Assembly: GCA_050014495.1 (NCBI GenBank)
Contig: JBEKDF010000014.1
Coordinates: 1 to 64,000, forward strand
Source: Candidatus Bathyarchaeia archaeon
Lineage (GTDB): Archaea > Thermoproteota > Bathyarchaeia > TCS64
Direction of reading: 5' to 3'
DNA: 64,000 nucleotides
Position numbers and translations under genes: made by a program
Part shown: positions 1-64,000 of the stretch, one piece after another
Numbering within the stretch: position 1 is the first letter of the stretch
How the letters are laid out: the number at the start of each line of letters is the position of its first letter
The notes under the pieces: generated by a model
What the model was told of the DNA's origin: nothing
The model's input: only the letters and a program-made list of their open reading frames with translations
The model's database searches: none

Positions 1-237
1 GTGGCTCGGGGTCCTGCGCTTGAACCCGCAGGCTCTCGCTAGTCTGCGGTCTTTCCTCAGCCGTAGTGCTAGTCTCCTGTCGCTGGGTATCTGTAGTAGG
101 TGTTTGGCGAGCTGGGCCTTGAGCATCGAGAGTGGGTTGATGGGTTTTCTTCCCGGTCCCTCTAGGTGGTAGTGTTCCGCAAGTTCTGCGCGTATCTGGT
201 TTAGATTGAGTGAGTCAAGCACGCGCTCAACGTTCAA
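1..237 (-). mobile_element. IS transposase N-terminus (DUF772-like, IS5/IS1182-type), runs off window start
   Basis: Manual translation from TTG at 237: MNVERVLDSLNLNQIRAELAEHYHLEGPGRKPINPLSMLKAQLAKHLLQIPSDRRLALRLRKDRRLARACGFKRRTPSH. The GR.P..P..MLK...S.R.L...CG...P.H pattern is typical. Possible IS end at ~276-290 (AATTTCTAAACAGGT). Not in the ORF track. Confidence 0.8.
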
Positions 238-475
238 CCTATCCTCGTTGGTTGGTTAGGTTGGTGATCTATAACAATTTCTAAACAGGTAAGCGCGCAT
301 CTACGAAGAGGTTGAAGAGGTACTTTGTCTTGATGCCTCATAGGGAGATAGAGGTTCTCCTATGGCCTGAAAGCACAAGCGAGGCAATAATGAAGGAGGC
401 TCTCGACAGGATCGAGGCAGCCACAAAGCAACTTGGCTACACATCAACTCTTTTTACCATGCACGCAATCTTGGA

Positions 476-1525
476 GTGGTTGAGACTGTGGAATTAGCCA
501 ATGAGATTGTTTCGAAGGCTCTTGAGCTGGGCTACGCCAAATGCGGGATAGTTAAGATAAGTCAAATGAAGGAGTACGCGAAGGAGCTTGACAAACGCGT
601 CAAACTTTACCCAGAAGTTGAGCCAATCTACAGGCACTTCTACTCATTCTCCAAGCCAGAGGAAGACTATCCCTGGGCGAAATCCATTATTGTATGTGCG
701 AGGTGGTATGGGCGGTACCACCTTCCCGATGGCTTGAAGGGAAAAATAGCGAAGTACTACCAAGTTGACAGCAGAAAGGACGCTAAATCTAAGGAGTACA
801 CGGACAGCACCACATTCGAAGCCTACCTCAAAAAGCGAGGACTAAAAACTGCAACCAAAAGAGACTTTGGCATAACTGCCCTCCGCTGGGCAGCTATGAA
901 AGCTGGCATCGGAGTGGTCCGAAAAAACAACTTCTTCTACACTGAGAAGGGCTCATGGATATTCTTGGAAGCTTGGCTTATTAACGAAGAGCTTGAGCAT
1001 ATATCTCAAAGCGATGCGAAGGATTGCCCAGCCTCATGTAACCTATGCATAAAGAGCTGCCCAACGGGCTCCCTATCAGCACACTATACTATGAATCACT
1101 TATCATGCGTCTCATGTCTCACGACCTTTGAGGGCTGGGATTGGACTACCGATAAGTACCAGCCTCAAACGGGCGACTGGATTTTTGGCTGCGAAAACTG
1201 TCAGGATGCCTGCCCATTCAACCATAAGTCGTGGGTTGAGGAGGAGGCGTTTCCAGGTCTCGATGATTTGGGTGAAAAGATCTCCCTCGAGAAACTAGTT
1301 GAAATGGACTACGATTTCCTGAGAGATATCATCCAGCCCAAGTTTTGGTATATTCCAAAGGACAAGGTTTGGAAGTGGAAGACAAACGTCTTGAACGCCA
1401 TGTTGAATAATTATCACCCTCGATACTACCCTTACATAGAAAAAGCATGCAATGATCAAGACGAACATGTTCGTAGAATGGCACAGTGGGTAATTTCTAG
1501 ATTGAATAATTCATCTTCGGACTAG
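476..1525 (+). CDS. Epoxyqueuosine reductase (QueG)-like Fe-S/cobalamin protein
   Basis: AGIGVVRKNN, GSWIFL, CPASCNLCIKSCP, CVSCLT and FGCENCQDACPFN motifs with a C-terminal HEAT-like end. Confidence 0.8.
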   Translation: MVETVELANEIVSKALELGYAKCGIVKISQMKEYAKELDKRVKLYPEVEPIYRHFYSFSKPEEDYPWAKSIIVCARWYGRYHLPDGLKGKIAKYYQVDSRKDAKSKEYTDSTTFEAYLKKRGLKTATKRDFGITALRWAAMKAGIGVVRKNNFFYTEKGSWIFLEAWLINEELEHISQSDAKDCPASCNLCIKSCPTGSLSAHYTMNHLSCVSCLTTFEGWDWTTDKYQPQTGDWIFGCENCQDACPFNHKSWVEEEAFPGLDDLGEKISLEKLVEMDYDFLRDIIQPKFWYIPKDKVWKWKTNVLNAMLNNYHPRYYPYIEKACNDQDEHVRRMAQWVISRLNNSSSD

Positions 1526-1775
1526 GCTTCAAATGTTACTCTTCTCATTATACGCTTTCTACGTTTTCTACTTTCGTGTCATGCAGGCACGCGCGGTGCA
1601 AACAGTAGGACCGTCTCGCATGCGCCTAGTGATAAATTGATTTATGCATCTCATCCTCACTCCGTTAATCCAGCGAGGCTCAGGTGGTCTGGTCGACACA
1701 AGGGTTTGATGTGTTTTTTTTACACAGGATTAATTTTAAGAACAATAAATTTAAAAAAAACCCGATGGCAATTAC

Positions 1776-2192
1776 TTAAGCGATTTTCTTGCCAGCTTCA
1801 GGACCGGGTACTATCGAGTATATTTCCTCAGCCTTCAGCAGCCAAACCGCCTTAGCAGGTAACTGTTGAGTGGAACCCTTCATAATCTCCTCCATCTTCT
1901 CCTTCCTCATCTCATAGAGGGGCCCTGATGTAAGATATTCGGCCTTACACTTGATCTGATACGCCTTGTGAACACTCATGTCGAAGGCTGAAACGCTTGC
2001 CCAGCCCTTCTTGACGAGGTTGTCGTGTGTCTTGTTGAACAGGTTCTCAACAATCGCCATATGTTCGTTATCGACCCACCACCAAAACATGAAGTAAACT
2101 TCATGAGGCTTACCGTCGCTCGATACCGTGGCGATCGGGATAACCTTCTGTTTGCTAAAAACCGCTTTCGCTTCCTCTGGGATGTTAACCAT
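1776..2192 (-). CDS. Pyridoxamine 5'-phosphate oxidase-like FMN-binding protein
   Basis: IATVSSDGKP, FNKTHDNL and AYQIKCKAEY split-barrel motifs; start moved to MVNIPEE. Confidence 0.8.
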   Translation of the reverse strand: MVNIPEEAKAVFSKQKVIPIATVSSDGKPHEVYFMFWWWVDNEHMAIVENLFNKTHDNLVKKGWASVSAFDMSVHKAYQIKCKAEYLTSGPLYEMRKEKMEEIMKGSTQQLPAKAVWLLKAEEIYSIVPGPEAGKKIA

Positions 2193-2315
2193 TTCTAATC
2201 TATCCCCTTGTTCCCAACACAACATAATCAGAAATGTCATTTAACCATAATGGGTAAATTATTAACCATGGTTCTAGAAACTTATTGACTCAGATAAAAA
2301 AAGAAACTGAAGAAA

Positions 2316-2891
2316 TCAAAGAAATGTCTCAGGTTCCTTCCGATCTGGGAAAGTATCATGAAGCCACTTCGCCTCCTTGACGAAGAATGGGTGTGTCATC
2401 ACCCTTGCGCCTGTTGGACAGTTTTTGATGCATGCGTAGCATCTTATACAGGCCTGCTTCTGCGTCTCGACTGTGGAGCCGATTGTTATGGCGGCGTTTG
2501 GGCAGACCTCAGCGCATTTGCCACACTTTGTACAGGTTTCCTCTTTCGTGATTGGGGCAGGTGGCTCGGTACCGGGTTTGGCTGCGCGGGATATTCGGAA
2601 TTCGTCTCTGTATGGGCGGTTACCGTTGACGGCTATCGAAGGGAGGTCCTCTTTGTTCCTAGCAGTTAATAGCTTCTCCCTGATTTTCGAGCCGAATTCC
2701 CGGGCTTTTTTAAGGTCGGAGCCATCTGGGCGACCTGCGGCTATGGGGACTTCTGGGGAGCTGAATGAGTGTTCAGCGATGAAGGCGCCGCCCGCGATGG
2801 GCTTGAATCCAAGCTCTGAGATTAGGTCGGTCAGCTCGATTAGGGCGTCTTCGTATGCCCTATTACCGTAATACAACCAGGGTGACTGCGG
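2316..2891 (-). pseudogene. EFR1-type flavodoxin/ferredoxin, 5'-truncated and frameshifted
   Basis: YGNRAYEDAL, AEHSFS, GRPD and two CxxCxxCxxxCP motifs. The upstream PAVTLVV lies in another frame (one extra T), and the gene is cut at the GC palindrome 2891-2902. Confidence 0.8.
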
Positions 2892-2901
2892 GCGCGCGCG
2901 C

Positions 2902-3542
2902 CTGTGTGATGGCTCCGGCGAACGAGAACGAGAAGAGACACGCCTCTACGCTGGGGGAGAGGACCAGGGTCGTCCTCCGCAGGGCGGGGGCGGGGCTGAG
3001 GAGGTTGATCGGCGACAGCCAGTACAGCAGTGCTAGGGTTAGGAGCCTCGTCGAGGAGTCGGTGATACCCTACACCGCGAATCAGCGCGGCGACGGTCTG
3101 AGGGTGGATAGGTGGTTTAGGACGCATGGTCCACCTGGGCTGGTGTCGGAGTATAGGAAGCGTCCCATGGTGGAGGCGCTCTTCGCTTTCTTGAGGACCC
3201 AGTTCGGCTTGAATGTGGTTAGGGTGAGGGGTTTGTGGGTGTCTCCGTCTACTCTCTGCTGAGTATGTTGTGCTGTGTGTTGAATAGGGAGGCGGCGGAG
3301 AACATGGGTCGGCCGGAGAAGGCGATGTCGCCGTCGTTCTTTAACACGTGAAGGTTCGCAGATTCGTGGGGTGCGGGGGGTTTGTTAGTGGGTGTTGGGC
3401 TTGTGTGTGTCGTTTTTCAGTCGTTTTTGCTGGTTGTGTGGTTTGTCATCGGGGTTTTACTTGTGTGGTGTTTTCGCTGGGGTTGTTTGTTGGGGTTTTG
3501 TTGGTGATTGTTGTTCTATGTATTTAATTTAGGGACGAGCTA
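2902..3542 (+). mobile_element. IS remnant: C-terminal half of a DDE transposase (IS4/IS5 superfamily), frameshifted, with G/T-rich 3' tail and right end
   Basis: PANENE, LIGDSQYSS (second catalytic Asp) and YRKRPMVEALFAFLR (YREK-like). The reading continues in another frame as VSVYSLLSMLCC...FFNT* ending at 3351. Putative end ...AATTTAGGGACGAGCTA at ~3542. Confidence 0.8.
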
Positions 3543-4113
3543 GCGCGCGCTCGCTTAATGGATATAATGGCAATCTAGGGCATATTATAAACCCCTCACC
3601 TTCTCGTAGAAGCCTCCCCCTCGATTCATGAGATCAAGCGAATTTACCAAAACCTAGAAGAAACCACACACTTCGACGATTTTAAACGCTTCATAGAGAC
3701 CAACACGGAGCTGAAAGACGTCAAGTACCTGAATCATGGTCTCCCAGGCCCTTCACGTGTCACTTACCGTTCATGATCAGGCTCAGTTACTGATGTTGAG
3801 CCTAAGCAGGTTGCTCCGCGGGTTTATGATCCTTCTAGCCAATAAGCTCTATTATTAGCTGTAAACAGAAATGTGGGTTTAAAACCATTTTACACCAATA
3901 ACGGGACAAGCCAGCGCGCGGAGATTAAGAAAAAGCCAGAGGACATAATAGACAGAAACGAAACTGACTACAAAGTAAAATTCGAGACGAGCTATTTTCT
4001 AAGCAAGGATTTCAAAGAGCTCTTTGGCAAAAGTTGAAAAAGGATACGCGCGCGGGCAGCGTGGCAGTCTGAAGGACTTCAGTATCTGTGGCCAGCGGAA
4101 ATACATTTTCGGC

Positions 4114-4392
4114 CTAGTCCGTGCGCGCTTCTTCTTCCTCTCGTTCTGTTAACCATTTTCTAAACCAGATATCAGTCTCTTTAGTAAGGATAACGTGGCT
4201 TATTTTGTGTCGCTTGCCATCAACCCCACGATGATATTCTATTAAGCCTCGTTCCTCAAGGCTTTTCAGACTATGTAAGTATGATTTTCTGAAAGTTGGT
4301 GTCAGAGAGTCCTCTTTATACTCTTTAGCTACCTCTTTTTTTAAGTCTTCCAGATATACAGTTTGTGTGGTTGGAGGATATCGAAACATCAT
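4114..4392 (-). CDS. Small winged-helix DNA-binding protein (possibly relic)
   Basis: SLKSLEERGLIEY...VILT wHTH pattern. The frame stays open upstream (NLSHLEKIILDNI) to a TAG at ~4482. Confidence 0.5.
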   Translation of the reverse strand: MMFRYPPTTQTVYLEDLKKEVAKEYKEDSLTPTFRKSYLHSLKSLEERGLIEYHRGVDGKRHKISHVILTKETDIWFRKWLTEREEEEARTD

Positions 4393-4650
4393 TCTGGCTA
4401 TATTATCCAGAATTATCTTCTCGAGATGACTCAGATTTGGCTGAAAACGGTTATCATCTATACGAACGTTATCCGTTTCCTAACCACCTAAGAAAACACC
4501 TGAGGTGGGGCTATTAATACTTGGTTAATAACCAGAGCTTAGAGCTACTCAACTAGTAAAAATTTATCAAGAAATATTTGAAAATAATTCAAAGGTTATC
4601 ATCTAGTACGGTGATATCCTTGGCATTGGGCGCAAGGGAGGAGAGAGTTC

Positions 4651-4917
4651 ATGGCAAAGGTTTGGATAGAATTAACTGAGAAGGAGAAAACTGAAGTGAA
4701 CAGGGAAATGTGTGAAACCAGCCAGAAGAATATGGTAGTCTATTATAGTGCAGAGATTAAGGCGGCATTATTAGGAAAATCACTCCCCAAACACATCTCT
4801 AAGACTCTCTTTGGTAATGGAATAATGGTTAGGTCTGGGTCTGGTGGTAGACAAGGGCTGCGGTTCAAGATCGATCAAAATGTATTTAAGAAATACAGAG
4901 GTTTAATTGAAAAATGA
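4651..4917 (+). CDS. Small basic hypothetical protein, divergent from the wHTH gene
   Basis: ATG preceded by GGGAGGAGAG; 88 aa; AT-rich divergent intergenic region. Confidence 0.5.
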   Translation: MAKVWIELTEKEKTEVNREMCETSQKNMVVYYSAEIKAALLGKSLPKHISKTLFGNGIMVRSGSGGRQGLRFKIDQNVFKKYRGLIEK

Positions 4918-5549
4918 GTTATTTAGCATATTTTTTCCCTTGAGGATCAGGATCGAGACCAAATAGTTTCTAACTAACCTATCTCAGCGCGTCAGACCCG
5001 CGTAGTCGTGGGAAGGAAGGTGACTAACTATGCTATTATTCAAATGTTGCATTTTGAATTTGTTTTTAATCTTCAGAGAGTATGTCGGAGCTGATTTGCG
5101 TTCAGGTGAATGAGGAATTATCGCTTGAACGCTGCGCGCGCATTCTGCTCTATAAAAACACGCCATACTTGGACTCTGACAAGAGTCGTATCACTTCAGA
5201 TCCTCCATTACAATCGCCCTCTTCTTGCCTTAAGCAATGGACACTAACACTATTGCACGAGAACTTCCTAAACTCCTCGACTAACTTTGCCCCCGCAGGT
5301 GAGAGCTTCGGTATTACGCCATCTGGCTTGTCAACTATTTTCACGGGTAGGACTTTGGACTTGGTCTTGACTAGGTGTGGAGTAGTTCCTTCTTGATTAC
5401 TACCTTCGGGGACACTTTCTTGGAAGTAGCACACGCAAATCTGTCTTTAAAATCGATCGCGCGCGCTCACGAAAAAACAGTTAACTATTCTTCTTAATTA
5501 GGCTATAAAATCTTATTAAAGCCACATTATTTATTCAGATAAGTTCAAC

Positions 5550-7826
5550 ATGAGAATATTACGCGCTCGCAATTTTTTCGTTCCAACAATATTTGTGATC
5601 TTCATCTTCCTCTTTACACAAATCCCGGACTGTAAATGTGCGCAACCTCAAGTTTCCTATACTCTGAGCTACTCCGTAAATGGGGGAGGGAACAGATACT
5701 CCCCGCCCACAGTAACCTACACATCAAATGGCGTACAGCATATTCAGATACTTGGTTCACAGGTAACCACCTATCGCCTCGACGTGAACACACAATGGAG
5801 CATCACAAACCCACTTTCAGGCTCACTGCCATACGAGAGATGGCAAACGAACCAGAACACAGCGGGTACAGCTAATGCCAACCAAACTATAGCATTAGTC
5901 TATTACCATCAAGTCACAGTGCAGTTTGGATACAACATCCTCAAAGGAGGCTCCGGATTCTCACCTCCATACGTATCCTATACAAGGTTTGGGTCAGCAA
6001 TGGCAAACAAGACGGTGACTATCGTTTGGGTGGACTACGGGTCAGCCTACTCCTACGTTAATCCACTAGCGGGGTCAAAACTGGGTGAGAGATGGATCAC
6101 CGCTAAACCCACTGGCACTGTAACCTCCTCGACCCTGATCACCCCAGACTATTATCACCAATACTACATAGTCTTCGACTACGGCATCAGCGGAGGCGGC
6201 AATCCCACTGCCCCCTCGGTAAAATACATTGCTTTGGGACTTGACCAGGACCCATTGCAGGCCAACCCTAGCCAGTCAACCTGGGCAGACGCCCAGTCAA
6301 CCTACACATACTCGCCCAATCCCCTAACTAGCTCTGGTACGAATGAGAGGTGGCAGGCCTCAACCACACCCTCCGGAACAGTCTCATCCTCAACAACCAT
6401 AAGACCCGTCTACTATCATCAGCTACTCCTGACGCTATCATACAATATATTAGGAGGCGGTTCGCCAAGTCAACCATCATTCAGGGCTCCAGCATTTGGC
6501 TCCAACTCAAAGCAGGCTCTCACAACATCGCCGACCAACTATTGGTTTGATAGTGGCGCCTCGTGGACCGAGGCGGGCACGCTCGATGGATCGAGCCTCA
6601 CCGAGCGCTGGAGCACCGGGCAACCTATAACCGGGGTAATTACCATCACGAAGACCCTATCATTTAACTACTACCACCAATACGCTGTAACCCTAAATTA
6701 CAGGGTCAGCGGGGGCACTGGATTCACTCAGCCAACAGTTAACATAATCAGCTTTGGTATAGCGACTTCGACTAACTCTACCTCCAATCTCTGGCTAGAC
6801 AGCGGCTCCAGTTACAATTTTCAAAACCCACTGATCGGTTCAAACGATTCAGAGAGGTGGTATGCAGCCACCTCAACCGGAAACATCCAGGCAACGGGAA
6901 CAATTGCTAAGCTCTACTACCATCAATTCAGCGTCATCTTCAGTTTCACTACACTGTACGGCGGCTCACCTAATTCACCATCTATCAAATACGTTTCCCT
7001 CGGATCATCATCTACGCAAGAAGTGACATCCGCCGATTCATCAACTTGGGCTGACGCAAACACGACTTACACGTATCCGCAGATACTTCTAGGAGGCTCA
7101 GATTCTGAAAGATGGCTGATCACTCCCTCAGTCAACGGTAAAATAACGAGCTCCATTAAGGTGTCTCCAACTTACCTGCATCAATACTATGTGAAGATAG
7201 AACCAAGTCTAACGATAGCCGGATCCGCGTCACAACCCAGCGACTGGCATAACTCGACTTCCCAAATATCAATATACCCAACGGCTGCAGATGGCTGGCG
7301 TTTCGAGGGTTGGGCCGGCAGCGGGGAAGGGTCCTACACGGGTCCTTTGCTAAATGCCACGTTCATTGTCTCGGCCCCAATTACGGAGAAGATGATATTT
7401 TACCCCGGCTTGAAAATTAATGCAAATGGCTGGGGCTACATCGCCTACACCCTTAATTCCAGCAACGCCACAGTAAACGCTGGGAACCTCACAACAGTCT
7501 ATGTACCAGTCGGGACAACTCTAGGACTAAGCGAGCATCCTAATTCCTTCCTCTATTCATTCATCAACTGGACTGGGGAAGTGAACAGCACATCCAACTT
7601 CATCATATTAACAATCAACAAGCCATTAAACGAACAGGCGAACTTCGGGTATAACTACCTACTCATCGGACTGATCGTAGGAATCGAAGCTGCCATCGTA
7701 ATAATAGCCTATTTTGCATCGGGTGGACGCTCGCATAACATCATAAAGCTCATCGCGAAGGCAAAAGCTGTGATGAAAACCAAACTGAACCGTAACGATA
7801 CACGTGTGGTCGAGTCAAACCAATAA
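5550..7826 (+). CDS. Cell-surface protein with six ~85-aa beta-rich repeats, two further repeat domains and a C-terminal TM anchor
   Basis: Signal peptide; repeats Y.I.GGG..P...W.D.GS.Y...NPL.GS..ERW...YYHQ; WRFEGWAG and FINWTG motifs; TM segment YLLIGLIVGIEAAIVIIAYF followed by a basic tail. Confidence 0.85.
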   Translation: MRILRARNFFVPTIFVIFIFLFTQIPDCKCAQPQVSYTLSYSVNGGGNRYSPPTVTYTSNGVQHIQILGSQVTTYRLDVNTQWSITNPLSGSLPYERWQTNQNTAGTANANQTIALVYYHQVTVQFGYNILKGGSGFSPPYVSYTRFGSAMANKTVTIVWVDYGSAYSYVNPLAGSKLGERWITAKPTGTVTSSTLITPDYYHQYYIVFDYGISGGGNPTAPSVKYIALGLDQDPLQANPSQSTWADAQSTYTYSPNPLTSSGTNERWQASTTPSGTVSSSTTIRPVYYHQLLLTLSYNILGGGSPSQPSFRAPAFGSNSKQALTTSPTNYWFDSGASWTEAGTLDGSSLTERWSTGQPITGVITITKTLSFNYYHQYAVTLNYRVSGGTGFTQPTVNIISFGIATSTNSTSNLWLDSGSSYNFQNPLIGSNDSERWYAATSTGNIQATGTIAKLYYHQFSVIFSFTTLYGGSPNSPSIKYVSLGSSSTQEVTSADSSTWADANTTYTYPQILLGGSDSERWLITPSVNGKITSSIKVSPTYLHQYYVKIEPSLTIAGSASQPSDWHNSTSQISIYPTAADGWRFEGWAGSGEGSYTGPLLNATFIVSAPITEKMIFYPGLKINANGWGYIAYTLNSSNATVNAGNLTTVYVPVGTTLGLSEHPNSFLYSFINWTGEVNSTSNFIILTINKPLNEQANFGYNYLLIGLIVGIEAAIVIIAYFASGGRSHNIIKLIAKAKAVMKTKLNRNDTRVVESNQ

Positions 7827-8591
7827 CTAATTTTTCCCAAGCAGAACATCTGGACTCAAGACGGCAATCTCTGAGTAGAGACTCTTAGTCGCGTCCACAA
7901 ACGCGGAGCCAGAGGTGGCTTCCCAGGTCAACTTCTTTGCAGCGACTTTCCCCAGCAGCTCAAGTGGCTTAGAAGGGTCAGCCCTTCTCAGCATCGCCTC
8001 CTGGACAGATGCGACACCGAATATCATCGCGTACACTCTCTGCATGTTTACTTCGCTAATAATTGGCTTAAGCAACAGGAGATTTGACTCCATCTCAGAG
8101 TAGGGTCCAATCAGGGACTGCGAGAGCATCCCCCTGAATTGGGTCACCGGATCCTCTCCTTCGCCAACCCTTTCCAACTTGCGCATAATCGCCTCACGTG
8201 GGTTAACACTCAGCTCCCTGAGATCCTCCATCGCCTTCGCGCGTTCCAAGAGGAAGTTGATTACGGAGGTGTCTACAGTTTTGACTATTTTCTCCCTTCT
8301 CTCACGTTCTAGACTGTAAGGTTTGTTTACGATATCAGTTATTTGGTCATAGGTTGCCTTGTCGATGATATCGAATGAAAGGTCGTTAATCCTTAATTTG
8401 AGCCCATCTACAGAGATCTTTGTGGAGTCACCGTAAGTAGTATGCCCAACAGGGATCAACTCGGAGCTTCTCAGGGTCTTTTTCAGCTTAGACACGCCTA
8501 TAGTCTTCTCTTCCTCGACTATCCTGATTTCACCGGCTTCGTAGTATTCTCCCCTGAACCAGATATTCCAAACCTTCGTCGAGTAAACCAC
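7827..8591 (-). CDS. Hypothetical protein (beta-rich, possibly PH-like N-domain plus helical C-domain); last gene of the tubulin-like operon
   Basis: 254-aa ORF abutting the upstream gene (8592/8591). Confidence 0.75.
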   Translation of the reverse strand: MVYSTKVWNIWFRGEYYEAGEIRIVEEEKTIGVSKLKKTLRSSELIPVGHTTYGDSTKISVDGLKLRINDLSFDIIDKATYDQITDIVNKPYSLERERREKIVKTVDTSVINFLLERAKAMEDLRELSVNPREAIMRKLERVGEGEDPVTQFRGMLSQSLIGPYSEMESNLLLLKPIISEVNMQRVYAMIFGVASVQEAMLRRADPSKPLELLGKVAAKKLTWEATSGSAFVDATKSLYSEIAVLSPDVLLGKN

Positions 8592-9635
8592 CTAATTCAC
8601 CCCCAAGCTCAACGACGGTATCCTCCTCGCTATCGATCTATACCCGGCCTCGATTTTCTCCAAGATAGGGTCCTCGCTGAGTCCATAGAAAATGTATAGG
8701 TCGCAGAAGTTGTATCGGGAGGATTTCTCACGTAAAATAACCTCGGAGTTTAGGAGATCCTTGAAGCCCAAGCAATAGTTCTTGAAGGTATCCTCTATCC
8801 CTAGGCGAAGCTCCCTTGGCGATAGCCCAAGAAGGTGGATGCTCTGGTAGCCTCCCTCGACGCCTTCGATGGAGTTCATGAAGGCGTTAATTTTGAATAA
8901 AGTCTCCATGTTCCTATAGACCTGATCCGAGGCGGAGAGGAGGGTAGAGATGGAGTGATTCATTATTCCGAGTTTCTTGTCACCCTCGATAAAGTGGCTC
9001 AGAGTTTGGATATTGGATGCTAGGTTTTTGACGACTTCCTCAAACGCAGCATCACCAGTGATCAACCCCTGGTCCTCGTCGAAGTAGGCGAGGCTTTTGA
9101 CATATTTTTCCTCAACAAGGACTAACGACCACCCCTTTTCATGCGCTTTTTTCAGGGCAATGTAGCACGTGTTTTTAACCAGTGGGGTTGAGGAATCATC
9201 CGCAGTTATAGCCAGCATTGTTTCGTTTCCCTCCAGCATGGAACTGTTTAGGGTGGCTAAAGATAGTGGACTGTTAGTGTTCACTACAATCATTTTATAT
9301 TTTGAGATATTGTAGCAGACTCTCCTCAACCACCCGTCGATTTGATTCGAGCACCTTTTTGAGTAGTCGAGCCATGTCCCTCCGTCTATCTGCTTCAGGG
9401 TAAGTGATTTTGTTGCCTCAGCGTCTTCGCTGCCAATCACAATCTTTGATACAAATGCATCCTTTACTTCAGCGCAATCGAGGCCTACGAACAGTACAAT
9501 AAGGTCCTCAAACCTCACCTCCGTCTCCGGGAGGTCGACTAGTTCCCTAACGAGTTGATCGTAGGGAACAGGCGAATTGCACTCTGGGCAATTCAGATCC
9601 CAGACGGTTGCATGGCAGTTCTGGCAGCTAGGCAT
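8592..9635 (-). CDS. Zn-ribbon protein with a probable degenerate tubulin/CetZ-like fold
   Basis: CQNC...CPEC at the N-terminus; alpha/beta pattern; C-terminal LYIFYGLSEDPILEKI resembles the CetZ C-terminal strand; overlaps the upstream gene by 8 nt. Confidence 0.7.
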   Translation of the reverse strand: MPSCQNCHATVWDLNCPECNSPVPYDQLVRELVDLPETEVRFEDLIVLFVGLDCAEVKDAFVSKIVIGSEDAEATKSLTLKQIDGGTWLDYSKRCSNQIDGWLRRVCYNISKYKMIVVNTNSPLSLATLNSSMLEGNETMLAITADDSSTPLVKNTCYIALKKAHEKGWSLVLVEEKYVKSLAYFDEDQGLITGDAAFEEVVKNLASNIQTLSHFIEGDKKLGIMNHSISTLLSASDQVYRNMETLFKINAFMNSIEGVEGGYQSIHLLGLSPRELRLGIEDTFKNYCLGFKDLLNSEVILREKSSRYNFCDLYIFYGLSEDPILEKIEAGYRSIARRIPSLSLGVN

Positions 9636-11886
9636 TTTTCATTATAACCTCTTTATCCTCATCATATTTTATCTCCGGGTTATTGTTAGCGTAGTAAGCT
9701 GCATAAATCTGGGCTGCTCTGCGCTGAAAAGGGAGAGTGGAGATCTCGAGTGCATTCTGTTCGGCTAACTCGTTTTTAATGATCTTCATAGCTACGGGCA
9801 GCTGGGATAGGATTATGAGATTGCCCTCGTCCGACTTCTTGCTGGCTCCATAATTCTTCATAAAGTCCGTCAACTCCTCAACGATCTCGGTCGAATCACG
9901 TAGGGTTGGTTTGGCGTTTAGGTTTCTATCCCTCAGGCTCTGAAGTCTCGTGGAGTAGTTGAAGACCTCGAAGTGGATGACCTTCGTGGTCCCTGGAAAG
10001 CTGTTGATGAGCTTTTGGAGTTGGGTGATCTCGCCCGAGACGTCGTTGAGAACATCATCTAAGGTCTGTTTAAGGTTCTTAACCTCCTCGAGTATCAGAA
10101 TAGAGTTAACTGGCTTAGGTTCTGCTAATTTTTCAGTCATGAGTTTTAGCGTCTGTCCCCTCTTCTGGTCTAGGAGTTCAATCAGACTCTCGGTCTTCTC
10201 CAGCAGTGATGCTACGAGGCTCTCTAGCTCGGGTTGGTTCTTTATGTGGAAGTTGAGCCAATATTCCTCCGCGAGCAGCTTGACGCCACCTTCATAGTCG
10301 TTGGATTCGAATAGTCGGGTGGGATCCACCGGCGGGTGCACGTCAAGCTGGGAGGTTACAACGTTGAAGGCGTTAAAGGTAGCCTTGTAGGTGTTGAAGA
10401 TGTCTTTTGAATTATTCTTAATATCGTTGAGAAGAAGCGAGTAGTCTTTAAGGGCCTGGTTAAAATCCAGGTTTCTATTTACTTCCGCCAATTCGGAGAA
10501 GCTCTTCTTTAACCCCACCTCCTTTAATATGTTGTTGTAAGTGACGACGAGTGAAATGAGGTAGTGCAGCTCACCTGTCACCCTGACTCTGACTGCATCT
10601 GAAAAATGCATCGCCTTCGGTGTCAGAACGTTATCCAGCTCTTGGATCCACTCATTAAGAGTCTCGAAACTTGCAGTGCTAAAACCCCTCCAATAGTCGT
10701 TTATGGTTGACTCCGTCTCCTCCACGGTTTTCGCTTCAGGGCTAAGTATGATTGAGGGGGCCTCAAGTGTGGCTTGGTTAATCAATTTTTTACATGGGTC
10801 TATTAGCTTCTTTATGGCTCCGATCTTCTGTGAAACTTCGATCCTCGCCTTCTCCGTCCTCTCCAGCAACTGGATCCCATACTCCCTCGCAGTGAAGACT
10901 GCGCCAAGAACAAGCGATGACATAGCCATCCAGATCATTGTTGAGGTGTCGAGAGACGTCTGATAGCCGCCTATGTTGGTTTGCGAAAGTACTGTTATGA
11001 GTATGTAGAAGGTGAGCGGCGTCACTATGGAAGCGACGATGGGAGAAATCAAATGCAACATCTGGTTAGCCTGCTCAAATACTGAAAACTTATCAAGAAA
11101 ACTGCTTATTCCACTAGCCACTCCGGCGGATAGGATGAATATTAGGAAGAGGATGATTAGTGGTATCAAGAGGAAAAAAACCATTCCGTTGGAGAGGTAG
11201 TTTTTGACCGGCGCAGCGACAAGGGGGTTGTAGAAGTCGGGGGAGACATTGGTTAGGAAGATGTTAAGCCCTGGTATAGGGGGGCGCATATACTTGGAGA
11301 AGTTGATGAGCTGTGTAAAGATAAGGGGTGTAGTACGCGTTAATTGGCTACCCGCCTCAGAGATGAAGGCGTTCTCAACCACTAGGAGAGGTATCATAGT
11401 CAGAACGTAGGTTAAAGAGACTGGGCCAATGCTTGAGAGCCCACCGATTATGGCCGCCGCAACTATCAGTGGCACAGAGAGATAGTAGTAAGGCGTGAAC
11501 ATCATGGCTACTGCGAGGATGGCTATAGCCATCGATGTGGCTTCATGCCTGGCGCTGAATAGGTTGACCAGTAGAGCCCCCACGGAGATTATGATGAATG
11601 CTAATCCTGCATTGTTTGTAACTGTCCAAACAGAGAAGCCGGTTAGTTGGTAGAAGATTGTTATGAAGACGATGAGACTGAGAATTGTTGAGGAAAACTT
11701 CGGGTTATAGTGGAGAGCAGTAGAGAAGAGGAGGATCGAGACTAGTAGAGGAAATACGGGTGCGCCTGGTAGAAAGTTGATAGCAGCCATGAAGGCAAAG
11801 GAGGAGATACCAATTATCGTGGCTGAGGTATACTTGTCTACGGTTGCGCGTAACTTGGGAGTGATCTCTTTGAATTCGATCTCCAC
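9628..11886 (-). CDS. Polytopic membrane protein (~9-10 TM) with a ~400-aa helical C-terminal region
   Basis: Hydrophobic segments over aa ~20-335, then an E/K/L-rich helical sequence. Confidence 0.85.
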   Translation of the reverse strand: MEIEFKEITPKLRATVDKYTSATIIGISSFAFMAAINFLPGAPVFPLLVSILLFSTALHYNPKFSSTILSLIVFITIFYQLTGFSVWTVTNNAGLAFIIISVGALLVNLFSARHEATSMAIAILAVAMMFTPYYYLSVPLIVAAAIIGGLSSIGPVSLTYVLTMIPLLVVENAFISEAGSQLTRTTPLIFTQLINFSKYMRPPIPGLNIFLTNVSPDFYNPLVAAPVKNYLSNGMVFFLLIPLIILFLIFILSAGVASGISSFLDKFSVFEQANQMLHLISPIVASIVTPLTFYILITVLSQTNIGGYQTSLDTSTMIWMAMSSLVLGAVFTAREYGIQLLERTEKARIEVSQKIGAIKKLIDPCKKLINQATLEAPSIILSPEAKTVEETESTINDYWRGFSTASFETLNEWIQELDNVLTPKAMHFSDAVRVRVTGELHYLISLVVTYNNILKEVGLKKSFSELAEVNRNLDFNQALKDYSLLLNDIKNNSKDIFNTYKATFNAFNVVTSQLDVHPPVDPTRLFESNDYEGGVKLLAEEYWLNFHIKNQPELESLVASLLEKTESLIELLDQKRGQTLKLMTEKLAEPKPVNSILILEEVKNLKQTLDDVLNDVSGEITQLQKLINSFPGTTKVIHFEVFNYSTRLQSLRDRNLNAKPTLRDSTEIVEELTDFMKNYGASKKSDEGNLIILSQLPVAMKIIKNELAEQNALEISTLPFQRRAAQIYAAYYANNNPEIKYDEDKEVIMKNA

Positions 11887-11891
11887 CCCAC

Positions 11892-14504
11892 CTACTCGTC
11901 ACCTATATTGGCCAGCTCGGAGACGTCGTGGATTCCCTGCTCGAGGAGGAGGCTGCGGAATAGCACCCTCTCAGATTTCTTTACCGAGTCTGCATCGCTC
12001 TTCATCGAGGAGAACTTCTCTAGGTCTTCCATCCTCGCTTTGGCGAAGATGACGAGGAATGTGATCGTCCACGGGTCGATCTGGTCGATCTGCCTTATTG
12101 AGATGCTTTTGCTAGCTTCCACGCTTGAGAAGACGTTAAGTGTGTTAGATAGCATGCCCTGCAGCTGCTGGTCCCATAGACCCCCCGGGATGCTTACGGT
12201 TGTCCAGATGAGATCAGTGCGGTAATGGTCAGAGAGGCCCACGTAGTTTGCTACGCTGAATATCCTAACGTAGGACTTCACAATGTCCCTGAATCGGTCG
12301 CGGTCAACGATGTCCTTGAGGATGCCGTCGCCCTTTAGGTTAGATTCCTCCTCCTTAAGGATCTTGTCCATTATCTTTACTTGCTCGACCTCACTCAGCT
12401 CGACGACGCGTTCATAATAGTTGCCCGTCTTCGTAATCTGACTGAGGGCAGCGTTCAGCTCGTTTGTCTTTGTATAAACGAAGTTGAGGTTCTTGCGGTA
12501 GGTGGAGGTGACCTCGAGGCTCTTCTCGAACAGGGTCATCTTCTCAACCTCCTGCCTAATCGACTCCAGTGCGATCTTATGCTCATCGTAGTTGCTCCTT
12601 ATATTGATGAGCTCAGTCTGCAGGTTTTTGAGGTTCTTCTCAAGCACCCTCTTCTTGCCGTCGAAGTCAACCCAAATTTTGTTGACCTCGTTCTTGATTC
12701 GCTTCTCCTCGGATTCCTTCTGGTTCAGCTGCCTCTGCAGCGACTCGACGTCCCCCGACTCTTCTTTTAACCTCGACTCTATATTTTTTCTTATGATCTT
12801 TATGCTAGGGACATAGTTATCGCTCATCTTGATCTCGGTCTCGGCACGCGTTAGAATGACTCCCGCGGTCTTATACAGGGGGAGAAGCTCAGTGTCGCCG
12901 ATTGTGCTGATCCTTATTCCAGTTCTCGATTTGTCTTTGGTGTATCGTATAGCGAGTTCATCGGCCAGTGCTTTGCTTCTCAAGTAGCTCTTGGTTGTGT
13001 CTATCGCTACCGCTAGAAGGGTTATCAGGTTAATGTATGACCTTATCTGCCGTATCTGGGTCGATGTGAGAAACTTGCTTGCTGTGATGCTATTCTCGAG
13101 CTCCGACATGAACTGCTGGACTGTCTTGTTGTAGTCCTCGTAGTTCTTATCGATGTGAACTATTCTCTCCCTGAAAACATTGATCTGCTGCATTACCGAA
13201 TACTCAACCGTGTCCTCAGAGAAGTTTAGAGCCATAAGAGTCTTGTTCCACTTATCATTATAGTAGGCCGCAAAGTCACTTAGACCCTTGATCTGCTTTC
13301 TTAACTCTGACTCGTACTTACCGCCCCTGTGGATTACGTCCTCAACATCGTTGTTGAAGGTGTCAGCTCTGTATCCGCCCACCGCTATAAGTTGCCTCTT
13401 GTAGAGTTCGACGAACTCATTGTATCGGTTATTGAGAATGTCGTTGATCTTGCTGAGGACGTCCCTCTTGGAGTTCATCAGTTCCCCAGCGTTGTCGGCA
13501 AGTTGGAGGTACTCATGCAGGTATTTCACATAGTCATCAACTGGGTATTTGATCTTGAGGTAAGCTATCGAGTGTATCCAGTTGGAGCCAAAGTCGTTGT
13601 TGGTTCCCACCCTCGATAAGAGGTCAGCTAGGTCGAAGCTGCTGAACATGTTTAAGATGTCTATCACAGAGTCGTCGAGCTCCTTTTTCGCCGTCATTAG
13701 GTTGTTGCGGTTGTTGTATATGGGGTCTAGCGCCATGAAGAAGAGGGAGTTGAGAGGGTTCTTGTAGGCGTCTCCGTATTTTTTGACTATCTGCTCGTTG
13801 AGGGTGTTGTTGAAGAAGAGCTCCAACTCCATGAGCGCGTTGTATGGGGCGGGACCTCGTGCGAGGAGGTCATCAGCTGTGCTTGGGAGTATCGTCATTC
13901 CAATTATTGGGACCGATGAACCGAGTTTGGATCTGAGGTGGCGAGCAAAGTCCATGACCATTCCACTGCCGGTTCCGCCACCTAGCCCAAAGAGGACAAC
14001 AACTATTGGTTGGAATTTGGAGGTTAAGACACGGTCCTTGAAGACCGACATCACAGAGTTCAACTCGGAGTAGTGGAAGTAGTTGAGGTTGTATACGGCC
14101 TTGCTGAGGGCCCTCTGGCGCCCGACACCTCCCGCGAGTGGGGGAATGGAGATTGAGGATTTTAGCCAAGGCTGGTAGTTCTTGATCTGAATACCCTCCT
14201 TCTCAACGTACTTATCGTATTTCTCCATGAACTCGAAGAGCGAGTCGGGTGTGTTGAATTTGATGTTCAGAGCCCTTACCCAAAGCTTCTCCACCGGTAT
14301 GCCCTTTGACGCTAGTTTCTCGAGCGTGGCCTTGTACGCATTCTGGAGGTTGTTTAAGTCTCCGTCAGCTACATCTATGGCAAGGCAGGCGATGCTGAAG
14401 TCCTCAGATTGAAGTAGGTTCTGAAGACGAGCGCTCTCTAGAAGAGTCTGAATGAGGTTTGCCCCGGTACCCCCTAAACCAATGAGGTGAATGTTGGAGA
14501 ACAT
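11892..14504 (-). CDS. Tubulin/FtsZ-superfamily GTPase with a long coiled-coil insertion (FtsZl/Tubulin_2-like)
   Basis: IGLGGTG (T1), GGVGRQR (T3), GLGGGTGSG signature (T4), ILPS (T5), FDLADL (T7-like); heptad-rich aa ~330-740; alpha/beta C-terminal segment. Confidence 0.92.
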   Translation of the reverse strand: MFSNIHLIGLGGTGANLIQTLLESARLQNLLQSEDFSIACLAIDVADGDLNNLQNAYKATLEKLASKGIPVEKLWVRALNIKFNTPDSLFEFMEKYDKYVEKEGIQIKNYQPWLKSSISIPPLAGGVGRQRALSKAVYNLNYFHYSELNSVMSVFKDRVLTSKFQPIVVVLFGLGGGTGSGMVMDFARHLRSKLGSSVPIIGMTILPSTADDLLARGPAPYNALMELELFFNNTLNEQIVKKYGDAYKNPLNSLFFMALDPIYNNRNNLMTAKKELDDSVIDILNMFSSFDLADLLSRVGTNNDFGSNWIHSIAYLKIKYPVDDYVKYLHEYLQLADNAGELMNSKRDVLSKINDILNNRYNEFVELYKRQLIAVGGYRADTFNNDVEDVIHRGGKYESELRKQIKGLSDFAAYYNDKWNKTLMALNFSEDTVEYSVMQQINVFRERIVHIDKNYEDYNKTVQQFMSELENSITASKFLTSTQIRQIRSYINLITLLAVAIDTTKSYLRSKALADELAIRYTKDKSRTGIRISTIGDTELLPLYKTAGVILTRAETEIKMSDNYVPSIKIIRKNIESRLKEESGDVESLQRQLNQKESEEKRIKNEVNKIWVDFDGKKRVLEKNLKNLQTELINIRSNYDEHKIALESIRQEVEKMTLFEKSLEVTSTYRKNLNFVYTKTNELNAALSQITKTGNYYERVVELSEVEQVKIMDKILKEEESNLKGDGILKDIVDRDRFRDIVKSYVRIFSVANYVGLSDHYRTDLIWTTVSIPGGLWDQQLQGMLSNTLNVFSSVEASKSISIRQIDQIDPWTITFLVIFAKARMEDLEKFSSMKSDADSVKKSERVLFRSLLLEQGIHDVSELANIGDE

Positions 14505-14510
14505 GTCAAA

Positions 14511-15467
14511 CTATGCCTCTTCGAGTTTGTCTCGGAGCCTCTTCAGCTCACCGGCGAGTGACTCATCGTATCGCGCCGCTGTGACCTCTAGACCCGCCAG
14601 CTGGTTCCGTGTGTCATCTATTGTTGACTGCTTCATGGTTGCCTTCGAGTTGGCCCGAGAGAACATGAGGAAACCTAAGACTGCCGCTACCGCTACCAAA
14701 ACCACAGCCCCAATTAGAATAGTCTGAAGTGAGTTATTAGGCGGAGGTGGGAAGTTGCTGGTGTTGATCACGTTCAAGATATCCGTTGCCTTCTCGGGTA
14801 GCCCGAGGTTATATATAATATCCGCTTGTGCGAGTACTCCATTTACTAGTGACTCATAAGATTTGTCTATCTGTCCCGCTGATATCATGTTGGATTTCTG
14901 GTTGGCTGTTGATAGGTAGTTCTCTATGGATGGGTCAGAGACGTTGAGGCTAATGACGCCAACTGATGAGCCTCCAGTGACAAAGATCTGAATGAGGGAG
15001 TAATTCTTTAGCATGAATCGATAGGTTTGGCCTAGTGCCTGCTTGGTTGTTACATCAGCAGGGATCTGAAAGAGAACCTCAAGTTGGATCTTTCCCTCAA
15101 CTTGCTTGAATAGGATGCTTCTTTCACCTGGGGTGAATGTAGCTGAATTGTATCCTCCATAGTTCTTCGTGAGCAAGTACCAATATTGTGTCACGCTGGG
15201 AGACATGGCACTACTTAGTGATACATTGAAGTTTGAGCCATTTTGGGTGAATGGCACGTCAACCTGCAATGTTAAGTTGTATGAATCGCCGGCGAGGAGT
15301 GGTTGTCCTATGGGCACAGGTGTTTTGCTCGTCTTATCCTGTATAGATATAGTAGAGGCCCAATTTGTGGAGGCGCCGAAGACGGTTGTTAAAGGCCCCA
15401 TTATATAGCTGGCAATTATCAGCGTTATCAGTAGGTATTTAGTCACTCTGTGATTCATGGTTGACAT
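14511..15467 (-). CDS. Secreted/membrane-anchored protein; first gene of the tubulin-like operon
   Basis: N-terminal signal peptide, beta-rich N/S/T-rich ectodomain, PPPP linker, C-terminal TM and short coiled-coil tail. Confidence 0.85.
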   Translation of the reverse strand: MSTMNHRVTKYLLITLIIASYIMGPLTTVFGASTNWASTISIQDKTSKTPVPIGQPLLAGDSYNLTLQVDVPFTQNGSNFNVSLSSAMSPSVTQYWYLLTKNYGGYNSATFTPGERSILFKQVEGKIQLEVLFQIPADVTTKQALGQTYRFMLKNYSLIQIFVTGGSSVGVISLNVSDPSIENYLSTANQKSNMISAGQIDKSYESLVNGVLAQADIIYNLGLPEKATDILNVINTSNFPPPPNNSLQTILIGAVVLVAVAAVLGFLMFSRANSKATMKQSTIDDTRNQLAGLEVTAARYDESLAGELKRLRDKLEEA

Positions 15468-15758
15468 TCAGAATGGATGAGATTTAAAACTAATGTATTA
15501 TTGGGAAGTGCATTTTCACGCAACTTGCTTAATCGTGGAAATTTAGCAGATAATCGCGCGCGCGAGTCGGGTATTCCGATAATTATATTTGCGCGTGATA
15601 GTCCAAACGCCAGTTTGCCACTACCTCCCCCCACTACTTTTAACATAAATTAAATAATCTTAATTCTCAGAACATACTTACAGAATAATTCGAGTATACA
15701 AATTGCATGACATAAAGCCTGAATTGACTTATTCAGTTTTCTTTCCGTCCCGCACGAC

Positions 15759-16187
15759 TCAAACATTTGTTGTTCTCCACACATTACTCAACCCTATTTT
15801 ATGACCTCTTTTCACCAACTGTATGCAGTTTCCCCATGAATCACTAAGAATAACCAGGTAATCCCCAGGTAGAGATATTGGACATTTTTCGATAAATTTC
15901 GCTCCCTTATCGATCAGTGAAAGCATTTCCCTCTCGGGATCGTCGCATTTCAAAGCAATGTGAAGTTGAAGATTATGACTCATCACTTTTGAGAGTGGTT
16001 CCACATCTGGGACTTAAAAAAGTTCAACTGTGACTTTTTCGTCGAAATCGGTTATGAATGCCATTGCCTTTTCATCGTCTTTCGCCGAAAATTTGATTTT
16101 AAAACCCAGGACTTCCCGGTACCAGTTAGCCATTTCGATTGGTTTATCGACGCTTATTCCAATATGTTCTATCTCATAGTTCTTCAC
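15759..16187 (-). pseudogene. VOC/glyoxalase family protein with an internal nonsense codon
   Basis: GTG start; KNYEIEHIGISV...WYREVLGF...VELF*VPDVEPL...HIAL...DSWGNCIQL; one in-frame TAA at 16014-16016. Confidence 0.85.
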
Positions 16188-16440
16188 ATTAAGTCAACTA
16201 CATTTATTTTACAATTAGTAATTAAAATTCTCTAATCTTTTCACGTTTACGGGCATTGTTGTAGAAATATTATAATAGAATCGAAGATAGTCGCAAGATG
16301 GGCCAAACTTAAAGCTCAATAGGTTAAAGTCATAAGAATGAAATAAGGATGCGTGCTCACCCGAACCCAAGCGCACAATTTAACACAGAGGCGCGAGCAG
16401 CTCCACATAATACTAAACCGTGAACTTGTACACTTGGACA

Positions 16441-17763
16441 TTAACAGCCTTCTGGAAAGAATAGTTCCTCAGCGTTTTTTCTAAGTATCCATGTGGCGTA
16501 CTTCTTCGCATCCTCTAGTTTGAAGTCGCCATCCTCCACCTTTAATGCGAGGACCTTGGCAATGTTTTCTCTAGCGATGACGGTGTGACCATATGTTCCT
16601 TCAACACAGAGGAAGTCGCCGCCGAAACCTAGGATCTTGTTGACGGGAACCTCATCGAGCCACTCGTAGAGTGCACTGCGGGACCTCGAGGGACTGATAA
16701 TATGCATCCAGCTCATATCCAGATACACGTTGGGAAAGTTCTTGGCGAGAGCTGATAGTTGATTGCAGTACGGCCAAGCGCCATGGAAGATGTCAAACTT
16801 GGCGTCTCGGTACTCCATGAAAAGGTTCACGAGGAGCTCCGGGTTAGAATTCGACAGTATATTCTCATTACCTTCTTGGAGTCCGGTGTGGATTTGTATG
16901 GGTAGCCTACGCTTCTCTGCTTCCTGGATAGCTATGTGTACTAGGTAGTCCTGCATAGGGAGCAGTTCCTCGATGCCTGGGCCCCAAGGCACCATTCTGC
17001 TCTCCTTCCTCGTGGGATTGGGCGTGTATCTAGTGAACCCTCGGGTCTTGTAAAGCTTGTTGAATGCCTCCTCCCCATCCGAGTAAGAACGCTTTTCGAA
17101 GAATAGGGGACGTTGGTATGCGAGGGCTATTTTGATCCCGAATATTTTTCCTTCATACTCATCGAAGCTCTTCCTGACTAGGGCTACATAGTCGTTGAAG
17201 TCGTGGATCCGCACGCCATGCAGTTTCGCTATGATTTCCAGCTCGTTTCTGTCGCTTGGGGTCATGAGGTCATCCACTCTAAGGACCGGGGCGAAGAAGT
17301 TACGGTCTATTTCGTAGCTGCCTGTTAGGTCGTCCAGTATCGAAATGTCTATCCCCGCTTTTTCCTTGAGCACCCACCTGTAGAGTCCCTCTCTATTCTT
17401 GTCTCTCATTTTATTCGAGAGGTCCCTGTAGGTGTTTGAGCAGATGCTCGGTACATCATATAGATCCCGAGCAGCGATCTCTATGGCTCTGGCGTAACCC
17501 GTATTTCTGATCCTCTCCCACCAGGGTTCCAAGATGCTCCAGCGCTCGTCGAGAGGCTTCGAGGTGTCTCTGATTGTGGTTACGTCTGTCTCTCTCATCC
17601 CCGCTGAAACAAGGTCCGAGGAAGTATAGTGTATGAACAGTTCGGATAGGGCGTCCACAACTCGACTTACTCGATCTTTCTCTTGTGGGAGGTGTTCGTG
17701 GGTGTCGATTATTCTAACCTCATCTATATGTTTCTTCAGTTTTTGGTAAGTTGTGTTAACCAT
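16441..17763 (-). CDS. Amidohydrolase-superfamily protein (uronate isomerase-like)
   Basis: IIDTHEH, QIHTG, FHGAWP and KILGFGGD metal-binding motifs. Confidence 0.85.
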   Translation of the reverse strand: MVNTTYQKLKKHIDEVRIIDTHEHLPQEKDRVSRVVDALSELFIHYTSSDLVSAGMRETDVTTIRDTSKPLDERWSILEPWWERIRNTGYARAIEIAARDLYDVPSICSNTYRDLSNKMRDKNREGLYRWVLKEKAGIDISILDDLTGSYEIDRNFFAPVLRVDDLMTPSDRNELEIIAKLHGVRIHDFNDYVALVRKSFDEYEGKIFGIKIALAYQRPLFFEKRSYSDGEEAFNKLYKTRGFTRYTPNPTRKESRMVPWGPGIEELLPMQDYLVHIAIQEAEKRRLPIQIHTGLQEGNENILSNSNPELLVNLFMEYRDAKFDIFHGAWPYCNQLSALAKNFPNVYLDMSWMHIISPSRSRSALYEWLDEVPVNKILGFGGDFLCVEGTYGHTVIARENIAKVLALKVEDGDFKLEDAKKYATWILRKNAEELFFPEGC

Positions 17764-17978
17764 GCATTAGAGCAGATGAAGAATGGTGATAACGTTTCCG
17801 TGCGCATATCAACGCTGGAACGAAACTTGGACGCGCGCTTCCAATCTTAGCGGTTATGAAGCTCTTCGCGGTTGAGTAGGCTCTTTTCATCGCGTGCATG
17901 TTTTTTGATAAATTATTTATCCGTTTTCGCGCGCTTACCCCCCGAACAGGCTAGTACTGCAGTAGCTAACCACACTCA

Positions 17979-18121
17979 GTCACGGACAGTCACGGCAGGT
18001 CACTCACGGTCACCCATCACAGACAGTCACGGAAGGGTCACGGGAGGAGTCACGGACAGTCATGGAAAGCCAGCAGAAGGGGTCACAGACGGTCACGGAT
18101 AAGTCACCGAAGAAGTCAAGG
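17979..18121 (+). repeat. Degenerate GTCACGG direct-repeat array (~12 copies, mostly 10-12 bp spacing)
   Basis: GTCA-starting units at 17979, 17989, 17999, 18009, 18026, 18037, 18049, 18059, 18082, 18092, 18103 and 18115. Confidence 0.8.
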
Positions 18122-18307
18122 GAGGAGCCACCGCCATCCATCGTCATCACGGCGGTTAAGCCAGAGTGTTAGCATCTCCGAGAGGATGTAGGAGGGTGAA
18201 GCCACGCTTGAGGAGTAGCCGAGTGTAATACAGGCGAGGAAGGGTGTGGAGGAGACCCTTCTCAGGATGCGTGTGCCAAGGGTGGGCGTCGCTGCAAGAA
18301 ACGGTGA

Positions 18308-18361
18308 ACGTCGGATTTCGACGCAGAATTGGCGTGGAGATTCTCCGTCGTATTTCGACGT
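18308..18361. repeat. 54-nt imperfect inverted repeat made of two CGTCG-NATTT-CGACG palindromes
   Basis: ACGTCGGATTTCGACG CAGAAT-loop-ATTCTC CGTCGTATTTCGACGT. Confidence 0.7.
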
Positions 18362-19047
18362 CCATCCGCGTTGGATAGGTCTAACTATATTTTCAAAAAA
18401 AAATAGGTCTACTTTACCGCGCCCAGCTTCTTCGCTTCATACTGTGTGTAGATGGTTCCAGTGATGAGGCCGACGTTTGGAGTGGATGAATGCTCTTGCA
18501 CGCGCGACAACTACCAATACAAGGAGCTGGCGCAGTTTTCCAAGCTGGAGGTAGTTAAGGTTAGGAGCATGGTCAACTGGATGTAGCACAAGCCGGAGGT
18601 CACAACTTGGGTTAGAAGCCTGTTCTCCCTTCGATACGTTACCAGACTGGATAAGGAAGCTGGAGAGTGACGTTGGCTACGTAGAGTTCCTGAAGAGCAA
18701 GAGCGTGACTGTGCCCGCTGCTGCAGGTAACACAATGGATGCTGCAGCTGCTGCAGAGGAAGATGTACAGGAGTGTATGCCTGCATAGGGTACTACTGTA
18801 CAAGCAATCCACATCGAGCAGTAAGCACCAGCGAGCAGCAGCAAACAGAGCAGCGGATAGAGCAGTGGACACCCGTGGCAGAGCAGTCCGGTAAGCTTCG
18901 GAAGGATATGATGACCTCTGTTGATGGTAAGATGACGAAGCTTGGGTTTACACAGCCCCTTTCTGAGTTCTCAGAGATTCGGTTTCTCACAATCGTTAGC
19001 GGTGGATGAGTCCAGATTGAATTATATTGGCTAGATTCCTTGAAAAC

Positions 19048-19710
19048 TCATTCTATTTCTCCCTCTTTAATTTTTACAATTCTATCTACCATGGAATCAG
19101 CCTCTTCAGAGTCGTGCGTCACATAGATCACCGTAGCTCTCAATACGTCGAATATGTTCCTAATGTCATTCATGAGCTGCGTCTTCAGTTCGGGGTCGAG
19201 AGAGGTAAGAGGCTCATCCAGTAACAATATCTTTGGACTCACCGCGAGCGTTCTGGCTAGGGCTACACGTTTTTGTTGCCCCCCACTCAGTTGGTCTGGG
19301 TAGAAATCTCTGACATCCTCGACATGAACCATCAACAATAATTTGTTTACCCTCGCCGCAATTTCCCCTTTGGATAGCCCCTGTGACTCTGGACCAAAAC
19401 CTATGTTCTCTTGAACTGTCATATTCGGGAAGAGAGCAGCTTCCTGCATAACGTAGCCAAGACCCCTCAAAGCGGGCGGAAAAGAGATTTGATTCACGCT
19501 TACTCCACTTCTCGTCACTATGACGCCGTCTACACTTATCTCACCGGAGTCGGGTTCAAGAAGGCCAGCGATGATGTTTAGTGTCGTTGACTTCCCCACC
19601 CCACTCGGGCCGACGAGGCCTAAAACCTCGCCATCTGACACATCGAAGCTCACTTCTCGCAGTATCTGTCTAGACCCGAAGGCCTTCCTGATTCCCTTGA
19701 CGCTGATCAA
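19048..19710 (-). CDS. modC: Molybdate ABC transporter ATP-binding protein
   Basis: GPSGVGKST, LSGGQ and LLLDEP motifs; operon with modAB. Confidence 0.85.
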   Translation of the reverse strand: MISVKGIRKAFGSRQILREVSFDVSDGEVLGLVGPSGVGKSTTLNIIAGLLEPDSGEISVDGVIVTRSGVSVNQISFPPALRGLGYVMQEAALFPNMTVQENIGFGPESQGLSKGEIAARVNKLLLMVHVEDVRDFYPDQLSGGQQKRVALARTLAVSPKILLLDEPLTSLDPELKTQLMNDIRNIFDVLRATVIYVTHDSEEADSMVDRIVKIKEGEIE

Positions 19711-20492
19711 GGTGTCCTCTGACCGCCCAAGGACTTGACTGCTGCGAGGAGTATGAAGGAAAACAGGATCAGTATCACAGAGAGGACGACGGCTACCTGG
19801 AGGTCACTGCTCAAAGCGATATAGATGGCAAGGGGCATTGTCTGGGTCACACCTGGGAGGTTACCCGCGAACATCAGTGTGGCCCCAAACTCTCCTAAGG
19901 ACCTCGCCCAGCACATGACTAGACCCGCGAAGACACCTCTCCAGGCTAAGGGAAAGGTGACCTTCAAGAAGACGCGGGTATCGGAAGCAGAGAGTATCCT
20001 CGCGCTGTCAATTAATCTCTGATTCACCCCACTAAAAGCTGCCTTGGAGGCACGTATATAGAAGGGTGAGCTGACGAAGACCTCGGCAATAACGACTGCC
20101 CAAATCGATCCGGGGAGAATGATACCTCGACTCGCCAAGACTCCACCTATGAGTCCTCGCGGGGCAAAGGCCAGAAGGAGTGCGAGGCCTGCCACCGCTG
20201 GGGGTAGAACCATAGGCAGATCAACAACGGCGTCGAGGAACCAACGCCCCTTGAAATCGTACCGAGCGAGGGCGTAGGAGATTGGCGTCGCGAGAACTAG
20301 GACGACAGCGGTAGAGACCGTAGAGGCGAGAAGACTCAACTTCAAGGAGTCTATAACCGCAGGAGTGTTGAGCCTCGACACCAGTTCAGAGGGTGTAACT
20401 CTGAGAAACACTGCAGCTATTGGCAGTATTATGAAAAGGAGGAAGATCGCAGAGAACACGACAACTACTGCTCTAAGCGCTAGCCTCAACAC
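19707..20492 (-). CDS. modB: Molybdate ABC transporter permease
   Basis: DLPMVLPPAVAG, ARSLGEFGAT and GVTQTMPLAIY motifs. Confidence 0.92.
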   Translation of the reverse strand: MLRLALRAVVVVFSAIFLLFIILPIAAVFLRVTPSELVSRLNTPAVIDSLKLSLLASTVSTAVVLVLATPISYALARYDFKGRWFLDAVVDLPMVLPPAVAGLALLLAFAPRGLIGGVLASRGIILPGSIWAVVIAEVFVSSPFYIRASKAAFSGVNQRLIDSARILSASDTRVFLKVTFPLAWRGVFAGLVMCWARSLGEFGATLMFAGNLPGVTQTMPLAIYIALSSDLQVAVVLSVILILFSFILLAAVKSLGGQRTP

Positions 20493-20499
20493 ACCGCAC

Positions 20500-21327
20500 C
20501 TATGGTCCCAGGAATCCAGCGTCAGCGAGCGCCTTCTGGCCGTCGCTCGACATCACATAGTCTATGAACTTCTGAGCCAGTACAGCATGACTCGTTGTGG
20601 TTATGATCCCTATAGGATAAATTGCTATCAGGTTTATATCGCCTGGGATCTCGATGAAGTTGACCTCGCTCGCCCTATTGATTGCATCAGACTTGTAGGC
20701 GAGGCCAGCATCCGCTGTCCCAGTCTCAGTCTTTGTTACGACCTGTTCCACATCAGTCTCGTATGAGATCACGTTCGCGAGCACCTTCTTGGAGAAGCCC
20801 ACATACTCGTCCCCTTTATAGAGGGGACTGCTTGAATTACCCCAAGTTGCATCGATCTTAGTCAAGATCTGAAGTGCATAGTTGCCGGCTGGGACCGACT
20901 TATCAGCCATCACTATCCTCACGCCCGGCTTTGCGAGGTCGAGAAGGGTAGAGACTTTGGTATCGTTCTTCGCGACGATAACAATTATGGAGTTATGGGC
21001 GAAGACGGTCGAGCTTCCAGATAGCAGGTTGGCGTTTTTGACATTGGTCATCTCCTTTGTGTTAGCAGATGCAAAGACGTCGCAGGGGGATCCATGGATG
21101 ATCTGAGTGCTGAGAGTGCTCGAGCCAGCGAAGTTGAAGATCAGCTTCGCGTTGTACTTGCTCTCGAATTGAGACTGCAGGCTCTGGAAGGGAACCGTAA
21201 GGCTAGCCGCCGCGAAGACTCTGAGCTCCTCCGCGGGTTTCGGGGTGAAATACTGGTACGCGGCGTAGAGACCCACCGCCGAAACTGCTAAGATGACGAC
21301 AAGTAAGACAAGAGTGTTTCTTTTCAT
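20500..21327 (-). CDS. modA: Molybdate ABC transporter substrate-binding protein
   Basis: FAAASL, NFAGSSTL, DVFASA, VPAGNY and YKSDA motifs. Confidence 0.92.
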   Translation of the reverse strand: MKRNTLVLLVVILAVSAVGLYAAYQYFTPKPAEELRVFAAASLTVPFQSLQSQFESKYNAKLIFNFAGSSTLSTQIIHGSPCDVFASANTKEMTNVKNANLLSGSSTVFAHNSIIVIVAKNDTKVSTLLDLAKPGVRIVMADKSVPAGNYALQILTKIDATWGNSSSPLYKGDEYVGFSKKVLANVISYETDVEQVVTKTETGTADAGLAYKSDAINRASEVNFIEIPGDINLIAIYPIGIITTTSHAVLAQKFIDYVMSSDGQKALADAGFLGP

Positions 21328-21435
21328 ATTGATGGTAAATGACTAACACTCAATACTGAGTTAAACTTTACGCTTTCCTTTTAAGTAATAACGATTGAAA
21401 TGTAAAGCGTTATTGATTTCATTTGGGGTAATGAG

Positions 21436-21858
21436 ATGACTGCGGGAGAGAAGTCGGGGTCGTTGACCAGGATCCAGCTAGAGGTGCTACGACTCAGAAT
21501 GACAGGCCTAACGCAAGAGGAGGTAGCAACTAAACTTGGAACAACGAGGCAAAATATCTCCCTCGTGGAGAGACGAGCACGCAGGAACCTGGAAAGGGCA
21601 AAGGAAACAATAACCGCATATAGGAAACTCAGGACAGTCGCCACCGTAACTTTGCCCCCCACGACGCACTTAGTGGATGTACCAAGAATGCTCATAGACG
21701 CGGCCGATTCTGCCGGGGTCAGGATAAGTGTGGACTTCTCCCTAATATACAAAGAACTAAAGCACGACGCAAAGGACAGCGTATCGGGAACGAGGATAAC
21801 AAAACAAGTTCGCGTCGACATCTTGAATGACGGCGAAGTATACATCGAACCCTCGTAA
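21436..21858 (+). CDS. tfx: Tfx-family transcriptional regulator
   Basis: LT..Q.EVL.LR..GLTQEEVA..LGTTRQNIS..ERRA..N...AKET pattern. Confidence 0.85.
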   Translation: MTAGEKSGSLTRIQLEVLRLRMTGLTQEEVATKLGTTRQNISLVERRARRNLERAKETITAYRKLRTVATVTLPPTTHLVDVPRMLIDAADSAGVRISVDFSLIYKELKHDAKDSVSGTRITKQVRVDILNDGEVYIEPS

Positions 21859-22069
21859 AGATTAGATCTATCTATGAGCGCGCGCAGATTCATGAGGCTT
21901 GATGGCTTCCTCGTTGTTGATTAATCGAGACATGCTAGGGAGCTTCGCTATGAGGACTACATCGAAAAGTCGTTTAAATCCTTCGAAGGAACTGAAAAAA
22001 CCCTGGGTGTCATCCTCTAGTATCGAAGAAATGCTTCAAAAAGCTCGTGGGGAACCTTCCCATGCTCCA

Positions 22070-22849
22070 CTAGCCATGTTTCCTCTTTATCATCTCAGCC
22101 ACGATGCTCACACCGATCTCCTCAGGTGTCCCCGCGTTTATGTCGAGGCCGATGGGGGCATACATGACATCGAGCACCTTCTCGTCGAATCCTTCAGATT
22201 TGAGCTGCTCTTTGTGTTTTCTCGCTTTATTTGTACTTCCAAGGAGCCCGATGTAGGCAGGCTTCGCCTTAACCGCGTAACGCAGGGCAGCAAGCTCAAA
22301 TGAGGTCTCACCGTGGAGGACTGCGACAAAGTCACTTGGCCGAATCTCAACACCATTTAACGACTCGGGGTACTTTCCGTTGACTACCCTCATCCCCGGG
22401 AAGTAATCCTGCCTTGCTGTCGTAGCATCGTCGACGATTGTGACCTCGAAGCCACAGCCTTTCGCGTAGCGAGCCGTGGCCTGGGCTATCCAGCCCGACC
22501 CCATGATCACAAGCCGTGGCTCAGGTTTCACGATGTCCATGAATATTTTGACCTCCCCGCCGCACTTAGAGTCTATGGCGATCATTCCCTCACGCGGGGG
22601 CACTCCCATGGCGAAGTGCAGCGTCCTGGGTTTACCCTCTGCAAGCGCCTCTAGGGCTTGTTTCATGATCACCCTCTCCATCTCCCCACCACCTATAGTG
22701 CCTAGAGCCTTACCATCCGGTGTCACAAGCATTTTAGCGCCAGGCTCCCTTGGACCCGAACCCTCCTTAAAGATCAGTGTGCAGAGTACAACACTCTGCC
22801 CTCTGACTAGGGACTCGCTGACGCGACTGAATATCTCCGGATCGTTCAT
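22070..22849 (-). CDS. XdhC/CoxI family molybdoenzyme maturation factor
   Basis: GSGPREPGAKM, GTIGGG, CGG, YIGLLGS and APIGLDINAGTPEEI motifs. Confidence 0.92.
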   Translation of the reverse strand: MNDPEIFSRVSESLVRGQSVVLCTLIFKEGSGPREPGAKMLVTPDGKALGTIGGGEMERVIMKQALEALAEGKPRTLHFAMGVPPREGMIAIDSKCGGEVKIFMDIVKPEPRLVIMGSGWIAQATARYAKGCGFEVTIVDDATTARQDYFPGMRVVNGKYPESLNGVEIRPSDFVAVLHGETSFELAALRYAVKAKPAYIGLLGSTNKARKHKEQLKSEGFDEKVLDVMYAPIGLDINAGTPEEIGVSIVAEMIKRKHG

Positions 22850-23100
22850 CTTCTGAATCGATCCGCGACTAGACTAATAAATGGTCACGCTAGGAGATCC
22901 TCCCACGACCTCAAGGTCATCCCAGCCAACCGGGATGTATCTACTCTTCTTTGCCCAGATCGGCGTGCCCTCTCCAGATAGTACGACATAATTACATCGA
23001 TAGAGGTGGCAAAAATGAAAATCGGGAAAGGATAAATTTGAATCGCGTACGAACTTGGCGTGGTTCGAAAATAGTGGCGAGCCACTCGCTTCAGATTTTG

Positions 23101-23880
23101 TTATGTCTGGTCAGCGTACTTGAACCATGCGGAGGTGCAAATCGCGCCGCTCAGGCACGTGACGAGGATAATGAGGTAGCTGACCGTACTTAGAGGGTCA
23201 CTTGCGCTACCTTGGCTGAAAAGGGCGGGGATCGCATATGGGAAATACATGCCATAACCGATTAGGTTCGAGATCTGCGCTAAAGCTAGCATCAGAATCG
23301 TAAAGCCCATCGATGGAAGGTAACCCTTCCCAGCATAGGCGAGGAATGTGATAGGGGTAATAAGAAGAATATTCATTACTCCACCCCCAAAAATAGTTGA
23401 CGCTCCTCGCAGAATTACATCCGTCGAGAAACCCGGTAACTTTATGATATATTCTAAAGATATCCCGATGATTAAAACTAGGGCAACCATTAGAAGGGAC
23501 CAGAAGGCGAATACAGTATACTTTGCGGCGACAATAACAGAGCGTGAGGTCGGTAACGCAAGGAGATCCTTTACAGTCCGGTCAGCGTACTCTCTGCCGA
23601 ACATCCAACTTCCCATTAATCCGTTGAACAGGATACCCGCGACAATTTCCTGAGAGAGCACTTCGATATATCCAGCCCAATCCACAGTACCTACTAATAT
23701 CTGCGCCTTAGCACCGATTATGCCTAGTTGGCGAGCCCCTTTAGGGTCCTTCATTATGACCATGAAAAATGCCGCTGCCAACGGAAGCAATGCGAAGCCT
23801 AGGGCTATAAACTGAGGAACCTTTGATCTTCTCACCTTCAGGGCCTCAGCCCAAAGTGCACTAGTGAAGCCTTTCATCAT
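23101..23880 (-). CDS. ABC-2 permease (BcrB/lantibiotic-resistance-like)
   Basis: FGREYADRTVKDLLALPTSR motif; six TM segments. Confidence 0.85.
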   Translation of the reverse strand: MMKGFTSALWAEALKVRRSKVPQFIALGFALLPLAAAFFMVIMKDPKGARQLGIIGAKAQILVGTVDWAGYIEVLSQEIVAGILFNGLMGSWMFGREYADRTVKDLLALPTSRSVIVAAKYTVFAFWSLLMVALVLIIGISLEYIIKLPGFSTDVILRGASTIFGGGVMNILLITPITFLAYAGKGYLPSMGFTILMLALAQISNLIGYGMYFPYAIPALFSQGSASDPLSTVSYLIILVTCLSGAICTSAWFKYADQT

Positions 23881-23881
23881 C

Positions 23882-24790
23882 TTAGCTCTCCTCCGATTCA
23901 ACAAGCTGCAGAAAGTGTGCTTCTAGGTCCTGCTGATCGACTCTAAGCAACATTGGGGGATACCCCGCGTTTACAAGCAGAGATGCTATCTTGTCAGGGT
24001 TGTCCACGGCTTCCTGACCTAGTACTTTGATGTTGCCATCCAGTTCAACATCTAGTCCAGTGGATTTGAGGTACCTGTGGGCTGCCTCGTTGTCACGGGT
24101 TTGGATAACCAGCGTCTGCTGAGATTGCTTCTCCAGATCCGTGGCGTTGATTTCCTCTAGCAGGACCCCATTGTGGATTATTCCTATTCGTGTCGCGAGG
24201 CGGTTTACCTCGCTAAGGATGTGTGACGACATGAAAATTGTTGTACCATCATTTGCCATGCTGAGAAGCATTTTTCGCACTTCAACAATCCCCGCTGGGT
24301 CTAACCCATTTGATGGTTCATCGAGGATAAGCAGGTCTGGTTTGTTGATGAGCGCCTTCGCCAATCCAAGGCGTTGAAGATTACCAGTTGATAGTGTCTG
24401 TGCTCGTTGGTCTGCGAATGCAGTTAGACCCATTTTTTCGATTATCATATCGACTGCTTCTCGGTCATGCATCAAATATAGTCGGCTTGTGACCTCCAGG
24501 TTCTCTCGAACGGTTAGTTCAGGGTAGGCGGACGGTCTCTCAACCAGGTAGCCGACACGTGACCACAACGAGTTAGAACCGGAGGAAACCTGCTCACCGA
24601 ATAACCTAACTTTTCCTCGGGTTGGGTTGATCATCCCGAGCAGCATTCGGATAGTAGTTGTTTTTCCTGCCCCGTTCAATCCAAGGAAGCCGTATATTTC
24701 TCCCCTGTTGAGGGTGATTGAAAGTCGATCAACTGCCTTTAGGTTTCCGAACTGTTTTGTCAGGTTCTGTGTTTTAATAACTTCAGACAT
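23882..24790 (-). CDS. ABC transporter ATP-binding protein (BcrA-like)
   Basis: GLNGAGKTT, LSTGN, DEPSNGLDP and SSH motifs. Confidence 0.9.
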   Translation of the reverse strand: MSEVIKTQNLTKQFGNLKAVDRLSITLNRGEIYGFLGLNGAGKTTTIRMLLGMINPTRGKVRLFGEQVSSGSNSLWSRVGYLVERPSAYPELTVRENLEVTSRLYLMHDREAVDMIIEKMGLTAFADQRAQTLSTGNLQRLGLAKALINKPDLLILDEPSNGLDPAGIVEVRKMLLSMANDGTTIFMSSHILSEVNRLATRIGIIHNGVLLEEINATDLEKQSQQTLVIQTRDNEAAHRYLKSTGLDVELDGNIKVLGQEAVDNPDKIASLLVNAGYPPMLLRVDQQDLEAHFLQLVESEES

Positions 24791-24903
24791 GTTGAGACAC
24801 CTGTCGCCTACCAAGAGTATGTAATGATATACTTGCGGTTATTATTATAAACTTACCGTTTTGTATTTATATCCGCGAGACAAAATAATACTAAGGATGC
24901 GAT

Positions 24904-25472
24904 ATGCCGAAAGTAGTTCCTGAATACAAGGAGGTAGCCCGAACCAGAATCATTCAGGTGGCCACCAAAATATTTTCTGAAAAGGGATATCAGGACACCA
25001 GTATGGATGACATCGCCAAAGAAATAGGGGTCACTAAGGCTACACTCTATTCATACTTCGACAGTAAGAAGGATATTTTCAATATAATAGCGATATCTGC
25101 TAACCAGAAGCTTAGGGATACTCTTCAGACTTCGTTGAATAACCATGATTACATAGGGACATTAGGTGGAATAGTAAACTGGAAAATTGACCTTTTAAAG
25201 GAATTCATACACATCAGTATTGATATCGTAAAGCTATCTCCTCATGATGAGGAAATTATTAAGATATTGAGGGATGAGCGTGAAAAAGATCTAAAATCTT
25301 TACAGGATTTTTTCCAGAGTCAGAGGCAATTAGAGGCAGTGTGGATGCTTATGTGTTAGCTAACATCGTTCTCGCGCTTTACTTGGAGATGGTTACTCAG
25401 TTGTATGCTGGATTTGACGAGGAGAAAGTTCATGAAACGTGGAGTAAGAGTATGACGGCGATAATTGGTTAA
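24904..25472 (+). pseudogene. TetR-family regulator, frameshifted near 25325
   Basis: TetR HTH (TSMDDIAKEIGVTKATLYSYF); the C-terminal AIRGSVDAYVLANIVLALY...IIG* lies in a different frame. Confidence 0.75.
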
Positions 25473-25505
25473 CGAGATAGTGGTCGTACGGGGTCGTGCG
25501 CGCGC

Positions 25506-25645
25506 AGGGGAAAGTGACCATCGATGAAAACCAGCACCCAGTAAGGGACAGTGACTCGGTCATTGTACCAGCTGGAGTAAAACATAACGTAGTTAATACC
25601 TCCAAGAGTAAAAATCTGAAGCTTTACACGAGTTACTCTCCCACA
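25506..25645 (+). pseudogene. Cupin gene fragment between two CG runs
   Basis: GKVTIDENQHPVRDSDSVIVPAGVKHNVVNTS...LKLYTSYSP is the second cupin motif only. Confidence 0.7.
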
Positions 25646-25696
25646 CGCGCTTATTTCCTCATACACCTTTTAAAAATCGGTGCCCGATACAGATTC

Positions 25697-26011
25697 ATGG
25701 GCATTGAAGTATTAGACGATGAGGGCTTTGTAAAAAACCCAGATCTATGGACCGACAACCTATCAAAAAGCATGGCGAAAACCCAGTTTGATATCACGTT
25801 GACTGATCAACAGTTAAAGATCATTCTCTACATCAGAGATTACTACAAAAAATGGGAGACTCTGCCGATGCTAAAGACTATCAGGGACGAATTCGGCCTA
25901 ACCACATCAGAGATAGATGAGCAATTCAAGAGGGGCAGCAGCACCGCAAGGGGGGTAATCTGTAAACTTGCCGGGTTGCCAAAGATGCTATGCATAGCCT
26001 CAGGATGCTGA
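25697..26011 (+). CDS. TusE/DsrC-family sulfur relay protein
   Basis: LDDEGF...W, LT..Q..II.YIRDYY and CKLAGLPK motifs; start moved to MGIEV. Confidence 0.85.
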   Translation: MGIEVLDDEGFVKNPDLWTDNLSKSMAKTQFDITLTDQQLKIILYIRDYYKKWETLPMLKTIRDEFGLTTSEIDEQFKRGSSTARGVICKLAGLPKMLCIASGC

Positions 26012-26018
26012 GAATATA

Positions 26019-26372
26019 ATGAGTGAAGAATTAATGCTGGTGTATGGCTGGGGTCCGGAGGAGGACGGAAAACTATCATCTCTTCTCTACATTGCAGAGA
26101 CTGCGGTATCTATGGGAATGAAGACCTCGATCTTTCTCTTCACAGACGCGGCGATCCTCGCAAAACAGGGTAGTTTCCAGAAGATAAGCGGGGAGATGTA
26201 TTCCAGGTTCAGACGAATCACAAATGATCCCAATCTCAAAATGTATGTATGCGAGGAAGCAGCGAGAAAGCGTGCATTAACACAGGATAATCTCGAGGAA
26301 AAAATCAGCCTTATTGGGTACGCTACATTTCTTGATATAGCTACAAAAACTAAGACAGTGATAACAATCTAG
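26019..26372 (+). CDS. DsrE/F-family protein
   Basis: SIFLFTDAA and YVCEEAARKR motifs. Confidence 0.8.
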   Translation: MSEELMLVYGWGPEEDGKLSSLLYIAETAVSMGMKTSIFLFTDAAILAKQGSFQKISGEMYSRFRRITNDPNLKMYVCEEAARKRALTQDNLEEKISLIGYATFLDIATKTKTVITI

Positions 26373-26384
26373 GGGAGCAGATGA

Positions 26385-26780
26385 ATGATGATTGTGAAAA
26401 AGGTAAAGGAAGTCAAGGACTACGACGTCAAGGAGGCTTACGGGCAGGATGCGGAGGGAGTATCGATCAGGTGGATCTCTGAGAAGCGGACGGGTGGGGA
26501 CGAGTATCTGCACAACTTCGCACTCAGGTACTTCACATTCAAGCCAAACGCCTACATGAATCCACATAAACACCCGTGGGAGCAGGAGATCGCTGTGACG
26601 AAGGGGAAGATCCAGGTCCTAGGAGCAGTGAATGATCAGATCCTGAGGGAGAGTGATGTCGGCTACTTCCCGGCGAATGAGGTGCATGGGTTTAAGAATC
26701 TCTCAGACGGGGATAGCGAGTTCTACTGCGTGATTGGGTGCGTTGGGAAGGGTGAAAACTGTCTAGGTATACAAGGTTAA
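26385..26780 (+). CDS. Cupin-domain protein
   Basis: FALRYF, PHKHPWEQE and PANEVHGF motifs. Confidence 0.85.
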   Translation: MMIVKKVKEVKDYDVKEAYGQDAEGVSIRWISEKRTGGDEYLHNFALRYFTFKPNAYMNPHKHPWEQEIAVTKGKIQVLGAVNDQILRESDVGYFPANEVHGFKNLSDGDSEFYCVIGCVGKGENCLGIQG

Positions 26781-26884
26781 ACAAATACTCATATTACTGC
26801 CAAGTTAATGGGATGGACTGGAAGAGAATCAATTTTAAGAATGAGCTGTTCCCCGTTAACGTTCCCACTGAAGAATGATTAAGG

Positions 26885-27685
26885 TTACCACTTCAGCCGT
26901 TTAAGGAATGCCCGGATCTCCTTCTCGAAATCCACAGGTTTATCCTGCGGAACCATGTGACTAGCTCCCATCACAGTTACCACTTCAAGCCCCGGGATCA
27001 ATTTCATCATTCTCTCCCTCTTCTCTGAGGTTACAAGCTGACTCCCAGAGCCGAGAATTAGCTTCGTGGGAACCTTGATCCTCTCGACATAGGGCCAAAG
27101 GTCAGTGAAGTAGCTGGTCATCGTAGGACTACCAGTTGGTTTGGGCTTTAGGCTTCCATCCGGTTGCTTCGTGAAACCATGTCTCAGCCGGTTCTCTAAG
27201 TAATAAGCATCGAACCCGGGGTATCTCTCCTTAATATATGCTGTAGCTTCATCCACATTCTTCATGGTTCCTGGTGCCTGCTGGCCCCAGGACCTGGACA
27301 CGGGGTCCGGCGGTGCTATATCAACCAGAACTACACCTTTCACCTCCTCGGGGTGATCGGCGGCGAGTATCATGCTCATCCTTCCACCTATACTGTGGCC
27401 TATGAGGACGCACGGTGTGTAACCAAGCTTCTTGTAGCACTCCCTGAGCAACTCCGCGTGTTCGGGGAGCGTCACCGTCTTAGCGGGTATGGTGGAGTCG
27501 CCGTGAGCGAGGATAGTAAGGGCGAGTATCCGGTACCTGTCCTCAAGCGCCTCGCACATCTTCTCCATACTGTAAGCATCCATCCCCATGCTGTGCAGGA
27601 TAACTATACTCCCACCCCTCTTGCCCCAAGTGGCGTAGTGGATGCGGTAATCACCAACCTCAAGGAACCCATCGGATGCCGTCAA
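26885..27685 (-). CDS. Alpha/beta hydrolase
   Basis: GHSIGG nucleophile elbow; ASHMVPQD. Confidence 0.9.
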   Translation of the reverse strand: MTASDGFLEVGDYRIHYATWGKRGGSIVILHSMGMDAYSMEKMCEALEDRYRILALTILAHGDSTIPAKTVTLPEHAELLRECYKKLGYTPCVLIGHSIGGRMSMILAADHPEEVKGVVLVDIAPPDPVSRSWGQQAPGTMKNVDEATAYIKERYPGFDAYYLENRLRHGFTKQPDGSLKPKPTGSPTMTSYFTDLWPYVERIKVPTKLILGSGSQLVTSEKRERMMKLIPGLEVVTVMGASHMVPQDKPVDFEKEIRAFLKRLKW

Positions 27686-27736
27686 ATCGCTTCGAAAATG
27701 GTTGAGTACTTCTCCGGTTTCAATTTTTGCATTGAC

Positions 27737-27976
27737 TCAGTATCTATCATTGGAGGTTTGTGTGAGTTTCAGCACGGCGAGGCTGTGGCTGCAGACCCCT
27801 TTCTCCTGGAATCCTGGGCAGCTACAATAAACCCTCCCGTTCCTCACTACAAGAGTGTAAGTTCCGTGGTCCCCAATGACATTAAAGTGTCCACTTTCTA
27901 GCCTCTCGATCCTCCCAGCCTTCAGGAGCCTGTCAGCCTTGTCGAGCATCTTATGTAGAGGCGTGGAGAGCACCAA
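27737..27976 (-). CDS. SWIM zinc-finger protein
   Basis: CSCPGF...CSH motif. Confidence 0.8.
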   Translation of the reverse strand: MVLSTPLHKMLDKADRLLKAGRIERLESGHFNVIGDHGTYTLVVRNGRVYCSCPGFQEKGVCSHSLAVLKLTQTSNDRY

Positions 27977-28077
27977 AAACAGGTGATATAATCCTCGACT
28001 TAAGCTATTCCATGCTTATTATCGGAGGAATCAGGATACCGTGAAATATCCTCCCAGCAATATATTTGCAGATAATA

Positions 28078-28911
28078 ATGGGCAGACTCGATGGCAAAAT
28101 AGCGGTGGTCACAGGCGCCACCGGAGGAATAGGGGAAGCAAGTGTCCGCCTCTTCGCTGCTGAGGGGGCTAAGGTCGTTGCAGCTGACATAGATGATGAG
28201 AGAGGGAAACGTCTAGAGAGCGGACTGAAGGGAAGGGTAATCTACAATCATATCGATGTCTCCAATGAGGCTGATGTTAAGAATGTAGTGGAGGCAGCTA
28301 TGGATAATTGGGGCCGTTTGGACATAATGTTCAACAACGCAGGTATCGTTGGCGCAGTGGGCCCAATAGTGGATGTGAAGGTCGAGGACTTTGATAGGAC
28401 CCTCGGGGTTAACCTAAGGGGCGCCTTCCTTGGAATAAAGCACGCCACACCAATTATGAGGAGGCAAGGAACCGGGAGCATAATAAACACCGCGAGTACG
28501 GCGGCTCTCCTCGCCGGATTCGGCAATCATATCTACAGCGCATCAAAGGCGGGAATTGTCCAGCTCACAAGAAGCGTCGCAATGGAACTGGGCGAATTAG
28601 GAATTAGAGTGAACTGTGTCAGTCCCGGTTACATTCCGACGCCGATGATTGGAATAGCACGCAGTCTGACTCGTGACCAGGCAGAGGAGAAAATGCACGT
28701 CATCGAGGCGGCATTTAGGGAGACTCAACCCCTAAGGGGGCCGATCATGCCTGAGGAGGTGGCAAAAGCCGCCCTCTTCCTAGCAAGCGACGACTCCAAG
28801 TTTATCACCGGGCAAAACCTCGTCGTCGACGGCGGCGTCACCGGTGGAAAGATGTGGAGGGACTACCAGAAGAGTACAAACAGCCTCAGGGAGGCCCTCG
28901 AGAACAGATGA
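28078..28911 (+). CDS. Short-chain dehydrogenase/reductase
   Basis: [12 protein letters not shown] and YSASK motifs. Confidence 0.92.
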
Positions 28912-29465
28912 GCGAGAAGGTCTCAATTCTCGGTGTGGCAGGCAGCCCTCGTAGAGGGGGAAACACCGAGACTATTTTAGATGAAGTGCTAAAAGGTGCC
29001 TCGATGGCGGGAGCCACGACAGAGAAGGTGATCCTCGCACAATCCAATGTGGGACCCTGCAAGGCCTGCAATGTATGCTCAAAGACAGGAATCTGCATAC
29101 AGGCTGATGACATGGAGGCAATCATCGATAAGATGAAGACATCGAAAATATGGGTCCTGGCCACGCCGGTCTACTGGTGGGGTCCGACGGCCCAGATGAA
29201 GGCGTTTATAGACAGGTGGTATGCTATTCCAAAGGAACTTTTCAAGGGGAGAAGGATCATACTTGTCATCTCCTCTGGGGGTGGAGAGACCTACGCTAAG
29301 TTGACAGTGCAGATGATGAGCGAGATCATTCAGTACCTCGACATGGAGAAGTATCGCGTCCTACAGGCAGCCGGAGCTGAAACGAAGACATCAGCTAGAA
29401 ATAATACCGACCTTATGTTGGAGGCCCACGCTGTTGGATTCGATTCGGTTAAAACACTGGTGTGA
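28908..29465 (+). CDS. Iron-sulfur flavoprotein / flavodoxin family
   Basis: GSPRRGGNT, CKACNVC..C and TPVYW motifs. Confidence 0.88.
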   Translation: MSEKVSILGVAGSPRRGGNTETILDEVLKGASMAGATTEKVILAQSNVGPCKACNVCSKTGICIQADDMEAIIDKMKTSKIWVLATPVYWWGPTAQMKAFIDRWYAIPKELFKGRRIILVISSGGGETYAKLTVQMMSEIIQYLDMEKYRVLQAAGAETKTSARNNTDLMLEAHAVGFDSVKTLV

Positions 29466-29530
29466 AACCAGGACCATTCAGCGAAGTAATAATATTCTCT
29501 ACATTGATCAATCAGCTAAAGGTGTGGAAT

Positions 29531-31309
29531 ATGGCGGAGAAGATGCGTTGGGACATAGCGCAGCTTGTCGAGAACACGGATCCTAACTGGATTATTGATA
29601 GACTTGAGGAGATGGTAAAGTCCGCGAACGGGCTTGCCGAGAATTATAGGGGTAAGATAATAGGCCTAGATGCTCCTGGGCTCTTGGCTCTTCTAGAGTC
29701 GCGCGACGACTTCTCCCTAAGATACGAGGGAGTCATGGAGTATTGTAACCTCAAATATAGCGCTGACTCGACGGACGCAGTCTCGAAGAAACTCAACGAG
29801 GCCGCAAAGAAGGCGGGAACCAGGGTGGGGCAGGCTCTAGCATTCATGGAGATTGAGTTAGGGAGTCTTCTCAAGGACAAGCCTATTCTAGTTGTAGACT
29901 CTAGGCTCTCAGAATATAGTCACTATCTGGAGAGGATTGTGTGCAGGATACCCCATGTCATGACGGAGGAGCTTGAGAAGCTCACCATGTCGAAGGACCA
30001 GAATGGAGTCAGCGCATGGTCTCAGCTTCAGGGAGATTGGTTGGGTACACGTACCTTCAAAATAATCGTTGATGGCGTCGAGAAGATGATGTCTTACGGT
30101 GAGATAATCAGCCTGTATCAGAGCTCGAATAGGGTATTGAGAAGAGAGGCTAACCGTGTAGTCTATGAGGGCCTAGGTGGCGATGACCAGCTATGGGCGA
30201 GCGCAATTAGGAGTATCTGCGGGGATCACCTCCAGATGTGCGAGTGGAGGAAGTATCCAACGCCGATGACGCAGAGCCTAATAGATAACGATGTGGAGCA
30301 GGAGGCCATTGACGCTCTAATGCAAACAATGGAGGACAACGTCGAATCATATCGCCGCTACCTGAGACTTAAGGCCAAGTTGATGGGACTCGATAAGCTG
30401 GGAAACTGGGACATAGTAGCTCCCCTCTCAGGCGACACTAAGAAGAGGTACACGTGGGAAGAGTCCCGAAGGGAAGTCGTCAACGCATATACAGGCTTCG
30501 ACACCGAGTGGGGGGAGTGGGTCAACGAGATGTATGGACGCCACCACATCGATGGCGAGGTCAGGAATGGGAAGCGAAGTGGTGCATTCTGTGCGAGTTG
30601 GCTCGCAGGCAAAAGTGCATGGGTCCTCCAAAGTTTCAACGGCCAGATGGGGGATGTTTACACGCAGGCCCATGAGCTTGGCCACGCCGTCCACGCTTAC
30701 CTAGGTAGCCGACACCAGAAACCAAGCAACAACGAGATAGGCAGCTGCATCGCAGAGACAGCGAGCGTTTTCGGCGAACTCCTTCTGACGGATAAACTCC
30801 TGGAGGAAACAGAGACCTCAGGAGAGAAAAGAGCAATTCTAGCTAATGTCCTCGATGAGTTCGGGATGTCCGCTTACCAAGTAAGTGCCAGAGTATTCTT
30901 TGAGCAGAGTATGTATGACGCGATCAAAGATGGGCAGTTTTTAGATGGTGACACGGTATCAAGTCTCTGGGTCGCGAGTAGGGACAGGATATACGGAAAC
31001 GCTGTAGAGTGGCTTCCCGAGATGAAGTGGGAGTGGACGATGAAGCCACACTATTACATCCCAAACTACCGATTCTACAACTATCCATACATTTACGCAC
31101 AGCTCTTCGTCTTCGCCCTCTACCGCCTATACAAGGAACAGGGGAAGGCTTTCGTTCCAAATATGAGAACTATTCTCTCCGCGGGTTCAAGCAGGAGCCC
31201 GATGAAACTCGCCGTGGAGGTAGGATTCAACGTCACGGATGAGGACTTCTGGAGTAAGGGTATCAAGCAGTTCGACGAGTTGATAGACCAACTCGAAGCC
31301 ACACTCTAA
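29531..31309 (+). CDS. pepF: Oligoendopeptidase F (M3B)
   Basis: GKRSGAFC, AHELGH, AETASVFGE and FYNYPY motifs. Confidence 0.92.
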   Translation: MAEKMRWDIAQLVENTDPNWIIDRLEEMVKSANGLAENYRGKIIGLDAPGLLALLESRDDFSLRYEGVMEYCNLKYSADSTDAVSKKLNEAAKKAGTRVGQALAFMEIELGSLLKDKPILVVDSRLSEYSHYLERIVCRIPHVMTEELEKLTMSKDQNGVSAWSQLQGDWLGTRTFKIIVDGVEKMMSYGEIISLYQSSNRVLRREANRVVYEGLGGDDQLWASAIRSICGDHLQMCEWRKYPTPMTQSLIDNDVEQEAIDALMQTMEDNVESYRRYLRLKAKLMGLDKLGNWDIVAPLSGDTKKRYTWEESRREVVNAYTGFDTEWGEWVNEMYGRHHIDGEVRNGKRSGAFCASWLAGKSAWVLQSFNGQMGDVYTQAHELGHAVHAYLGSRHQKPSNNEIGSCIAETASVFGELLLTDKLLEETETSGEKRAILANVLDEFGMSAYQVSARVFFEQSMYDAIKDGQFLDGDTVSSLWVASRDRIYGNAVEWLPEMKWEWTMKPHYYIPNYRFYNYPYIYAQLFVFALYRLYKEQGKAFVPNMRTILSAGSSRSPMKLAVEVGFNVTDEDFWSKGIKQFDELIDQLEATL

Positions 31310-31355
31310 AAACAACGCAAAAAATTGATGTTAATGTAGCAAATTAATGGAGAGG

Positions 31356-31434
31356 TGGCGCCCTGGCCGGGATTTGGACCCGGGATCTTTCGGGTGACAG
31401 CCGAACATACTAGGCCGGACTATACTACCAGGGC
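31356..31434 (-). tRNA. tRNA-Asp(GUC), CCA encoded
   Basis: GCCCTGG/CCAGGGC acceptor stem; TTCGG-CTGTCAC-CCGAA anticodon arm; T arm CCGGG-TCCAAAT-CCCGG. Confidence 0.93.
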
Positions 31435-31486
31435 ACTTGCCAAGCAAATGAAGTAGGTTTCTATATTAAACCTTACGGGGCTGCCC

Positions 31487-31729
31487 CTACTTGTACTCCT
31501 TCGCGATGAGCATAGTCGCTGTAAGGAGGATATCAGGTATCCCCCTCAGCTTATCCACTATGAGTTTGTCGAGGTGGTTCATGTCCTTCGCTTTCACCTT
31601 GAGTATCAGATCGAACTCTCCGTAGATGGCGGCCGCCTCCTCGACCTCGCTGAAATTGAGGACCTTCTCGCAGACCTCGTCCTCGGTTCCGGTTTTTACA
31701 TTGATCATGATGTATGCTTTGACGGACAT
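31487..31729 (-). CDS. Stand-alone Lrp/AsnC ligand-binding domain protein
   Basis: AYIMINV, YGEFDLILKV and TATMLI motifs. Confidence 0.9.
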   Translation of the reverse strand: MSVKAYIMINVKTGTEDEVCEKVLNFSEVEEAAAIYGEFDLILKVKAKDMNHLDKLIVDKLRGIPDILLTATMLIAKEYK

Positions 31730-31776
31730 GCTACATCACCACTCCACCCGTTCGAGTGGTTAAAATAGTTTCTCAG

Positions 31777-32253
31777 TCAAAGTGAGAAGACTCCGACCAT
31801 AATGCGACCTGATTCCGTGAGCCTAACCGGAACTCCCTTGTTGTCGCGGTCCCCCGCAGCTATAAGCCCCGCGTCGCGTAAACCCTTGAGGTTCCAGCGG
31901 ATCGTCGACTTGGGTATGTTGAGTTCTACCGATACCCGCTCTATGAGGGTCGTGTAGAGTGTCTCCTCTTGGACCTCTGAGACTATACGGAGCATCATCC
32001 TCTGTTTCTCCGTGAGGCTCCTGGTGGATGCGACCTCAAGGGCTCCCTCCATTACATAGAGCTCACGATAGTGCTCCTTAAGTGACTCCTCTAGGGAGTC
32101 AACATTCTTGACCAATCGGTTAAATCCGATTCTGTCTGGATTAGTCTTCCCGAACCTAGATAATTCCCTCTTTAAATCATTGAGGTAGTGTATAAGGTTC
32201 TTTGATTCAGGAGTCGGATAAAATCCAGCTTTAGCGCTGGAGGAAACGTTCAC
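31777..32253 (-). CDS. Winged-helix transcriptional regulator
   Basis: IPKSTIRWNLKGLRDAGLI...VRLTESG. Confidence 0.8.
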   Translation of the reverse strand: MNVSSSAKAGFYPTPESKNLIHYLNDLKRELSRFGKTNPDRIGFNRLVKNVDSLEESLKEHYRELYVMEGALEVASTRSLTEKQRMMLRIVSEVQEETLYTTLIERVSVELNIPKSTIRWNLKGLRDAGLIAAGDRDNKGVPVRLTESGRIMVGVFSL

Positions 32254-32294
32254 CGGACATTCTTGCTCCCGGGTGGGTATGCATCTCCCTGTGT

Positions 32295-33308
32295 TTAAAA
32301 GGTTTTGTCGGAAAGCCGGGCGATTACTACTTTGGTTACGTCCTTGGTCTTCGCTGTGCCCCTAAGGTCTGGAGTGAGAGTCTTACCCTCTCTTAGTACC
32401 TCGACTATCGATGCTTCGAGAGCCTTAGCGGCTTGCTTCTCACCGAGCCAATCAAGCATCATACCTGCACTTAGCAACTGAGCGATTGGATTAGCGATAC
32501 CCTTTCCAGCGATATCCGGGGCACTGCCATGGACGGGCTCGAAGACCGCCATCTTATCCCCAATATTACCCGATGGAGCCAATCCAAGTCCACCTACAAC
32601 GCCAGCGGCGAGGTCACTCAAAATATCCCCGAACAAGTTCGTCGTCACGACAACGTCAAATCTTTCAGGGTACATTACCATCTTCATGGCGCAAGCGTCC
32701 ACGATCTCCTCATTATACCCGATGTCATTGTAACCCGATGCAACCTTCCTGCAGCTATCCTGGAAAAGCCCGCAGGTTGTCTCCAACATATTAGATTTAT
32801 GGACACAGGTCACTCTCTTCCTACCCTCCTTACGAGCGAGCTCGAAGGCGTACTTAGCTATCCTCTCCGATGCCTGGCGAGTGATCACCCTCAATGCTAC
32901 ACCCCAATCCGGGCCACCGTCCTGTATCCTCTTATAGAGACACTCTGTATTCTCTCTTACCATCACCATATCCATCTGTCCCTTCACATTAGGGACATTT
33001 GGATACACCTTCGCGGGACGAATGTTCGCGTAGAGGTTCAGCCGTTGGCGCAGTGGGATAATCACCTCCTTCGCCGTCTCTCCGACAGCGGAGAATAAAC
33101 AAACATCTGAAGCCTTCACTGCCTCAAATGTTTCCTCAGTCATCGCGACACCCGATTTCGCCTTATAGGCATCTCCCGCCATAAGCTCCTTGAACTCGAA
33201 GCCAAACTTTGCAGAAAGATCCTGCATCTCGGTTAAAATGGAGATGGCGGCAGACATCACCTCCGGACCTATACCATCTCCCGGTATGACGGCTATTCTA
33301 TATTTCAT
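32295..33308 (-). CDS. leuB: 3-isopropylmalate/isocitrate dehydrogenase family
   Basis: [23 protein letters not shown] and [12 protein letters not shown] motifs; next to leuACD. Confidence 0.85.
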
Positions 33309-33463
33309 GCTACCACTCCCAAGCCACTCAACTATATAACTAATATCAGTGCAGCATAAGGAATTGGTCTCAGTGTGAATCCGTATATATATCTATACTC
33401 ACCATGTAGATACAAGGCGCGTCACAAGGACGTCGCGTCCGTTGAACTGAAGGCGAATATGGC

Positions 33464-33940
33464 TTGAAGATGTTAAATGTGGCAATCTTGGCCACTATGC
33501 TAGCGTTTTTGTGTGTTCCATCGTTTTGTTATGCTGATGTGTCACTTACGAAAGTGACCATACCTGATAAGGCGTACACTTACATCCCTCTTGCGCTTGC
33601 CAATGTTTCAATCACAGTTACCGCACAGTATCCAACTAAGCAATTAGTTACGCTCCCAATTCTCGTAAATAGCAAACCAGCAGGTACAATTTTACTCGAC
33701 TTCACGGAGAATTCGACGACGACAGTGACCACTGGTGTTTCACTAAGTGGAGGAAGACAACTTGTATACTACCCATTCCAGACACCAACTGTACATACGG
33801 ACTATAATGTCACTGTCGGAACATACAGTCAGACCGTATCAGTATATGCACAACCAGATGATACTATGTTTGTCATCTACCTCGACATAATAACCGCAGT
33901 GGTTGTGTTATGGTTCTTCCGAAAAGCTAGCAAATCATAG
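33464..33940 (+). CDS. Hypothetical exported protein with C-terminal TM
   Basis: Signal peptide, Thr-rich beta domain, TM and basic tail. Confidence 0.7.
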   Translation: MKMLNVAILATMLAFLCVPSFCYADVSLTKVTIPDKAYTYIPLALANVSITVTAQYPTKQLVTLPILVNSKPAGTILLDFTENSTTTVTTGVSLSGGRQLVYYPFQTPTVHTDYNVTVGTYSQTVSVYAQPDDTMFVIYLDIITAVVVLWFFRKASKS

Positions 33941-33993
33941 TAATAGGTACCTTAATTGAGGTAATATTGCTCCAGCTGAAGAAACTGGGGCTA

Positions 33994-34485
33994 CTACCAT
34001 TCCCTCATATGGATTCTAAGATATGGAACAAGTCCGCCTTCGTTTAATAGCTGCACCATGAACTCGGGGAGCGGCTTGATCTTCAACTTTTCCCCATTCA
34101 CAGTTAATATGCCAGCAGTGGTATCGATCTCTATGTCATCACCTGTCTTCGCCTTTCTCGAAATACCAGGGCACTCGATAGCCGCAAGGCCGACGTTGAA
34201 GGCGTTCCTATAGAAAATACGAGCAAAGCTCTCCGCAACGACTGCACCAACGCCTGAGTATTTCAGGGCCAAAGGAGCGTGCTCTCGGCTGGAGCCGAGC
34301 CCCATGTTTTTGCCGCCGACTATGATATCACCATTTTCTAACTTCTTTGCGAATGTTGGGTCGATACCCTCCATTGCGTGCTTCGCTAACTCCTTGGGGT
34401 CGGTCAACTCGAGGTACTTCCCTGGCAACATGAAGTCGGTGTTTATGTTATCGCCGTAGTTCCAAGCCTTTCCCTTAATATTCAT
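33994..34485 (-). CDS. leuD: 3-isopropylmalate dehydratase/homoaconitase small subunit
   Basis: GDNINTD, GSSREHA and SFARIFYRNAFN motifs. Confidence 0.88.
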   Translation of the reverse strand: MNIKGKAWNYGDNINTDFMLPGKYLELTDPKELAKHAMEGIDPTFAKKLENGDIIVGGKNMGLGSSREHAPLALKYSGVGAVVAESFARIFYRNAFNVGLAAIECPGISRKAKTGDDIEIDTTAGILTVNGEKLKIKPLPEFMVQLLNEGGLVPYLRIHMREW

Positions 34486-35745
34486 TCACTTTACCTCCCT
34501 TGGATCACTGATGACACCACTAAGCGCTGAAGCTGCAGTCGTCGCAGGAGAGCACAAATAGACAAAGCCTTCTGTGCTTCCCTGACGTCCCCTGAAGTTT
34601 CTGTTACTCGTTGAGAGACTCACCTCACCGGGAGCTATAACGCCGTTGTTTCCTCCGAAGCAAGCTCCACAGCTGGGGTTACAGACGACGCCCCCAGCAT
34701 CCATGAGAGTCTTAATAATGCCCTTGGCATTGGCAGCGTCATAGACTTCGAAGCTGGAGGGAGTAACCATGAGACGCACATCCCTGCTGATCCTCTTCCC
34801 CCTGAGTATCTTTGCAGCCGCTTCTAGGTCCTCGAGGCGCCCATTTGTGCAGGAGCCTATAAACACCTGGTCGACCTTAGTACCCGCAACCTCCGTGACC
34901 GGCTTAACGTTGTCGACGGCGTGGGGACAAGCTATTTGTGGCACTAAGGCTGAAGCATCGATCTCGAGCTTCTTCACGTACTCGGCGGAAGAGTCGGATT
35001 TTATTATCTTGTATTTGTTTCTGACGCGGTCCTTGAGGAAAGCGTCGGTGACTCTGTCAGGCTCCACTATTCCGGTCTTTCCTCCCATCTCGACAGCCAT
35101 ATTGCAAAGAGTCATTCTACCCGCTATGCTCATGGAACGGATTGTCTCACCGCCAAACTCAATCGCCATATAAGTCGCACCGTCGGCTCCGAGTTCTCCG
35201 GCTGTCTTGAGGACTACGTCCTTAGGCGCGACCCATTCTGGGAGCACCCCATTCACCTCAACACGTATCGTCTCGGGAACCTTGAACCAAAGCTTACCTG
35301 TGGCAAGCACCGCTCCCATGTCTGTGGAGCCTACGCCTGTGGCGAAAGCACCAAAGGCGCCATGTGTGCATGTATGGCTATCCGCGCCAACCAAAATCAT
35401 TCCAGGCCAAACATGTCCCCTCTCAGGGAGCACCTGGTGGCAAACACCCACGTTGATGTCATAGAAAAATGTGAACCCTTCAACCTTCGCTATCTCTCGG
35501 CACTGCTTGTGGAGGGTCGCGTTCTGAACATTTGTCGCTGGAGCTATGTGATCGTTCAGGAAGACGACCTTTGATTTATCCCAGACCTGCTTTACACCCA
35601 TCTCCACCATCGCATTGTAAGCTAGGACAGCGGTTAGGTCGGGCGCCATTGCAATGTCAATCTTAGCTTTGATAATATCTCCAGGTTCGACGCTCTTAAG
35701 CCCGGAGTGCTCTGCAATTATCTTTTGACTTACAGTAAGACTCAT
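34486..35745 (-). CDS. leuC: 3-isopropylmalate dehydratase/homoaconitase large subunit
   Basis: GADSHTCTHG, IGSCTNGR, CGACFG and STSNRNF motifs. Confidence 0.9.
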   Translation of the reverse strand: MSLTVSQKIIAEHSGLKSVEPGDIIKAKIDIAMAPDLTAVLAYNAMVEMGVKQVWDKSKVVFLNDHIAPATNVQNATLHKQCREIAKVEGFTFFYDINVGVCHQVLPERGHVWPGMILVGADSHTCTHGAFGAFATGVGSTDMGAVLATGKLWFKVPETIRVEVNGVLPEWVAPKDVVLKTAGELGADGATYMAIEFGGETIRSMSIAGRMTLCNMAVEMGGKTGIVEPDRVTDAFLKDRVRNKYKIIKSDSSAEYVKKLEIDASALVPQIACPHAVDNVKPVTEVAGTKVDQVFIGSCTNGRLEDLEAAAKILRGKRISRDVRLMVTPSSFEVYDAANAKGIIKTLMDAGGVVCNPSCGACFGGNNGVIAPGEVSLSTSNRNFRGRQGSTEGFVYLCSPATTAASALSGVISDPREVK

Positions 35746-37286
35746 TGTTTATCCTCGGTCTCCATCAGTCTGTTCATTCCCTTGAGGATGGCTTCAACGC
35801 TAGCCATGACGGTGTCACCATTAACGCTGCTTGCAGTTACATAGCGACCATTCCGGCGCATGCTCACCGTAACGTCAGCGACTGCATTCGTCCCTCCAGT
35901 GATGGCTTTCATGTTGAATTTCTCTAAGCTCATGTCACGGAAGCCCTTCTCAACATTCGTTAGGGCCTTGATCGCGGCGTCTATTGGGCCGTTACCTATT
36001 CCTGCACCAGCATACTCCTTGCCATCGATTATGAGGATAGCCGAGGCAGTTGGGGTAATGGTGTTGCCCGTGACGACGACCATTTCCTTGAGCTTGACCC
36101 TCTCCTCTCCCTTAATGTTCATTATATTTTTGGTGATTGCATAGAGGTCGGTGTCTGTGACGCTCTTCCCGGAGTCTCCGAGTGTCTTAACCTCTGTGGC
36201 TATCAGCTTCAACTGGTCCTTGTTGGGGTGGAAACCCATTCCCTCGACCATATTGCTGATGCCGTGGCGTCCCGCATGCTTCCCCGCGACTAATCTACGC
36301 TTCTTGCCTACGAACTCGGGACTGAGTATCTCATAGTTGCCGCTGTGGGCGAGGAGCCCATGCACGTGTATGCCTGACTCGTGGGCGAAGGCGTTGTCAC
36401 CAACTATGGGCGTCGTAGGTGGTAAGTAGATGCCACTGTAGTGTTGGATCATCTCTGAGATATCAGCGATCTTGTCGAATTTGAGACCAGTCTGAATCTT
36501 GTACTGAGCCTCGAGGCATACTGCTACCTGTTCCAGACTTGCATTACCCGCACGTTCACCCAACCCATTGATTGTGACGTGCGCTTGCTCTGCCCCTGCT
36601 TCAATTGCAGCGAGGGTGTTCGCAACTGCCTGCCCCAGGTCGTTATGGGCGTGAGCGCTCAGTGGCGTTTTAACATGCTTCTTCAGCTCGCTGAAGAATT
36701 CGAAGGTCATCCTTGGCGTCATGACGCCGACGGTATCGGGGATGTTAAGCATCTCTGCCCCTGCATCCTCTGCTGCTTTGCAGACCTCGATCAGATAATC
36801 CATATCGGTGCGTGTCGCATCCTGGGGGCTGTATTCAACACGCAGCCCATGGTCACGGGCATACTCTATGCCCTCGACGCTCTGCCTTAGGACTTCCTCC
36901 CGAGTAGTATTCATCATCGTCTTGATGTGGAGGTCGCTAGTACTGATGAAGATGTGAATGTAAGGGACATCACACCAGAGGGCTTTGTCTATATCCTCCT
37001 TGAGAGGTCTGGCGAGGGTTGTTATTATACTACTGAGGCCAAGGCCTACGATCTTCTTCGTCGCCACGGCTTCTCCCTCACTCGAGATAGCGAAGCTCGC
37101 CTCTATCTTGGGGACCCCAAGCTCGTCGAGCTTGCGTGCGATCTCGATCTTTTCATCGTTTGTGTACGTCACACCAGGTGTCTGCTCACCATCTCTCATC
37201 GACGTGTCAAAAATGATGACCCGCTTCGGTGGGCTTATTTTACTCTTGGCCTGGAACTGGCTCAAGTAGAATTCGTTGTTTGGCAT
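35742..37286 (-). CDS. leuA: 2-isopropylmalate (or citramalate) synthase
   Basis: [24 protein letters not shown] and HESGIH motifs with a C-terminal regulatory domain. Confidence 0.85.
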
Positions 37287-37410
37287 CTATGCACCGGCTT
37301 TGGGTTTGTGTTATGAGCCCACCCATCATTATTAAGTGAAATGAGCAATGCAAGTTGCACATTAGTTAACCATAAGGTTTTATCGCTCCTCGGATGGCGA
37401 ATTCCCTGAT

Positions 37411-38496
37411 TTGCAGTACCACGTCGTACTCACAGAGAAATGTAACCTAAATTGTAGCTACTGCGGTGGCACGAGGCATGTAAATGGGATACCCCTAGAT
37501 GTGACCTACGATGTGGATGAGCTTACCAACTTCATAAGCCATGATCAAGAGGCAGTCCTAGGCTTCTATGGGGGAGAACCCCTACTAGCCCTTGATCTGA
37601 TGTATAGAATAATGGACCGTGTCCCTGTCAAGGCTTTCACTCTCCAGACTAATGGCACCTATCTGAACGAGGTCGACTCGGACTACCTGAACCGATTAGA
37701 CGCTATTCTAGTTAGTATTGATGGAGTTAGGGAGGTCACCGATGCAAACAGGCGCAAGGGCGTCTATGACACTGTTATGAGTAACTGCTGGTTGATCCGC
37801 TTTAATGGCTATAAGAAGGACCTCGTGGCTAGGATGGCTTTCAGCCGGGGAGGGGACATCTATCGAGATGTGACTCACCTTCTCAACGTCAATAATCCGG
37901 TGTTTGACCACGTTCATTGGCAGCTAGATGTATTCTGGAGTGAAATTAAGGACGAACATGAGGTGGAGGAGTGGTTGAGTAAATATGATGATGGCATTAC
38001 AAGGCTCGTCAAGTACTTCGGGGACTCACTCGAACGTGGGGTTGTTCCAGGTGTGGTGCCGTTTATACCAGTTCTCCGCACACTGATGAAAAACAAACCC
38101 GTCCCCCACATCTGGTGTGGCTCAGGCAGGGACAGCTTCGCAATCATGACCGGTGGTCGGATCGATGTATGCCCTATTGCGCCCGAGCTCTCCTACTCAG
38201 CTGTTGGCGACATTAGGAATAGTAGACCTGAATCCCTTAGGGACATCATCCCCGTCGGAGAGCCATGCAGTCTTTGCCCGGATAAATGGGTCTGTGGTGG
38301 CCGTTGCCTCTTCGCCAATAAGACCATGTTCTGGGGTAGAGAATGGTTCGAAAGAGTTTGCGCATCGACTCGGCACATGATCCGTGAGCTTGAATCACTC
38401 GTCGAGCCAACTAGAAGACTAATGAGGGATGGTGTTCTTAGGGTCGATGCCTTAGATTATCCTAAAATAAACAATGGGTGTGAGATTATTCCGTAG
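37411..38496 (+). CDS. Radical SAM/SPASM protein (AF0577-like)
   Basis: CNLNCSYC, FYGGEP, WCGSG, CP and C..C...C.GRC motifs; ends CEIIP. Confidence 0.85.
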   Translation: MQYHVVLTEKCNLNCSYCGGTRHVNGIPLDVTYDVDELTNFISHDQEAVLGFYGGEPLLALDLMYRIMDRVPVKAFTLQTNGTYLNEVDSDYLNRLDAILVSIDGVREVTDANRRKGVYDTVMSNCWLIRFNGYKKDLVARMAFSRGGDIYRDVTHLLNVNNPVFDHVHWQLDVFWSEIKDEHEVEEWLSKYDDGITRLVKYFGDSLERGVVPGVVPFIPVLRTLMKNKPVPHIWCGSGRDSFAIMTGGRIDVCPIAPELSYSAVGDIRNSRPESLRDIIPVGEPCSLCPDKWVCGGRCLFANKTMFWGREWFERVCASTRHMIRELESLVEPTRRLMRDGVLRVDALDYPKINNGCEIIP

Positions 38497-38502
38497 GGAG
38501 GG

Positions 38503-40338
38503 TTATACCCCACCTACATTTGTCCCCTTGAATTGGCTCACATAGAGGTTGTAGTAGAATCCTCTCTCAGAGAGTAGCGAATCATGAGTTCCACGCTCGA
38601 CGATCTCACCGTCGCGTATGACGAGTACCTGATCAGCCTTCCTGATGGTACTCAATCTGTGGGCGATGACGAAGCTTGTTCTCCCCTCCATCAGTTTGAG
38701 CAGTGCTTCTTGTATCCTGATCTCGGTCCTCGTATCTACATTACTCGTTGCTTCGTCAAGGATCAGTATCTTTGGGTCCGCTATGATGGCCCTCGCGATG
38801 GCGAGCAACTGGCGTTGACCCTGACTTAGATTGCTGCCACGCTCTGTGAGCACCGTCTTATATCCGTCGGGTAGGCGAGTGATGAACTGGTCAGCGTTAG
38901 AGAGCTTGGCTGCGGCGATGCAGTCATCGTCTGTTGCATCAAGGTTACCGTATCGTATGTTCTCCATCACGGTATCCGCGAAGAGGAAGTTGTCCTGTAA
39001 AACGGTCCCCAGTTGCTTCCTTAGACTGTCTCTTGTGACGTCCCTGATGTCGACGCCGTCTATCTTTATTGAGCCCGCCTGGATGTCGTAGAATCTGCTG
39101 AGGACGTTGACCATCGTTGTCTTTCCCGCTCCGGTGGGGCCTACAAGTGCCATCAACTGCCCAGGCTTCGCGTGGAAGCTCACGTTCTTCAATATCGGTG
39201 TCTTACCATCGTAGCTAAAGTCGACATCATCGAAGACTACGTCGCCACGAATCTCTTCGAGAGGCTTTGCGTCGGGCTTGTCGTTTATTTCGGGTTTCTC
39301 ATCAATAGTCTCGAATATGCGTTCCGCGCCTGCTAGAGCGGACTGCAAAGTGTTATAGAGGTTTGCGAGTTGCTGGAGTGGCTGCGAGAAGTTGCGAGCG
39401 TAGAAGATGAAGCTAGTTATCACACCTATGGAGACCATACCTTGTATGGCCATCCAGCCGCCGAGCCCAGCGACTACAGCGATCGCGATGCTTCCCATGA
39501 TATTCATTATGGGCATGATCACAAAGGCGTAGCTGTTCGCTCTTGTGGCGATCACCCGAACGGACTGGTTCGCTTCGTCGAAGTCCTTCAGTACTCGGTC
39601 CTGTCTGCTGAATGCCTGGACGACTCTTTCACCGCTTATGGTCTCTTCCATAGTACCGTTAAGTCTTCCAAGGTCCTTCTGTAGACCCCTGAAACCAGCT
39701 AAGGTCTTGCTGCCGATGAACAATGTCACGAATATCATGAAGGGGAAGACGAGTAGGCTTCCTAACGCTAACCAGGCGTTTAGGATGAACATGACAATCA
39801 ATATGCCGATGATTGAGAGGAAGCTCGATATCAGTTGTGTAAGGCTCTGGCTTAGGGCCTGGTTAATTGCATCTATATCGTTCGTTAGTCTGCTCATCAG
39901 CTCCCCCTGTGTGCGTTTATCGAAGAAGCTCAGGCTAAGGGTCTGTAGGTGCTCAAAAAGCTCCTTCCTCAGTTGTTTGAGTACCTTCTGGGATATTCTC
40001 GCCATTAGGATGGCTTGTAACGTGTTAGCCACGTAGCCTATAATGTAGACTAACAGCAGGGTGATTACAAGGCCGTAGAGCCCGGGGACGTTTCCAGTTC
40101 TTATATATTGATCTACGGCTACGCCGACGAAGTATGGTCCGAGTAGTGATGCTATGGTGCCTAGAACAACGAATATGCCAATTAGTACCAGTTGGAGTTT
40201 GTATGCTAGAAGATAGCGAACTAACCGCGAGAGAGTAACGCCGGGGTTCTTTGCTCTAGATACACCCATGGCAAAGCCTGCGCCAGGACCTCTACCAGGA
40301 CCCATACTAGGCCTGTTAGTTTGAGGTTGGTTGGTCAC
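38503..40338 (-). CDS. Multidrug-type ABC exporter subunit (TMD-NBD)
   Basis: GPTGAGKT, LSQGQRQ and DEATS motifs. Confidence 0.93.
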   Translation of the reverse strand: MTNQPQTNRPSMGPGRGPGAGFAMGVSRAKNPGVTLSRLVRYLLAYKLQLVLIGIFVVLGTIASLLGPYFVGVAVDQYIRTGNVPGLYGLVITLLLVYIIGYVANTLQAILMARISQKVLKQLRKELFEHLQTLSLSFFDKRTQGELMSRLTNDIDAINQALSQSLTQLISSFLSIIGILIVMFILNAWLALGSLLVFPFMIFVTLFIGSKTLAGFRGLQKDLGRLNGTMEETISGERVVQAFSRQDRVLKDFDEANQSVRVIATRANSYAFVIMPIMNIMGSIAIAVVAGLGGWMAIQGMVSIGVITSFIFYARNFSQPLQQLANLYNTLQSALAGAERIFETIDEKPEINDKPDAKPLEEIRGDVVFDDVDFSYDGKTPILKNVSFHAKPGQLMALVGPTGAGKTTMVNVLSRFYDIQAGSIKIDGVDIRDVTRDSLRKQLGTVLQDNFLFADTVMENIRYGNLDATDDDCIAAAKLSNADQFITRLPDGYKTVLTERGSNLSQGQRQLLAIARAIIADPKILILDEATSNVDTRTEIRIQEALLKLMEGRTSFVIAHRLSTIRKADQVLVIRDGEIVERGTHDSLLSERGFYYNLYVSQFKGTNVGGV

Positions 40339-42101
40339 AGCCTTATCCCTCCGCCGAGCTGGGAGTCGTAGATCTCCCTGTATATGGGGCTCGAGTTCAT
40401 TAGCTCATTATGTGTGCCTTCGGCGGCAATTCGACCCTTTTCAAGAACTACTATCTTATCTGCCTTTAGGACTGTGCTTATCCTCTGCGCGATAATGAAG
40501 CTTGTCCTGTTCTCCATGATCCTGTCTAGCTGCTCCTGTATCTTTGCCTCAGTCTCAACGTCGACTGAGCTTGTGCTGTCGTCAAGAATGAGTATCTTAG
40601 GTTGGACGAGCAGAGCTCTAGCAATGCTTATCCTCTGCTTCTGTCCACCCGAGAGCCCTGCGCCTCTTTCGCCAACGTCGGTGTCGTATCCATTTGGGAA
40701 ACTCATTATGAACTCGTGGGCCTGCGCGGCCTTCGCCGCGGCTATGACTTCCTCCTCGGAGGCCTCGGGTTTACCGTATCGTATGTTATCTCGGATGGAT
40801 CCACTAAAGAGAATGGCATCCTGAAGTGCAACGCCAATATTTGAGCGTAATGACTCGAGTGTGACGTCCCTAACATCAACTTCATCCACAGTGAGTTTAC
40901 CCTTCGTCACATCATAGAAACGCGGAATTAGATCGATTATCGTGGATTTACCCGAGCCTGTTGCACCAAGAATTGCCACGGTTTGACCTGGTTCAGCAAC
41001 GAGACTGATGTTCTGAAGAACTGGCTCACTAAGATCGCCAGAGTAACTGAAGGAGACATCCTCGAAAACCACTCTTCCCTTTACATCCATGAGTTGCTTC
41101 GCGTCAGGTTTTTCCTGAACCTCCGGCTCGGAGTCCAGTATTTCATATATGCGTAGTGCTGAAGCATTCGCAGCGGAAAGTTGACTGGCCATCATGGCGA
41201 AAAAGAGCAGAGGCATTATTGCCGTCAGGAGGTAGTTGGCAAAAGCTACGATGTCGCCTACACTGAACCGCCCTCCGATGACTTCGAGTCCACCAAACCA
41301 GACCACGCAGAGTATGGCCAGATTTACGATCAGCAACATCGTTGGGAAGAGGATGGCGAAGACCATGAGTACGTTAGCCGACTTACTGGTGAGATCCTCA
41401 TTAGCCTTCTCGAAGCGTTGCGCTTCGTGATCCTGCCTCACGAAGGCCTTTACAACCCTAACACCTGCAAGATTCTCCTGTAGCACCGTGTTCAGCTTAT
41501 CGAGCCTCTTCTGAACTCCGAGGAACATTGGTTGTGCCTTGAAAACAAAGACACCGGCGAGGAGTATGGTGAAGGGAAGTAGAAGTAAAACTATCTTAGC
41601 AAGTTCGGCGTTGATTAAGAACATGATTATAATGCTTCCTACGATCATTATTGGGGCTCGGATGAACATCCTTAGCCCCATCATCACCATCATCTGGACG
41701 GTGTTAACGTCGCTCGTGAGTCTGACAATTAGTTGTCCTGTTTGGAACCGGTCAAGATTACCGAAGCTGAATTTCTGTATCTTATGAAAGGCAGCACTCC
41801 TAACATCAGCTGCTAAACTTTGTGCGACCCTGACTGCAAGGAACGTGTTTCCTATGGTCGCAACAGCCTCGAATAACGCTAAAGCAATCATCAGTGCGGC
41901 CGTGAATGCAATAACACCTAGATTCTTGGGAACTATTCCATCATCTATTATCCGTTGAATCAATGTGGGAAGAGTAAGATCCGCTGCAACAGACCCCAAT
42001 AATAATACGACAGCGAATAAGCTGGTACGCACATAGGGTCTAATGTAGCCGAGTATCCTAACTAAAGGGCTAGCCAATTTCGTTCCTCCAACTAAATACA
42101 T
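40335..42101 (-). CDS. Multidrug-type ABC exporter subunit (degenerate NBD partner)
   Basis: GATGSGKS, LSGGQKQ, DDSTS and AQR motifs. Confidence 0.93.
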   Translation of the reverse strand: MYLVGGTKLASPLVRILGYIRPYVRTSLFAVVLLLGSVAADLTLPTLIQRIIDDGIVPKNLGVIAFTAALMIALALFEAVATIGNTFLAVRVAQSLAADVRSAAFHKIQKFSFGNLDRFQTGQLIVRLTSDVNTVQMMVMMGLRMFIRAPIMIVGSIIIMFLINAELAKIVLLLLPFTILLAGVFVFKAQPMFLGVQKRLDKLNTVLQENLAGVRVVKAFVRQDHEAQRFEKANEDLTSKSANVLMVFAILFPTMLLIVNLAILCVVWFGGLEVIGGRFSVGDIVAFANYLLTAIMPLLFFAMMASQLSAANASALRIYEILDSEPEVQEKPDAKQLMDVKGRVVFEDVSFSYSGDLSEPVLQNISLVAEPGQTVAILGATGSGKSTIIDLIPRFYDVTKGKLTVDEVDVRDVTLESLRSNIGVALQDAILFSGSIRDNIRYGKPEASEEEVIAAAKAAQAHEFIMSFPNGYDTDVGERGAGLSGGQKQRISIARALLVQPKILILDDSTSSVDVETEAKIQEQLDRIMENRTSFIIAQRISTVLKADKIVVLEKGRIAAEGTHNELMNSSPIYREIYDSQLGGGIRL

Positions 42102-42125
42102 TCAATCGTGTTGAACCGATCTCTA

Positions 42126-42590
42126 TCACTGCTTCTTCATCTCACTAAGTTTTGATAGTATCACTCGAACGCTCTCCAGAGATTTGCATAGGGTGTTACG
42201 TTCATCCTCGGAGAGAGTTGAAAGCTTCATTCTAGCGGACTCTCTCGCCTCCATCCATTGATCCTGCATATACATCTTACCCTGAGGCGTGAGTCCGACC
42301 TCAATAATTCTGCGATCTTTCTGGTCTTGCCTCCTTTCGACCCACCCTTCAGCAATCAACCGGTCGATGACAGAGGTCATATTCGGCTTTGAAATACCGA
42401 GCCAGATAGATATTCGTGACATAGGCAGAGGGCCGTGTCTCATCAGGATCCCCATGACCTTGAAGTCGGAGCTAAACGGATTGTGACTTTGATGGTCAAC
42501 ACTGAGTATGGTGCGATGGAAGAGTGGTACGATACTGTAGATGTCGTCGAGCATCCGATCCATTCTCTCCATAGACGAACCTTCACCCAT
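42126..42590 (-). CDS. MarR-family regulator
   Basis: SKPNMTSVIDRL...DRR...LTPQG. Confidence 0.9.
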   Translation of the reverse strand: MGEGSSMERMDRMLDDIYSIVPLFHRTILSVDHQSHNPFSSDFKVMGILMRHGPLPMSRISIWLGISKPNMTSVIDRLIAEGWVERRQDQKDRRIIEVGLTPQGKMYMQDQWMEARESARMKLSTLSEDERNTLCKSLESVRVILSKLSEMKKQ

Positions 42591-42607
42591 TTTTTGTTCA
42601 CCGATTA

Positions 42608-42630
42608 AACAGTTATAATATATAACTGTT
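42608..42630. promoter_or_regulatory. Perfect inverted repeat, probable MarR operator
   Basis: AACAGTTATA-ATA-TATAACTGTT, 17 nt upstream of the marR start in the divergent promoter. Confidence 0.75.
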
Positions 42631-42705
42631 ATATAAACGTACGTTTCTTCAGGGACGGTGATATTTAAAGCTAGAGAATACCAATCAGAAACAGGGAGAA
42701 ACTAA

Positions 42706-43254
42706 ATGAAGATTCTAGCCATACAGTCGAGTTCTAACGTGGATGGTCTAACAGCTAAGACCGCGAAGGCTATAATAAGTGGCGCAGAGGCCGAGGGTGC
42801 CACAGTTGAGCTAATCAACCTAAACGAGCTAATCATTAAGCCCTGCTTAGCATGCGACGGAGGATGGGGGCAGTGTCGCAGAGATGGTAGATGCATACAG
42901 GATGATGAATTCCAGGCGCTCCGAGACAAGATCCATGCTGCAGACGCGACGATCTTCGCCACCCCTGTGTACTGGGGTGACCTCAGCGAATCAGCAAAAA
43001 TTTTCCTCGACAGACTAAGACGTTGCGAGGTGAACGGCGAGTTCAAGAATCTAAATGGCAAGATAGCTGTGGGTATAGCCTCGGCTGGGGGCACTGGGAA
43101 TGGTTGTGTCAAGTGCCTTCTCCATCTCGAGGACTACATCAGACGAGTTGGCTTCACGGTATTTGATCTAATTACAATAACTCAGGTATCAAGGGAGCAT
43201 AAACTCGAGATGCTAGAGAAGGCGGGTCATAGACTAGCGAAGATGAAGCCATGA
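42706..43254 (+). CDS. Iron-sulfur flavoprotein / flavodoxin family
   Basis: CLAC...C...C and TPVYWG motifs. Confidence 0.85.
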   Translation: MKILAIQSSSNVDGLTAKTAKAIISGAEAEGATVELINLNELIIKPCLACDGGWGQCRRDGRCIQDDEFQALRDKIHAADATIFATPVYWGDLSESAKIFLDRLRRCEVNGEFKNLNGKIAVGIASAGGTGNGCVKCLLHLEDYIRRVGFTVFDLITITQVSREHKLEMLEKAGHRLAKMKP

Positions 43255-43294
43255 GATAATTAAACGTATTATTTCACGTCAAACATTATTGAGG

Positions 43295-44257
43295 TCAGGT
43301 AGTGTATTTTTTCTCGCTCAGATACCTGTCTCTACTGTCGGGTAGAACCGTGACGACACGTTTACCATTACCCAGCTCCTCAGCGACCTTTAATGAGTGG
43401 TAGACATTGGCGCCAGCGGAGATACCACAGAATAGACCCTCCTCCCTAACTAAACGGTCCGAAGTCTTTATCGCATCCTCGTTTGTGATCTTTACGACCT
43501 CATCAATTAGACCACTTTCCATCATTTCCTCTATAATACCACCAGCGATTTCCTTACTGATGCCTGGTGGCGATGTGAGGCCGCTGCTGATCGCATACTT
43601 AGCGGATGCTGGTTCCAGTCCGATGATTTTACATTTTGGGAGCTTGGTCTTCAGAGCTTTGGCAACGCCGTAGAGGGTGCCACCTACACCAATGCTGGCG
43701 ACGAAGGCGTCCACTTTGCCATTCATCTGCTCTAAGATCTCGTTGCCGGTGACTATGTGCGCACTCCAGTTCGCTGGGTTGCTAAATTGTCTAGCCCACC
43801 AGATCTTTGGGTTGCTACTCTCGAGTTCGAGGCACTTCTTTCTGGGGATAAACTCTGCTTCGGCACCTGCGACACTTCCCCTTGAGTCCAAGCCCTCGAT
43901 CTTCATCTCGTGGACTATGGCACCATAGCTCTCCATAATTTTGATTCTCTCCCGAGTCATGCCCTCGGGCATGTATATCTCTACATTGTAACCTAGGCAT
44001 GCCCCAACGAAGCTGAATGCTGTACCAGTGTTACCTGTTGACGCTTCGACTATCGTGTAGCCAGGTTTGAGTTTGCCCTCCGCCTCTGCGGAACGGATCA
44101 TCTCTAAGGCGATTCGATCCTTGTAACTGCCACTCGGATTGAGATATTCGAGTTTTGTGTAGATCTCAGCGCTATTCTTCGGAACAACCCTTTGTAGCTT
44201 CACCATCGGGGTGTTCCCAATCACGTCTAGTATGCTGTTTACTGCCTTAGGAGCCAT
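43295..44257 (-). CDS. Cysteine synthase family PLP enzyme
   Basis: IGNTPMV, NPSGSYKDR, STGNTG and GISAGAN motifs; start moved to MAPKAV. Confidence 0.9.
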   Translation of the reverse strand: MAPKAVNSILDVIGNTPMVKLQRVVPKNSAEIYTKLEYLNPSGSYKDRIALEMIRSAEAEGKLKPGYTIVEASTGNTGTAFSFVGACLGYNVEIYMPEGMTRERIKIMESYGAIVHEMKIEGLDSRGSVAGAEAEFIPRKKCLELESSNPKIWWARQFSNPANWSAHIVTGNEILEQMNGKVDAFVASIGVGGTLYGVAKALKTKLPKCKIIGLEPASAKYAISSGLTSPPGISKEIAGGIIEEMMESGLIDEVVKITNEDAIKTSDRLVREEGLFCGISAGANVYHSLKVAEELGNGKRVVTVLPDSRDRYLSEKKYTT

Positions 44258-44467
44258 AGGAATAAGTGAATGGCAAGGGGAGAAAATAGTTTCCCTTATC
44301 GAGTATTTTGTTATAGATAATATTATAAAGAGCCTAAATCTAATTAATACATGACCAGTTAGGCACATTATGATAAATCGGTCAAGACCAGTATAGGTTA
44401 TATTGAGTTCATCTCACTCTTAAGGAAGAACACGCAAATTGTTTTCCGCAATTCTCTTACATCTTTT

Positions 44468-44962
44468 TTGATTTTCACTTATCCCGAACTTCAAGAGTTG
44501 AAAAAAGACAAGAAGTTGATTATCCACACCGACTCAGTTGAAAAGGCACTCCAAGAGGCGAGTCTCAGATATCTAGGAGAAGGCAGGGACTACCGCTCCG
44601 ACCTAATCAAATTCCGAGATCACCTCAAGGCTCAGAAAAAGGCACCCAAGTCTATAAGTATCGCCATCTCAGGCGCCACAGGGTTCCTTGGCAGGAACAA
44701 GTTTAGACTCGACAAGTACGACAAACAGGACCCTTCAAGGACCTCGGCAAGACTATCACCAAGGATAAGGTACCGACAGCCGAACAGCTAGCCAAGTTAG
44801 TGAGCTTCATGCCGATTCACTTGAAGACGCTTGTTTACCTACTCAGCTCGTCTTGCATGCGGGTCGATGAAGCTCTACAGCTTTGTGTAGAGGACCTATC
44901 ACTCGACATGCATCCAGCGAGGGCTGAAGTCCTTTGGAATGGATACACAAGAACGACGAAGT
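44468..44962 (+). pseudogene. Tyrosine recombinase/integrase N-terminal remnant
   Basis: DLIKF..HLK...APKSI core-binding region; frameshift; then DKVPTAEQL...LLSSSCMRVDEALQL..EDL (box I). Catalytic C-terminal half absent. Confidence 0.75.
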
Positions 44963-44971
44963 GCGCGCGCG

Positions 44972-45392
44972 ACGAAGGAGTACCTTAGAGACTTCTACGA
45001 AGTCCTATTCTTAGACTGGGTCGACGTCGACGACTTCAGGAAACGCTACGACCACAAAGTCAACAAGGAGTCCTTCGTTGAACGGTTCTCTATCTGGCAG
45101 ACATATGACAATATTGGCTACCTTGTCCGTGAGGGGCTAGTGGACCCGAACATCGTCTTTGATGCGGCTGGGTTTCATTGTGTAATGATCTGGGGTCTGT
45201 ACAAACCGATCATAAATATCATTTCGAGGCCGGAGTTGGGGGACTCAAGCCTGGGAGAACTTTGAGTACATTGCAAATGTGATGTGGAGGATCGCTAAGG
45301 AAAGGGGTGCGTTTTCGCCTGGTGGCAAAGGAGGCACATTTTACGATGCTTACTGGGAGACCTTCGAACCCAAGTCTTCTTCTCCATCATAG
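44972..45392 (+). pseudogene. 5'-truncated, frameshifted conserved hypothetical (DUF4760-like)
   Basis: DW.D.DDF..RY...YDNIGYLVREGLVD...W...KPII, then WENFEYIA...* in another frame. Confidence 0.55.
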
Positions 45393-45468
45393 CTGTATCC
45401 TCGCCTCAATTTGGGAGCTACTCGGATTCTATCCATGCTAGCGCGCGCAGCACCAGCTTTAATTTAAA

Positions 45469-45852
45469 TTACGGATTTAGTAAACTTCCGCCAAATATGG
45501 CAGAGCCATCCCACCGAGTTGTCCACGATATTACGGTTACACTCTGATATACGGGGGGAGTGCCAGTGCCATAAGACCCTGAAACGATTAAGTAGAAAGA
45601 AGCGCCATCATAGCTTCTCTGGTAATATATCGTCGAATTGGCGGCACCTCTCTTGAGTTGAGTGAGTGTCTGCAATGTTGATGAGACGCTAACTGTTGGA
45701 TTCCCTAAGGTGGTTAAATCCTTTGCAGACAAGTCGGCTATGATTTTATCGCACCCCTGAACGTTGCCGCGATACTGAAGATAAGCAATAGAAACTATTG
45801 ATACTGTAATGATTGCAATCAAAGCAATAACGGTAATCCCCTTTGTGTTCAT
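45469..45852 (-). CDS. Hypothetical protein with N-terminal TM/signal
   Basis: 127-aa ORF with a hydrophobic N-terminus, flanked by GCGCGCGC runs. Confidence 0.6.
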   Translation of the reverse strand: MNTKGITVIALIAIITVSIVSIAYLQYRGNVQGCDKIIADLSAKDLTTLGNPTVSVSSTLQTLTQLKRGAANSTIYYQRSYDGASFYLIVSGSYGTGTPPVYQSVTVISWTTRWDGSAIFGGSLLNP

Positions 45853-46068
45853 CTCGTCATTCTCACAGCCCTGTTACCAGTTTTAGCTATTGTTAACGCC
45901 AGCTCCTTCTACAAAAGGGTTCGTATTAACAGCGCGCGCTTCTGGGGGGGGAGCTAGTGCTGTTTGTCACGCCAGTATTTTATCCCCAGAACCTTTACTA
46001 GACGTATATGACCTCATTCGCTAGACCCGAAATTTAATTATTGATAATAAAATTTGAGATAATTTCCC

Positions 46069-46551
46069 CTACTTGTTCAATCTATTGACCAGTTTACCGA
46101 CGCGTTCACCAAGTTTCCTACACGCCTCGAGAGAGGCGTCATTAGGAGAGCCAACAGAGGAGGCACCGTAGTGACTACCAGAAGAGGATCCCTGGATCAC
46201 CATCCCATGCACTAGAAGCATCTCGTTTATGGCGATGATCGTTGACTCTGCCCCCGTATGGGTACCACCCGCACTGGCAAATGCACCACCGACCATGCCG
46301 TCAAGCTTACCGTGATATTTGACAGACTCATCGATGAATTTCTTGATTTTACTACTTGGTAGGCCATAATAGACAGGTGAACCTAGGATGAGTCCCTGAT
46401 ATTGTGGAATCTCATCAACGCTTGCCTCATCGATGTGCTTAATGACGGGAGTGACACCCGACTTCTTTACACCATCTTCGACGGCATGAGCCATTTTCTC
46501 GGTGTTACCTGTACTTGAATCGTAGATTATTAGGACCTTCAAGGGTTTCAC
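46069..46551 (-). CDS. Flavodoxin/WrbA-like protein
   Basis: YDSSTGNTEKMA and GSPVYYG motifs. Confidence 0.9.
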   Translation of the reverse strand: MKPLKVLIIYDSSTGNTEKMAHAVEDGVKKSGVTPVIKHIDEASVDEIPQYQGLILGSPVYYGLPSSKIKKFIDESVKYHGKLDGMVGGAFASAGGTHTGAESTIIAINEMLLVHGMVIQGSSSGSHYGASSVGSPNDASLEACRKLGERVGKLVNRLNK

Positions 46552-47094
46552 CTAAATGAGCTTTTTATCGGCGTCAGGGGTTGCAAATACGCCCTTGACT
46601 TCACCCATGTATAGCATGTGGAAGTCCTTCGTCTTGTACATCTCAGCCTCTATTTTTGTTTCAAGCTGACCAGGTCTCATGTCGGTCTTGAAGATGGTAG
46701 CACACTCGATGTGTACTGGGCATTCCTCGATGTAAGGCGATTCGATCACTATCCCCTTCTTGGCGGTGAGCTTGCACTCCTTGAATTTGTCGTAGGTCCT
46801 ACCAGATTTAGTTCCACAGAAATCAAGAGTCGTTTCCATTCCCTTGGCGGGCAAGCAGACAGCCCAGCTTTTTGCTTCTTCCATGAGCTTGAAGGTGTGT
46901 CTGCTGTGACGAACAGCGACGATGCATACAGGCTTTGCCCACATGGTGCCCAGGAGACCCCAGCCAATAGTCATCGCGTTTGGCTTTCTATCATCTCCTT
47001 CAGTGACAAGAAGGATCCCATTCTTCCTAAGTAGGTCATTCATCTCGTGAACATACTTGAACGTGTCAACCTTGTCTTTTGGCATCTGAACCAT
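46552..47094 (-). CDS. Flavin reductase family (flavoredoxin-like)
   Basis: NAMTIGWG, CGTKSGR..DK and ECPVHIEC motifs. Confidence 0.9.
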   Translation of the reverse strand: MVQMPKDKVDTFKYVHEMNDLLRKNGILLVTEGDDRKPNAMTIGWGLLGTMWAKPVCIVAVRHSRHTFKLMEEAKSWAVCLPAKGMETTLDFCGTKSGRTYDKFKECKLTAKKGIVIESPYIEECPVHIECATIFKTDMRPGQLETKIEAEMYKTKDFHMLYMGEVKGVFATPDADKKLI

Positions 47095-47238
47095 GTAAGA
47101 TATGAGATTGGATCTCGTTATAAGCGTTAGATTTCCGGATTATTCGAATTATTTCCTTAATTGTCATTTCCTTAACTGGCTCACTAAGGAATGGTTGTCA
47201 TTACTCAAGTGGAAAATATCTAGAGAAAAGTAAAAAAG

Positions 47239-47649
47239 TTAAATGATGTAGCCGCTGTCAGGTCGTTCGAAGTTCCTAACGAGCTCCAAGTTAAGCTCTG
47301 GCTCTAAATCATCAAAGTCTTCGTCAGTGAGGTCGACCCAAGGTCCAGTCAATGAAGCCTCGACCACTTGGCTACCCTTACCAAAGTTCTCGAGACACAC
47401 CTTGTAAGTAAGTCGCCTGACCTGGGACTCATCCTCAAAGCCTAGGCTATGTAGGTACTCATGTAGGAGAATCGTGTAAACGTGGCATCGCTCATTCATC
47501 CCCGTCTTTCCCTTGATGAGTCTCCTGTTGAGGACAATCTCATTTGTCCCCATCGGGTGAAAGGCCCCCACGTTCATCGGGAGATTCCCCAGAAGCAGCA
47601 TGAGTCCAACCCTATGTAACCCAAGGGTCTTCTTTACGCCTCGCTTCAC
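47239..47649 (-). CDS. Small zincin-like putative metalloprotease
   Basis: ILLHEYLHSLG motif; the frame is open upstream to ~47718, so the start is uncertain. Confidence 0.7.
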   Translation of the reverse strand: MKRGVKKTLGLHRVGLMLLLGNLPMNVGAFHPMGTNEIVLNRRLIKGKTGMNERCHVYTILLHEYLHSLGFEDESQVRRLTYKVCLENFGKGSQVVEASLTGPWVDLTDEDFDDLEPELNLELVRNFERPDSGYII

Positions 47650-47718
47650 TAAGGCGAAGATATCCCCGTAATCTCTACAGGCCTCTAGGTCAGACGCGAG
47701 CGTTCTGAGTTGCTCCCC

Positions 47719-47940
47719 CTAGACTGCCTCTACGGCCTTAACGCCGGGGACCTTCTTTTTTAGGTACTGCTCGACACCCCATTTCACTGTCATCTGACTC
47801 ATGGGGCAGCCTGCGCAGTGGCCCTTGAGCTTCACCTTGACGACGCCGTCCTTGACGTCGACGAGCTCGACGTCGCCCCCATCCATTTGGAGCTGTGGTC
47901 GAACGTCTTCAAGCGCCCTCTGTATTTCCGCCTTTTCCAA
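47719..47940 (-). CDS. NifU/NfuA C-terminal domain protein
   Basis: VRPQLQMDGGDV and GHCAGCP motifs. Confidence 0.92.
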   Translation of the reverse strand: MEKAEIQRALEDVRPQLQMDGGDVELVDVKDGVVKVKLKGHCAGCPMSQMTVKWGVEQYLKKKVPGVKAVEAV

Positions 47941-48104
47941 AATCGCACCTTCAGAATTGTGGACACGAGGAGCCTATTAAAGGTTGAGAGGCAGGTCAAC
48001 TATAGCGAGGTAATCTGGGCGCTGTATGTCATTAATTTGACACGGGAAAGGTTAAAAAGGGAAGCAGCATCCATGATTGCGTTCAAGGTGTTGAAGAGTG
48101 ATGG

Positions 48105-49019
48105 GTGACCATCAAACAGTTTAGTATTTACGCTCCCGCTTCAATTGCTAACCTTGGACCTGGCTTCGACGTTTTCGGTGTAGCCCTCGATGGACTAGGT
48201 GACAAACTTAAAGTAAAGAGGGTATCCGAACCAGGTGTCCGAATTCAGGTAAAAGGTTTTGAGGCGGATCAGATTCCGGTGAAGGCGCAACTAAACAGCG
48301 CTGGAGCCGTCATGCAGGCAGCGCTGAGTAGGTTTACAGAGCCTATCGGTGTCGAGATTGAGATTGAGAAGGGTGTTCCACCAGGTAAGGGTATGGGATC
48401 ATCAGGAGCCTCAGCGGCCGCAGCCGCTGTGGCTGCTGTGAATCTATTGGACTTAGTCATCCCGCAGAGGGAACTCGTGGAACTTGCAGCCCAAGGAGAG
48501 GCTGCAGTGGCTGGTAGCGCCCATGCCGATAATGTCTCAGCGAGCCTCTTCGGGGGGTTCATCCTAGTTAGCGACGGATACGACGTAATGAGGATGGAGA
48601 TACCCGATGTTGGTTTCGTAGTCGTTGTCCCTGACGTAAAGTACAAGAATAAGACGAAGATGGCGAGGGGGCTTCTCCCAGAGATGGTGAACCTCAAGGA
48701 CGCTGTAAGGAACATAGGCTATGCCTCGAGGATGGCGGCTGCCGTCGCGATGAAGGACCCGATACTATTCGGGAAGAGCATATGCGACTGCGTGATCGAG
48801 CCTCACAGGGCTGGAATGATACCTAACTTCCACCTTGTGAAGCTAGCTGCCTTGCAGGCGGGTGCTTATGGGTGCTCCATAAGTGGCGGAGGTCCGAGCG
48901 TCTTCGCCGTGGGCGAGAAGCCAGTCGAACTTGGCAAGGCTATGGTTGAGGCATTCGGTGACACTCCCGCTGAAGCCTACATCACCAAACCCAGTAACTT
49001 GGGAACGAGGGTCCTGTGA
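48105..49019 (+). CDS. thrB: Homoserine kinase
   Basis: PASIANLGPGFD, GMGSSGAS, HADN and ISGGGPS motifs. Confidence 0.93.
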   Translation: MTIKQFSIYAPASIANLGPGFDVFGVALDGLGDKLKVKRVSEPGVRIQVKGFEADQIPVKAQLNSAGAVMQAALSRFTEPIGVEIEIEKGVPPGKGMGSSGASAAAAAVAAVNLLDLVIPQRELVELAAQGEAAVAGSAHADNVSASLFGGFILVSDGYDVMRMEIPDVGFVVVVPDVKYKNKTKMARGLLPEMVNLKDAVRNIGYASRMAAAVAMKDPILFGKSICDCVIEPHRAGMIPNFHLVKLAALQAGAYGCSISGGGPSVFAVGEKPVELGKAMVEAFGDTPAEAYITKPSNLGTRVL

Positions 49020-50287
49020 TGCCCTCCAAGTTTAGGTGCATACGCTGTTCACGTGAATACGAGCCCGGCAGCATCTTCAGGTGCGAATGTGGCGGCCTCT
49101 TAGAGGTCATCCACGAGCCAATAAAGTGGGATAGGCATATCGTAGATTCTCGCCTCTGCCCCATGGGAGTACCATACAGCAGCGGGGTTTGGAGATATAA
49201 GGAACTAATCCATCCGGGTCTCTATGCGGGGTTCATAGTAACTCGCCCTGAGGGAAATACAAACATCTACCACCGCGGAACAGTCTCTGATTATGTCGGC
49301 GTCGACAAACTCACCATGAAACACGAGGGAGAGAACCCCACTGGAAGCTTCAAGGATAGGGGAATAACAGTCGCGGTCTCCGAGGCTCTTCGTCAGAATG
49401 CGAAGGCAGTTGCCTGCGCATCAACGGGGAATACAAGTGCATCGATGGCAGCTTATGCGGCTCAGGCCAATCTTCAGGGGATCGTGTTCATTCCGGAGGG
49501 AGAAATAGCATATGCTAAGCTGAGTCAGGCCTTAGCTTATGGCTCCAAGGTGGTTCAGGTACCTGGCAGCTTCGATGATGCAATGCGTATAGTCCAAGAG
49601 GCAAGCAGAGAGCTTGGCCTCTACCTCCTCAACTCAATTAACCCGTGGCGGGTCGAAGGGCAGAAGACGATCATCCTCGAGCTACTCCACCAGCGTGGTT
49701 GGGAACCACCAGACTGGATCGTGGTCCCCGCGGGAAATCTCGGTAACACATCTGCTTTCGGAAAGGCCCTCGCCGAACTGGTGGAGCTCGGCTGGATTGA
49801 CAGCGTGCCACGTATTGCCTCAATCCAAGCTGAGGGAGCCGCGCCCTTCTACAAGCTTTGGAAGTATGGGGGCTCGGAGTTGGAGGCGCTTCACCCAGAG
49901 ACTGTGGCAACCGCGATAAAGATCGGAAACCCAGTCAGCTGGGAAAAGGCTCTCAGAGTCATTAGGGAGACGGATGGCGTCGTCGAGGTGGTTACGGATA
50001 CTGAGATCATGGAGGCGAAGGCCATCGTCGACGCGAGCGGTGTGGGTTGCGAACCCGCTTCTGCTGCATCCATTGCAGGGGCAAAAAAACTCACTGCAGC
50101 TGGAATCATAAGACCTGACGACGATGTGGTCTGCGTACTGACTGGCAACCTCTTGAAAGACCCGGATACCACTGTGAAGTATCACACAAACAAGCTCAAA
50201 GGGATTCAACCTGCTAGGTCAAATGCACCTACACAACTTGATGCTAAGTCGATATCCGCCTCGCTTAGGAGAATCCTATCGAAATAA
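49016..50287 (+). CDS. thrC: Threonine synthase
   Basis: NPTGSFKDRG, CASTGNTS, NSINP and GNLGN motifs. Confidence 0.93.
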   Translation: MMPSKFRCIRCSREYEPGSIFRCECGGLLEVIHEPIKWDRHIVDSRLCPMGVPYSSGVWRYKELIHPGLYAGFIVTRPEGNTNIYHRGTVSDYVGVDKLTMKHEGENPTGSFKDRGITVAVSEALRQNAKAVACASTGNTSASMAAYAAQANLQGIVFIPEGEIAYAKLSQALAYGSKVVQVPGSFDDAMRIVQEASRELGLYLLNSINPWRVEGQKTIILELLHQRGWEPPDWIVVPAGNLGNTSAFGKALAELVELGWIDSVPRIASIQAEGAAPFYKLWKYGGSELEALHPETVATAIKIGNPVSWEKALRVIRETDGVVEVVTDTEIMEAKAIVDASGVGCEPASAASIAGAKKLTAAGIIRPDDDVVCVLTGNLLKDPDTTVKYHTNKLKGIQPARSNAPTQLDAKSISASLRRILSK

Positions 50288-50299
50288 AGAGGGCCATTA

Positions 50300-50768
50300 G
50301 TGATGGATATCATCGTATTGAAGTTAGGAGGCTCCATTCTTCGAGGCGGGGAGGATCTCAGGAAAGTTGCTGACGTTGTTGAGTTCGAGATAAACTCGGG
50401 GAGGCTTCCAGTCTGCATTGTCTCCGCGATGAAGGGAGTCACTGACAAAATAATCAATGCCCTAAGCCAAGTCAGGACTGTTGGGTTCGATCCAAGGGTA
50501 TTTGTCGAAGGTCTCATGCTGGAACACCTATCATACCTCCCTGAGGGGATCGACCAGGAGCCATTTAGGAGGGAATTCGAGAAGTTAGAGCATGTTCTCT
50601 CCTATGTAAGATCGTCGGGCGAATTGACTGACGGGCGCTTTGGCTGAGCATGGGGTGAATATTGAACAAGCTACCCAACCTAACAGTGAGAATATAATCA
50701 GGTTCAGTGTAAGCGATGACGACGTACCTCTCGCTGTCGCAGCAGTTTACAAGGAGTTCTTCAGGTGA
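50300..50768 (+). pseudogene. lysC: Aspartate kinase with a large internal deletion
   Basis: VLKLGGS...VSAMKGVTD N-terminus joined at GGGCGC (50633-50638) to the out-of-frame ACT tail LAEHGVNIEQATQPNSENIIRFSVSDDDVPLAVAAVYKEFFR*. Confidence 0.85.
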
Positions 50769-51319
50769 ATGAAATGAGGAAACAGAAAGCTATAGTGATT
50801 GGAGCAACTGGTGCTGCTGGACAGAATATAGTAGAGTTCCTCACGAACCATCCTTGGTTCGAGTTAGCAGGCCTCGCTGCATCGAGTAAATCGGCATCCT
50901 TTGCATACTCTAAGGCAATAGAGGGGGCAATATTCTTCGAGCGCGCGCGCATCGGCGCAACCTGCACTCGCGTCCAAGTTCAGACTGTCCACACCGAAGC
51001 CGTCTATGTAGACACAAAGAAGCCCTGCAGCTTAGATGAGGCGAAGAACGCGATGCGAGAATATGTGAGTGAACCCCAAAAACTCAAACTTCCTTCTGCA
51101 CCCAAAAAACCCATAATCGTTTTCGATGGGCCTAAGATGCCTCAGCCGAAGCTCCATCGGCAGTATGGTGGTGATGTGACTCTGGTTGGGCGCCTAAGGA
51201 GGGATCCGGTCTTCAAGAATGGTCTAGCCTATATTGTAACTAGTGATAACCTCGACAAAGGAGCGGGCGGCGGAGCCGTACAGACCGCCGAGTATCTCAA
51301 GGCGAAGAGGTACTTCTAG
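50765..51319 (+). pseudogene. asd: Aspartate-semialdehyde dehydrogenase with an in-frame internal deletion
   Basis: GATGAAGQ...HPWFEL..LAAS joined at GCGCGCGCGC to IGATCTRV...HTEAV...LPSAP...GAGG. Only 184 aa, and the catalytic NPNC region is missing. Confidence 0.88.
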
Positions 51320-51356
51320 CCCCAGTTTTAATTCACTGTAGAGCCATTAAACCTCC

Positions 51357-52634
51357 ATGACGACCATTGATCTCAGTGTGAAGAGGCGGCTCCAAGAATC
51401 AGTCGACGAGGATAAGGGAAAGCTCATCGACCTCCTATCCAGACTCATCCGGATACCAAGCGATAACCCGCCAGGGAGCACGGTGGAGATAGCGCACTTC
51501 ATCAAGGATTACCTCGAGGGGTGGGGGTTCGAACCGAGACTCTACGAGCCCAACAAGGGAAATGTCAACGTCGTCGCGAGCTGGGGGGAGGGGAGCCCGC
51601 ACCTAATACTTAACGGGCACCTAGACCAGTTCCCCGCTGAAGTGGGGGAGAAGTGGAGTGTACCACCCTACTCGGGTGAGGTCAAGAATGGCTTCGTATG
51701 GGGGCGAGGCTCGGGGGACATGAAAGGGGGCCTTTCCTCTCTTATCCATTGCTTCTGCGCTACGAGCAAGCAAGGGCTCCCCGGGAAGCTTACACTCACT
51801 TGCACATCCGATGAAGAGACGGGGGGAAGGTGGGGGGCTCTCTGGCTACTCGATAACGTCCCCGGCATCACTGGCGATAGCGTGCTAAGCGGGGAGCCAT
51901 CCGGAGGTACGGTAAGGATCGGTGAGAAGGGCATGATCGCTTTCACAGTCAAGACTAGGGGTAAGCCCGCCCATGGTAGTTTCGCTGGCTACGCGGGGGA
52001 GAATGCAATAATGAAGATGGGGCGCCTCCTGCCAGAGATAGAAGCGCTAAGAAACATCACCGCTAGCCTCACGCCAGAGGAGAAAGTGCTAACGGAGGAA
52101 CTCATGAAGGGATACACGGCTCAGTTCGGCCATGAGGCAGAGGGTCTTGCGGGTGTCCTGACGCACGTGACCGTGAATATAGGCATTATCCGTGGGGGTG
52201 TGAAGGCAAATATTGTCCCAGCTGAATGCGAGGTGGAGGTGGATATGAGGGTACCTATCGGTGTGTCCCCTAGCCAACTCAAGGCGACCCTCACAGAGAG
52301 GCTGCGGGGTATTGACCTGTCTGCTTCAGTCGACTACAGTCGCCACCCTTCTACGATACTCGGCGCCACATACTCACCGCCTAACTCTATTATAACCAAT
52401 GTGACCAGGGATAATGCGAAGCTGGTCACGGGAATCGAACCCTTCCTCAGCTTCACATCCGGTGGGACGGATTGCAGATTCTGGAGGGAGAGAGGGGTAC
52501 CAGCCGTCGCTTATGGGCCTAAGGTATATGCTATGGGAGCAGCGGATGAAAGGGTCCCCGTCGAGGATCTAGCATCCACCGCCAAGGTACACATGGGAAT
52601 GATAGTTGATTTTCTCACAAAGAAATCGAAATAA
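51357..52634 (+). CDS. M20 family metallohydrolase (ArgE/DapE-like)
   Basis: NGHLD, GRGSGDMKGG, DEE, GEP and GGTD motifs. Confidence 0.9.
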   Translation: MTTIDLSVKRRLQESVDEDKGKLIDLLSRLIRIPSDNPPGSTVEIAHFIKDYLEGWGFEPRLYEPNKGNVNVVASWGEGSPHLILNGHLDQFPAEVGEKWSVPPYSGEVKNGFVWGRGSGDMKGGLSSLIHCFCATSKQGLPGKLTLTCTSDEETGGRWGALWLLDNVPGITGDSVLSGEPSGGTVRIGEKGMIAFTVKTRGKPAHGSFAGYAGENAIMKMGRLLPEIEALRNITASLTPEEKVLTEELMKGYTAQFGHEAEGLAGVLTHVTVNIGIIRGGVKANIVPAECEVEVDMRVPIGVSPSQLKATLTERLRGIDLSASVDYSRHPSTILGATYSPPNSIITNVTRDNAKLVTGIEPFLSFTSGGTDCRFWRERGVPAVAYGPKVYAMGAADERVPVEDLASTAKVHMGMIVDFLTKKSK

Positions 52635-52798
52635 GCACATCTCATACACATAGGCACACGCACCTTTTTTTATCCGGGAAAAGCACCCGGAAACAACTCC
52701 GTTCAATATCGGATCTCAGCAAAAGGATTTCATATGCCTATCATCATTAACAGCGTTAGTGTTAAAGCAACTTCCATACATAGAGTAAATGATCTACT

Positions 52799-54121
52799 AT
52801 GCCAAGGGACTACAACCTCTTCTCAAGGGCAGTGGGAGAGACTCCTACCCTCGTCAGGGGCGAGGGAGTCTACATCTGGGACTCCGATGGTAAAAAGTAT
52901 CTGGATGGTAGTGGGGGCCCTCTATGCGTCAATATCGGTTATGGTGTTAACGAGGTCAATGACTCTATTAAGCGCCAGATGGATGCTGTCAGTTTTGCAT
53001 ACAGCGGATTCTTCGTCGCTGACGCCGTCAAGGAGCTCAGCGAGAAGCTTGCCGCATTCTCACCAGGTTCGCTGAAGCATAACTTCTTCTGCAACGGGGG
53101 CAGCGAGGCCACCGAAGCTGCGGCCAAGATGGCGCGCCAATACCACCTCGAGAATAAGGACAAGACTAGGTACAAGGTTATCGCTAGGTGGCAAAGCTAC
53201 CATGGCAACACACTTGGCTCACTTAGCATGAGTGGACACATAGGTAGGAGACGCCGCTTCGCGCCTATGCTAATCGATTTCCCACATATACCCCCAGCCT
53301 ACTGCTACCGTTGTCCCTATGCTAAAACCCCAGATCGTTGCGACTTGGAATGTGCACGCGCCCTCGACACAATGATACACGCCACCGGTCCTGAGTATTG
53401 CAGCGCCTTTATAGCCGAACCAGTCGTAGGTGCAACACTTGGAACGGTCCCCGCCCCAAAGGGTTACTTCCAATTAATACGCGAGATATGTGACCAACAC
53501 GGTGTACTATTCATAGCCGACGAAGTCATGACAGGTTGCGGCCGAACTGGTAAGAACTGGGGTATAGAGCACTGGGATGTCGAGCCCGACATAATCACCG
53601 CAGCCAAGGGGATCAGCAGTGGCTACCTCCCTCTTGGCGCAGTAATCGCAAGTGATAAGGTCTACGAGACCTTCAAGAATCCCTTCGCCCACGGTCACAC
53701 TTATAGCAACCATGCTCTCTGCTGTGCAGCTGGTTCAGCCTGCCTCGATTATATCAAGAAACAAAAACTAGTCGAGAAATCCGCAAAAAACGGAAGGTAC
53801 CTCATTAGGAGACTCAAGGAACTTAACGACCACCCAAATGTAGGTGACGTTCGGGGTCTTGGACTCTTCGCTGGAGTAGAGTTCGTCAAGGACAAAAAGA
53901 CGAAGGAGCCGATAGATCCTAAGCTCGCCTTCAACCAGCGCGTCTTCAAGGAGTGCTGGGACCGCGGCCTCATTATATATCCCGGCGCTGGTACTATCGA
54001 CGGTACTTCAGGAGATCATATACAAATCGGCCCACCCCTCTGCGCCAAAATCGAGGAGATAGATGAACTGATCGCGCTCTTCGAGCAAGGTCTTAAGGCT
54101 GCGGAGAAAGCTATTCGGTAA
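52799..54121 (+). CDS. Class III aminotransferase
   Basis: GGSEATE, SYHG, ADEVMTG and AKG motifs. Confidence 0.92.
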   Translation: MPRDYNLFSRAVGETPTLVRGEGVYIWDSDGKKYLDGSGGPLCVNIGYGVNEVNDSIKRQMDAVSFAYSGFFVADAVKELSEKLAAFSPGSLKHNFFCNGGSEATEAAAKMARQYHLENKDKTRYKVIARWQSYHGNTLGSLSMSGHIGRRRRFAPMLIDFPHIPPAYCYRCPYAKTPDRCDLECARALDTMIHATGPEYCSAFIAEPVVGATLGTVPAPKGYFQLIREICDQHGVLFIADEVMTGCGRTGKNWGIEHWDVEPDIITAAKGISSGYLPLGAVIASDKVYETFKNPFAHGHTYSNHALCCAAGSACLDYIKKQKLVEKSAKNGRYLIRRLKELNDHPNVGDVRGLGLFAGVEFVKDKKTKEPIDPKLAFNQRVFKECWDRGLIIYPGAGTIDGTSGDHIQIGPPLCAKIEEIDELIALFEQGLKAAEKAIR

Positions 54122-54181
54122 GATACCCCATATTTTTAAAAGGGGAAGGAGTACCCCATTACCGTTCAGGAAGGTTACCCA

Positions 54182-54880
54182 ATGAGGGACCCACAGATCG
54201 ACAATATATTCCAGGTTGCCAAGGCCGAGAACAGGAACTTCCTGTTTGAACATGAAGCTAAGATGCTCTGCGGTCTTTACGGTATACCCATCACGAAGTT
54301 AGAGGTAGTAAAAACTGAAGACGCTGCTGTTGAAGCAGCGAATAAAATCGGCTACCCCATAGTACTCAAGATTGTATCCCCCCAGGTCCTCCATAAAAGT
54401 GATGCTGGGGGAGTCATCGTGGGTATCAACGATGAGAAGGGTATCAGGGAGGGCTATCAGAGGATCATCTCGAATATTAGGAAGAATGTACCCACCGCAG
54501 TAATCGATGGCATTCTCGTTCAGGAGATGGCTCCTAGGGGCACAGAGATTATCATCGGCTCCACAGTTGACCCAACTTTTGGACCAACCATCATGTTTGG
54601 TCTCGGAGGTATCTTCGTTGAAATTCTTAAGGACGTGAGTTTCCGCTTAGCCCCAATAACAAAGGATGATGCATGGGAGATGCTCGACGAGATCAAGGCG
54701 AAGAAGATACTCGACGGTGCCCGCGGTATGCCAAAAGCGGATAAGGATACAATCGTCGACATTCTACTCGCCGTCAGTAAGATGTTGACTGAGTGCCCAG
54801 AGATTAAAGAGCTCGACATGAATCCCGTACTTGTCTACGAGAAAGGTGCACGCGCGGTCGACGCGCGTGTCATCCTATAG
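54182..54880 (+). CDS. acdB: ADP-forming acyl-CoA synthetase beta subunit (ATP-grasp)
   Basis: HKSDAGGV, DPTFGP, GLGGIFVE and ELDMNP motifs. Confidence 0.9.
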   Translation: MRDPQIDNIFQVAKAENRNFLFEHEAKMLCGLYGIPITKLEVVKTEDAAVEAANKIGYPIVLKIVSPQVLHKSDAGGVIVGINDEKGIREGYQRIISNIRKNVPTAVIDGILVQEMAPRGTEIIIGSTVDPTFGPTIMFGLGGIFVEILKDVSFRLAPITKDDAWEMLDEIKAKKILDGARGMPKADKDTIVDILLAVSKMLTECPEIKELDMNPVLVYEKGARAVDARVIL

Positions 54881-54978
54881 ACATCTCCGTCTATTAGGCA
54901 AGTCTACCCTAATTAGACACTCTTATTCGCATTATCTATGAAAGTCGATATTTTGATGGTTAAAAATGTCCTGATGAT

Positions 54979-56517
54979 TTACTCAGCCATCTCCTTAAAG
55001 AGCGGGCGATTCGACTCGAGGCTTAAGCGGTATAGCTCATAGAAGTGCTGATAGGCTTTGACATTCTTCGGGATAGGCTTCATCGGGACCTTGCCTGAGA
55101 TCCACCTCTCGATTACTTTGTAATCTTTTATCACGCCAGTACCGAGACCGGCGAGCATTGCGTCTCCAAGTGGAGCCCCCTGCGCCCCAGGTATATAGTC
55201 CATAGGGACGCCGGTTACATCAGCGATTATCTGCCTCCAGAGAGGGCTCCTCGCACCACCATCGACTAGAGTCGCATTATTTACCCTGATTCCAGTCTCC
55301 CACGCTGCCTCGAGGCTGTACCTCATAGCGTAAGCGACTCCCTCCAAGACTGCACGGAACATGTGGGCTCGACTGTGATAGACGCTGAGGCCGAGGAAAC
55401 CGCCTCGTAGGTTCTCGTCCCAATATGGTGCTCGTTCACCGACCATGAGATGCGGTAGGAAGATGAGATCGTCACAGCCAATTGGAACCTTGGAAGCTAG
55501 ATCGTCGAGCTGCTTGTAGGCATCGACACCTGTCGTCTTCTCGGCATCTTTCTCTTTCTGACCGAGCTCGTCTCTGAACCAGCGGACGCTAAAGCCTGCG
55601 GTGGCGATTCCAGTGAATCCATACGTATACTGGCGACCCTTGACAACGTATGGGAAGTTGATCATCCTCGGCGAGAGGCGAGGGGTGTGGCTGATGAAAC
55701 CGTTGCACATGCTTGTGCCAAGCATCGAGGCTAGGTCGCCATCCTCGATGGCGCCTCCCGCGAGGGCGCTGACGCTCGCGTCTATCCCACCTGCGCATAT
55801 GGGAGTACCCTTTGGTAGACCGGAGACCTTCGAGCCCTCCTCTGTAACCTCTCCGACGACGTCCTCTGAGCTCAGAATCTTATCGGGAAAGAATCTCCTC
55901 GGCACACCTAGCTCTTTCATCATCTCCTCGGACCAGTCGCGTTTATGGATATCGAATAATCCACCGTAATTCCCTGCGCTACTGTAGTCAACACTCTCTT
56001 CACCGGTTAGGCCCCGAATCACGTACGCGTTAGGGGTCTCGAATCGGTAGATACGTTGCCAGTTGCCTGGCTCCTTATTTTTTATCCATAACATCTTCGT
56101 GTAGCCATAGTAAGGGTCGATGACGTTGCCGGTTATTTTGAAGAGGGTGTCCACTCCGAGGTTTTCGCGGAGCCACTTACACTCTTCAGTGGCTCTTCGG
56201 TCCGCCCAGATTATACATGGACGGATAGGCTCCATTTTGGAGTTAAGGGGAACACCACTACCTCCGTAGAGACTACTTATTGCCGCACCCATTATTTCAT
56301 TCGGGTCGATCTTAGCCTTCTCAATAGCTGTCTTGATTGAGGCTTGAGCGGCTTTCTCCCAGACATCGGGCCACTGCTCGGCCCAACCCTGCTTCGGAGT
56401 GATCACCCCATATTCCAAGAATGAAGAGCCTTTAATATGCCCCTCAACATCGACGATGACGGTTTTAGTCCCGAGTGTGCCGATATCGGTGCCTACTAGA
56501 TAAGTCAACGCAGTCAC
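54979..56517 (-). CDS. FGGY-family carbohydrate kinase
   Basis: GTDIGT, WADRR, GERAPYWD and GGARS motifs. Confidence 0.92.
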   Translation of the reverse strand: MTALTYLVGTDIGTLGTKTVIVDVEGHIKGSSFLEYGVITPKQGWAEQWPDVWEKAAQASIKTAIEKAKIDPNEIMGAAISSLYGGSGVPLNSKMEPIRPCIIWADRRATEECKWLRENLGVDTLFKITGNVIDPYYGYTKMLWIKNKEPGNWQRIYRFETPNAYVIRGLTGEESVDYSSAGNYGGLFDIHKRDWSEEMMKELGVPRRFFPDKILSSEDVVGEVTEEGSKVSGLPKGTPICAGGIDASVSALAGGAIEDGDLASMLGTSMCNGFISHTPRLSPRMINFPYVVKGRQYTYGFTGIATAGFSVRWFRDELGQKEKDAEKTTGVDAYKQLDDLASKVPIGCDDLIFLPHLMVGERAPYWDENLRGGFLGLSVYHSRAHMFRAVLEGVAYAMRYSLEAAWETGIRVNNATLVDGGARSPLWRQIIADVTGVPMDYIPGAQGAPLGDAMLAGLGTGVIKDYKVIERWISGKVPMKPIPKNVKAYQHFYELYRLSLESNRPLFKEMAE

Positions 56518-58058
56518 GTCGGCTTGTAATACTTGTTGCCATCGGCGTCATAGATTGTGTAGCCGATGTCGAGGCGGTGGGCTATCTCAGCGAGTGCTGG
56601 TGTGAGATCACCATAAGCGAAGCCAAGGTGGTTGCAAGGCCATACACTGATTATCTCCTCATCAGTCATTGGTATCTTACCTTTGACTATAGGCCAGCTC
56701 GGATTATACTTCTCATGCTCCTCAGGCTCAACTGGGAGGGTCTCCATGACGCTCGCGACGAGTCTGTATCGGAGGTTCTCTCTACCGAGGCGAGCGACCG
56801 TCATCACGTGGCCGCCAGGTGTTCTTCCGCGGACGCTGCTCCCGCCAGCGTCGTAGAAGAGTTCCTGACCCATGTACTCGACATTATCGAGCTTCTTTAC
56901 TGAGTCCATTTCAGGGCCACCGAAGAAGTATGGTGGGTGCTGACCGCAGTTAACTATATAGAGGACACTTCCCTCGACATCTCGGAAATCGCCAAATCCC
57001 GCTGGCTTCCCAGAGGCAAGATGCATTATAAGCTGTGTAAGGGCTGAGTCCATGTCGTTCTCACATGCGACTGGGATGACCTTCTTGGGGACACCGTCAG
57101 GGCCGACATCGTTGCTGAGGTAAGCAGCCATTAGGCAGGCAGTGCAGTGCTGGGCACTTAGCTCGTCCTGGCACTTAATACCTGCGAAGGTTATGGCGTA
57201 CTCATCTGCTATATCCTCGCCAGCGTAATAGAGGCTGAGCTGAAGGAGCATCTTGGCGAATTCCTTGAGTTTGGGGCGGTCATAGCTGATTGTACCATGC
57301 TTCTGGATGTAGTCAGCAGCTTTCTTGAGTCGGTGGTCGAGGATTTTGTATTTACCTTCGCCTGGTTTGCTGCTCCACTCAACCATGGTGAGGGCCCTGC
57401 GGAGGAGTTCGCTTTGATCTAGGGCATCGTAACTGACACCGAAGAGTTTCTGCCACTGGTCGACGTCAGCTGTTGTCGTAGGCATCTTGAGGCTCATGCC
57501 GCCGAGGGCGAGGTACTTCTGCGCTTTGAGGTCGGAGATGACCCGTTTAGCTGTATTAGCCTCTGCTGCCCTACGCTCATTGAAGTTGAGTATGGCGAGG
57601 AGGCGCTTTATGACCGTCTTGTCGGTTTTAATATCACCGAAGACGTGGCTGAAGGGGACGCCTATCCGAGTGAGTCCACCACCCGCAGCCATGCCAGCAA
57701 CGAGGCCTGGAACAGTCGGGTCCTTGTGGCTGAACATTACGACTCTAGGAATATCTCCGGTCTCAGCTGCGTACCTTTTCACAGCATCAACGCTGTCCCA
57801 GGGGAATGTCCAGCTACCCTGATTGATGATAAGAGTCTCGGGTTTAGCGTTGGCTATGTGCTTTATGTGTTGCTGGACGAGCCTGGTGTTCCAGGCTATC
57901 TGGTCCATCTTCTCATGCCTTTCTCCACCTCTGATTACCTCGACCTTAGCCTTCTTCAGAGCGTCCACGAGGATCTTCTCCTGGCTGATCATGTGGTCGA
58001 TGTTGTCCTCACGGACCCAGGGGCGGGCATCGTTGGGGCTGAATACTCCTACTTTCAT
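56514..58058 (-). CDS. L-fucose/D-arabinose isomerase-like protein
   Basis: PGLVAG, IKCQDELS, ACENDMDSALT, NCG and WPCNH motifs. Confidence 0.75.
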   Translation of the reverse strand: MKVGVFSPNDARPWVREDNIDHMISQEKILVDALKKAKVEVIRGGERHEKMDQIAWNTRLVQQHIKHIANAKPETLIINQGSWTFPWDSVDAVKRYAAETGDIPRVVMFSHKDPTVPGLVAGMAAGGGLTRIGVPFSHVFGDIKTDKTVIKRLLAILNFNERRAAEANTAKRVISDLKAQKYLALGGMSLKMPTTTADVDQWQKLFGVSYDALDQSELLRRALTMVEWSSKPGEGKYKILDHRLKKAADYIQKHGTISYDRPKLKEFAKMLLQLSLYYAGEDIADEYAITFAGIKCQDELSAQHCTACLMAAYLSNDVGPDGVPKKVIPVACENDMDSALTQLIMHLASGKPAGFGDFRDVEGSVLYIVNCGQHPPYFFGGPEMDSVKKLDNVEYMGQELFYDAGGSSVRGRTPGGHVMTVARLGRENLRYRLVASVMETLPVEPEEHEKYNPSWPIVKGKIPMTDEEIISVWPCNHLGFAYGDLTPALAEIAHRLDIGYTIYDADGNKYYKPT

Positions 58059-59113
58059 GGCATCTCCCTCGGTAGTCTATCCTGTACTGGGGGTAGGGGC
58101 TTAAACTTCTTATGGGGCTCGGTCTGATACCAATATGCGGTGCTGCTGTAGTCGTCGCTGCGCTTATTGGCATGACCGTGCTCTATTGTGACCTTAATGC
58201 TCTTCTCGAAGTAGATTGGGTCGAGGATGTGGTACCTGTACCATGTAATTTTGCCATTCCAGTTTTTGTCGGAGCCGGGGAGGGGTAGGCCATGGTAGGG
58301 GGCACAGTATTCTTGGGTGGGGCACCAGCTCATGCCATAGTAATCCTCAGTCCCCGTGCCGTTGAGGCTTGGGAGCTTCTCACCATCTATGAAGATCATG
58401 TCGTCCCCTTCACCGTACCAGTTGAAGCGCTGTGTTGGGCGGAGGTTGTGCACATTCATGTTGCATCCGACGTAGTGACCCTTGCCTTCGGCCTCAAGTA
58501 TTACGTAGTTTTCCTTCCCGTCGAGATTTGTGCCACGGAAGAGCCATGTAGGATTATCCCAATCGTCAGTCAAGTCGCCTTTGGTGGGGTTATTACGGTT
58601 CCAGGTAGCGTGGAATCTACCGAGCCCCAGTTGCAAGCTCTTGTGCTCCTCATAGTCGACGTAGAAGTAGAAGGATTCGCAGTCCCAGTTACCCTGGTTC
58701 TCGACTGTGATCTTGGCACCTTTGGAGTAGGGCATTGGGAACCAGCAGTTGAAGCCCTTGCCATCCTCTGGACTCATCTGGAGTGGGGCCGAGATATAGT
58801 TCTTGCAGATCGCGTGTCCGATTCCGAAGAAGTCACCTATTGGGACCTCGATGCTTGGGTTTTCCTCCCCATCCCAGTAAGCGCGTAAGACGAGCTTGCG
58901 GAGGTAGTACTCATCCCGTGTTCGGATGGTTACCCAAATATGCTTGACTATACCGGCACCCTTCATCTCGGCGAGCGTGGCGGTTTCGCCCGCAAGGATA
59001 GTAATATAGTCCTTATTTCCACCGGTGCGGTCATAACTGCTGAACCGTTTCCTCTTGACGTCCTTAAGTATCGCTATGCCTGAAAGGTCGCCGCTTAAGC
59101 CCGATAGACTCAT
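58055..59113 (-). CDS. DUF2961 / GH172 glycoside hydrolase
   Basis: SSYDRTGGN, YWDGEENPS, WYGEGDD, GTGTEDY and YRYH..DPI motifs; start moved to MSLSG. Confidence 0.88.
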   Translation of the reverse strand: MSLSGLSGDLSGIAILKDVKRKRFSSYDRTGGNKDYITILAGETATLAEMKGAGIVKHIWVTIRTRDEYYLRKLVLRAYWDGEENPSIEVPIGDFFGIGHAICKNYISAPLQMSPEDGKGFNCWFPMPYSKGAKITVENQGNWDCESFYFYVDYEEHKSLQLGLGRFHATWNRNNPTKGDLTDDWDNPTWLFRGTNLDGKENYVILEAEGKGHYVGCNMNVHNLRPTQRFNWYGEGDDMIFIDGEKLPSLNGTGTEDYYGMSWCPTQEYCAPYHGLPLPGSDKNWNGKITWYRYHILDPIYFEKSIKVTIEHGHANKRSDDYSSTAYWYQTEPHKKFKPLPPVQDRLPREMP

Positions 59114-59293
59114 GGTGATCGAGTTAGATGAGCCGTTTGAAGTGAAATAACTTGCGTGGCTGTTGAAGAGTAGAAAATAGGTTGCTTCCGCCGTGTTAAC
59201 AATTATCAATCGTCGAAAAATGAGGAAGTTGTCTATCTCAGCAAATATGTTTACCAGTATCATGAATGCATCGGAACTTGATGCAGATAAAGA

Positions 59294-60328
59294 TCAGAGT
59301 AGGCATTTTTCTATACGCGTCATCCAATATGTAAGCCACTCCTCCTCTGCCAGATGATATAAACGATACTTCATTACACGCGGGTCACCACCGTCCTCGC
59401 GCAATGTCATCTTGGAGATGGGTTTACCGTTATACCTGTAGGAGCCTGTCTTTTCGATGTACATGGTCTCGAGCCAATCGAGTAGATTAGCTATAACGGG
59501 CTCGTCTCTGGAGAATCCATTCTCGGATAACATAATTAATTCTCTGATGGGCTCGTGACCATGCCAATAGAATCGCCTGATGTCATCCTTCTTCTTCTGG
59601 TTGAGGTGCCATAAGATAAAGCCGAGTCCGCGTCTGAGTTGCTCCCGATACTCAGGTAGATGGCTGGCGTGGAGGGCGGAACACGTGAAGAAGGTGACCC
59701 AAGGACAACTCCTCGTCCAAATCTTATAGGGGGCCACAGTTCCTTCCCTATGTCCCTCCTGAACCCATCCACCGTCCTCCCTTTGCCATCTTAGGAGGAC
59801 GTCAAATCCCTTTTTAACACGAGGGTCATTGGCTGAGCCCACCTTGGCTAGACCAGTGAGTTGGACGCTCATCCTGCACGGCACGTTCCTTGGGTTCTCA
59901 TTGTAGTCCTCCTCAGTCACAGGATCGTGGTGCTCTGTGAGTACTCCATTCGGGCGTTGGAATCCAAGAACCCACTCGACCGCCTTCGAGATCCGGGGAT
60001 CCGTCACTGTGTAGCCGATGTCGCCGAGGATACTTAGGAGCCATGAAGTTGTGACGTATTTGGGGCTTACAGGTGTGCAACCGTTCTTAGGGATGTAGCC
60101 CGGCTTGCTTGCCCAAGAGCCTCCGTCGCACCATGAGCCGTCTGTCCTCTGCTTGGTGAACATCTCGATGATATCTGGGTGGCGTTGGGCTTCCCTCCAA
60201 AGTTCCTTCATCTCCGCTGATGATGGGTTCACATCGACTATACTGAGGAGTGTCATGTATCGAACCGGTGCTGAGCCATTGTTAAGGAGCCAAGCGATGC
60301 TCTTCTCAATTCTCTCCTTGCTGAGCAT
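59294..60328 (-). CDS. Prenyltransferase/squalene-cyclase-repeat alpha/alpha-barrel protein
   Basis: QW-like motifs QRTDGSW, QRPNG and QREDGGW; C-terminal WLT. Confidence 0.65.
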   Translation of the reverse strand: MLSKERIEKSIAWLLNNGSAPVRYMTLLSIVDVNPSSAEMKELWREAQRHPDIIEMFTKQRTDGSWCDGGSWASKPGYIPKNGCTPVSPKYVTTSWLLSILGDIGYTVTDPRISKAVEWVLGFQRPNGVLTEHHDPVTEEDYNENPRNVPCRMSVQLTGLAKVGSANDPRVKKGFDVLLRWQREDGGWVQEGHREGTVAPYKIWTRSCPWVTFFTCSALHASHLPEYREQLRRGLGFILWHLNQKKKDDIRRFYWHGHEPIRELIMLSENGFSRDEPVIANLLDWLETMYIEKTGSYRYNGKPISKMTLREDGGDPRVMKYRLYHLAEEEWLTYWMTRIEKCLL

Positions 60329-60486
60329 GTTTCCCAGATTAATATTTCGTCGATGATGGTAAATTGCTTATCATTGCATCTATTAAAAGAACATAAAAAC
60401 AGACCAATATCATGGGCGTAATTAATGCTATTATAGAGAACAAACATGGATAACGTAGTAAAGTTGTGTGAGGGGAATCTGCATCG

Positions 60487-61254
60487 ATGAAGCTATTCGA
60501 TTTAAAGGGAAAAGTAGCCATTATAACGGGGGGAAACGGCGGGATTGGTCTAGGCATAGCACGAGGACTATCAAGCGTAGGCTGTGATATAGTCATAGCT
60601 GCTCGGAATTCATCCAAGACAGCGGAGTCGGCGGAAGCAATCAGGGATGATTACGGTGTCAGGGTTCTAGAAGTTGAGTTGGATGTACGTGAACAGGATA
60701 ATGTCGAATCAATGATGAAGAGGACACTGGACGCTTACAATAGGATTGATGTGCTGGTTAACAACGCTGGAATAAATATTCGGAAAATGCCCCAGGACCT
60801 ATCCTCAGCAGAGTACGATGAGATACTTGACATTAATCTCAGAGGCGCTTTCCTATGCGCTAAAGCCGTTTACCCTTCGATGAAGGCTGGGGGAGGAGGT
60901 AAGATAATTAACATCGGGTCTATGACTTCACTCTTCGGTGGACCGAAACTTATGGCATATGGGGCCAGCAAAGGGGGAATAGTATCGATGACGAAGGCTT
61001 TAGCCTCTGCATGGGCTGTTGATAACATCCAAGTCAATGCTATATTGCCCGGGTGGATAGATACGAATCTAACAAGGAGAGCTCGCGTAGAGATTCAGGG
61101 CTTGAATACACAGGTATTGACCCGAACGCCAATTGCTAGGTGGGGTAAACCAGAAGACTTACAGGGAGCCGCTATTTTTCTTGCAGCTGCTGCATCTGAC
61201 TTTGTCACGGGTGTTGCCCTACCAGTTGATGGGGGTTATTCAGCGAATATCTGA
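60487..61254 (+). CDS. SDR oxidoreductase (KduD-like)
   Basis: TGGNGGIG, NNAG, YGASKGG and PVDGGY motifs. Confidence 0.9.
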   Translation: MKLFDLKGKVAIITGGNGGIGLGIARGLSSVGCDIVIAARNSSKTAESAEAIRDDYGVRVLEVELDVREQDNVESMMKRTLDAYNRIDVLVNNAGINIRKMPQDLSSAEYDEILDINLRGAFLCAKAVYPSMKAGGGGKIINIGSMTSLFGGPKLMAYGASKGGIVSMTKALASAWAVDNIQVNAILPGWIDTNLTRRARVEIQGLNTQVLTRTPIARWGKPEDLQGAAIFLAAAASDFVTGVALPVDGGYSANI

Positions 61255-61436
61255 TAATTCTACTAATTATCGAGTGTGCAAATGTCGCGCACGCAATAAA
61301 GATCCTCTGTAAATCCAGTCATCTGTCACTTAAGATTTAAGTTACTGGAACTTACCAAATGACGCGTGCGCGAAACCCTAAGCTTATCAAAGTATATGCC
61401 GAAGAACACATGAAAAGTAGATTCATATCTTAAAGC

Positions 61437-61480
61437 AATAAAAAAAATTTAAAAAAAATAACGTAGCGGATTTTTCCGCT
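61437..61480 (-). terminator. Hairpin plus T-tract terminator
   Basis: AGCGGA-AAAA-TCCGCT followed by long T runs on the minus strand, downstream of the small Zn-finger gene. Confidence 0.6.
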
Positions 61481-61500
61481 TCTCGGTCACTTGACTCGGT

Positions 61501-61671
61501 CTAGAACCTTCTCGGTGGCCTGTGTTTAGCGAAGCATTCTTGGCAGTAGACTGGCCGACCCTCTGTTGGCTTGAAGGGGACTTCCGTCTCCTTTCCGCAG
61601 TCAGAGCAAATGACTTTCGTCATCTCGCGCGGTCCACTGTTATAGTTACTTCGACTATCTCTATATCCCAT
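61501..61671 (-). CDS. Small CxxC-x17-CxxC zinc-binding protein (56 aa)
   Basis: MGYRDSRSNYNSGPREMTKVICSDCGKETEVPFKPTEGRPVYCQECFAKHRPPRRF; upstream AAAGGAGA. Below the ORF-track cutoff. Confidence 0.9.
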   Translation of the reverse strand: MGYRDSRSNYNSGPREMTKVICSDCGKETEVPFKPTEGRPVYCQECFAKHRPPRRF

Positions 61672-61848
61672 TTTTTGTTTCTCCTTTTGTACACGGCAAC
61701 CGTAAGGTTTCCAATATACGCCTTGTCATGACAGCCCCCGACTTTTAAACATATGCTTACTTTAAATTTAAAATGACATTAAGCACGCGTGACAATTTCA
61801 CCAGAAGTTCGGGTAAACCTTATGAAATGTGACATTAACTTAGAGATT

Positions 61849-62769
61849 ATGTCAAGGATTGCAACAAAACAAGCTATAAAGAGCTTCTCGAAAAAGATTA
61901 GTTATCTTCTCTACATCCCCGAGGGATATGACGTTAAAAGTAAGCGGATGTGGCCTCTCATAGTCTTCCTGCATGGCGCGGGGGAAAGGGGAGACGATCT
62001 AGAGCTTGTCAAGATACATGGCCCACCAAAGCTCATCGAGGCGGGGAGGAAAATGCCATTCGTTGTCGTTTCGCCCCAGCTCCCCATTGGGGAGTGGTGG
62101 TCCCCGGATATGGTAGCATGGCTCGTCAATTACATTCTGGGGGATTTGAAGGTGGACCCGTATCGCGTCTACCTCACTGGACTTAGCATGGGTGGCTATG
62201 GTACGTGGGAGACGGCATCAAAGTACCCTGAGCTCTTCGCCGCGATAGCACCAATCTGTGGCCGTGGTGATCCAACATCTGCCTGGAAGCTCCGACATAT
62301 ACCCACCTGGATATTTCATGGTGCCAAGGACACGGTCGTACCCATCAAACACTCGTACGACATGAACAAGGCTCTCAAACAGTATGGTAATGTCAAATAC
62401 ACGGTCTACCCCGAGGCGGACCACGACAGCTGGACCGAAACTTACCTTAATGAGGAGCTCTATAGTTGGTTCCTCAGTCATAAAAGGTTCAGATACCCAG
62501 AATTTTACGAACCAGAGAACCCTGAAAAATATGTTGGGAGATACAGCTCGAAGGAGAACTCGGCTGAATTTTCTCTCAAGGATGGGATACTGTATATCGC
62601 ATTAGAGACGAGCGGTAACAAGGAGCTGCCTTTGAAGCCAGTTGGGAACAATTCCTTCACCTTCGGAGACTTTGGTACATATGAGGTTAGGTTCGTGCCA
62701 GAAGGCACTAACAACTACCCTAAAGTATTCGTCTATGAGAGGTTCGCATACTATCTAAGGGTCAAATAG
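61849..62769 (+). CDS. Carboxylesterase/phospholipase-like alpha/beta hydrolase
   Basis: FLHGAGERG, TGLSMGG, FHGAKD and HDSW motifs. Confidence 0.88.
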   Translation: MSRIATKQAIKSFSKKISYLLYIPEGYDVKSKRMWPLIVFLHGAGERGDDLELVKIHGPPKLIEAGRKMPFVVVSPQLPIGEWWSPDMVAWLVNYILGDLKVDPYRVYLTGLSMGGYGTWETASKYPELFAAIAPICGRGDPTSAWKLRHIPTWIFHGAKDTVVPIKHSYDMNKALKQYGNVKYTVYPEADHDSWTETYLNEELYSWFLSHKRFRYPEFYEPENPEKYVGRYSSKENSAEFSLKDGILYIALETSGNKELPLKPVGNNSFTFGDFGTYEVRFVPEGTNNYPKVFVYERFAYYLRVK

Positions 62770-62771
62770 CC

Positions 62772-63170
62772 TCAATTTTTCTGAACTAACTGAATTAGGA
62801 ATCCGTGAGGGTCCCTGATGGTAGCGAGGCGTCGCCCAGTCGCCTTGTTGTCGAGTGGCCCATCAACCTTGATGCCATTCGCCTTATAGCTATCACACAA
62901 ATCGTCGAGGTCATCAACAACGAATGCGAGGTGATTTACTCCAGGGTTATCGATTACACGGGTCTCCTGTATTTCGAATGAGATGAGGGAACAGGGTACC
63001 TTCATCATCGCTGCCTTTCCACCATGGCTAGTATACTCAACGAACTCGAGTCCAACCATCTCGTAGAATCGAACCGCTTCCTCTAAGTCTTTGACATAGA
63101 GGTGGACGTGATCTAGGCCGAGGTTAACCATAGGTAATCTAATACTATCTCCGTATTTAACGGGCTTCAA
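62772..63170 (-). CDS. VOC/glyoxalase family protein
   Basis: DHVHLYV, NHLAF and DPHG motifs. Confidence 0.88.
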   Translation of the reverse strand: MKPVKYGDSIRLPMVNLGLDHVHLYVKDLEEAVRFYEMVGLEFVEYTSHGGKAAMMKVPCSLISFEIQETRVIDNPGVNHLAFVVDDLDDLCDSYKANGIKVDGPLDNKATGRRLATIRDPHGFLIQLVQKN

Positions 63171-64000
63171 GTATAGAGTTGGATGATTGAACTGTCGGTT
63201 AGTCTCCTATCGAGGCCAACCTTCTCATTAGGGAACTTTGCGGCCGTACCCCAGATTCTGGCATACTTAAAGTTCTGGTAGAAATCGTTGTGAATCATCC
63301 TTGCGAGCTCACCAACGGTGACTGGACCCCGAAAGACCATTGGAACCTTTGCCGGTTCATCCCCTGGTTCCTTCGTGTAGACGCGTGTTATGTCAAGGAG
63401 CCTGAAGAGTCTCTCCCCGAGTGCAGTAGCAAGGTTAGATGCGTGTTCAGTGGATGCGATTATTACATCTAGGGGTTCCGCTGCCAACTGGAGTTGTTCG
63501 ATTGTTCTTCTGTCGGGTCTTAGGTCGGCTTTGTTCGCTAGGATCAGGGAGGGGCGGTACACGGTGTTACCGAAGATGGCTTCCTCCACGGTTTCTAGGG
63601 TCACCCTACCCTTAATCCTGACGAGGGCGGAACGTATCTTGTAGCCATTGAGAAGTTCGATGACGTCCTCTGTTGAACAGTCGACCAACTCCCCCTCCCA
63701 GATGAACTGTATCTGGGTCCCCGCTCTCTTCTCAATCTCGACCTCTCCCATTGGTCTCGTTATGAGGATGCGGCTATTCGCCAGCTCCTCTGCAATCATA
63801 AGGTAGTTACCTGCGGGGTCGTCACGGACATCGACTACTATTATTATGGCGTCGGCATTTCGAGTCATGCTTAGCTTCATGAAACCGTCTGACCTGCCCT
63901 CGCTGCTACCCTCGACAATGGCCGGCACTTCGACTAGCTGGAACTGGATGTCTTTGTAGGGGAGCATCCCCGGAACGGGTGTTTTCGTACCGTATGGATA
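63167..64000 (-). CDS. DRG/OBG-family GTPase with TGS domain (5' end beyond window)
   Basis: YPYGTKTPVPGML, QLVEVP, ANKAD, RVYTK and YARIWG motifs. Confidence 0.9.
   Translation of the reverse strand, partial: YPYGTKTPVPGMLPYKDIQFQLVEVPAIVEGSSEGRSDGFMKLSMTRNADAIIIVVDVRDDPAGNYLMIAEELANSRILITRPMGEVEIEKRAGTQIQFIWEGELVDCSTEDVIELLNGYKIRSALVRIKGRVTLETVEEAIFGNTVYRPSLILANKADLRPDRRTIEQLQLAAEPLDVIIASTEHASNLATALGERLFRLLDITRVYTKEPGDEPAKVPMVFRGPVTVGELARMIHNDFYQNFKYARIWGTAAKFPNEKVGLDRRLTDSSIIQLYT

Follow-up and report, generated by a model that had tools for sequence, protein, structure and literature searches.

The window, a stretch of 64,000 nucleotides from contig JBEKDF010000014.1 of a sediment archaeon of Candidatus Bathyarchaeia (assembly GCA_050014495.1, here G000), contains the left part of an IS5/IS1182-like insertion sequence, a ferredoxin-domain gene without its 5' part (labelled EFR1-like in an earlier sequence-only reading), two further IS remnants, a truncated cupin gene, an integrase-like fragment and an asd gene with an internal deletion (Table 1). 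Alternating CG runs (GCGCGCGC-type) lie between and within these features. All 15 run starts reported in that reading were verified, and its claim of an excess over chance holds: 12 runs are 8 nt or longer, compared with simulated means of 0.6-2.1 under Markov models of order 1 to 4 (30 simulations per order, largest simulated count 6). The three 7-mer runs taken alone are close to chance expectation.

Table 1. Positions of the CG runs and neighbouring features in the window.
Feature	Position	Strand	Remarks
IS5/IS1182-like element, left part	1..292	-	N-terminal transposase fragment 1-255; terminal repeat ends 292
GCGCGC flank immediately outside left IS end	293..298		
Ferredoxin-domain gene without 5' part, cut at run	2316..2891	-	Fer4 matches; homology stops 21 nt from run
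10-nt run, ferredoxin gene joined to transposase interior	2892..2901		
IS remnant carrying a 3' transposase fragment and the right terminal repeat	2902..3542	+	
8-nt run, IS end / truncated non-autonomous element	3543..3550		
Short non-autonomous element remnant, same IS clade	3551..3913		Terminal repeat ends 3913
7-nt run	3914..3920		Absent from paralogue of right-hand sequence
126-nt gene fragment, run on either side	3921..4046	+	Longer homologue on C51
8-nt run	4047..4054		Left-hand parent contributes 0 bases
8-nt run	5134..5141		Close strain: other, unseen letters between 5139 and 5142
9-nt intergenic run	5458..5466		No homologue extends to run
10-nt intergenic run	15555..15564		No homologue extends to run
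7-nt run within 3.4-kb segment absent from close strain	17832..17838		
7-nt run	17928..17934		C16 homology begins 3 nt right of run
8-nt run	21878..21885		No homologue at run
8-nt run, DNA just behind TetR gene joined to cupin gene interior	25498..25505		Pfam
9-nt run, integrase-like fragment joined to interior of unrelated gene	44963..44971		Contig of sequencing run X9 bridges
8-nt run within 1.77-kb insertion absent from close strain	45441..45448		
8-nt run, same 1.77-kb insertion as 45441	45932..45939		
Control: ~935-nt deletion in aspartokinase gene, without CG run	50626..50627		
asd with internal deletion	50765..51319	+	
10-nt run in asd	50941..50950		1 parental base at each end, 8 non-parental replacing 536

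Several runs had been placed at breakpoints, and at the ferredoxin/transposase, cupin, integrase-like and asd junctions homology does stop at or near the run. In total, 8 of the 15 runs (2892, 3543, 3914, 4047, 17928, 25498, 44963 and 50941) have a homology boundary no more than 7 nt away on one side or both, and the distances at the cupin junction are 1 and 2 nt. Intact transposase copies carry a different sequence onward from loose ends at 2906. For the runs at 5134, 5458, 15555, 17832, 21878, 45441 and 45932 our homology search returned no homologue reaching the run.

Extending the count to the whole source genome, 459 runs of at least 8 nt were found. By length these comprise 192 runs of 8 nt, 144 of 9 nt and 111 of 10 nt (expected at order 2: 33.5, 7.8 and 1.8), while only 12 are longer, which amounts to a sharp length cap at 10 nt. 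The other five alternations showed no comparable step at 8-10 nt, and CG-alternating 5- and 6-mers were fewer than expected. Counting by context, as had been proposed, revealed a strong dependence on gene conservation. Only 2 of the 459 runs lie inside the 742 genes conserved over their full length with genome G042, corresponding to 3.2 runs per Mb compared with 183 per Mb elsewhere, a 57-fold difference. The base preceding a run is biased, with T before G at 343 of 862 ends.

The asd gene is intact in a close strain (~97-98% identical), where 536 bases stand in place of 8 new bases in G000; the filler is also seen against orthologues. Both parents were available at four further junctions (C24:4356, C33:5405, C33:13896 and C33:31598), where 7-9 bases had been added, and the filler alternates without exception at all five two-sided junctions. 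Among 61 junction halves with an in-genome paralogue, the parent supplies 0-2 bases in 53 (0 in 22, 1 in 22 and 2 in 9), whereas 4 truly parental bases were seen in 2; the runs are therefore filler rather than microhomology. At 5134..5141, up to 6 of the 8 bases may be parental. A separate 51-nt transposase deletion with GC filler was found in sequencing runs X13 and X14. A run was lacking at 95 out of 126 pairs of alignment ends, and many of these are where other repeats end. Runs at deletion and fusion junctions consist of 7-9 non-parental alternating G/C bases that are mostly missing from the parents. This favours added, non-parental CG among the origins suggested by the sequence-only reading. 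Self-complementary microhomology and Z-DNA fragility are disfavoured because both need the run in the parents, where it is mostly absent (asd, paralogues, close strain). Hairpin opening, leaving P nucleotides, is not supported: complementarity about the junction was at permutation level at G000 positions 1-3 (125/125, 82/79, 70/72) and above it at G000 position 4 (91/73) and G042 position 1 (30/24).

Repeating the count in related genomes, we found the signature in at least four Bathyarchaeia families. G042 shows the same cap at 10 (counts of 41, 30, 7 and 1 compared with 10.6, 2.2, 0.5 and 0.1 expected), and tblastn detected neither the IS transposase nor a LigD polymerase in this genome. All five genomes of family f26 carry runs; the transposase was found in none of the five, and Ku in none of three. 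In the single-contig genome G121, 103 9-mers fit GC.....CG and consist of G and C only, and 78 of these alternate throughout.

The runs flank a 1.27-kb IS element, which has terminal inverted repeats, a DDE transposase with DUF772 (DUF772 + DDE_Tnp_1) and strict GCGCGC flanks. Its transposase scores under the NCBIfam cut-offs of all named families (IS1182, 91 bits vs 270; IS5_4, 65 vs 140). The runs might be target sites or leftover footprints of such an element, which would insert, delete neighbouring DNA and excise. In line with this idea, the outward flanks of 95 selected IS ends are nearly invariant over six bases (G100 C98 G99 C98 G98 C92), among the repeated elements only this clade has GC flanks (at identities as low as 33% and across several types of terminal repeat), about 11 IS flanks have a paralogue without the run, and the transposase is commoner in run-rich than in run-poor genomes of the family (18/25 vs 14/31; Mann-Whitney p 0.011, with kin not independent). 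The accessible part of a published report describes IS5/IS1182 inserting at a deletion breakpoint (10.1101/2024.06.02.596822). However, only 28 of the 459 runs adjoin a recognised IS end (94% do not), target sites would have to pre-exist while the run is absent from both parents at the five two-sided junctions, no transposase was detected in run-rich G013, G042, G044, G038, G015 or f26, and close transposases are present in run-poor G177, G080 and G062. In 8 of 11 elements whose flanks were both read by eye, assuming a 4-base duplication yields a target of 8-11 nt, the size of ordinary scars. A duplication of 4 bases is compatible with the data, whereas 6 is excluded by L013 and L024; neither a centred 4-base duplication nor independent tailing gives a clean fit to the modelled flank lengths. 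No clean empty site was found, and pairing flanks across contig ends gave no pair. The IS clade likely does not create the scars but inserts into existing ones, duplicating the 4 bases GCGC. The suggested IS footprints account for a small minority of runs, and an IS origin of the rest is unlikely.

A templated origin, in which a broken end primes via 1-2 bases on an existing GC run, copies it and rejoins, would let scars propagate themselves with an ordinary polymerase. The clustering of runs (231 of 452 have another within 1 kb), a small excess of 1-2 parental bases and the frequent AT directly before G-start runs (154/862 ends) are consistent with it, but donor flank should often come along, and it leaves the first runs and the cap at 10 unexplained; we regard it as quite unlikely. 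Junctions formed on a 1-2 base CG/GC overlap and later grown by replication slippage would explain why at least one base is common to the parent in 39 of 61 halves, as well as the 12 overlong runs. Against slippage stand the halves with no parental base, the total of only 1-2 parental bases at two-sided junctions, the depleted 5- and 6-mers and the restriction of the step to CG alternation among dinucleotides. Slippage is not expected to grow one unit to five under a hard cap, and this route appears improbable. A library or assembly chimera had been named as the alternative: G000 is a metagenome bin of 92 contigs, and junctions were checked on contigs, not raw reads. However, contigs of other sequencing runs bridge 50941 (X4, without differences in asd) as well as 44963 and 45441 (X9), six runs recur in further assemblies (possibly from one campaign), and the trait follows lineage across 161 genomes, single-contig assemblies included. 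An artefact is hardly credible.

Candidate writing enzymes were also surveyed. A complete polymerase-Ku-ligase/phosphoesterase operon with an AEP polymerase lies on contig C3 of G000, and run-rich members of the genus share LigD polymerase substitutions near the template-binding loops. Filler written by this primase-like polymerase is nevertheless very improbable, given that the substitutions follow phylogeny and that presence does not track runs: the polymerase occurs in 11/25 run-rich and 12/31 run-poor genomes of the family, was not found in g11, g13, g15 or g16 (including single-contig G033 and G042), and, among run-rich genomes outside the family, 1 of 5 has Ku. Further candidates were rejected. 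PolB2 with a RadA-like neighbour is full-length in f26 (5/5) but also in run-free g18, G022, G024 and G114, with at best a partial match in run-rich G142, G146, G157 and G161. A third PolB occurs only in g17 and g18, yet run-poor g19 lacks it as well, which argues against its loss as the cause. PolX is present in G000, G033 and weakly g18 but not in G042, and a second PriS-like gene on C20 has no second PriS match in G033, G042 or G044. Nucleotidyltransferases are present in all five genomes examined, with more in run-free ones. No RT, Thg1 or Y-family polymerase was found in the five genomes examined for each, no RNA holder appeared among the matches listed, and Rad50 operons were not located by motif scan. 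Subtracting half of the negative genome G050 from the gene content of G000 and G042 left 528 candidates, with no dedicated polymerase among the 232 scanned (135 with Pfam, 97 with NCBIfam; 296 left out). As negatives, G001 and G010 are of little use because of the low GC of their loci (33-36%). PriS is present, also in run-free genomes, and an alignment of 10 sequences gave no convincing diagnostic residue. Since no tested accessory gene tracks the trait, a core enzyme would be the likeliest writer. The primase PriSL is the first candidate, although this enzyme taken on its own is rather unlikely.

The runs are likely written by a putative host polymerase during end joining. We consider it reasonably probable that a host route of end joining adds (GC)n tails, which are self-complementary, with the IS likely targeting the resulting scars. 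After resection of a break, the polymerase would add alternating G and C to each 3' end, either without a template or by slipping and copying repeatedly along the partner tail. Since each (GC)n tail can pair with any other, tailed ends could then anneal, whichever two meet. At about 8-10 paired bases the joint may become stable enough for fill-in and ligation, which would explain the cap at 10. A stronger version seems less likely than not: in repairing double-strand breaks, the active site itself would dictate an alternating, self-complementary tail with a set number of bases. Such a universal sticky end, needing neither Ku nor homology, would drive gene loss and fusion in Bathyarchaeia and would have become the landing pad of one transposon clade.

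Bathyarchaeia are among the most abundant uncultured archaeal groups, and the runs bear on how Ku-less archaea join non-homologous ends. A fixed, countable scar makes a repair trait readable from genomes, each run recording a past deletion, fusion or capture. If it is true that an enzyme alone writes the self-complementary tail, DNA repair would include a sequence-specific kind of synthesis that is new, and the enzyme might be of use for joining arbitrary ends. Our literature search, mostly outside subscription papers, found no description of these runs. They are likely written by a previously undescribed break-repair route, which would leave every broken end with a sticky tip able to pair with that of any other.

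Cyanobacterial HIP1 is common in genes; such abundance in coding sequence was not found for the runs, which avoid conserved genes. Both are short GC-rich palindromes over-represented in a lineage, but HIP1, as described in the available parts of two papers, is a single fixed octamer tied to methyltransferases (PMC4390886, PMC5861425), whereas the runs are 8-10 nt long and lie at junctions. A crude motif scan for C5-methyltransferases gave no match in G000 or G042. Unlike the products of Ku/LigD NHEJ, the runs occur in genomes that yielded neither Ku nor the polymerase. Bases added by that pathway are short and of no fixed sequence. Deletion with added bases is shared with the pathway of Methanocella and mycobacteria, whose operon G000 also carries, as far as the available text goes (PMC7776575; structure 5dmu). 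Microhomology-mediated end joining in Haloferax is, in the same excerpts, likewise Ku-independent, deletion-forming and based on annealing of short sequences, but there the annealing sequence pre-exists in both parents (PMC7776575), which is mostly not so here. DRT3 shows that an active site can impose base alternation with no nucleic acid as template, although the accessible account concerns an antiphage reverse transcriptase whose product is long, free poly(GT/AC) (PMC13213688), and no RT was found in five genomes here. The nearest known chemistry is that of the core primase. According to the portions available, Sulfolobus PriSL bridges non-complementary ends in vitro by terminal transfer, annealing and extension, with G:C pairs being important, and its authors speculate on a role in Ku-independent end joining (PMC3333859). 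That enzyme prefers contiguous dC templates and rGTP, not alternation, and those portions describe neither an alternating product nor a genomic scar; the likeness lies in the shared transfer-anneal-extend chemistry (PMC3333859).

All 15 uninterrupted alternating G/C stretches (GC runs) listed by the sequence-only reading were found at their positions, and the excess it had estimated was borne out, with 12 runs reaching at least 8 nt where Markov simulations of order 1-4 gave means of 0.6 to 2.1. The window's contig C14 belongs to G000, a 3.1-Mb bin, and the relatives of its asd gene are Bathyarchaeota. Genome-wide, G000 carries 459 runs of at least 8 nt: 192 of 8 nt, 144 of 9 nt and 111 of 10 nt (order-2 expectation 33.5, 7.8 and 1.8, respectively) and 12 longer ones, while 5- and 6-nt runs lie under the order-2 expectation. 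Runs largely avoid conserved genes: two lie within the 742 genes conserved at full length with the run-rich genome G042 and 457 outside them, corresponding to 3.2 versus 183 per Mb. The commonest run start in G000 is T before G (343/862 ends). The runs given for G146 and G142 (family f17) are mostly preceded by A, a lineage-specific flank bias. Single changes within runs are twice as often transitions as they are transversions to A or T; either the ageing of scars or mistakes by the writing enzyme could account for this.

Part of the window interval 44500-54000 is present in 24 public sequencing runs. Contigs, rather than reads, were compared for four of these over 36000-55000 and for four over 1200-21199, with one in common. 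The library or assembly chimera raised as an alternative is contradicted by a contig of run X4, which crosses the asd junction with zero differences, and by one of run X9, which crosses the runs at 44963 and 45441. As for the proposed check in related genomes, the alternating 9-mer is found in 16 of the 17 other members of the genus, and each of 12 genomes outside the family has it 0-3 times. Sampling 161 genomes of the class gave no match in 71, and 13-78 matches in genomes within families f26, f17 and f27. In five of these genomes the alternating word makes up 23/94 to 78/103 of comparable GC-only 9-mers (uniform expectation 1/32). G042 (1.5 Mb, 76% complete) has 79 runs of at least 8 nt against 13 expected, with the same length cap as G000; half of G050 has zero runs of at least 7 nt against about 10 expected. 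GC runs are a real, lineage-patterned junction signature.

Whether the run pre-exists at the asd breakpoints could be judged from the strain in sequencing run X13, which is about 97-98% identical to G000 and carries asd in intact form. In the 10-nt run, a single base at either end is parental, and the 8 between them have taken the place of 536; orthologues at about 77% identity are consistent with this. Further, an in-genome paralogue extended up to the run at 85 junction sides (halves) next to runs of at least 8 nt, leaving 61 once 24 ends of the insertion sequence (IS) discussed below were excluded. The paralogue gives 0, 1 and 2 bases of the run in 22, 22 and 9 of these, and at least four in eight, which on reading by eye are three copies with the same run, two true 4-base overlaps and three ends of the IS or of an adjoining mini-element. 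At the four junctions of this set with both parents known, 7-9 bases were added. An additional 51-nt deletion with GC filler is present in X13 and X14 and absent from G000. Counting against filler, up to six bases of the 5134 run may be parental and the deletion at 50626 has no GC run. Moreover, a run of at least 6 is lacking at 95 of 126 pairs of alignment ends, but these pairs lack independence and many of them represent ends of other repeats. GC runs at junctions are mostly non-parental filler. G000 flanks are no more complementary at positions 1-3 than permuted ones, which argues against hairpin opening.

Coordinates of features in the window, elsewhere in G000 and in G042 (C, contig; L, locus)
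Location	Feature	Remarks
Window 7827-15467	Five-gene cluster round a tubulin-like (PF13809) protein, 870 residues	Four genes without Pfam match
Window 15623-19046	Segment of 3.4 kb with an amidohydrolase gene and two runs of 7 nt	X13 and X14 have 286 different bases instead
Window 44289-46063	1.77-kb insertion: integrase-like fragment, three GC runs	Missing in X13 strain; 6 letters match both sides
Window 50300-51319	Aspartokinase and asd internally deleted in G000 strain	Both longer in X13; threonine-pathway operon therefore looks broken
G000:C3:63439-67463 (L086:5440-9464)	NHEJ operon: AEP polymerase, Ku, ligase plus phosphoesterase domain, DUF72	Complete
G000:C20:26050-27366	Second PriS-like gene, 439 residues	Beside housekeeping PriS
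G000:C17:58707-58775; L021; L046	Mini-element of ~62 bases between IS end and GC flank	In G000, G012
G000:C75, C24, C50, C74, C72, others	15-base motif, 100 copies, inside longer repeat separating unrelated short genes	Looks like a cassette array
G042:C1:886284	8-nt run in hairpin loop of a tRNA intron (read by eye)	G000 orthologue: another loop, 4 bases

GC runs might instead be footprints of the IS5/IS1182-like element of G000, which has 1,266 bases and a 331-residue transposase (DUF772 plus DDE_Tnp_1) that stays under the cut-offs of all named families. An outward GCGCGC flank is nearly invariable at 95 selected ends of this IS and its short derivatives (18 of 113 pattern matches were left out, mostly chance matches, four with a mini-element adjoining the end), and other repeated elements have no such flanks. 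Read by eye, 11 elements with both flanks imply, if a 4-base duplication is assumed, a target run of 8-11 nt in eight, 14 in two and 7 in one; a model of the flank lengths agreed cleanly neither with a centred 4-base duplication nor with independent tailing, and a clean empty site was looked for and not found. However, a recognised IS end adjoins only 28 of 459 GC runs. The transposase occurs in 18/25 run-rich versus 14/31 run-poor genomes, yet it was not found in G013, G015, G038, G042 and G044, including by tblastn in G042, none of the five f26 genomes searched yielded it either, and run-poor G177, G080 and G062 hold close copies. Since bins built from short reads may miss copies of the IS, and the element itself can die out, these absences only weaken the footprint explanation. 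Given the close-strain asd allele and the run-rich genomes without a found IS or Ku, we favour repair over transposition. Both broken ends would be tailed with alternating G/C, anneal via the self-complementarity of (GC)n and be ligated once 8-10 base pairs had formed; the scars may then serve secondarily as IS target. One study reports that an IS5/IS1182 element had inserted at a deletion break (10.1101/2024.06.02.596822).

G000 encodes a full polymerase-Ku-ligase operon; G012 and G016 have it in split or interrupted form, and Ku occurs in 15/18 family genomes and 0/12 outside. As writer, the LigD-type polymerase was rejected (11/25 run-rich and 12/31 run-poor genomes), as was a requirement for Ku (one of five run-rich genomes from other families). 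None of PolB2, the third PolB, PolX, RT, Thg1 and Y-family polymerases fits the occurrence of the runs. In 71 genomes, the third family-B polymerase (763-779 residues) was detected solely in genera g17 and g18 of family f1. Gene-content subtraction gave no candidate among the 232 proteins scanned of 528. The alternating, length-capped filler is spread independently of the genes tested, and what remains common to run-rich genomes is the core set. In PMC3333859 the Sulfolobus primase is described as bridging ends that are not complementary, through terminal transfer, annealing and extension. PriSL is therefore the leading putative writer, although no convincing diagnostic residue was found in 10 PriS sequences.

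Additions by TdT-like enzymes and LigD are not known to be fixed in sequence. The junction signature resembles filler-adding end joining but, on the features compared, does not qualify as Ku/LigD joining, as microhomology joining or as an IS footprint. No published account of these runs was found in the literature searched, and if a sequence-dictating polymerase were shown, the phenomenon would be categorically new. Archaeal microhomology joining, as described in PMC7776575, depends on repeats already present, whereas the G000 filler is mostly non-parental. DRT3 provides a precedent for base alternation being enforced by a protein (PMC13213688).

Follow-up and report, generated by a model that had tools for sequence, protein, structure and literature searches.

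A conserved five-gene module in Bathyarchaeia and other archaea encodes a stalked tubulin homologue and a second, degenerate tubulin fold

RESULTS

Organization of the locus

The window analysed here is a 64,000-nt stretch of contig JBEKDF010000014.1 from a Candidatus Bathyarchaeia archaeon. Five genes, designated A, T, M, D and P, lie together on its minus strand. The module, its constituent features and the adjacent surface-protein gene are listed below with the basis of each assignment.

7827..15467, minus strand: module of five genes A, T, M, D and P (ORF list)
14511..15467, minus strand: gene A, 318 aa, with a predicted signal peptide, an extracellular region, a transmembrane (TM) segment at residues 250-268 and a conserved cytoplasmic tail of ~50 aa (hydropathy)
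11892..14504, minus strand: gene T, 870 aa, Tubulin_2/FtsZl1-type, with GTPase motifs and a long helical stalk (PF13809, AF2, Foldseek)
13962..13982, minus strand: T4 GTP-binding loop GGGTGSG of T, residues 175-181 (alignment)
13623..13637, minus strand: T7 catalytic-loop motif FDLAD of T, residues 290-294 (alignment)
12255..13541, minus strand: helical stalk of T, residues ~322-750, ~430 aa (AF2 secondary structure)
9628..11886, minus strand: gene M, 752 aa, with ~8 predicted TM helices and a soluble tail of ~400 aa (hydropathy)
8592..9635, minus strand: gene D, 347 aa, with a CxxC...CxxC knuckle and a tubulin fold without T1, T4 and T7 (AF2, Foldseek, profiles)
7827..8591, minus strand: gene P, 254 aa, soluble, with a beta-rich N-terminal and a helical C-terminal region (hydropathy, profiles)
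5550..7826, plus strand: repeat-rich predicted surface protein, 758 aa, convergent to the module and not part of its core (weak Flg_new_2 match)

A sequence-only reading of this DNA had described a tightly spaced operon, and recomputing the intergenic distances from the ORF coordinates returned the same values of 6, 5, −8 and 0 nt. Most of its gene descriptions also held. Hydropathy analysis identified an N-terminal hydrophobic segment and one TM segment in A, which had been called a secreted single-pass protein, and eight TM segments in M, which had been called polytopic with a long helical tail. The segments of M all fall within residues 21-301, and its tail, which is likely helical, closes with a conserved domain of ~70 aa. 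As also described, GGGTGSG is present in the 870-aa T protein and the 254-aa P protein has no TM segment; T and D were likewise devoid of TM segments in the same scan. D had been taken for a Zn-ribbon alpha/beta protein. The CxxC...CxxC knuckle is indeed found at its N-terminus, but its fold is that of a second, degenerate tubulin (see below).

None of the A (73 members), M (51 members) or P (22 members) families gave a Pfam match, and searches of PDB sequences with profiles of the three families returned no convincing relative, just generic helical or designed proteins. Nothing outside its own clusters was found for M in the Atlas. For the last ~70 aa of M, PDB and Pfam searches gave no support to a winged-helix identity. 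The three subfamilies of P are weakly joined by hhalign (E 2e-6 to 8e-3), and the N-terminal beta-rich region of P may resemble a PH-like fold.

Genes flanking the module are variable and mostly housekeeping, and include those for large secreted proteins and for STT3 and PMT glycosyltransferases. The absence of a vWA or Ras-like partner, remarked on in the sequence-only reading, agrees with two scans. When 472 flank ORFs were scanned for motifs, neither a MIDAS-like match nor a small GTPase was found, the sole GTPase-like match being an ABC ATPase by sequence. Pfam was run on 90 proteins from the flanks, of which 86 were drawn from the 206 cluster representatives located within 3.5 kb and 4 were others; none was a vWA protein, a kinase or a Ras-like GTPase. 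The neighbour that recurs most often is a homologue of the surface protein, which is directly adjacent in 12 of 106 loci, a raw count that includes near-duplicates. In the window it converges on the module, and in 9 other loci it precedes the module on the module's own strand. Upstream of the operon, window positions 15759-16180 (minus strand) presumably hold a glyoxalase/VOC-type gene, the ORF of which is interrupted by an in-frame stop near 16013, and a short ORF at 2855-3262 (plus strand) may be a transposase remnant.

Conservation and distribution of the module

Loci were considered well flanked when they contained at least 1.2 kb upstream and at least 5 kb downstream of T, which was the case for 45 of the 106 loci, near-duplicates included. 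All five genes were detected together in 37 of these 45 loci, five had no detected P, two contained A and T only, and one contained T only. Among the 89 loci with 1.2 kb or more of sequence before T, 87 contained A. Several gene orders were observed, i.e. A-T-M-D-P, A-T-(D inverted)-M-P, A-T-M-P-D, and M-D-P upstream of A-T. The gene set therefore holds through inversion and relocation of D, and the M-D-P block shifts as one. From these data we conclude that the five genes form one co-inherited module rather than a chance arrangement.

T was found in 76 of 401 genomes of the class and D in 76 of the same 401. Both were present in 71 of the 81 genomes holding either, with five containing T only and five D only by hand count; several of these single-gene cases lie at contig borders, and the class genomes include kin that are not independent. 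In genome G067 (98% complete) T is present and A, M and D were undetected, and genome G692 carries D without T. The lone 960-aa T homologue of G067 (L031, 8408-11290) adjoins cdc6 and has an extra terminal CxxC...CxxC Zn ribbon, otherwise a feature of D.

T was also identified in 16 of 401 phylum genomes and in 2 of the 17 other genomes of the window's genus. Its closest named relatives are from Bathyarchaeota genomes (94% and 86% identity). Named homologues among the matches listed come from Nitrososphaerales, Geothermarchaeales, Caldisphaera, Sulfolobus tengchongensis (WP_338602146.1), Saccharolobus caldissimus (WP_229569299.1) and Dehalococcoidia. When 47 Sulfolobaceae-family genomes were searched with T at E<=0.001, eight matched: two near-complete genomes with five intact genes, one with a frameshifted T, one with an SSO1376-like protein, and four with weak partial matches. 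The frameshift breaks T in a locus where all five genes are present (G768, L157 7514-10167). No relative of T was found in viral contigs. The module is patchy across Bathyarchaeia, Nitrososphaerales and Sulfolobaceae, and likely also occurs in Dehalococcoidia, probably via transfer.

T is a tubulin homologue with intact GTPase motifs

T belongs to the FtsZ/tubulin superfamily. It scored 61.2 bits against Tubulin_2 PF13809 (cut-off 27) and 34.5 bits against Tubulin PF00091 (cut-off 33); the FtsZ model TIGR00065 gave 16 bits (cut-off 295), far below the score of a canonical FtsZ. Taken together, profile, model and alignment place in T a tubulin GTPase fold in which the T1, T4 and T7 motifs are present. 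The AF2 model (pLDDT 88.3, pTM 0.77) had CetZ, FtsZ and TubZ as its top Foldseek matches across ~330 columns. The best 120 of 412 matches were taken as the homologue set, and 86 of those 120 were aligned. All five T4 glycines were kept in 86 of 86 aligned homologues, as were F290, D291 and D294 of T7, and DFAD of FtsZ pairs with FDLAD of T in the alignment. The invariant T4 glycines and T7 aspartates support a filament-forming protein: T likely polymerises with GTP, and by analogy with FtsZ we infer that it would hydrolyse GTP head-to-tail.

A tree of 94 sequences and 207 columns was constructed by quick search under LG+G4, with tubulins, TubZ and the named 2010 FtsZl1 seeds left out. T forms its own clade (SH-aLRT 97), sister to a stalkless family (95), and in this tree without the named seeds it joins Tubulin_2-positive proteins at a support of 80. 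The FtsZ/CetZ clade (98) excludes T. Members of the stalkless family are ~510-590 aa in length and have no T7 DxxD. They occur as tandem tubulin-like pairs flanking a ~100-aa gene in Rhodococcus and Agrobacterium plasmids (L143, 9860-13440; L144, 7866-15609). The pairs adjoin an aliphatic amidase and a nickel transporter, or CbtA/B, CbbQ and vWA genes, and might function in the assembly of enzymes or metal centres. Given this setting of amidase, nickel/cobalt transport and CbbQ/vWA genes, tubulin folds of the clade need not be cytoskeletal.

A long helical stalk likely splits the C-domain of T

The AF2 model of T consists of the GTPase domain, a strand at residues 310-319, helices spanning residues 322-750, and a C-terminal piece at residues 766-849 that has a strand-helix-strand-strand-helix-helix, alpha/beta arrangement. 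Conservation is 0.74 for the GTPase domain and C-piece, compared with 0.55-0.61 for the stalk (residues 322-690). In profile comparisons, residues 750-865 matched the C-terminal region of the stalkless sister family (probability 97.6, E 4e-12), whereas the stalk did not align with that family (E 0.23). Because only the former region has a counterpart in the sister family, the tubulin C-domain of T is likely split by the stalk as an inserted segment, a reading drawn from the model and the profiles. Profile alignment of the C-piece failed with FtsZ (E 0.19) and with D (E 0.038), which leaves the split-domain reading indirect. We take the insertion to lie at about the tubulin M-loop/H9 position, which is lateral.

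D is a second tubulin fold that has lost its nucleotide-binding motifs

The window's own D gave no Pfam match, and PF00091 was matched by 11 of 63 D homologues. The AF2 model of D (pLDDT 91.9) was matched by Foldseek to CetZ (E 9.9e-11), the gamma-tubulin small complex (1.5e-10) and TubZ (1.8e-10), with TM-scores by query of 0.5-0.6 to CetZ, TubZ and tubulin, and the Atlas search also points to a tubulin fold. D homologues form three neighbourhood subfamilies that are united on iterated profiles, and the D profile aligned with FtsZ from T4 into the C-domain (probability 91, E 1e-6). Model and profile searches thus agree that D is a second tubulin fold.

The motifs of D are degenerate. In the window's D the T1 place reads FVGLDC and the T4 place reads NTNSPLS, and in D sequences T7 is deleted or replaced by DPGY. 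Across the 63 homologues, the T4 GTP loop is intact in six, partly decayed (G-x-GS type) in nine and lost in the rest, and judging by these sequences GTP binding is likely absent from D in most lineages. In the four aligned of the six intact-loop homologues, the place of the DLAD of T is taken by DPGY or DPGF. All six likely sit in Dehalococcoidia loci, as judged from named cluster members of the related T and from the top Atlas cluster. A Cys knuckle was found in 34 of 63 homologues with a rough pattern. Monophyly of T and D was not rejected (p-AU 0.405), D being a long branch of uncertain place.

DISCUSSION

Proposed mechanism and alternatives

The interpretation that we tentatively favour, at somewhat short of even confidence, is that T forms a membrane-held filament, likely capped or nucleated by D, that remodels the envelope locally. 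The T filament would be held at the membrane by M and A through the helical stalk, a tethering supported by the cytoplasmic tail predicted for each of these membrane proteins. The stalk, which we place at about the lateral M-loop/H9 position of tubulin, would extend to the side without blocking the head-to-tail faces, and would tie T to the M and A tails. D would end or seed the filament, like gamma-tubulin or a non-catalytic subunit, since it cannot trigger hydrolysis and likely cannot bind GTP in most lineages. P would serve as a soluble adaptor, and A would join the site to the cell exterior. The cellular job would most likely be to build or position a surface structure or contact site, which is the weakest step of the proposal. 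An envelope function is supported by the surface-protein neighbour in those 12 of 106 loci (raw count), and by the membrane remodelling proposed for FtsZl1 (PMC2875224). Counted against the proposal are the T of G067, which occurs without A, M and D, and the D of G692, which occurs without T, indicating that linkage is not obligate. The gene setting of the stalkless sister family and the restriction of the surface-protein neighbour to a minority of loci also weigh against it. We regard as doubtful a more specific version, with a tubulin filament densely lined with stalks, a dedicated nucleotide-dead tubulin as its nucleator or cap, and a link through the membrane to a protein of the surface.

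The same components could instead constitute a GTP switch, with T and D acting as a dimer or short oligomer that cycles a complex of M and A, e.g. in export or assembly of surface proteins. The bulky stalk of the AF2 model would suit such a device, as would the stalkless sister family with its tandem pairs beside enzyme and metal-handling genes, and the large secreted proteins, STT3 and PMT glycosyltransferases in the flanks; a non-filamentous FtsZl1 is allowed by Makarova and Koonin (PMC2875224). We nevertheless think a switch rather unlikely, as the GTP face and the T7 face of T are both invariant, which is expected for a head-to-tail homopolymer, and D has no catalytic loop of the kind that activating T would take. 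A conflict (defence) system, with polymerisation of the tubulin set off by a sensor at the surface as in the systems of Kaur et al. 2020, is likewise unlikely. Its appeal lies in the patchy spread of T (2 of 17 and 76 of 401 genomes in genus and class, respectively), in insertion sites that vary, in a transfer that likely reached Dehalococcoidia, and in the tubulin-coiled-coil genes, at times two, that PMC7159879 assigns to conflict systems. However, the flanks contained no GAP, TRAFAC GTPase, vWA, kinase or variable effector that we could find, the five-gene content is fixed and apparently single copy per genome among mostly housekeeping neighbours, and viral contigs yielded no example.

That T replaces FtsZ in division, or serves as a general cell-shape system, is very improbable. 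T is the only PF00091 match in the window's genome (96% complete), in which no canonical FtsZ was found, and 41 of 76 T-positive genomes have no strong PF00091 match (E<1e-20, tallied by hand). The other 35 of these 76 genomes also carry a strong FtsZ-type match, however, and this coexistence makes a division role unlikely. In addition, 15 of the 17 other genomes of the genus have no T, most of them without any PF00091 match (4 of the 17 have one), and of the 47 Sulfolobaceae-family genomes no more than 3 gave a full-length T match, which in one of them is frameshifted. With FtsZ and T coexisting so often and the genus mostly without both, FtsZ replacement was rejected as a general role.

Should the more specific version be correct, the stalked-filament machine would be a self-contained prokaryotic cytoskeleton with D as a functional analogue of gamma-tubulin. 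If D does cap or seed T filaments, a pseudo-GTPase that regulates a tubulin would have arisen here independently. The module offers a closed parts list of five genes together with active-site predictions of one live and one dead tubulin, and the D family provides a natural series of GTP-loop loss across lineages. The Sulfolobaceae carriers make the question testable, as they supply thermophilic proteins near a genetic model lineage.

Relationship to known systems

The sequence-only reading had proposed a distinct and possibly undescribed apparatus. The module is conserved and we found no description of it, but T falls inside the known Tubulin_2/FtsZl1 radiation. Our literature search, in which subscription papers, book chapters and supplements could still hold one, turned up no description of the module and no experimental study of FtsZl1/Tubulin_2 proteins. 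The module is not described in the passages retrieved from PMC9723716, PMC13394414 and PMC9856176, and in the portion of PMC9871819 available, Tubulin_2 proteins serve solely as an outgroup. We conclude that this is a conserved module, apparently undescribed as a system, within the known FtsZl1/Tubulin_2 kind.

FtsZl1 was defined by Makarova and Koonin, whose 2010 analysis proposed that its operons with vWA, kinase and GTPase partners remodel membranes, could not identify T6-H7/T7 in FtsZl1, and allowed that the protein may form no filaments (PMC2875224). T resembles FtsZl1 in its above-cut-off N-terminal match to PF13809, its extended coiled-coil region (helices 322-750), the membrane proteins in its operon, its patchy spread and the occurrence of FtsZ in the same genomes. 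It differs from FtsZl1 as described there in its clear and invariant T7 FDLAD, in an alpha/beta C-piece rather than a mostly helical C-terminal domain, in the fixed second degenerate tubulin of its module, and in forming its own clade (SH-aLRT 97); moreover, no vWA, kinase, P-loop GTPase or OmpA partner was found with the module.

The same paper predicts a crenarchaeal FtsZ-like subfamily from SSO1376 (PMC2875224). Like T, the SSO1376/SSO1378 system includes a Tubulin_2-type coiled-coil protein of Sulfolobales, there followed by two uncharacterised genes. An SSO1376-like locus (G147, L154 3425-9707) encodes an uninterrupted 1051-aa tubulin with three N-terminal TM segments and an FDLDD T7-like motif, followed by genes for a 769-aa membrane protein and a 264-aa protein. 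The T profile matched the 1051-aa tubulin with an E of only 2.5e-7, a distant relationship, and its neighbours matched none of A, M, D and P. Identity of the module with the SSO1376 system was rejected, as T has no N-terminal TM segments and the L154 partners gave no match to those of T, L154 having been typed by gene lengths and TM segments rather than by sequence. A long Tubulin_2 protein of another kind of locus, on a Methanohalobium plasmid (L177, 7762-21072), lies among pilin/archaellin-like, PGF-pre-PGF and S-layer genes, and so again in the company of surface proteins.

The GAP1-N2 and DO-GTPase systems of Kaur et al. 2020 (PMC7159879) share with the module a tubulin-coiled-coil fusion, sometimes two tubulin genes, and membrane partners. 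They differ from it in that no TRAFAC GTPase, GAP1, vWA, FNIII or HSP70 was found near the module. With CetZ, BtubAB/AtubAB and gamma-tubulin the module has in common the fold of both T and D, for which these were among the top structural matches, and with AtubAB (PMC13394414) two tubulin genes per operon with one non-catalytic partner. It is set apart from all of these by the 430-aa stalk of T and the position of T outside the FtsZ/CetZ clade, by a D without a GTP loop, and by the membrane partners encoded in the same operon.

Follow-up and report, generated by a model that had tools for sequence, protein, structure and literature searches.

P0001, an 870-residue protein encoded on the reverse strand of the analysed window (64,000 nucleotides of a contig from a Candidatus Bathyarchaeia archaeon), is predicted to form a complete two-domain tubulin/FtsZ core that is interrupted by a helical insert within its C-terminal domain. 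Its sequence places it in the FtsZ-like-1 (FtsZl1, Pfam Tubulin_2) family, with a score of 61.2 bits against PF13809 (cut-off 27), and it carries the nucleotide motifs T1 (GLGGTGAN), T3 (IPPLAGGVGR) and T4 (GLGGGTGSG). The protein is divided as follows.

11892..14504, reverse strand: P0001, 870-aa FtsZl1/Tubulin_2 protein with a predicted split tubulin core (open reading frame, PF13809, AlphaFold2, superposition)
13701..14504, reverse strand: GTPase domain, residues 1-268, with T1, T3, T4, T5 and T6 (motifs, model, conservation)
13542..13700, reverse strand: residues 269-321 (H7-T7-H8-S7), the stretch of the C-terminal domain before the insert (AlphaFold2)
13623..13640, reverse strand: T7/H8 motif SFDLAD, residues 289-294 (conservation, model, motif comparison with E. 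coli FtsZ)
12303..13541, reverse strand: helical insert, residues 322-734, at the S7-H9 (M-loop) position (model, superposition, profile alignments)
12426..12848, reverse strand: long helical hairpin in the insert, residues ~553-693 (model helices 554-609, 617-663 and 668-690)
12648..12680, reverse strand: hairpin tip, residues 609-619, KIWVDFDGKKR, basic and hydrophobic (homologue conservation)
11895..12302, reverse strand: residues 735-870, remainder of the C-terminal domain with H9-S8-H10-S9-S10 followed by the C-terminal helices (model, superposition, profile alignment)

The structure was modelled with AlphaFold2 from an alignment of 72 sequences without templates, yielding a mean pLDDT of 89.1 and a pTM of 0.79 (five models, 85-89). 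In the model, H7 (269-288), a loop (289-291), H8 (292-299) and a strand (310-319) precede the insert; residues 322-732 are helical nearly all along. They are followed by a helix (735-750), a strand (766-771), a helix (779-792), two strands (801-806 and 813-823) and the C-terminal helices (831-865). When the core (residues 1-321 and 735-865) was superposed rigidly, complete chains of CetZ, FtsZ and tubulin matched with Z scores of 19-25. CetZ 3zid_B reached Z 25.1 (rmsd 3.2, 308/342 residues aligned, model 2..845 to chain 1..343), CetZ2 4b45_A Z 24.4 (rmsd 3.3, 321/334 aligned) and FtsZ 2vaw_A Z 21.7 (model 1..823 on chain 10..316), while tubulins aligned over 348-358 residues (model 2..865). 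Foldseek alone aligned ~330 columns and left the split unseen; it was revealed by the rigid aligner. Since the superposition spans whole solved chains, the prediction is that the last ~130 residues pack in place and make up the remainder of the C-terminal domain. This agrees with the initial annotation, which had proposed a C-terminal domain split after its first strand and resumed far downstream. The motifs it cited lie where it put them, with DLADL (291-295) and HSIAYLKIKYP (311-321) before the insert and LIWTTVSIP (765-773), ISIRQI (801-806) and WTITFLVIFA (812-821) after it.

Relatives of ~500-570 aa that lack the insert align to P0001 residues 2-284 (profile, probability 100) and again to residues 735-864 (probability 97.4), and the span between both anchors comprises 450 residues in P0001 versus 52 in P0148. 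Because these relatives match both flanks, the split of the C-terminal domain is supported independently of the model. Their S7 strand was matched by eye only (profile alignment E 0.11 and 0.32). Testing long halophile and methanogen forms for such a split yielded weak signals (E 0.005 and 0.0003, with 0.53 for the control); members carrying membrane spans at the N-terminus gave no support (E 0.57).

The layout of an N-domain, a coiled coil and a C-domain in FtsZl1 has been in print since 2010, when Makarova and Koonin (PMC2875224) described a patchily distributed family with an FtsZ-like GTPase N-domain containing GGGTGSG, a long central helical region and a C-terminal domain, encoded next to membrane proteins. 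P0001 and its locus share these features. The same authors found T6-H7-T7 not identifiable and the C-terminal domain not relatable to FtsZ or tubulin, and FtsZl1 proteins were also described as lacking the FtsZ_C/Tubulin_C Pfam domains (PMC9871819). In P0001, by contrast, T6-H7-T7 and the C-terminal domain are predicted to be present, the latter split by the insert. Searches of freely available papers and bioRxiv texts turned up no description of a C-terminal domain divided in this way, of an insert at the M-loop or of the five-gene cassette described below. The best whole-core structural matches, including the helix after S10, were CetZ (3zid, 4b45), TubZ, BtubA and Asgard tubulins, which differ from P0001 in gene context and share only 10-16% identity with it. 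CetZ has a tubulin-superfamily core with a C-terminal helix H11, like P0001, and a variable M-loop, yet it is a compact protein of 350-400 aa with an M-loop below 30 residues, compared with 870 aa here; PMC9856176 gives 3-26 residues for the CetZ M-loop, against 413 in P0001. Division FtsZ, in turn, has GxxNxDxxD and an unbroken core of ~320 aa, whereas P0001 keeps just the DxxD in a split core.

The closest named relatives by sequence are WP_011600030.1 and WP_011600032.1 of Rhodococcus jostii RHA1 plasmid pRHL2 (E 6e-71 and 1.5e-57). Matching of old locus tags suggests that they correspond to RHA1_ro10170 and ro10172 of the published FtsZl1 list, and gene order, one literature passage and the subunit sizes point to the acetonitrile hydratase subunits AnhB and AnhA. 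The nearest insert-less relatives, which adjoin amidase and cobalt/nickel genes, are probably the acetonitrile hydratase subunits. The R. jostii pair shares the N-domain and the region of residues 735-864 with P0001, but has neither insert nor T7 DxxD and stands in a metabolic gene context. In a quick IQ-TREE phylogeny of 64 rows (SH-aLRT support only, midpoint root, no verified CetZ among the rows), P0001 and this pair, the sole listed FtsZl1 members included and assigned through the locus tags, formed one clade with support 99 within a wider long-form clade (98). Eight FtsZ-type rows formed a separate branch (98), apart from P0001. The tree suggests a possible route from a P0001-type protein to a metabolic metalloenzyme.

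T1-T4 are kept in P0001, and the T4 pattern occurs in 72/72 close homologues. The initial annotation had reasoned from a retained T7 aspartate that GTP hydrolysis is coupled to polymerisation. The aspartates do hold up: D291 and D294 are each present in 72/72 close homologues and matched in 10/12 more distant full-length homologues, and motif and position suggest that they are equivalent to FtsZ D209 and D212. The loop around them, however, is short (~three residues in the model), lacks the FtsZ GxxN (E. coli GLMNVDFAD) and has Ser at the N-position, which is N in 42/72 homologues. In long halophile and methanogen relatives, a conserved DxxD after H7 was not seen by eye. Family conservation was 0.85-0.99 for T1-T5 and T7-H8 and 0.81-0.86 for the H10-S9 loop and S9, compared to 0.54-0.56 for the arm, which puts both longitudinal (head-to-tail) faces among the best-conserved elements of the alignment. 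Such faces are compatible with a fixed dimer equally well as with a filament.

The insert is 410-430 aa long across the 72 aligned homologues. It had been described as a coiled coil of ~400 aa; its helical nature and approximate length are borne out, but it consists of several helices and one long hairpin instead of a single coiled coil. Six helices (322-550), probably packed as a bundle, are followed by the hairpin (~553-693), and residues 694-734 form an acidic base that is conserved. At the tip, G616 is present in 69/72 homologues and K/R at positions 617-619 in 67-72 of 72, making the tip a candidate membrane or partner contact. Given the known topology of tubulin, an insert at this lateral site need not block polymerisation. 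PMC9856176 and bioRxiv 10.1101/2024.04.08.588506 present the CetZ M-loop as a variable, function-bearing site. According to the latter, the CetZ1 M-loop tip is dispensable for liposome binding, so location at the M-loop alone does not imply membrane contact.

P0001 itself has no predicted membrane spans. Its gene lies in a tight cassette with four partners, two of which have such spans.

14511..15467, reverse strand: 318-aa predicted single-pass membrane protein (49/50 well-flanked loci)
9628..11886, reverse strand: 752-aa predicted polytopic membrane protein with at least seven hydrophobic segments and a long helical C-terminal part (49/50 well-flanked loci)
8592..9635, reverse strand: 347-aa protein with a predicted tubulin/FtsZ fold (model; 47/50 well-flanked loci)
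7827..8591, reverse strand: 254-aa soluble protein, beta-rich N-terminus and helical C-terminus (44/50 well-flanked loci)

Each partner thus co-occurs with P0001 in 44-49 of 50 well-flanked loci. The P0001 gene lies 6 nt from the 318-aa gene and 5 nt from the 752-aa gene; the 752-aa and 347-aa genes overlap by 8 nt, and the 254-aa gene follows at 0 nt. The 318-aa protein has an N-terminal hydrophobic signal, a beta-sandwich-like outer part, a membrane span at 250-268 and a short helical tail; its Ig/cohesin-like structural neighbours reach only TM <0.5. The 347-aa protein, with a four-Cys/His zinc-ribbon-like motif at its N-terminus, is predicted to be a second complete tubulin/FtsZ fold (pLDDT 90; versus BtubA Z 21.8, rmsd 3.5, 293 residues aligned) that lacks T4 and the T7 loop. 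The T4 pattern was found in 0/36 sequences here; the protein is orthologous to versions elsewhere that retain T4 (canonical T4 in 9/37). Direct profile comparison between the P0001 and 347-aa families gave a match confined to T4-H5 and the two are apart in the tree, which argues against a recent duplication. For the 254-aa protein no significant family was found, and its N-terminus looks PH-like by eye only. Searches did not confirm this guess, nor that of a winged helix in the 752-aa protein.

From the observed motifs, conservation, cassette and patchy spread together with the two predicted folds, we infer a possible mode of action, for which we see about an even chance: P0001 would assemble into a GTP-driven protofilament that is tethered to the membrane and bears lateral arms, with the dead 347-aa paralogue as its cap or seed. 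GTP binding and head-to-tail polymerisation of P0001 are likely, D291 and D294 of one subunit would complete the active site of the next, and we propose that hydrolysis would thereby be coupled to assembly. The insert would project sideways from the M-loop position, where it would rule out side-by-side packing of the microtubule kind. It may reach the membrane either with its basic and hydrophobic tip or by way of the helical tail in the 752-aa protein, likely tethering the filament to the cassette-encoded membrane complex. The 347-aa paralogue, without T4 and T7 loop, may seed or cap one filament end, and the 318-aa protein could serve as the link between this assembly and the cell surface. 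The machinery would likely shape the envelope locally or scaffold a surface structure, as an accessory trait and not in cell division. Several observations count against this filament: the short T7 loop without GxxN and with Ser at the N-position, the long halophile and methanogen relatives without conserved DxxD, and the probable enzyme subunits among the insert-less relatives, which indicate that the branch is able to lose a cytoskeletal role.

The same short loop would also suit a rather unlikely account in which P0001 and the 347-aa protein form a fixed, non-polymerising heterodimer that acts as a GTP switch at a membrane machine for export, uptake or signalling, with the arm as a lever or spacer. 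It would fit the tight operon with one copy of each gene, the closest relatives being paired paralogues of a probably heterodimeric enzyme, and the suggestion of transport or signalling for FtsZl1 by a reviewer of PMC2875224. Conservation of both longitudinal faces speaks against it, as does the partner's loss of T4 and T7 loop, since the invariant T7 aspartates then need the GTP site of another P0001 subunit. It appears improbable that the cassette serves in conflict or virus defence, its tubulin assembly detecting or stopping invaders at the membrane. In favour of this, the P0001 gene is patchy (2/17 same-genus genomes), has homologues in Dehalococcoidia and Sulfolobus, among them WP_338602146.1 of Sulfolobus tengchongensis (44% identical), and was apparently transferred between lineages; tubulin-coiled-coil fusions are known from predicted GAP1-N2 conflict systems (PMC7159879). 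The gene set is nevertheless constant across 80 loci with no variable effector slot, PADLOC matched 0/6 proteins, and a domain search of the five cassette proteins brought up neither a vWA nor a kinase nor a P-loop GTPase family, in contrast to the FtsZl1-vWA operon and GAP1-N2 systems with their vWA protein, P-loop GTPase and often kinases.

A substitute division protein has little probability. In the host genome (95.95% complete) PF00091 finds the P0001 gene alone, and SepF and CdvA were not found, which would suit such a role in a host without FtsZ. Still, the host has a Snf7/CdvB-like gene, and presence in only 2/17 same-genus genomes indicates an accessory trait; two of the 15 genomes in which it was not found (91-92% complete) have no PF00091 match either. 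Despite the clade shared with the Rhodococcus pair, a metabolic metalloenzyme akin to the tubulin-fold acetonitrile hydratase is scarcely credible. That enzyme has a Cys-rich metal-binding C-terminus, a motif seen in many members of the Rhodococcus-pair group, and an alpha-AnhE-beta gene order with an amidase. P0001 contains a single cysteine among its 870 residues and lacks a Cys cluster at the C-terminus, its GTP motifs are intact, and the cassette lacks the small middle gene, the amidase and metal-uptake genes.

The lateral-arm protofilament might tentatively be extended, with appreciable doubt, to an undescribed class of cytomotive machine, comprising a protofilament, a ~400-residue M-loop arm gripping the membrane, a dead tubulin-fold seed or cap and a link across the membrane to a surface protein, with the bacterial nitrile hydratase derived from the same lineage by deletion of the arm. 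Seeding or capping by the nucleotide-dead partner would then be a prokaryotic parallel to templating by gamma-tubulin. PMC2875224 closed with three options for FtsZl1, namely filament elements that are present but unrecognisable, a new polymerisation route, or no polymerisation; for the P0001 branch the predicted structure favours the first. This 15-year-old question can now be approached with exact domain boundaries, the predicted catalytic residues D291/D294, insert-less relatives as a natural control, a candidate capping protein and a Sulfolobus homologue, and a domain-sized M-loop insertion would widen the known tolerance of the tubulin fold.

Dynamins belong to the P-loop GTPases, and their activation comes about through head-to-head dimerisation. 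P0001 had been called conceptually dynamin-like, and this stands as an analogy, not as homology: both would combine a GTPase head with a long helical arm whose tip may contact the membrane, but dynamins have the P-loop motifs G1-G4 where P0001 has a tubulin fold with putative T7-type activation. In the rigid superposition of the P0001 model, the arm matched solved chains solely as generic helical hairpins (Z <=10.7), and no dynamin-family chain was among the 50 structural matches listed, beyond which a likeness may lie. The initial annotation had overlooked both FtsZl1 as a described family and the cassette with its second tubulin-fold protein.

P0001, the 870-aa protein, is an FtsZl1-family protein encoded in a conserved membrane cassette together with a nucleotide-dead partner of predicted tubulin fold. 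Residues 7-252 match Tubulin_2 (PF13809; E 1.3e-16, 61.2 bits, cut-off 27) and residues 167-226 match Tubulin (PF00091), with no Pfam match in the rest of the protein outside 7-252. No solved structure is near by sequence (best E 0.02; by profile, best E 5e-4). A homologue search (7,997 candidates scored) yielded 170 proteins; of the 120 listed, most are full length, and identity to P0001 runs from 35 to 100%, their named sources being Nitrososphaerales, Bathyarchaeia, Thermoprotei, Dehalococcoidia and Sulfolobus tengchongensis. We aligned 72 of these 120 for folding and conservation, and P0001, as first sequence, was folded. The long tubulin gene is split over two frames in L005:10001-12590, L056 and G029:C24, by frameshift or assembly error.

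Features discussed in the text (window positions unless a comparison locus is named)
11892-14504, minus strand: open reading frame of P0001 (870 aa)
12303-12425, minus strand: arm base, P0001 residues 694-734, conserved like the core
5550-7826, plus strand: predicted surface protein of 758 aa whose beta-rich repeat units close with YYHQ-like motifs
2855-3262, plus strand: short open reading frame, transposase-fragment-like by eye
L083:8860-12440 and L084:8854-12513: insert-less tubulin-fold gene pairs with a small gene between, adjoined by amidase and cobalt/nickel genes

The AlphaFold model of P0001 is confident throughout, except for part of the T3 region. In the established element names of the tubulin superfamily, it comprises a GTPase domain (1-268), H7 (269-288), T7 (289-291), H8 (292-299) and S7 (310-319), then 413 mostly helical residues (322-734) between S7 and H9, followed by H9 (735-750), S8 (766-771), H10 (779-792), S9 (801-806), S10 (813-823) and C-terminal helices. 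This predicted order is that of the superfamily. Rigid superposition on 48,161 chains returned full tubulin-superfamily chains in all of the best 16 rows. CetZ 3zid_B aligned over 308 of 342 residues (Z 25.1, rmsd 3.2, model 2..845) and CetZ2 over 321 of 334; the alignment with FtsZ 2vaw_A ends at chain residue 316, model residue 823, the end of S10, and tubulins aligned over 348-358 residues, reaching model residues 865-867. Since the tubulin alignments exceed what residues 1-321 could supply and whole chains are matched, the insert is placed in the S7-H9 loop (M-loop), and the core (1-321 and 735-865) is predicted to be complete, interrupted there by a helical arm. The initial annotation had proposed a split C-terminal domain and had made it depend on the C-terminal ~130 residues packing onto the GTPase domain; this packing holds in silico, as both halves superpose on whole CetZ, FtsZ and tubulin chains. 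The M-loop makes lateral contacts in microtubules. A role in tubulin-family lateral contacts is also described in the available parts of PMC9856176 and a CetZ1 preprint, where CetZ M-loops span 3-26 residues and are important for assembly.

The arm measures 410-430 residues across the 72 homologues. Its conservation is much lower (0.54-0.56) than that of the core (0.71-0.73), its last 41 residues being the exception at 0.76. This base, where 14 of the 41 positions reach at least 90% and several residues are acidic, could be a hinge or a subdomain that binds a partner. Six helices in 322-550 precede helices 554-609, 617-663 and 668-690 in the AlphaFold model. Structural matches of 554-690 are generic hairpins (SMC coiled coil, F-BAR, ESCRT-III) with Z up to 10.7, a range deemed uninformative by the aligner for helical bundles. 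At the hairpin turn (609-619), the 72 homologues keep a near-invariant glycine surrounded by residues of hydrophobic and basic character. Of the ~400-aa coiled coil initially annotated, the helical insert stands, while a single coiled coil was overstated: the model predicts a helical arm with one long hairpin.

P0001 has intact T1, T3, T4 and T5. The T7 Asp noted at first reading appears retained, as D291 and D294 occur in all 72 homologues; among 12 full-length homologues at greater distance, 10 show an equivalent pattern. The family consensus NFDLAD resembles FtsZ NVDFAD, but unlike in FtsZ no GxxN loop precedes it; its N position is N in 42/72 homologues and S in P0001. T2-T6, T7-H8, the H10-S9 loop and S9 are conserved (0.78-0.99, buried and exposed positions scored together). 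This conservation of elements from both longitudinal faces is only suggestive.

Makarova and Koonin 2010 (PMC2875224, in the sections available) described FtsZl1 as having an FtsZ-like domain at the N-terminus, a coiled coil and a C-terminal domain that its authors could not relate to FtsZ/tubulin, left T6-H7-T7 unidentified, and listed R. jostii RHA1_ro10170 and ro10172. According to an excerpt of PMC9871819, Tubulin_2 proteins were excluded there as being without FtsZ_C/Tubulin_C, and part of a Culexarchaeia preprint places extended FtsZL1 in Sulfolobales. Long FtsZl1-type proteins at L086:9552-12707 and L087:6807-9857 carry membrane spans at the N-terminus, as described for SSO1376. By eye, FDLxD follows H7 in these too, and beyond a helical region comes a strand-helix-strand-strand block, a split pattern that profile alignment did not confirm.

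A P0001 profile search of 1.84 billion representatives gave 281 matches at E up to 0.001, and among the 150 listed are proteins of 470-590 aa with two matched stretches. Thirteen insert-less proteins match P0001 2-284 (probability 100) and 735-864 (probability 97.4), with no profile match to the arm (E 0.76); the two anchors are 450 residues apart in P0001 versus 52 in the relative P0148. Profile alignment did not retrieve S7 in these proteins. At the sequence level, they provide a putative natural control for the split core. In a quick IQ-TREE of the region surrounding T4 (64 rows, one omitted for no T4 match; SH-aLRT only, midpoint root), 20 of 21 window-type and 10 insert-less proteins form one clade (99) nested in a long-form clade (98); the 8 FtsZ-type rows and the 8 of the second tubulin fall elsewhere. 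As the sister groups are all long, the insert-less proteins would most simply descend from an arm-bearing lineage by arm loss.

Of the 16 plasmid records matched, 14 carry the insert-less type, including Rhodococcus jostii RHA1 pRHL2, where an amidase gene is followed by 514-aa and 568-aa tubulin-fold genes with a 99-aa gene between, then a nickel transporter. The 568-aa protein matches P0001 profile positions 8-260 and 754-864. From its gene order, and helped by the subunit sizes of acetonitrile hydratase, this pair would correspond to that enzyme. Its RHA1 gene order is alpha-AnhE-beta in the accessible part of PMC3511329, which fits the arrangement. The closest insert-less pairs, at L083 and L084, are probably acetonitrile hydratase as well. 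The Agrobacterium locus of such a pair also carries a CbbQ/NorQ ATPase and a vWA protein.

The cassette consists of five abutting or overlapping minus-strand genes. Among 81 loci (the window and the best 80 of 271 genome loci), the partners recur, with the 318-aa family in 78, the 752-aa family in 71, the second tubulin in 69 and the 254-aa family in 57; these counts are lenient, the profiles being derived from the same loci. For the 50 loci with enough flank, the figures are 49, 49, 47 and 44. Profile search found none of the four families at L069. The 318-aa protein has a hydrophobic segment at its N-terminus and one later, the 752-aa protein at least seven; neither matched a named family, and no hydrophobic segment was predicted in P0001. 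At L017:4141-6519 (minus strand), a second polytopic membrane gene copy lies upstream of the cassette in opposite orientation.

The 347-aa partner has no Pfam match. Its fold prediction is confident, and superposition on BtubA (Z 21.8, rmsd 3.5, 293 aligned; first non-tubulin row Z 7.3) predicts a full tubulin/FtsZ fold. Along its length it shares homology with the positional counterparts at other loci (probability 99.4), several of which match PF00091. A canonical T4 occurs in 9 of 37 counterparts; in the window type, T4 is absent in 36/36 and the T7 loop is deleted too. A GGGTGSG-type T4 is kept in the second tubulin of L020, L025, L027, L030, other Dehalococcoidia loci and L058. With the archaeal second tubulins, in which T4 decays stepwise to none, these form a natural series of GTP-site loss. 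In the 347-aa partner, T3 and T5 are the best-conserved patches (0.72-0.73); they lie on the face that would receive the T7 side of another subunit, a hint that the partner may be a minus-end template. L024, L033, L036, L046 and Bathyarchaeia loci like them keep the second-tubulin gene within the cluster, although there it is inverted and converges on the long tubulin gene.

P0001-type matches occur in 14 of 61 genomes searched (one weakly). Across the phylum, 19 of 401 genomes have a frame of at least 870 aa that matches PF13809. Within the best 80 of 271 loci, the closest named genome locus is a Bathyarchaeota MAG (94%), and identity is higher to Nitrososphaeria copies (58-67%) than to most Bathyarchaeia copies (31-37%), which suggests transfer.

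The functional interpretation in the initial annotation, polymerisation-coupled GTP hydrolysis giving filaments with long projecting arms, is supported in part. We consider it an even bet that P0001 forms a membrane-tethered, arm-bearing protofilament, the activity steps being inferred; that it is a fixed switch is about half as probable. A conflict system is improbable: tubulin-coiled-coil fusions do occur in such predicted systems (PMC7159879, as far as the portion at hand goes), but these include vWA proteins and GTPases, both absent from the cassette. A division role is unlikely, more so than a conflict system. The genome of the window (95.95% complete, 7.5% contaminated) has one Snf7 match and, beyond P0001, no other tubulin/FtsZ, SepF or CdvA match, which would favour division; however, only 2 of 17 same-genus genomes carry the cassette, and two fairly complete ones without it have no PF00091 match either. 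That P0001 is an enzyme is very improbable.

The gene of the predicted 758-aa surface protein is convergent with the cassette, and its end lies one base from the cassette's last gene. L010, L014 and L016 likewise have a homologue of it beside the cassette, and nine loci have a different flanking protein, of ~1,480 aa. Small DNA-binding-like open reading frames lie at window positions 4114-4917, near the transposase-fragment-like one.
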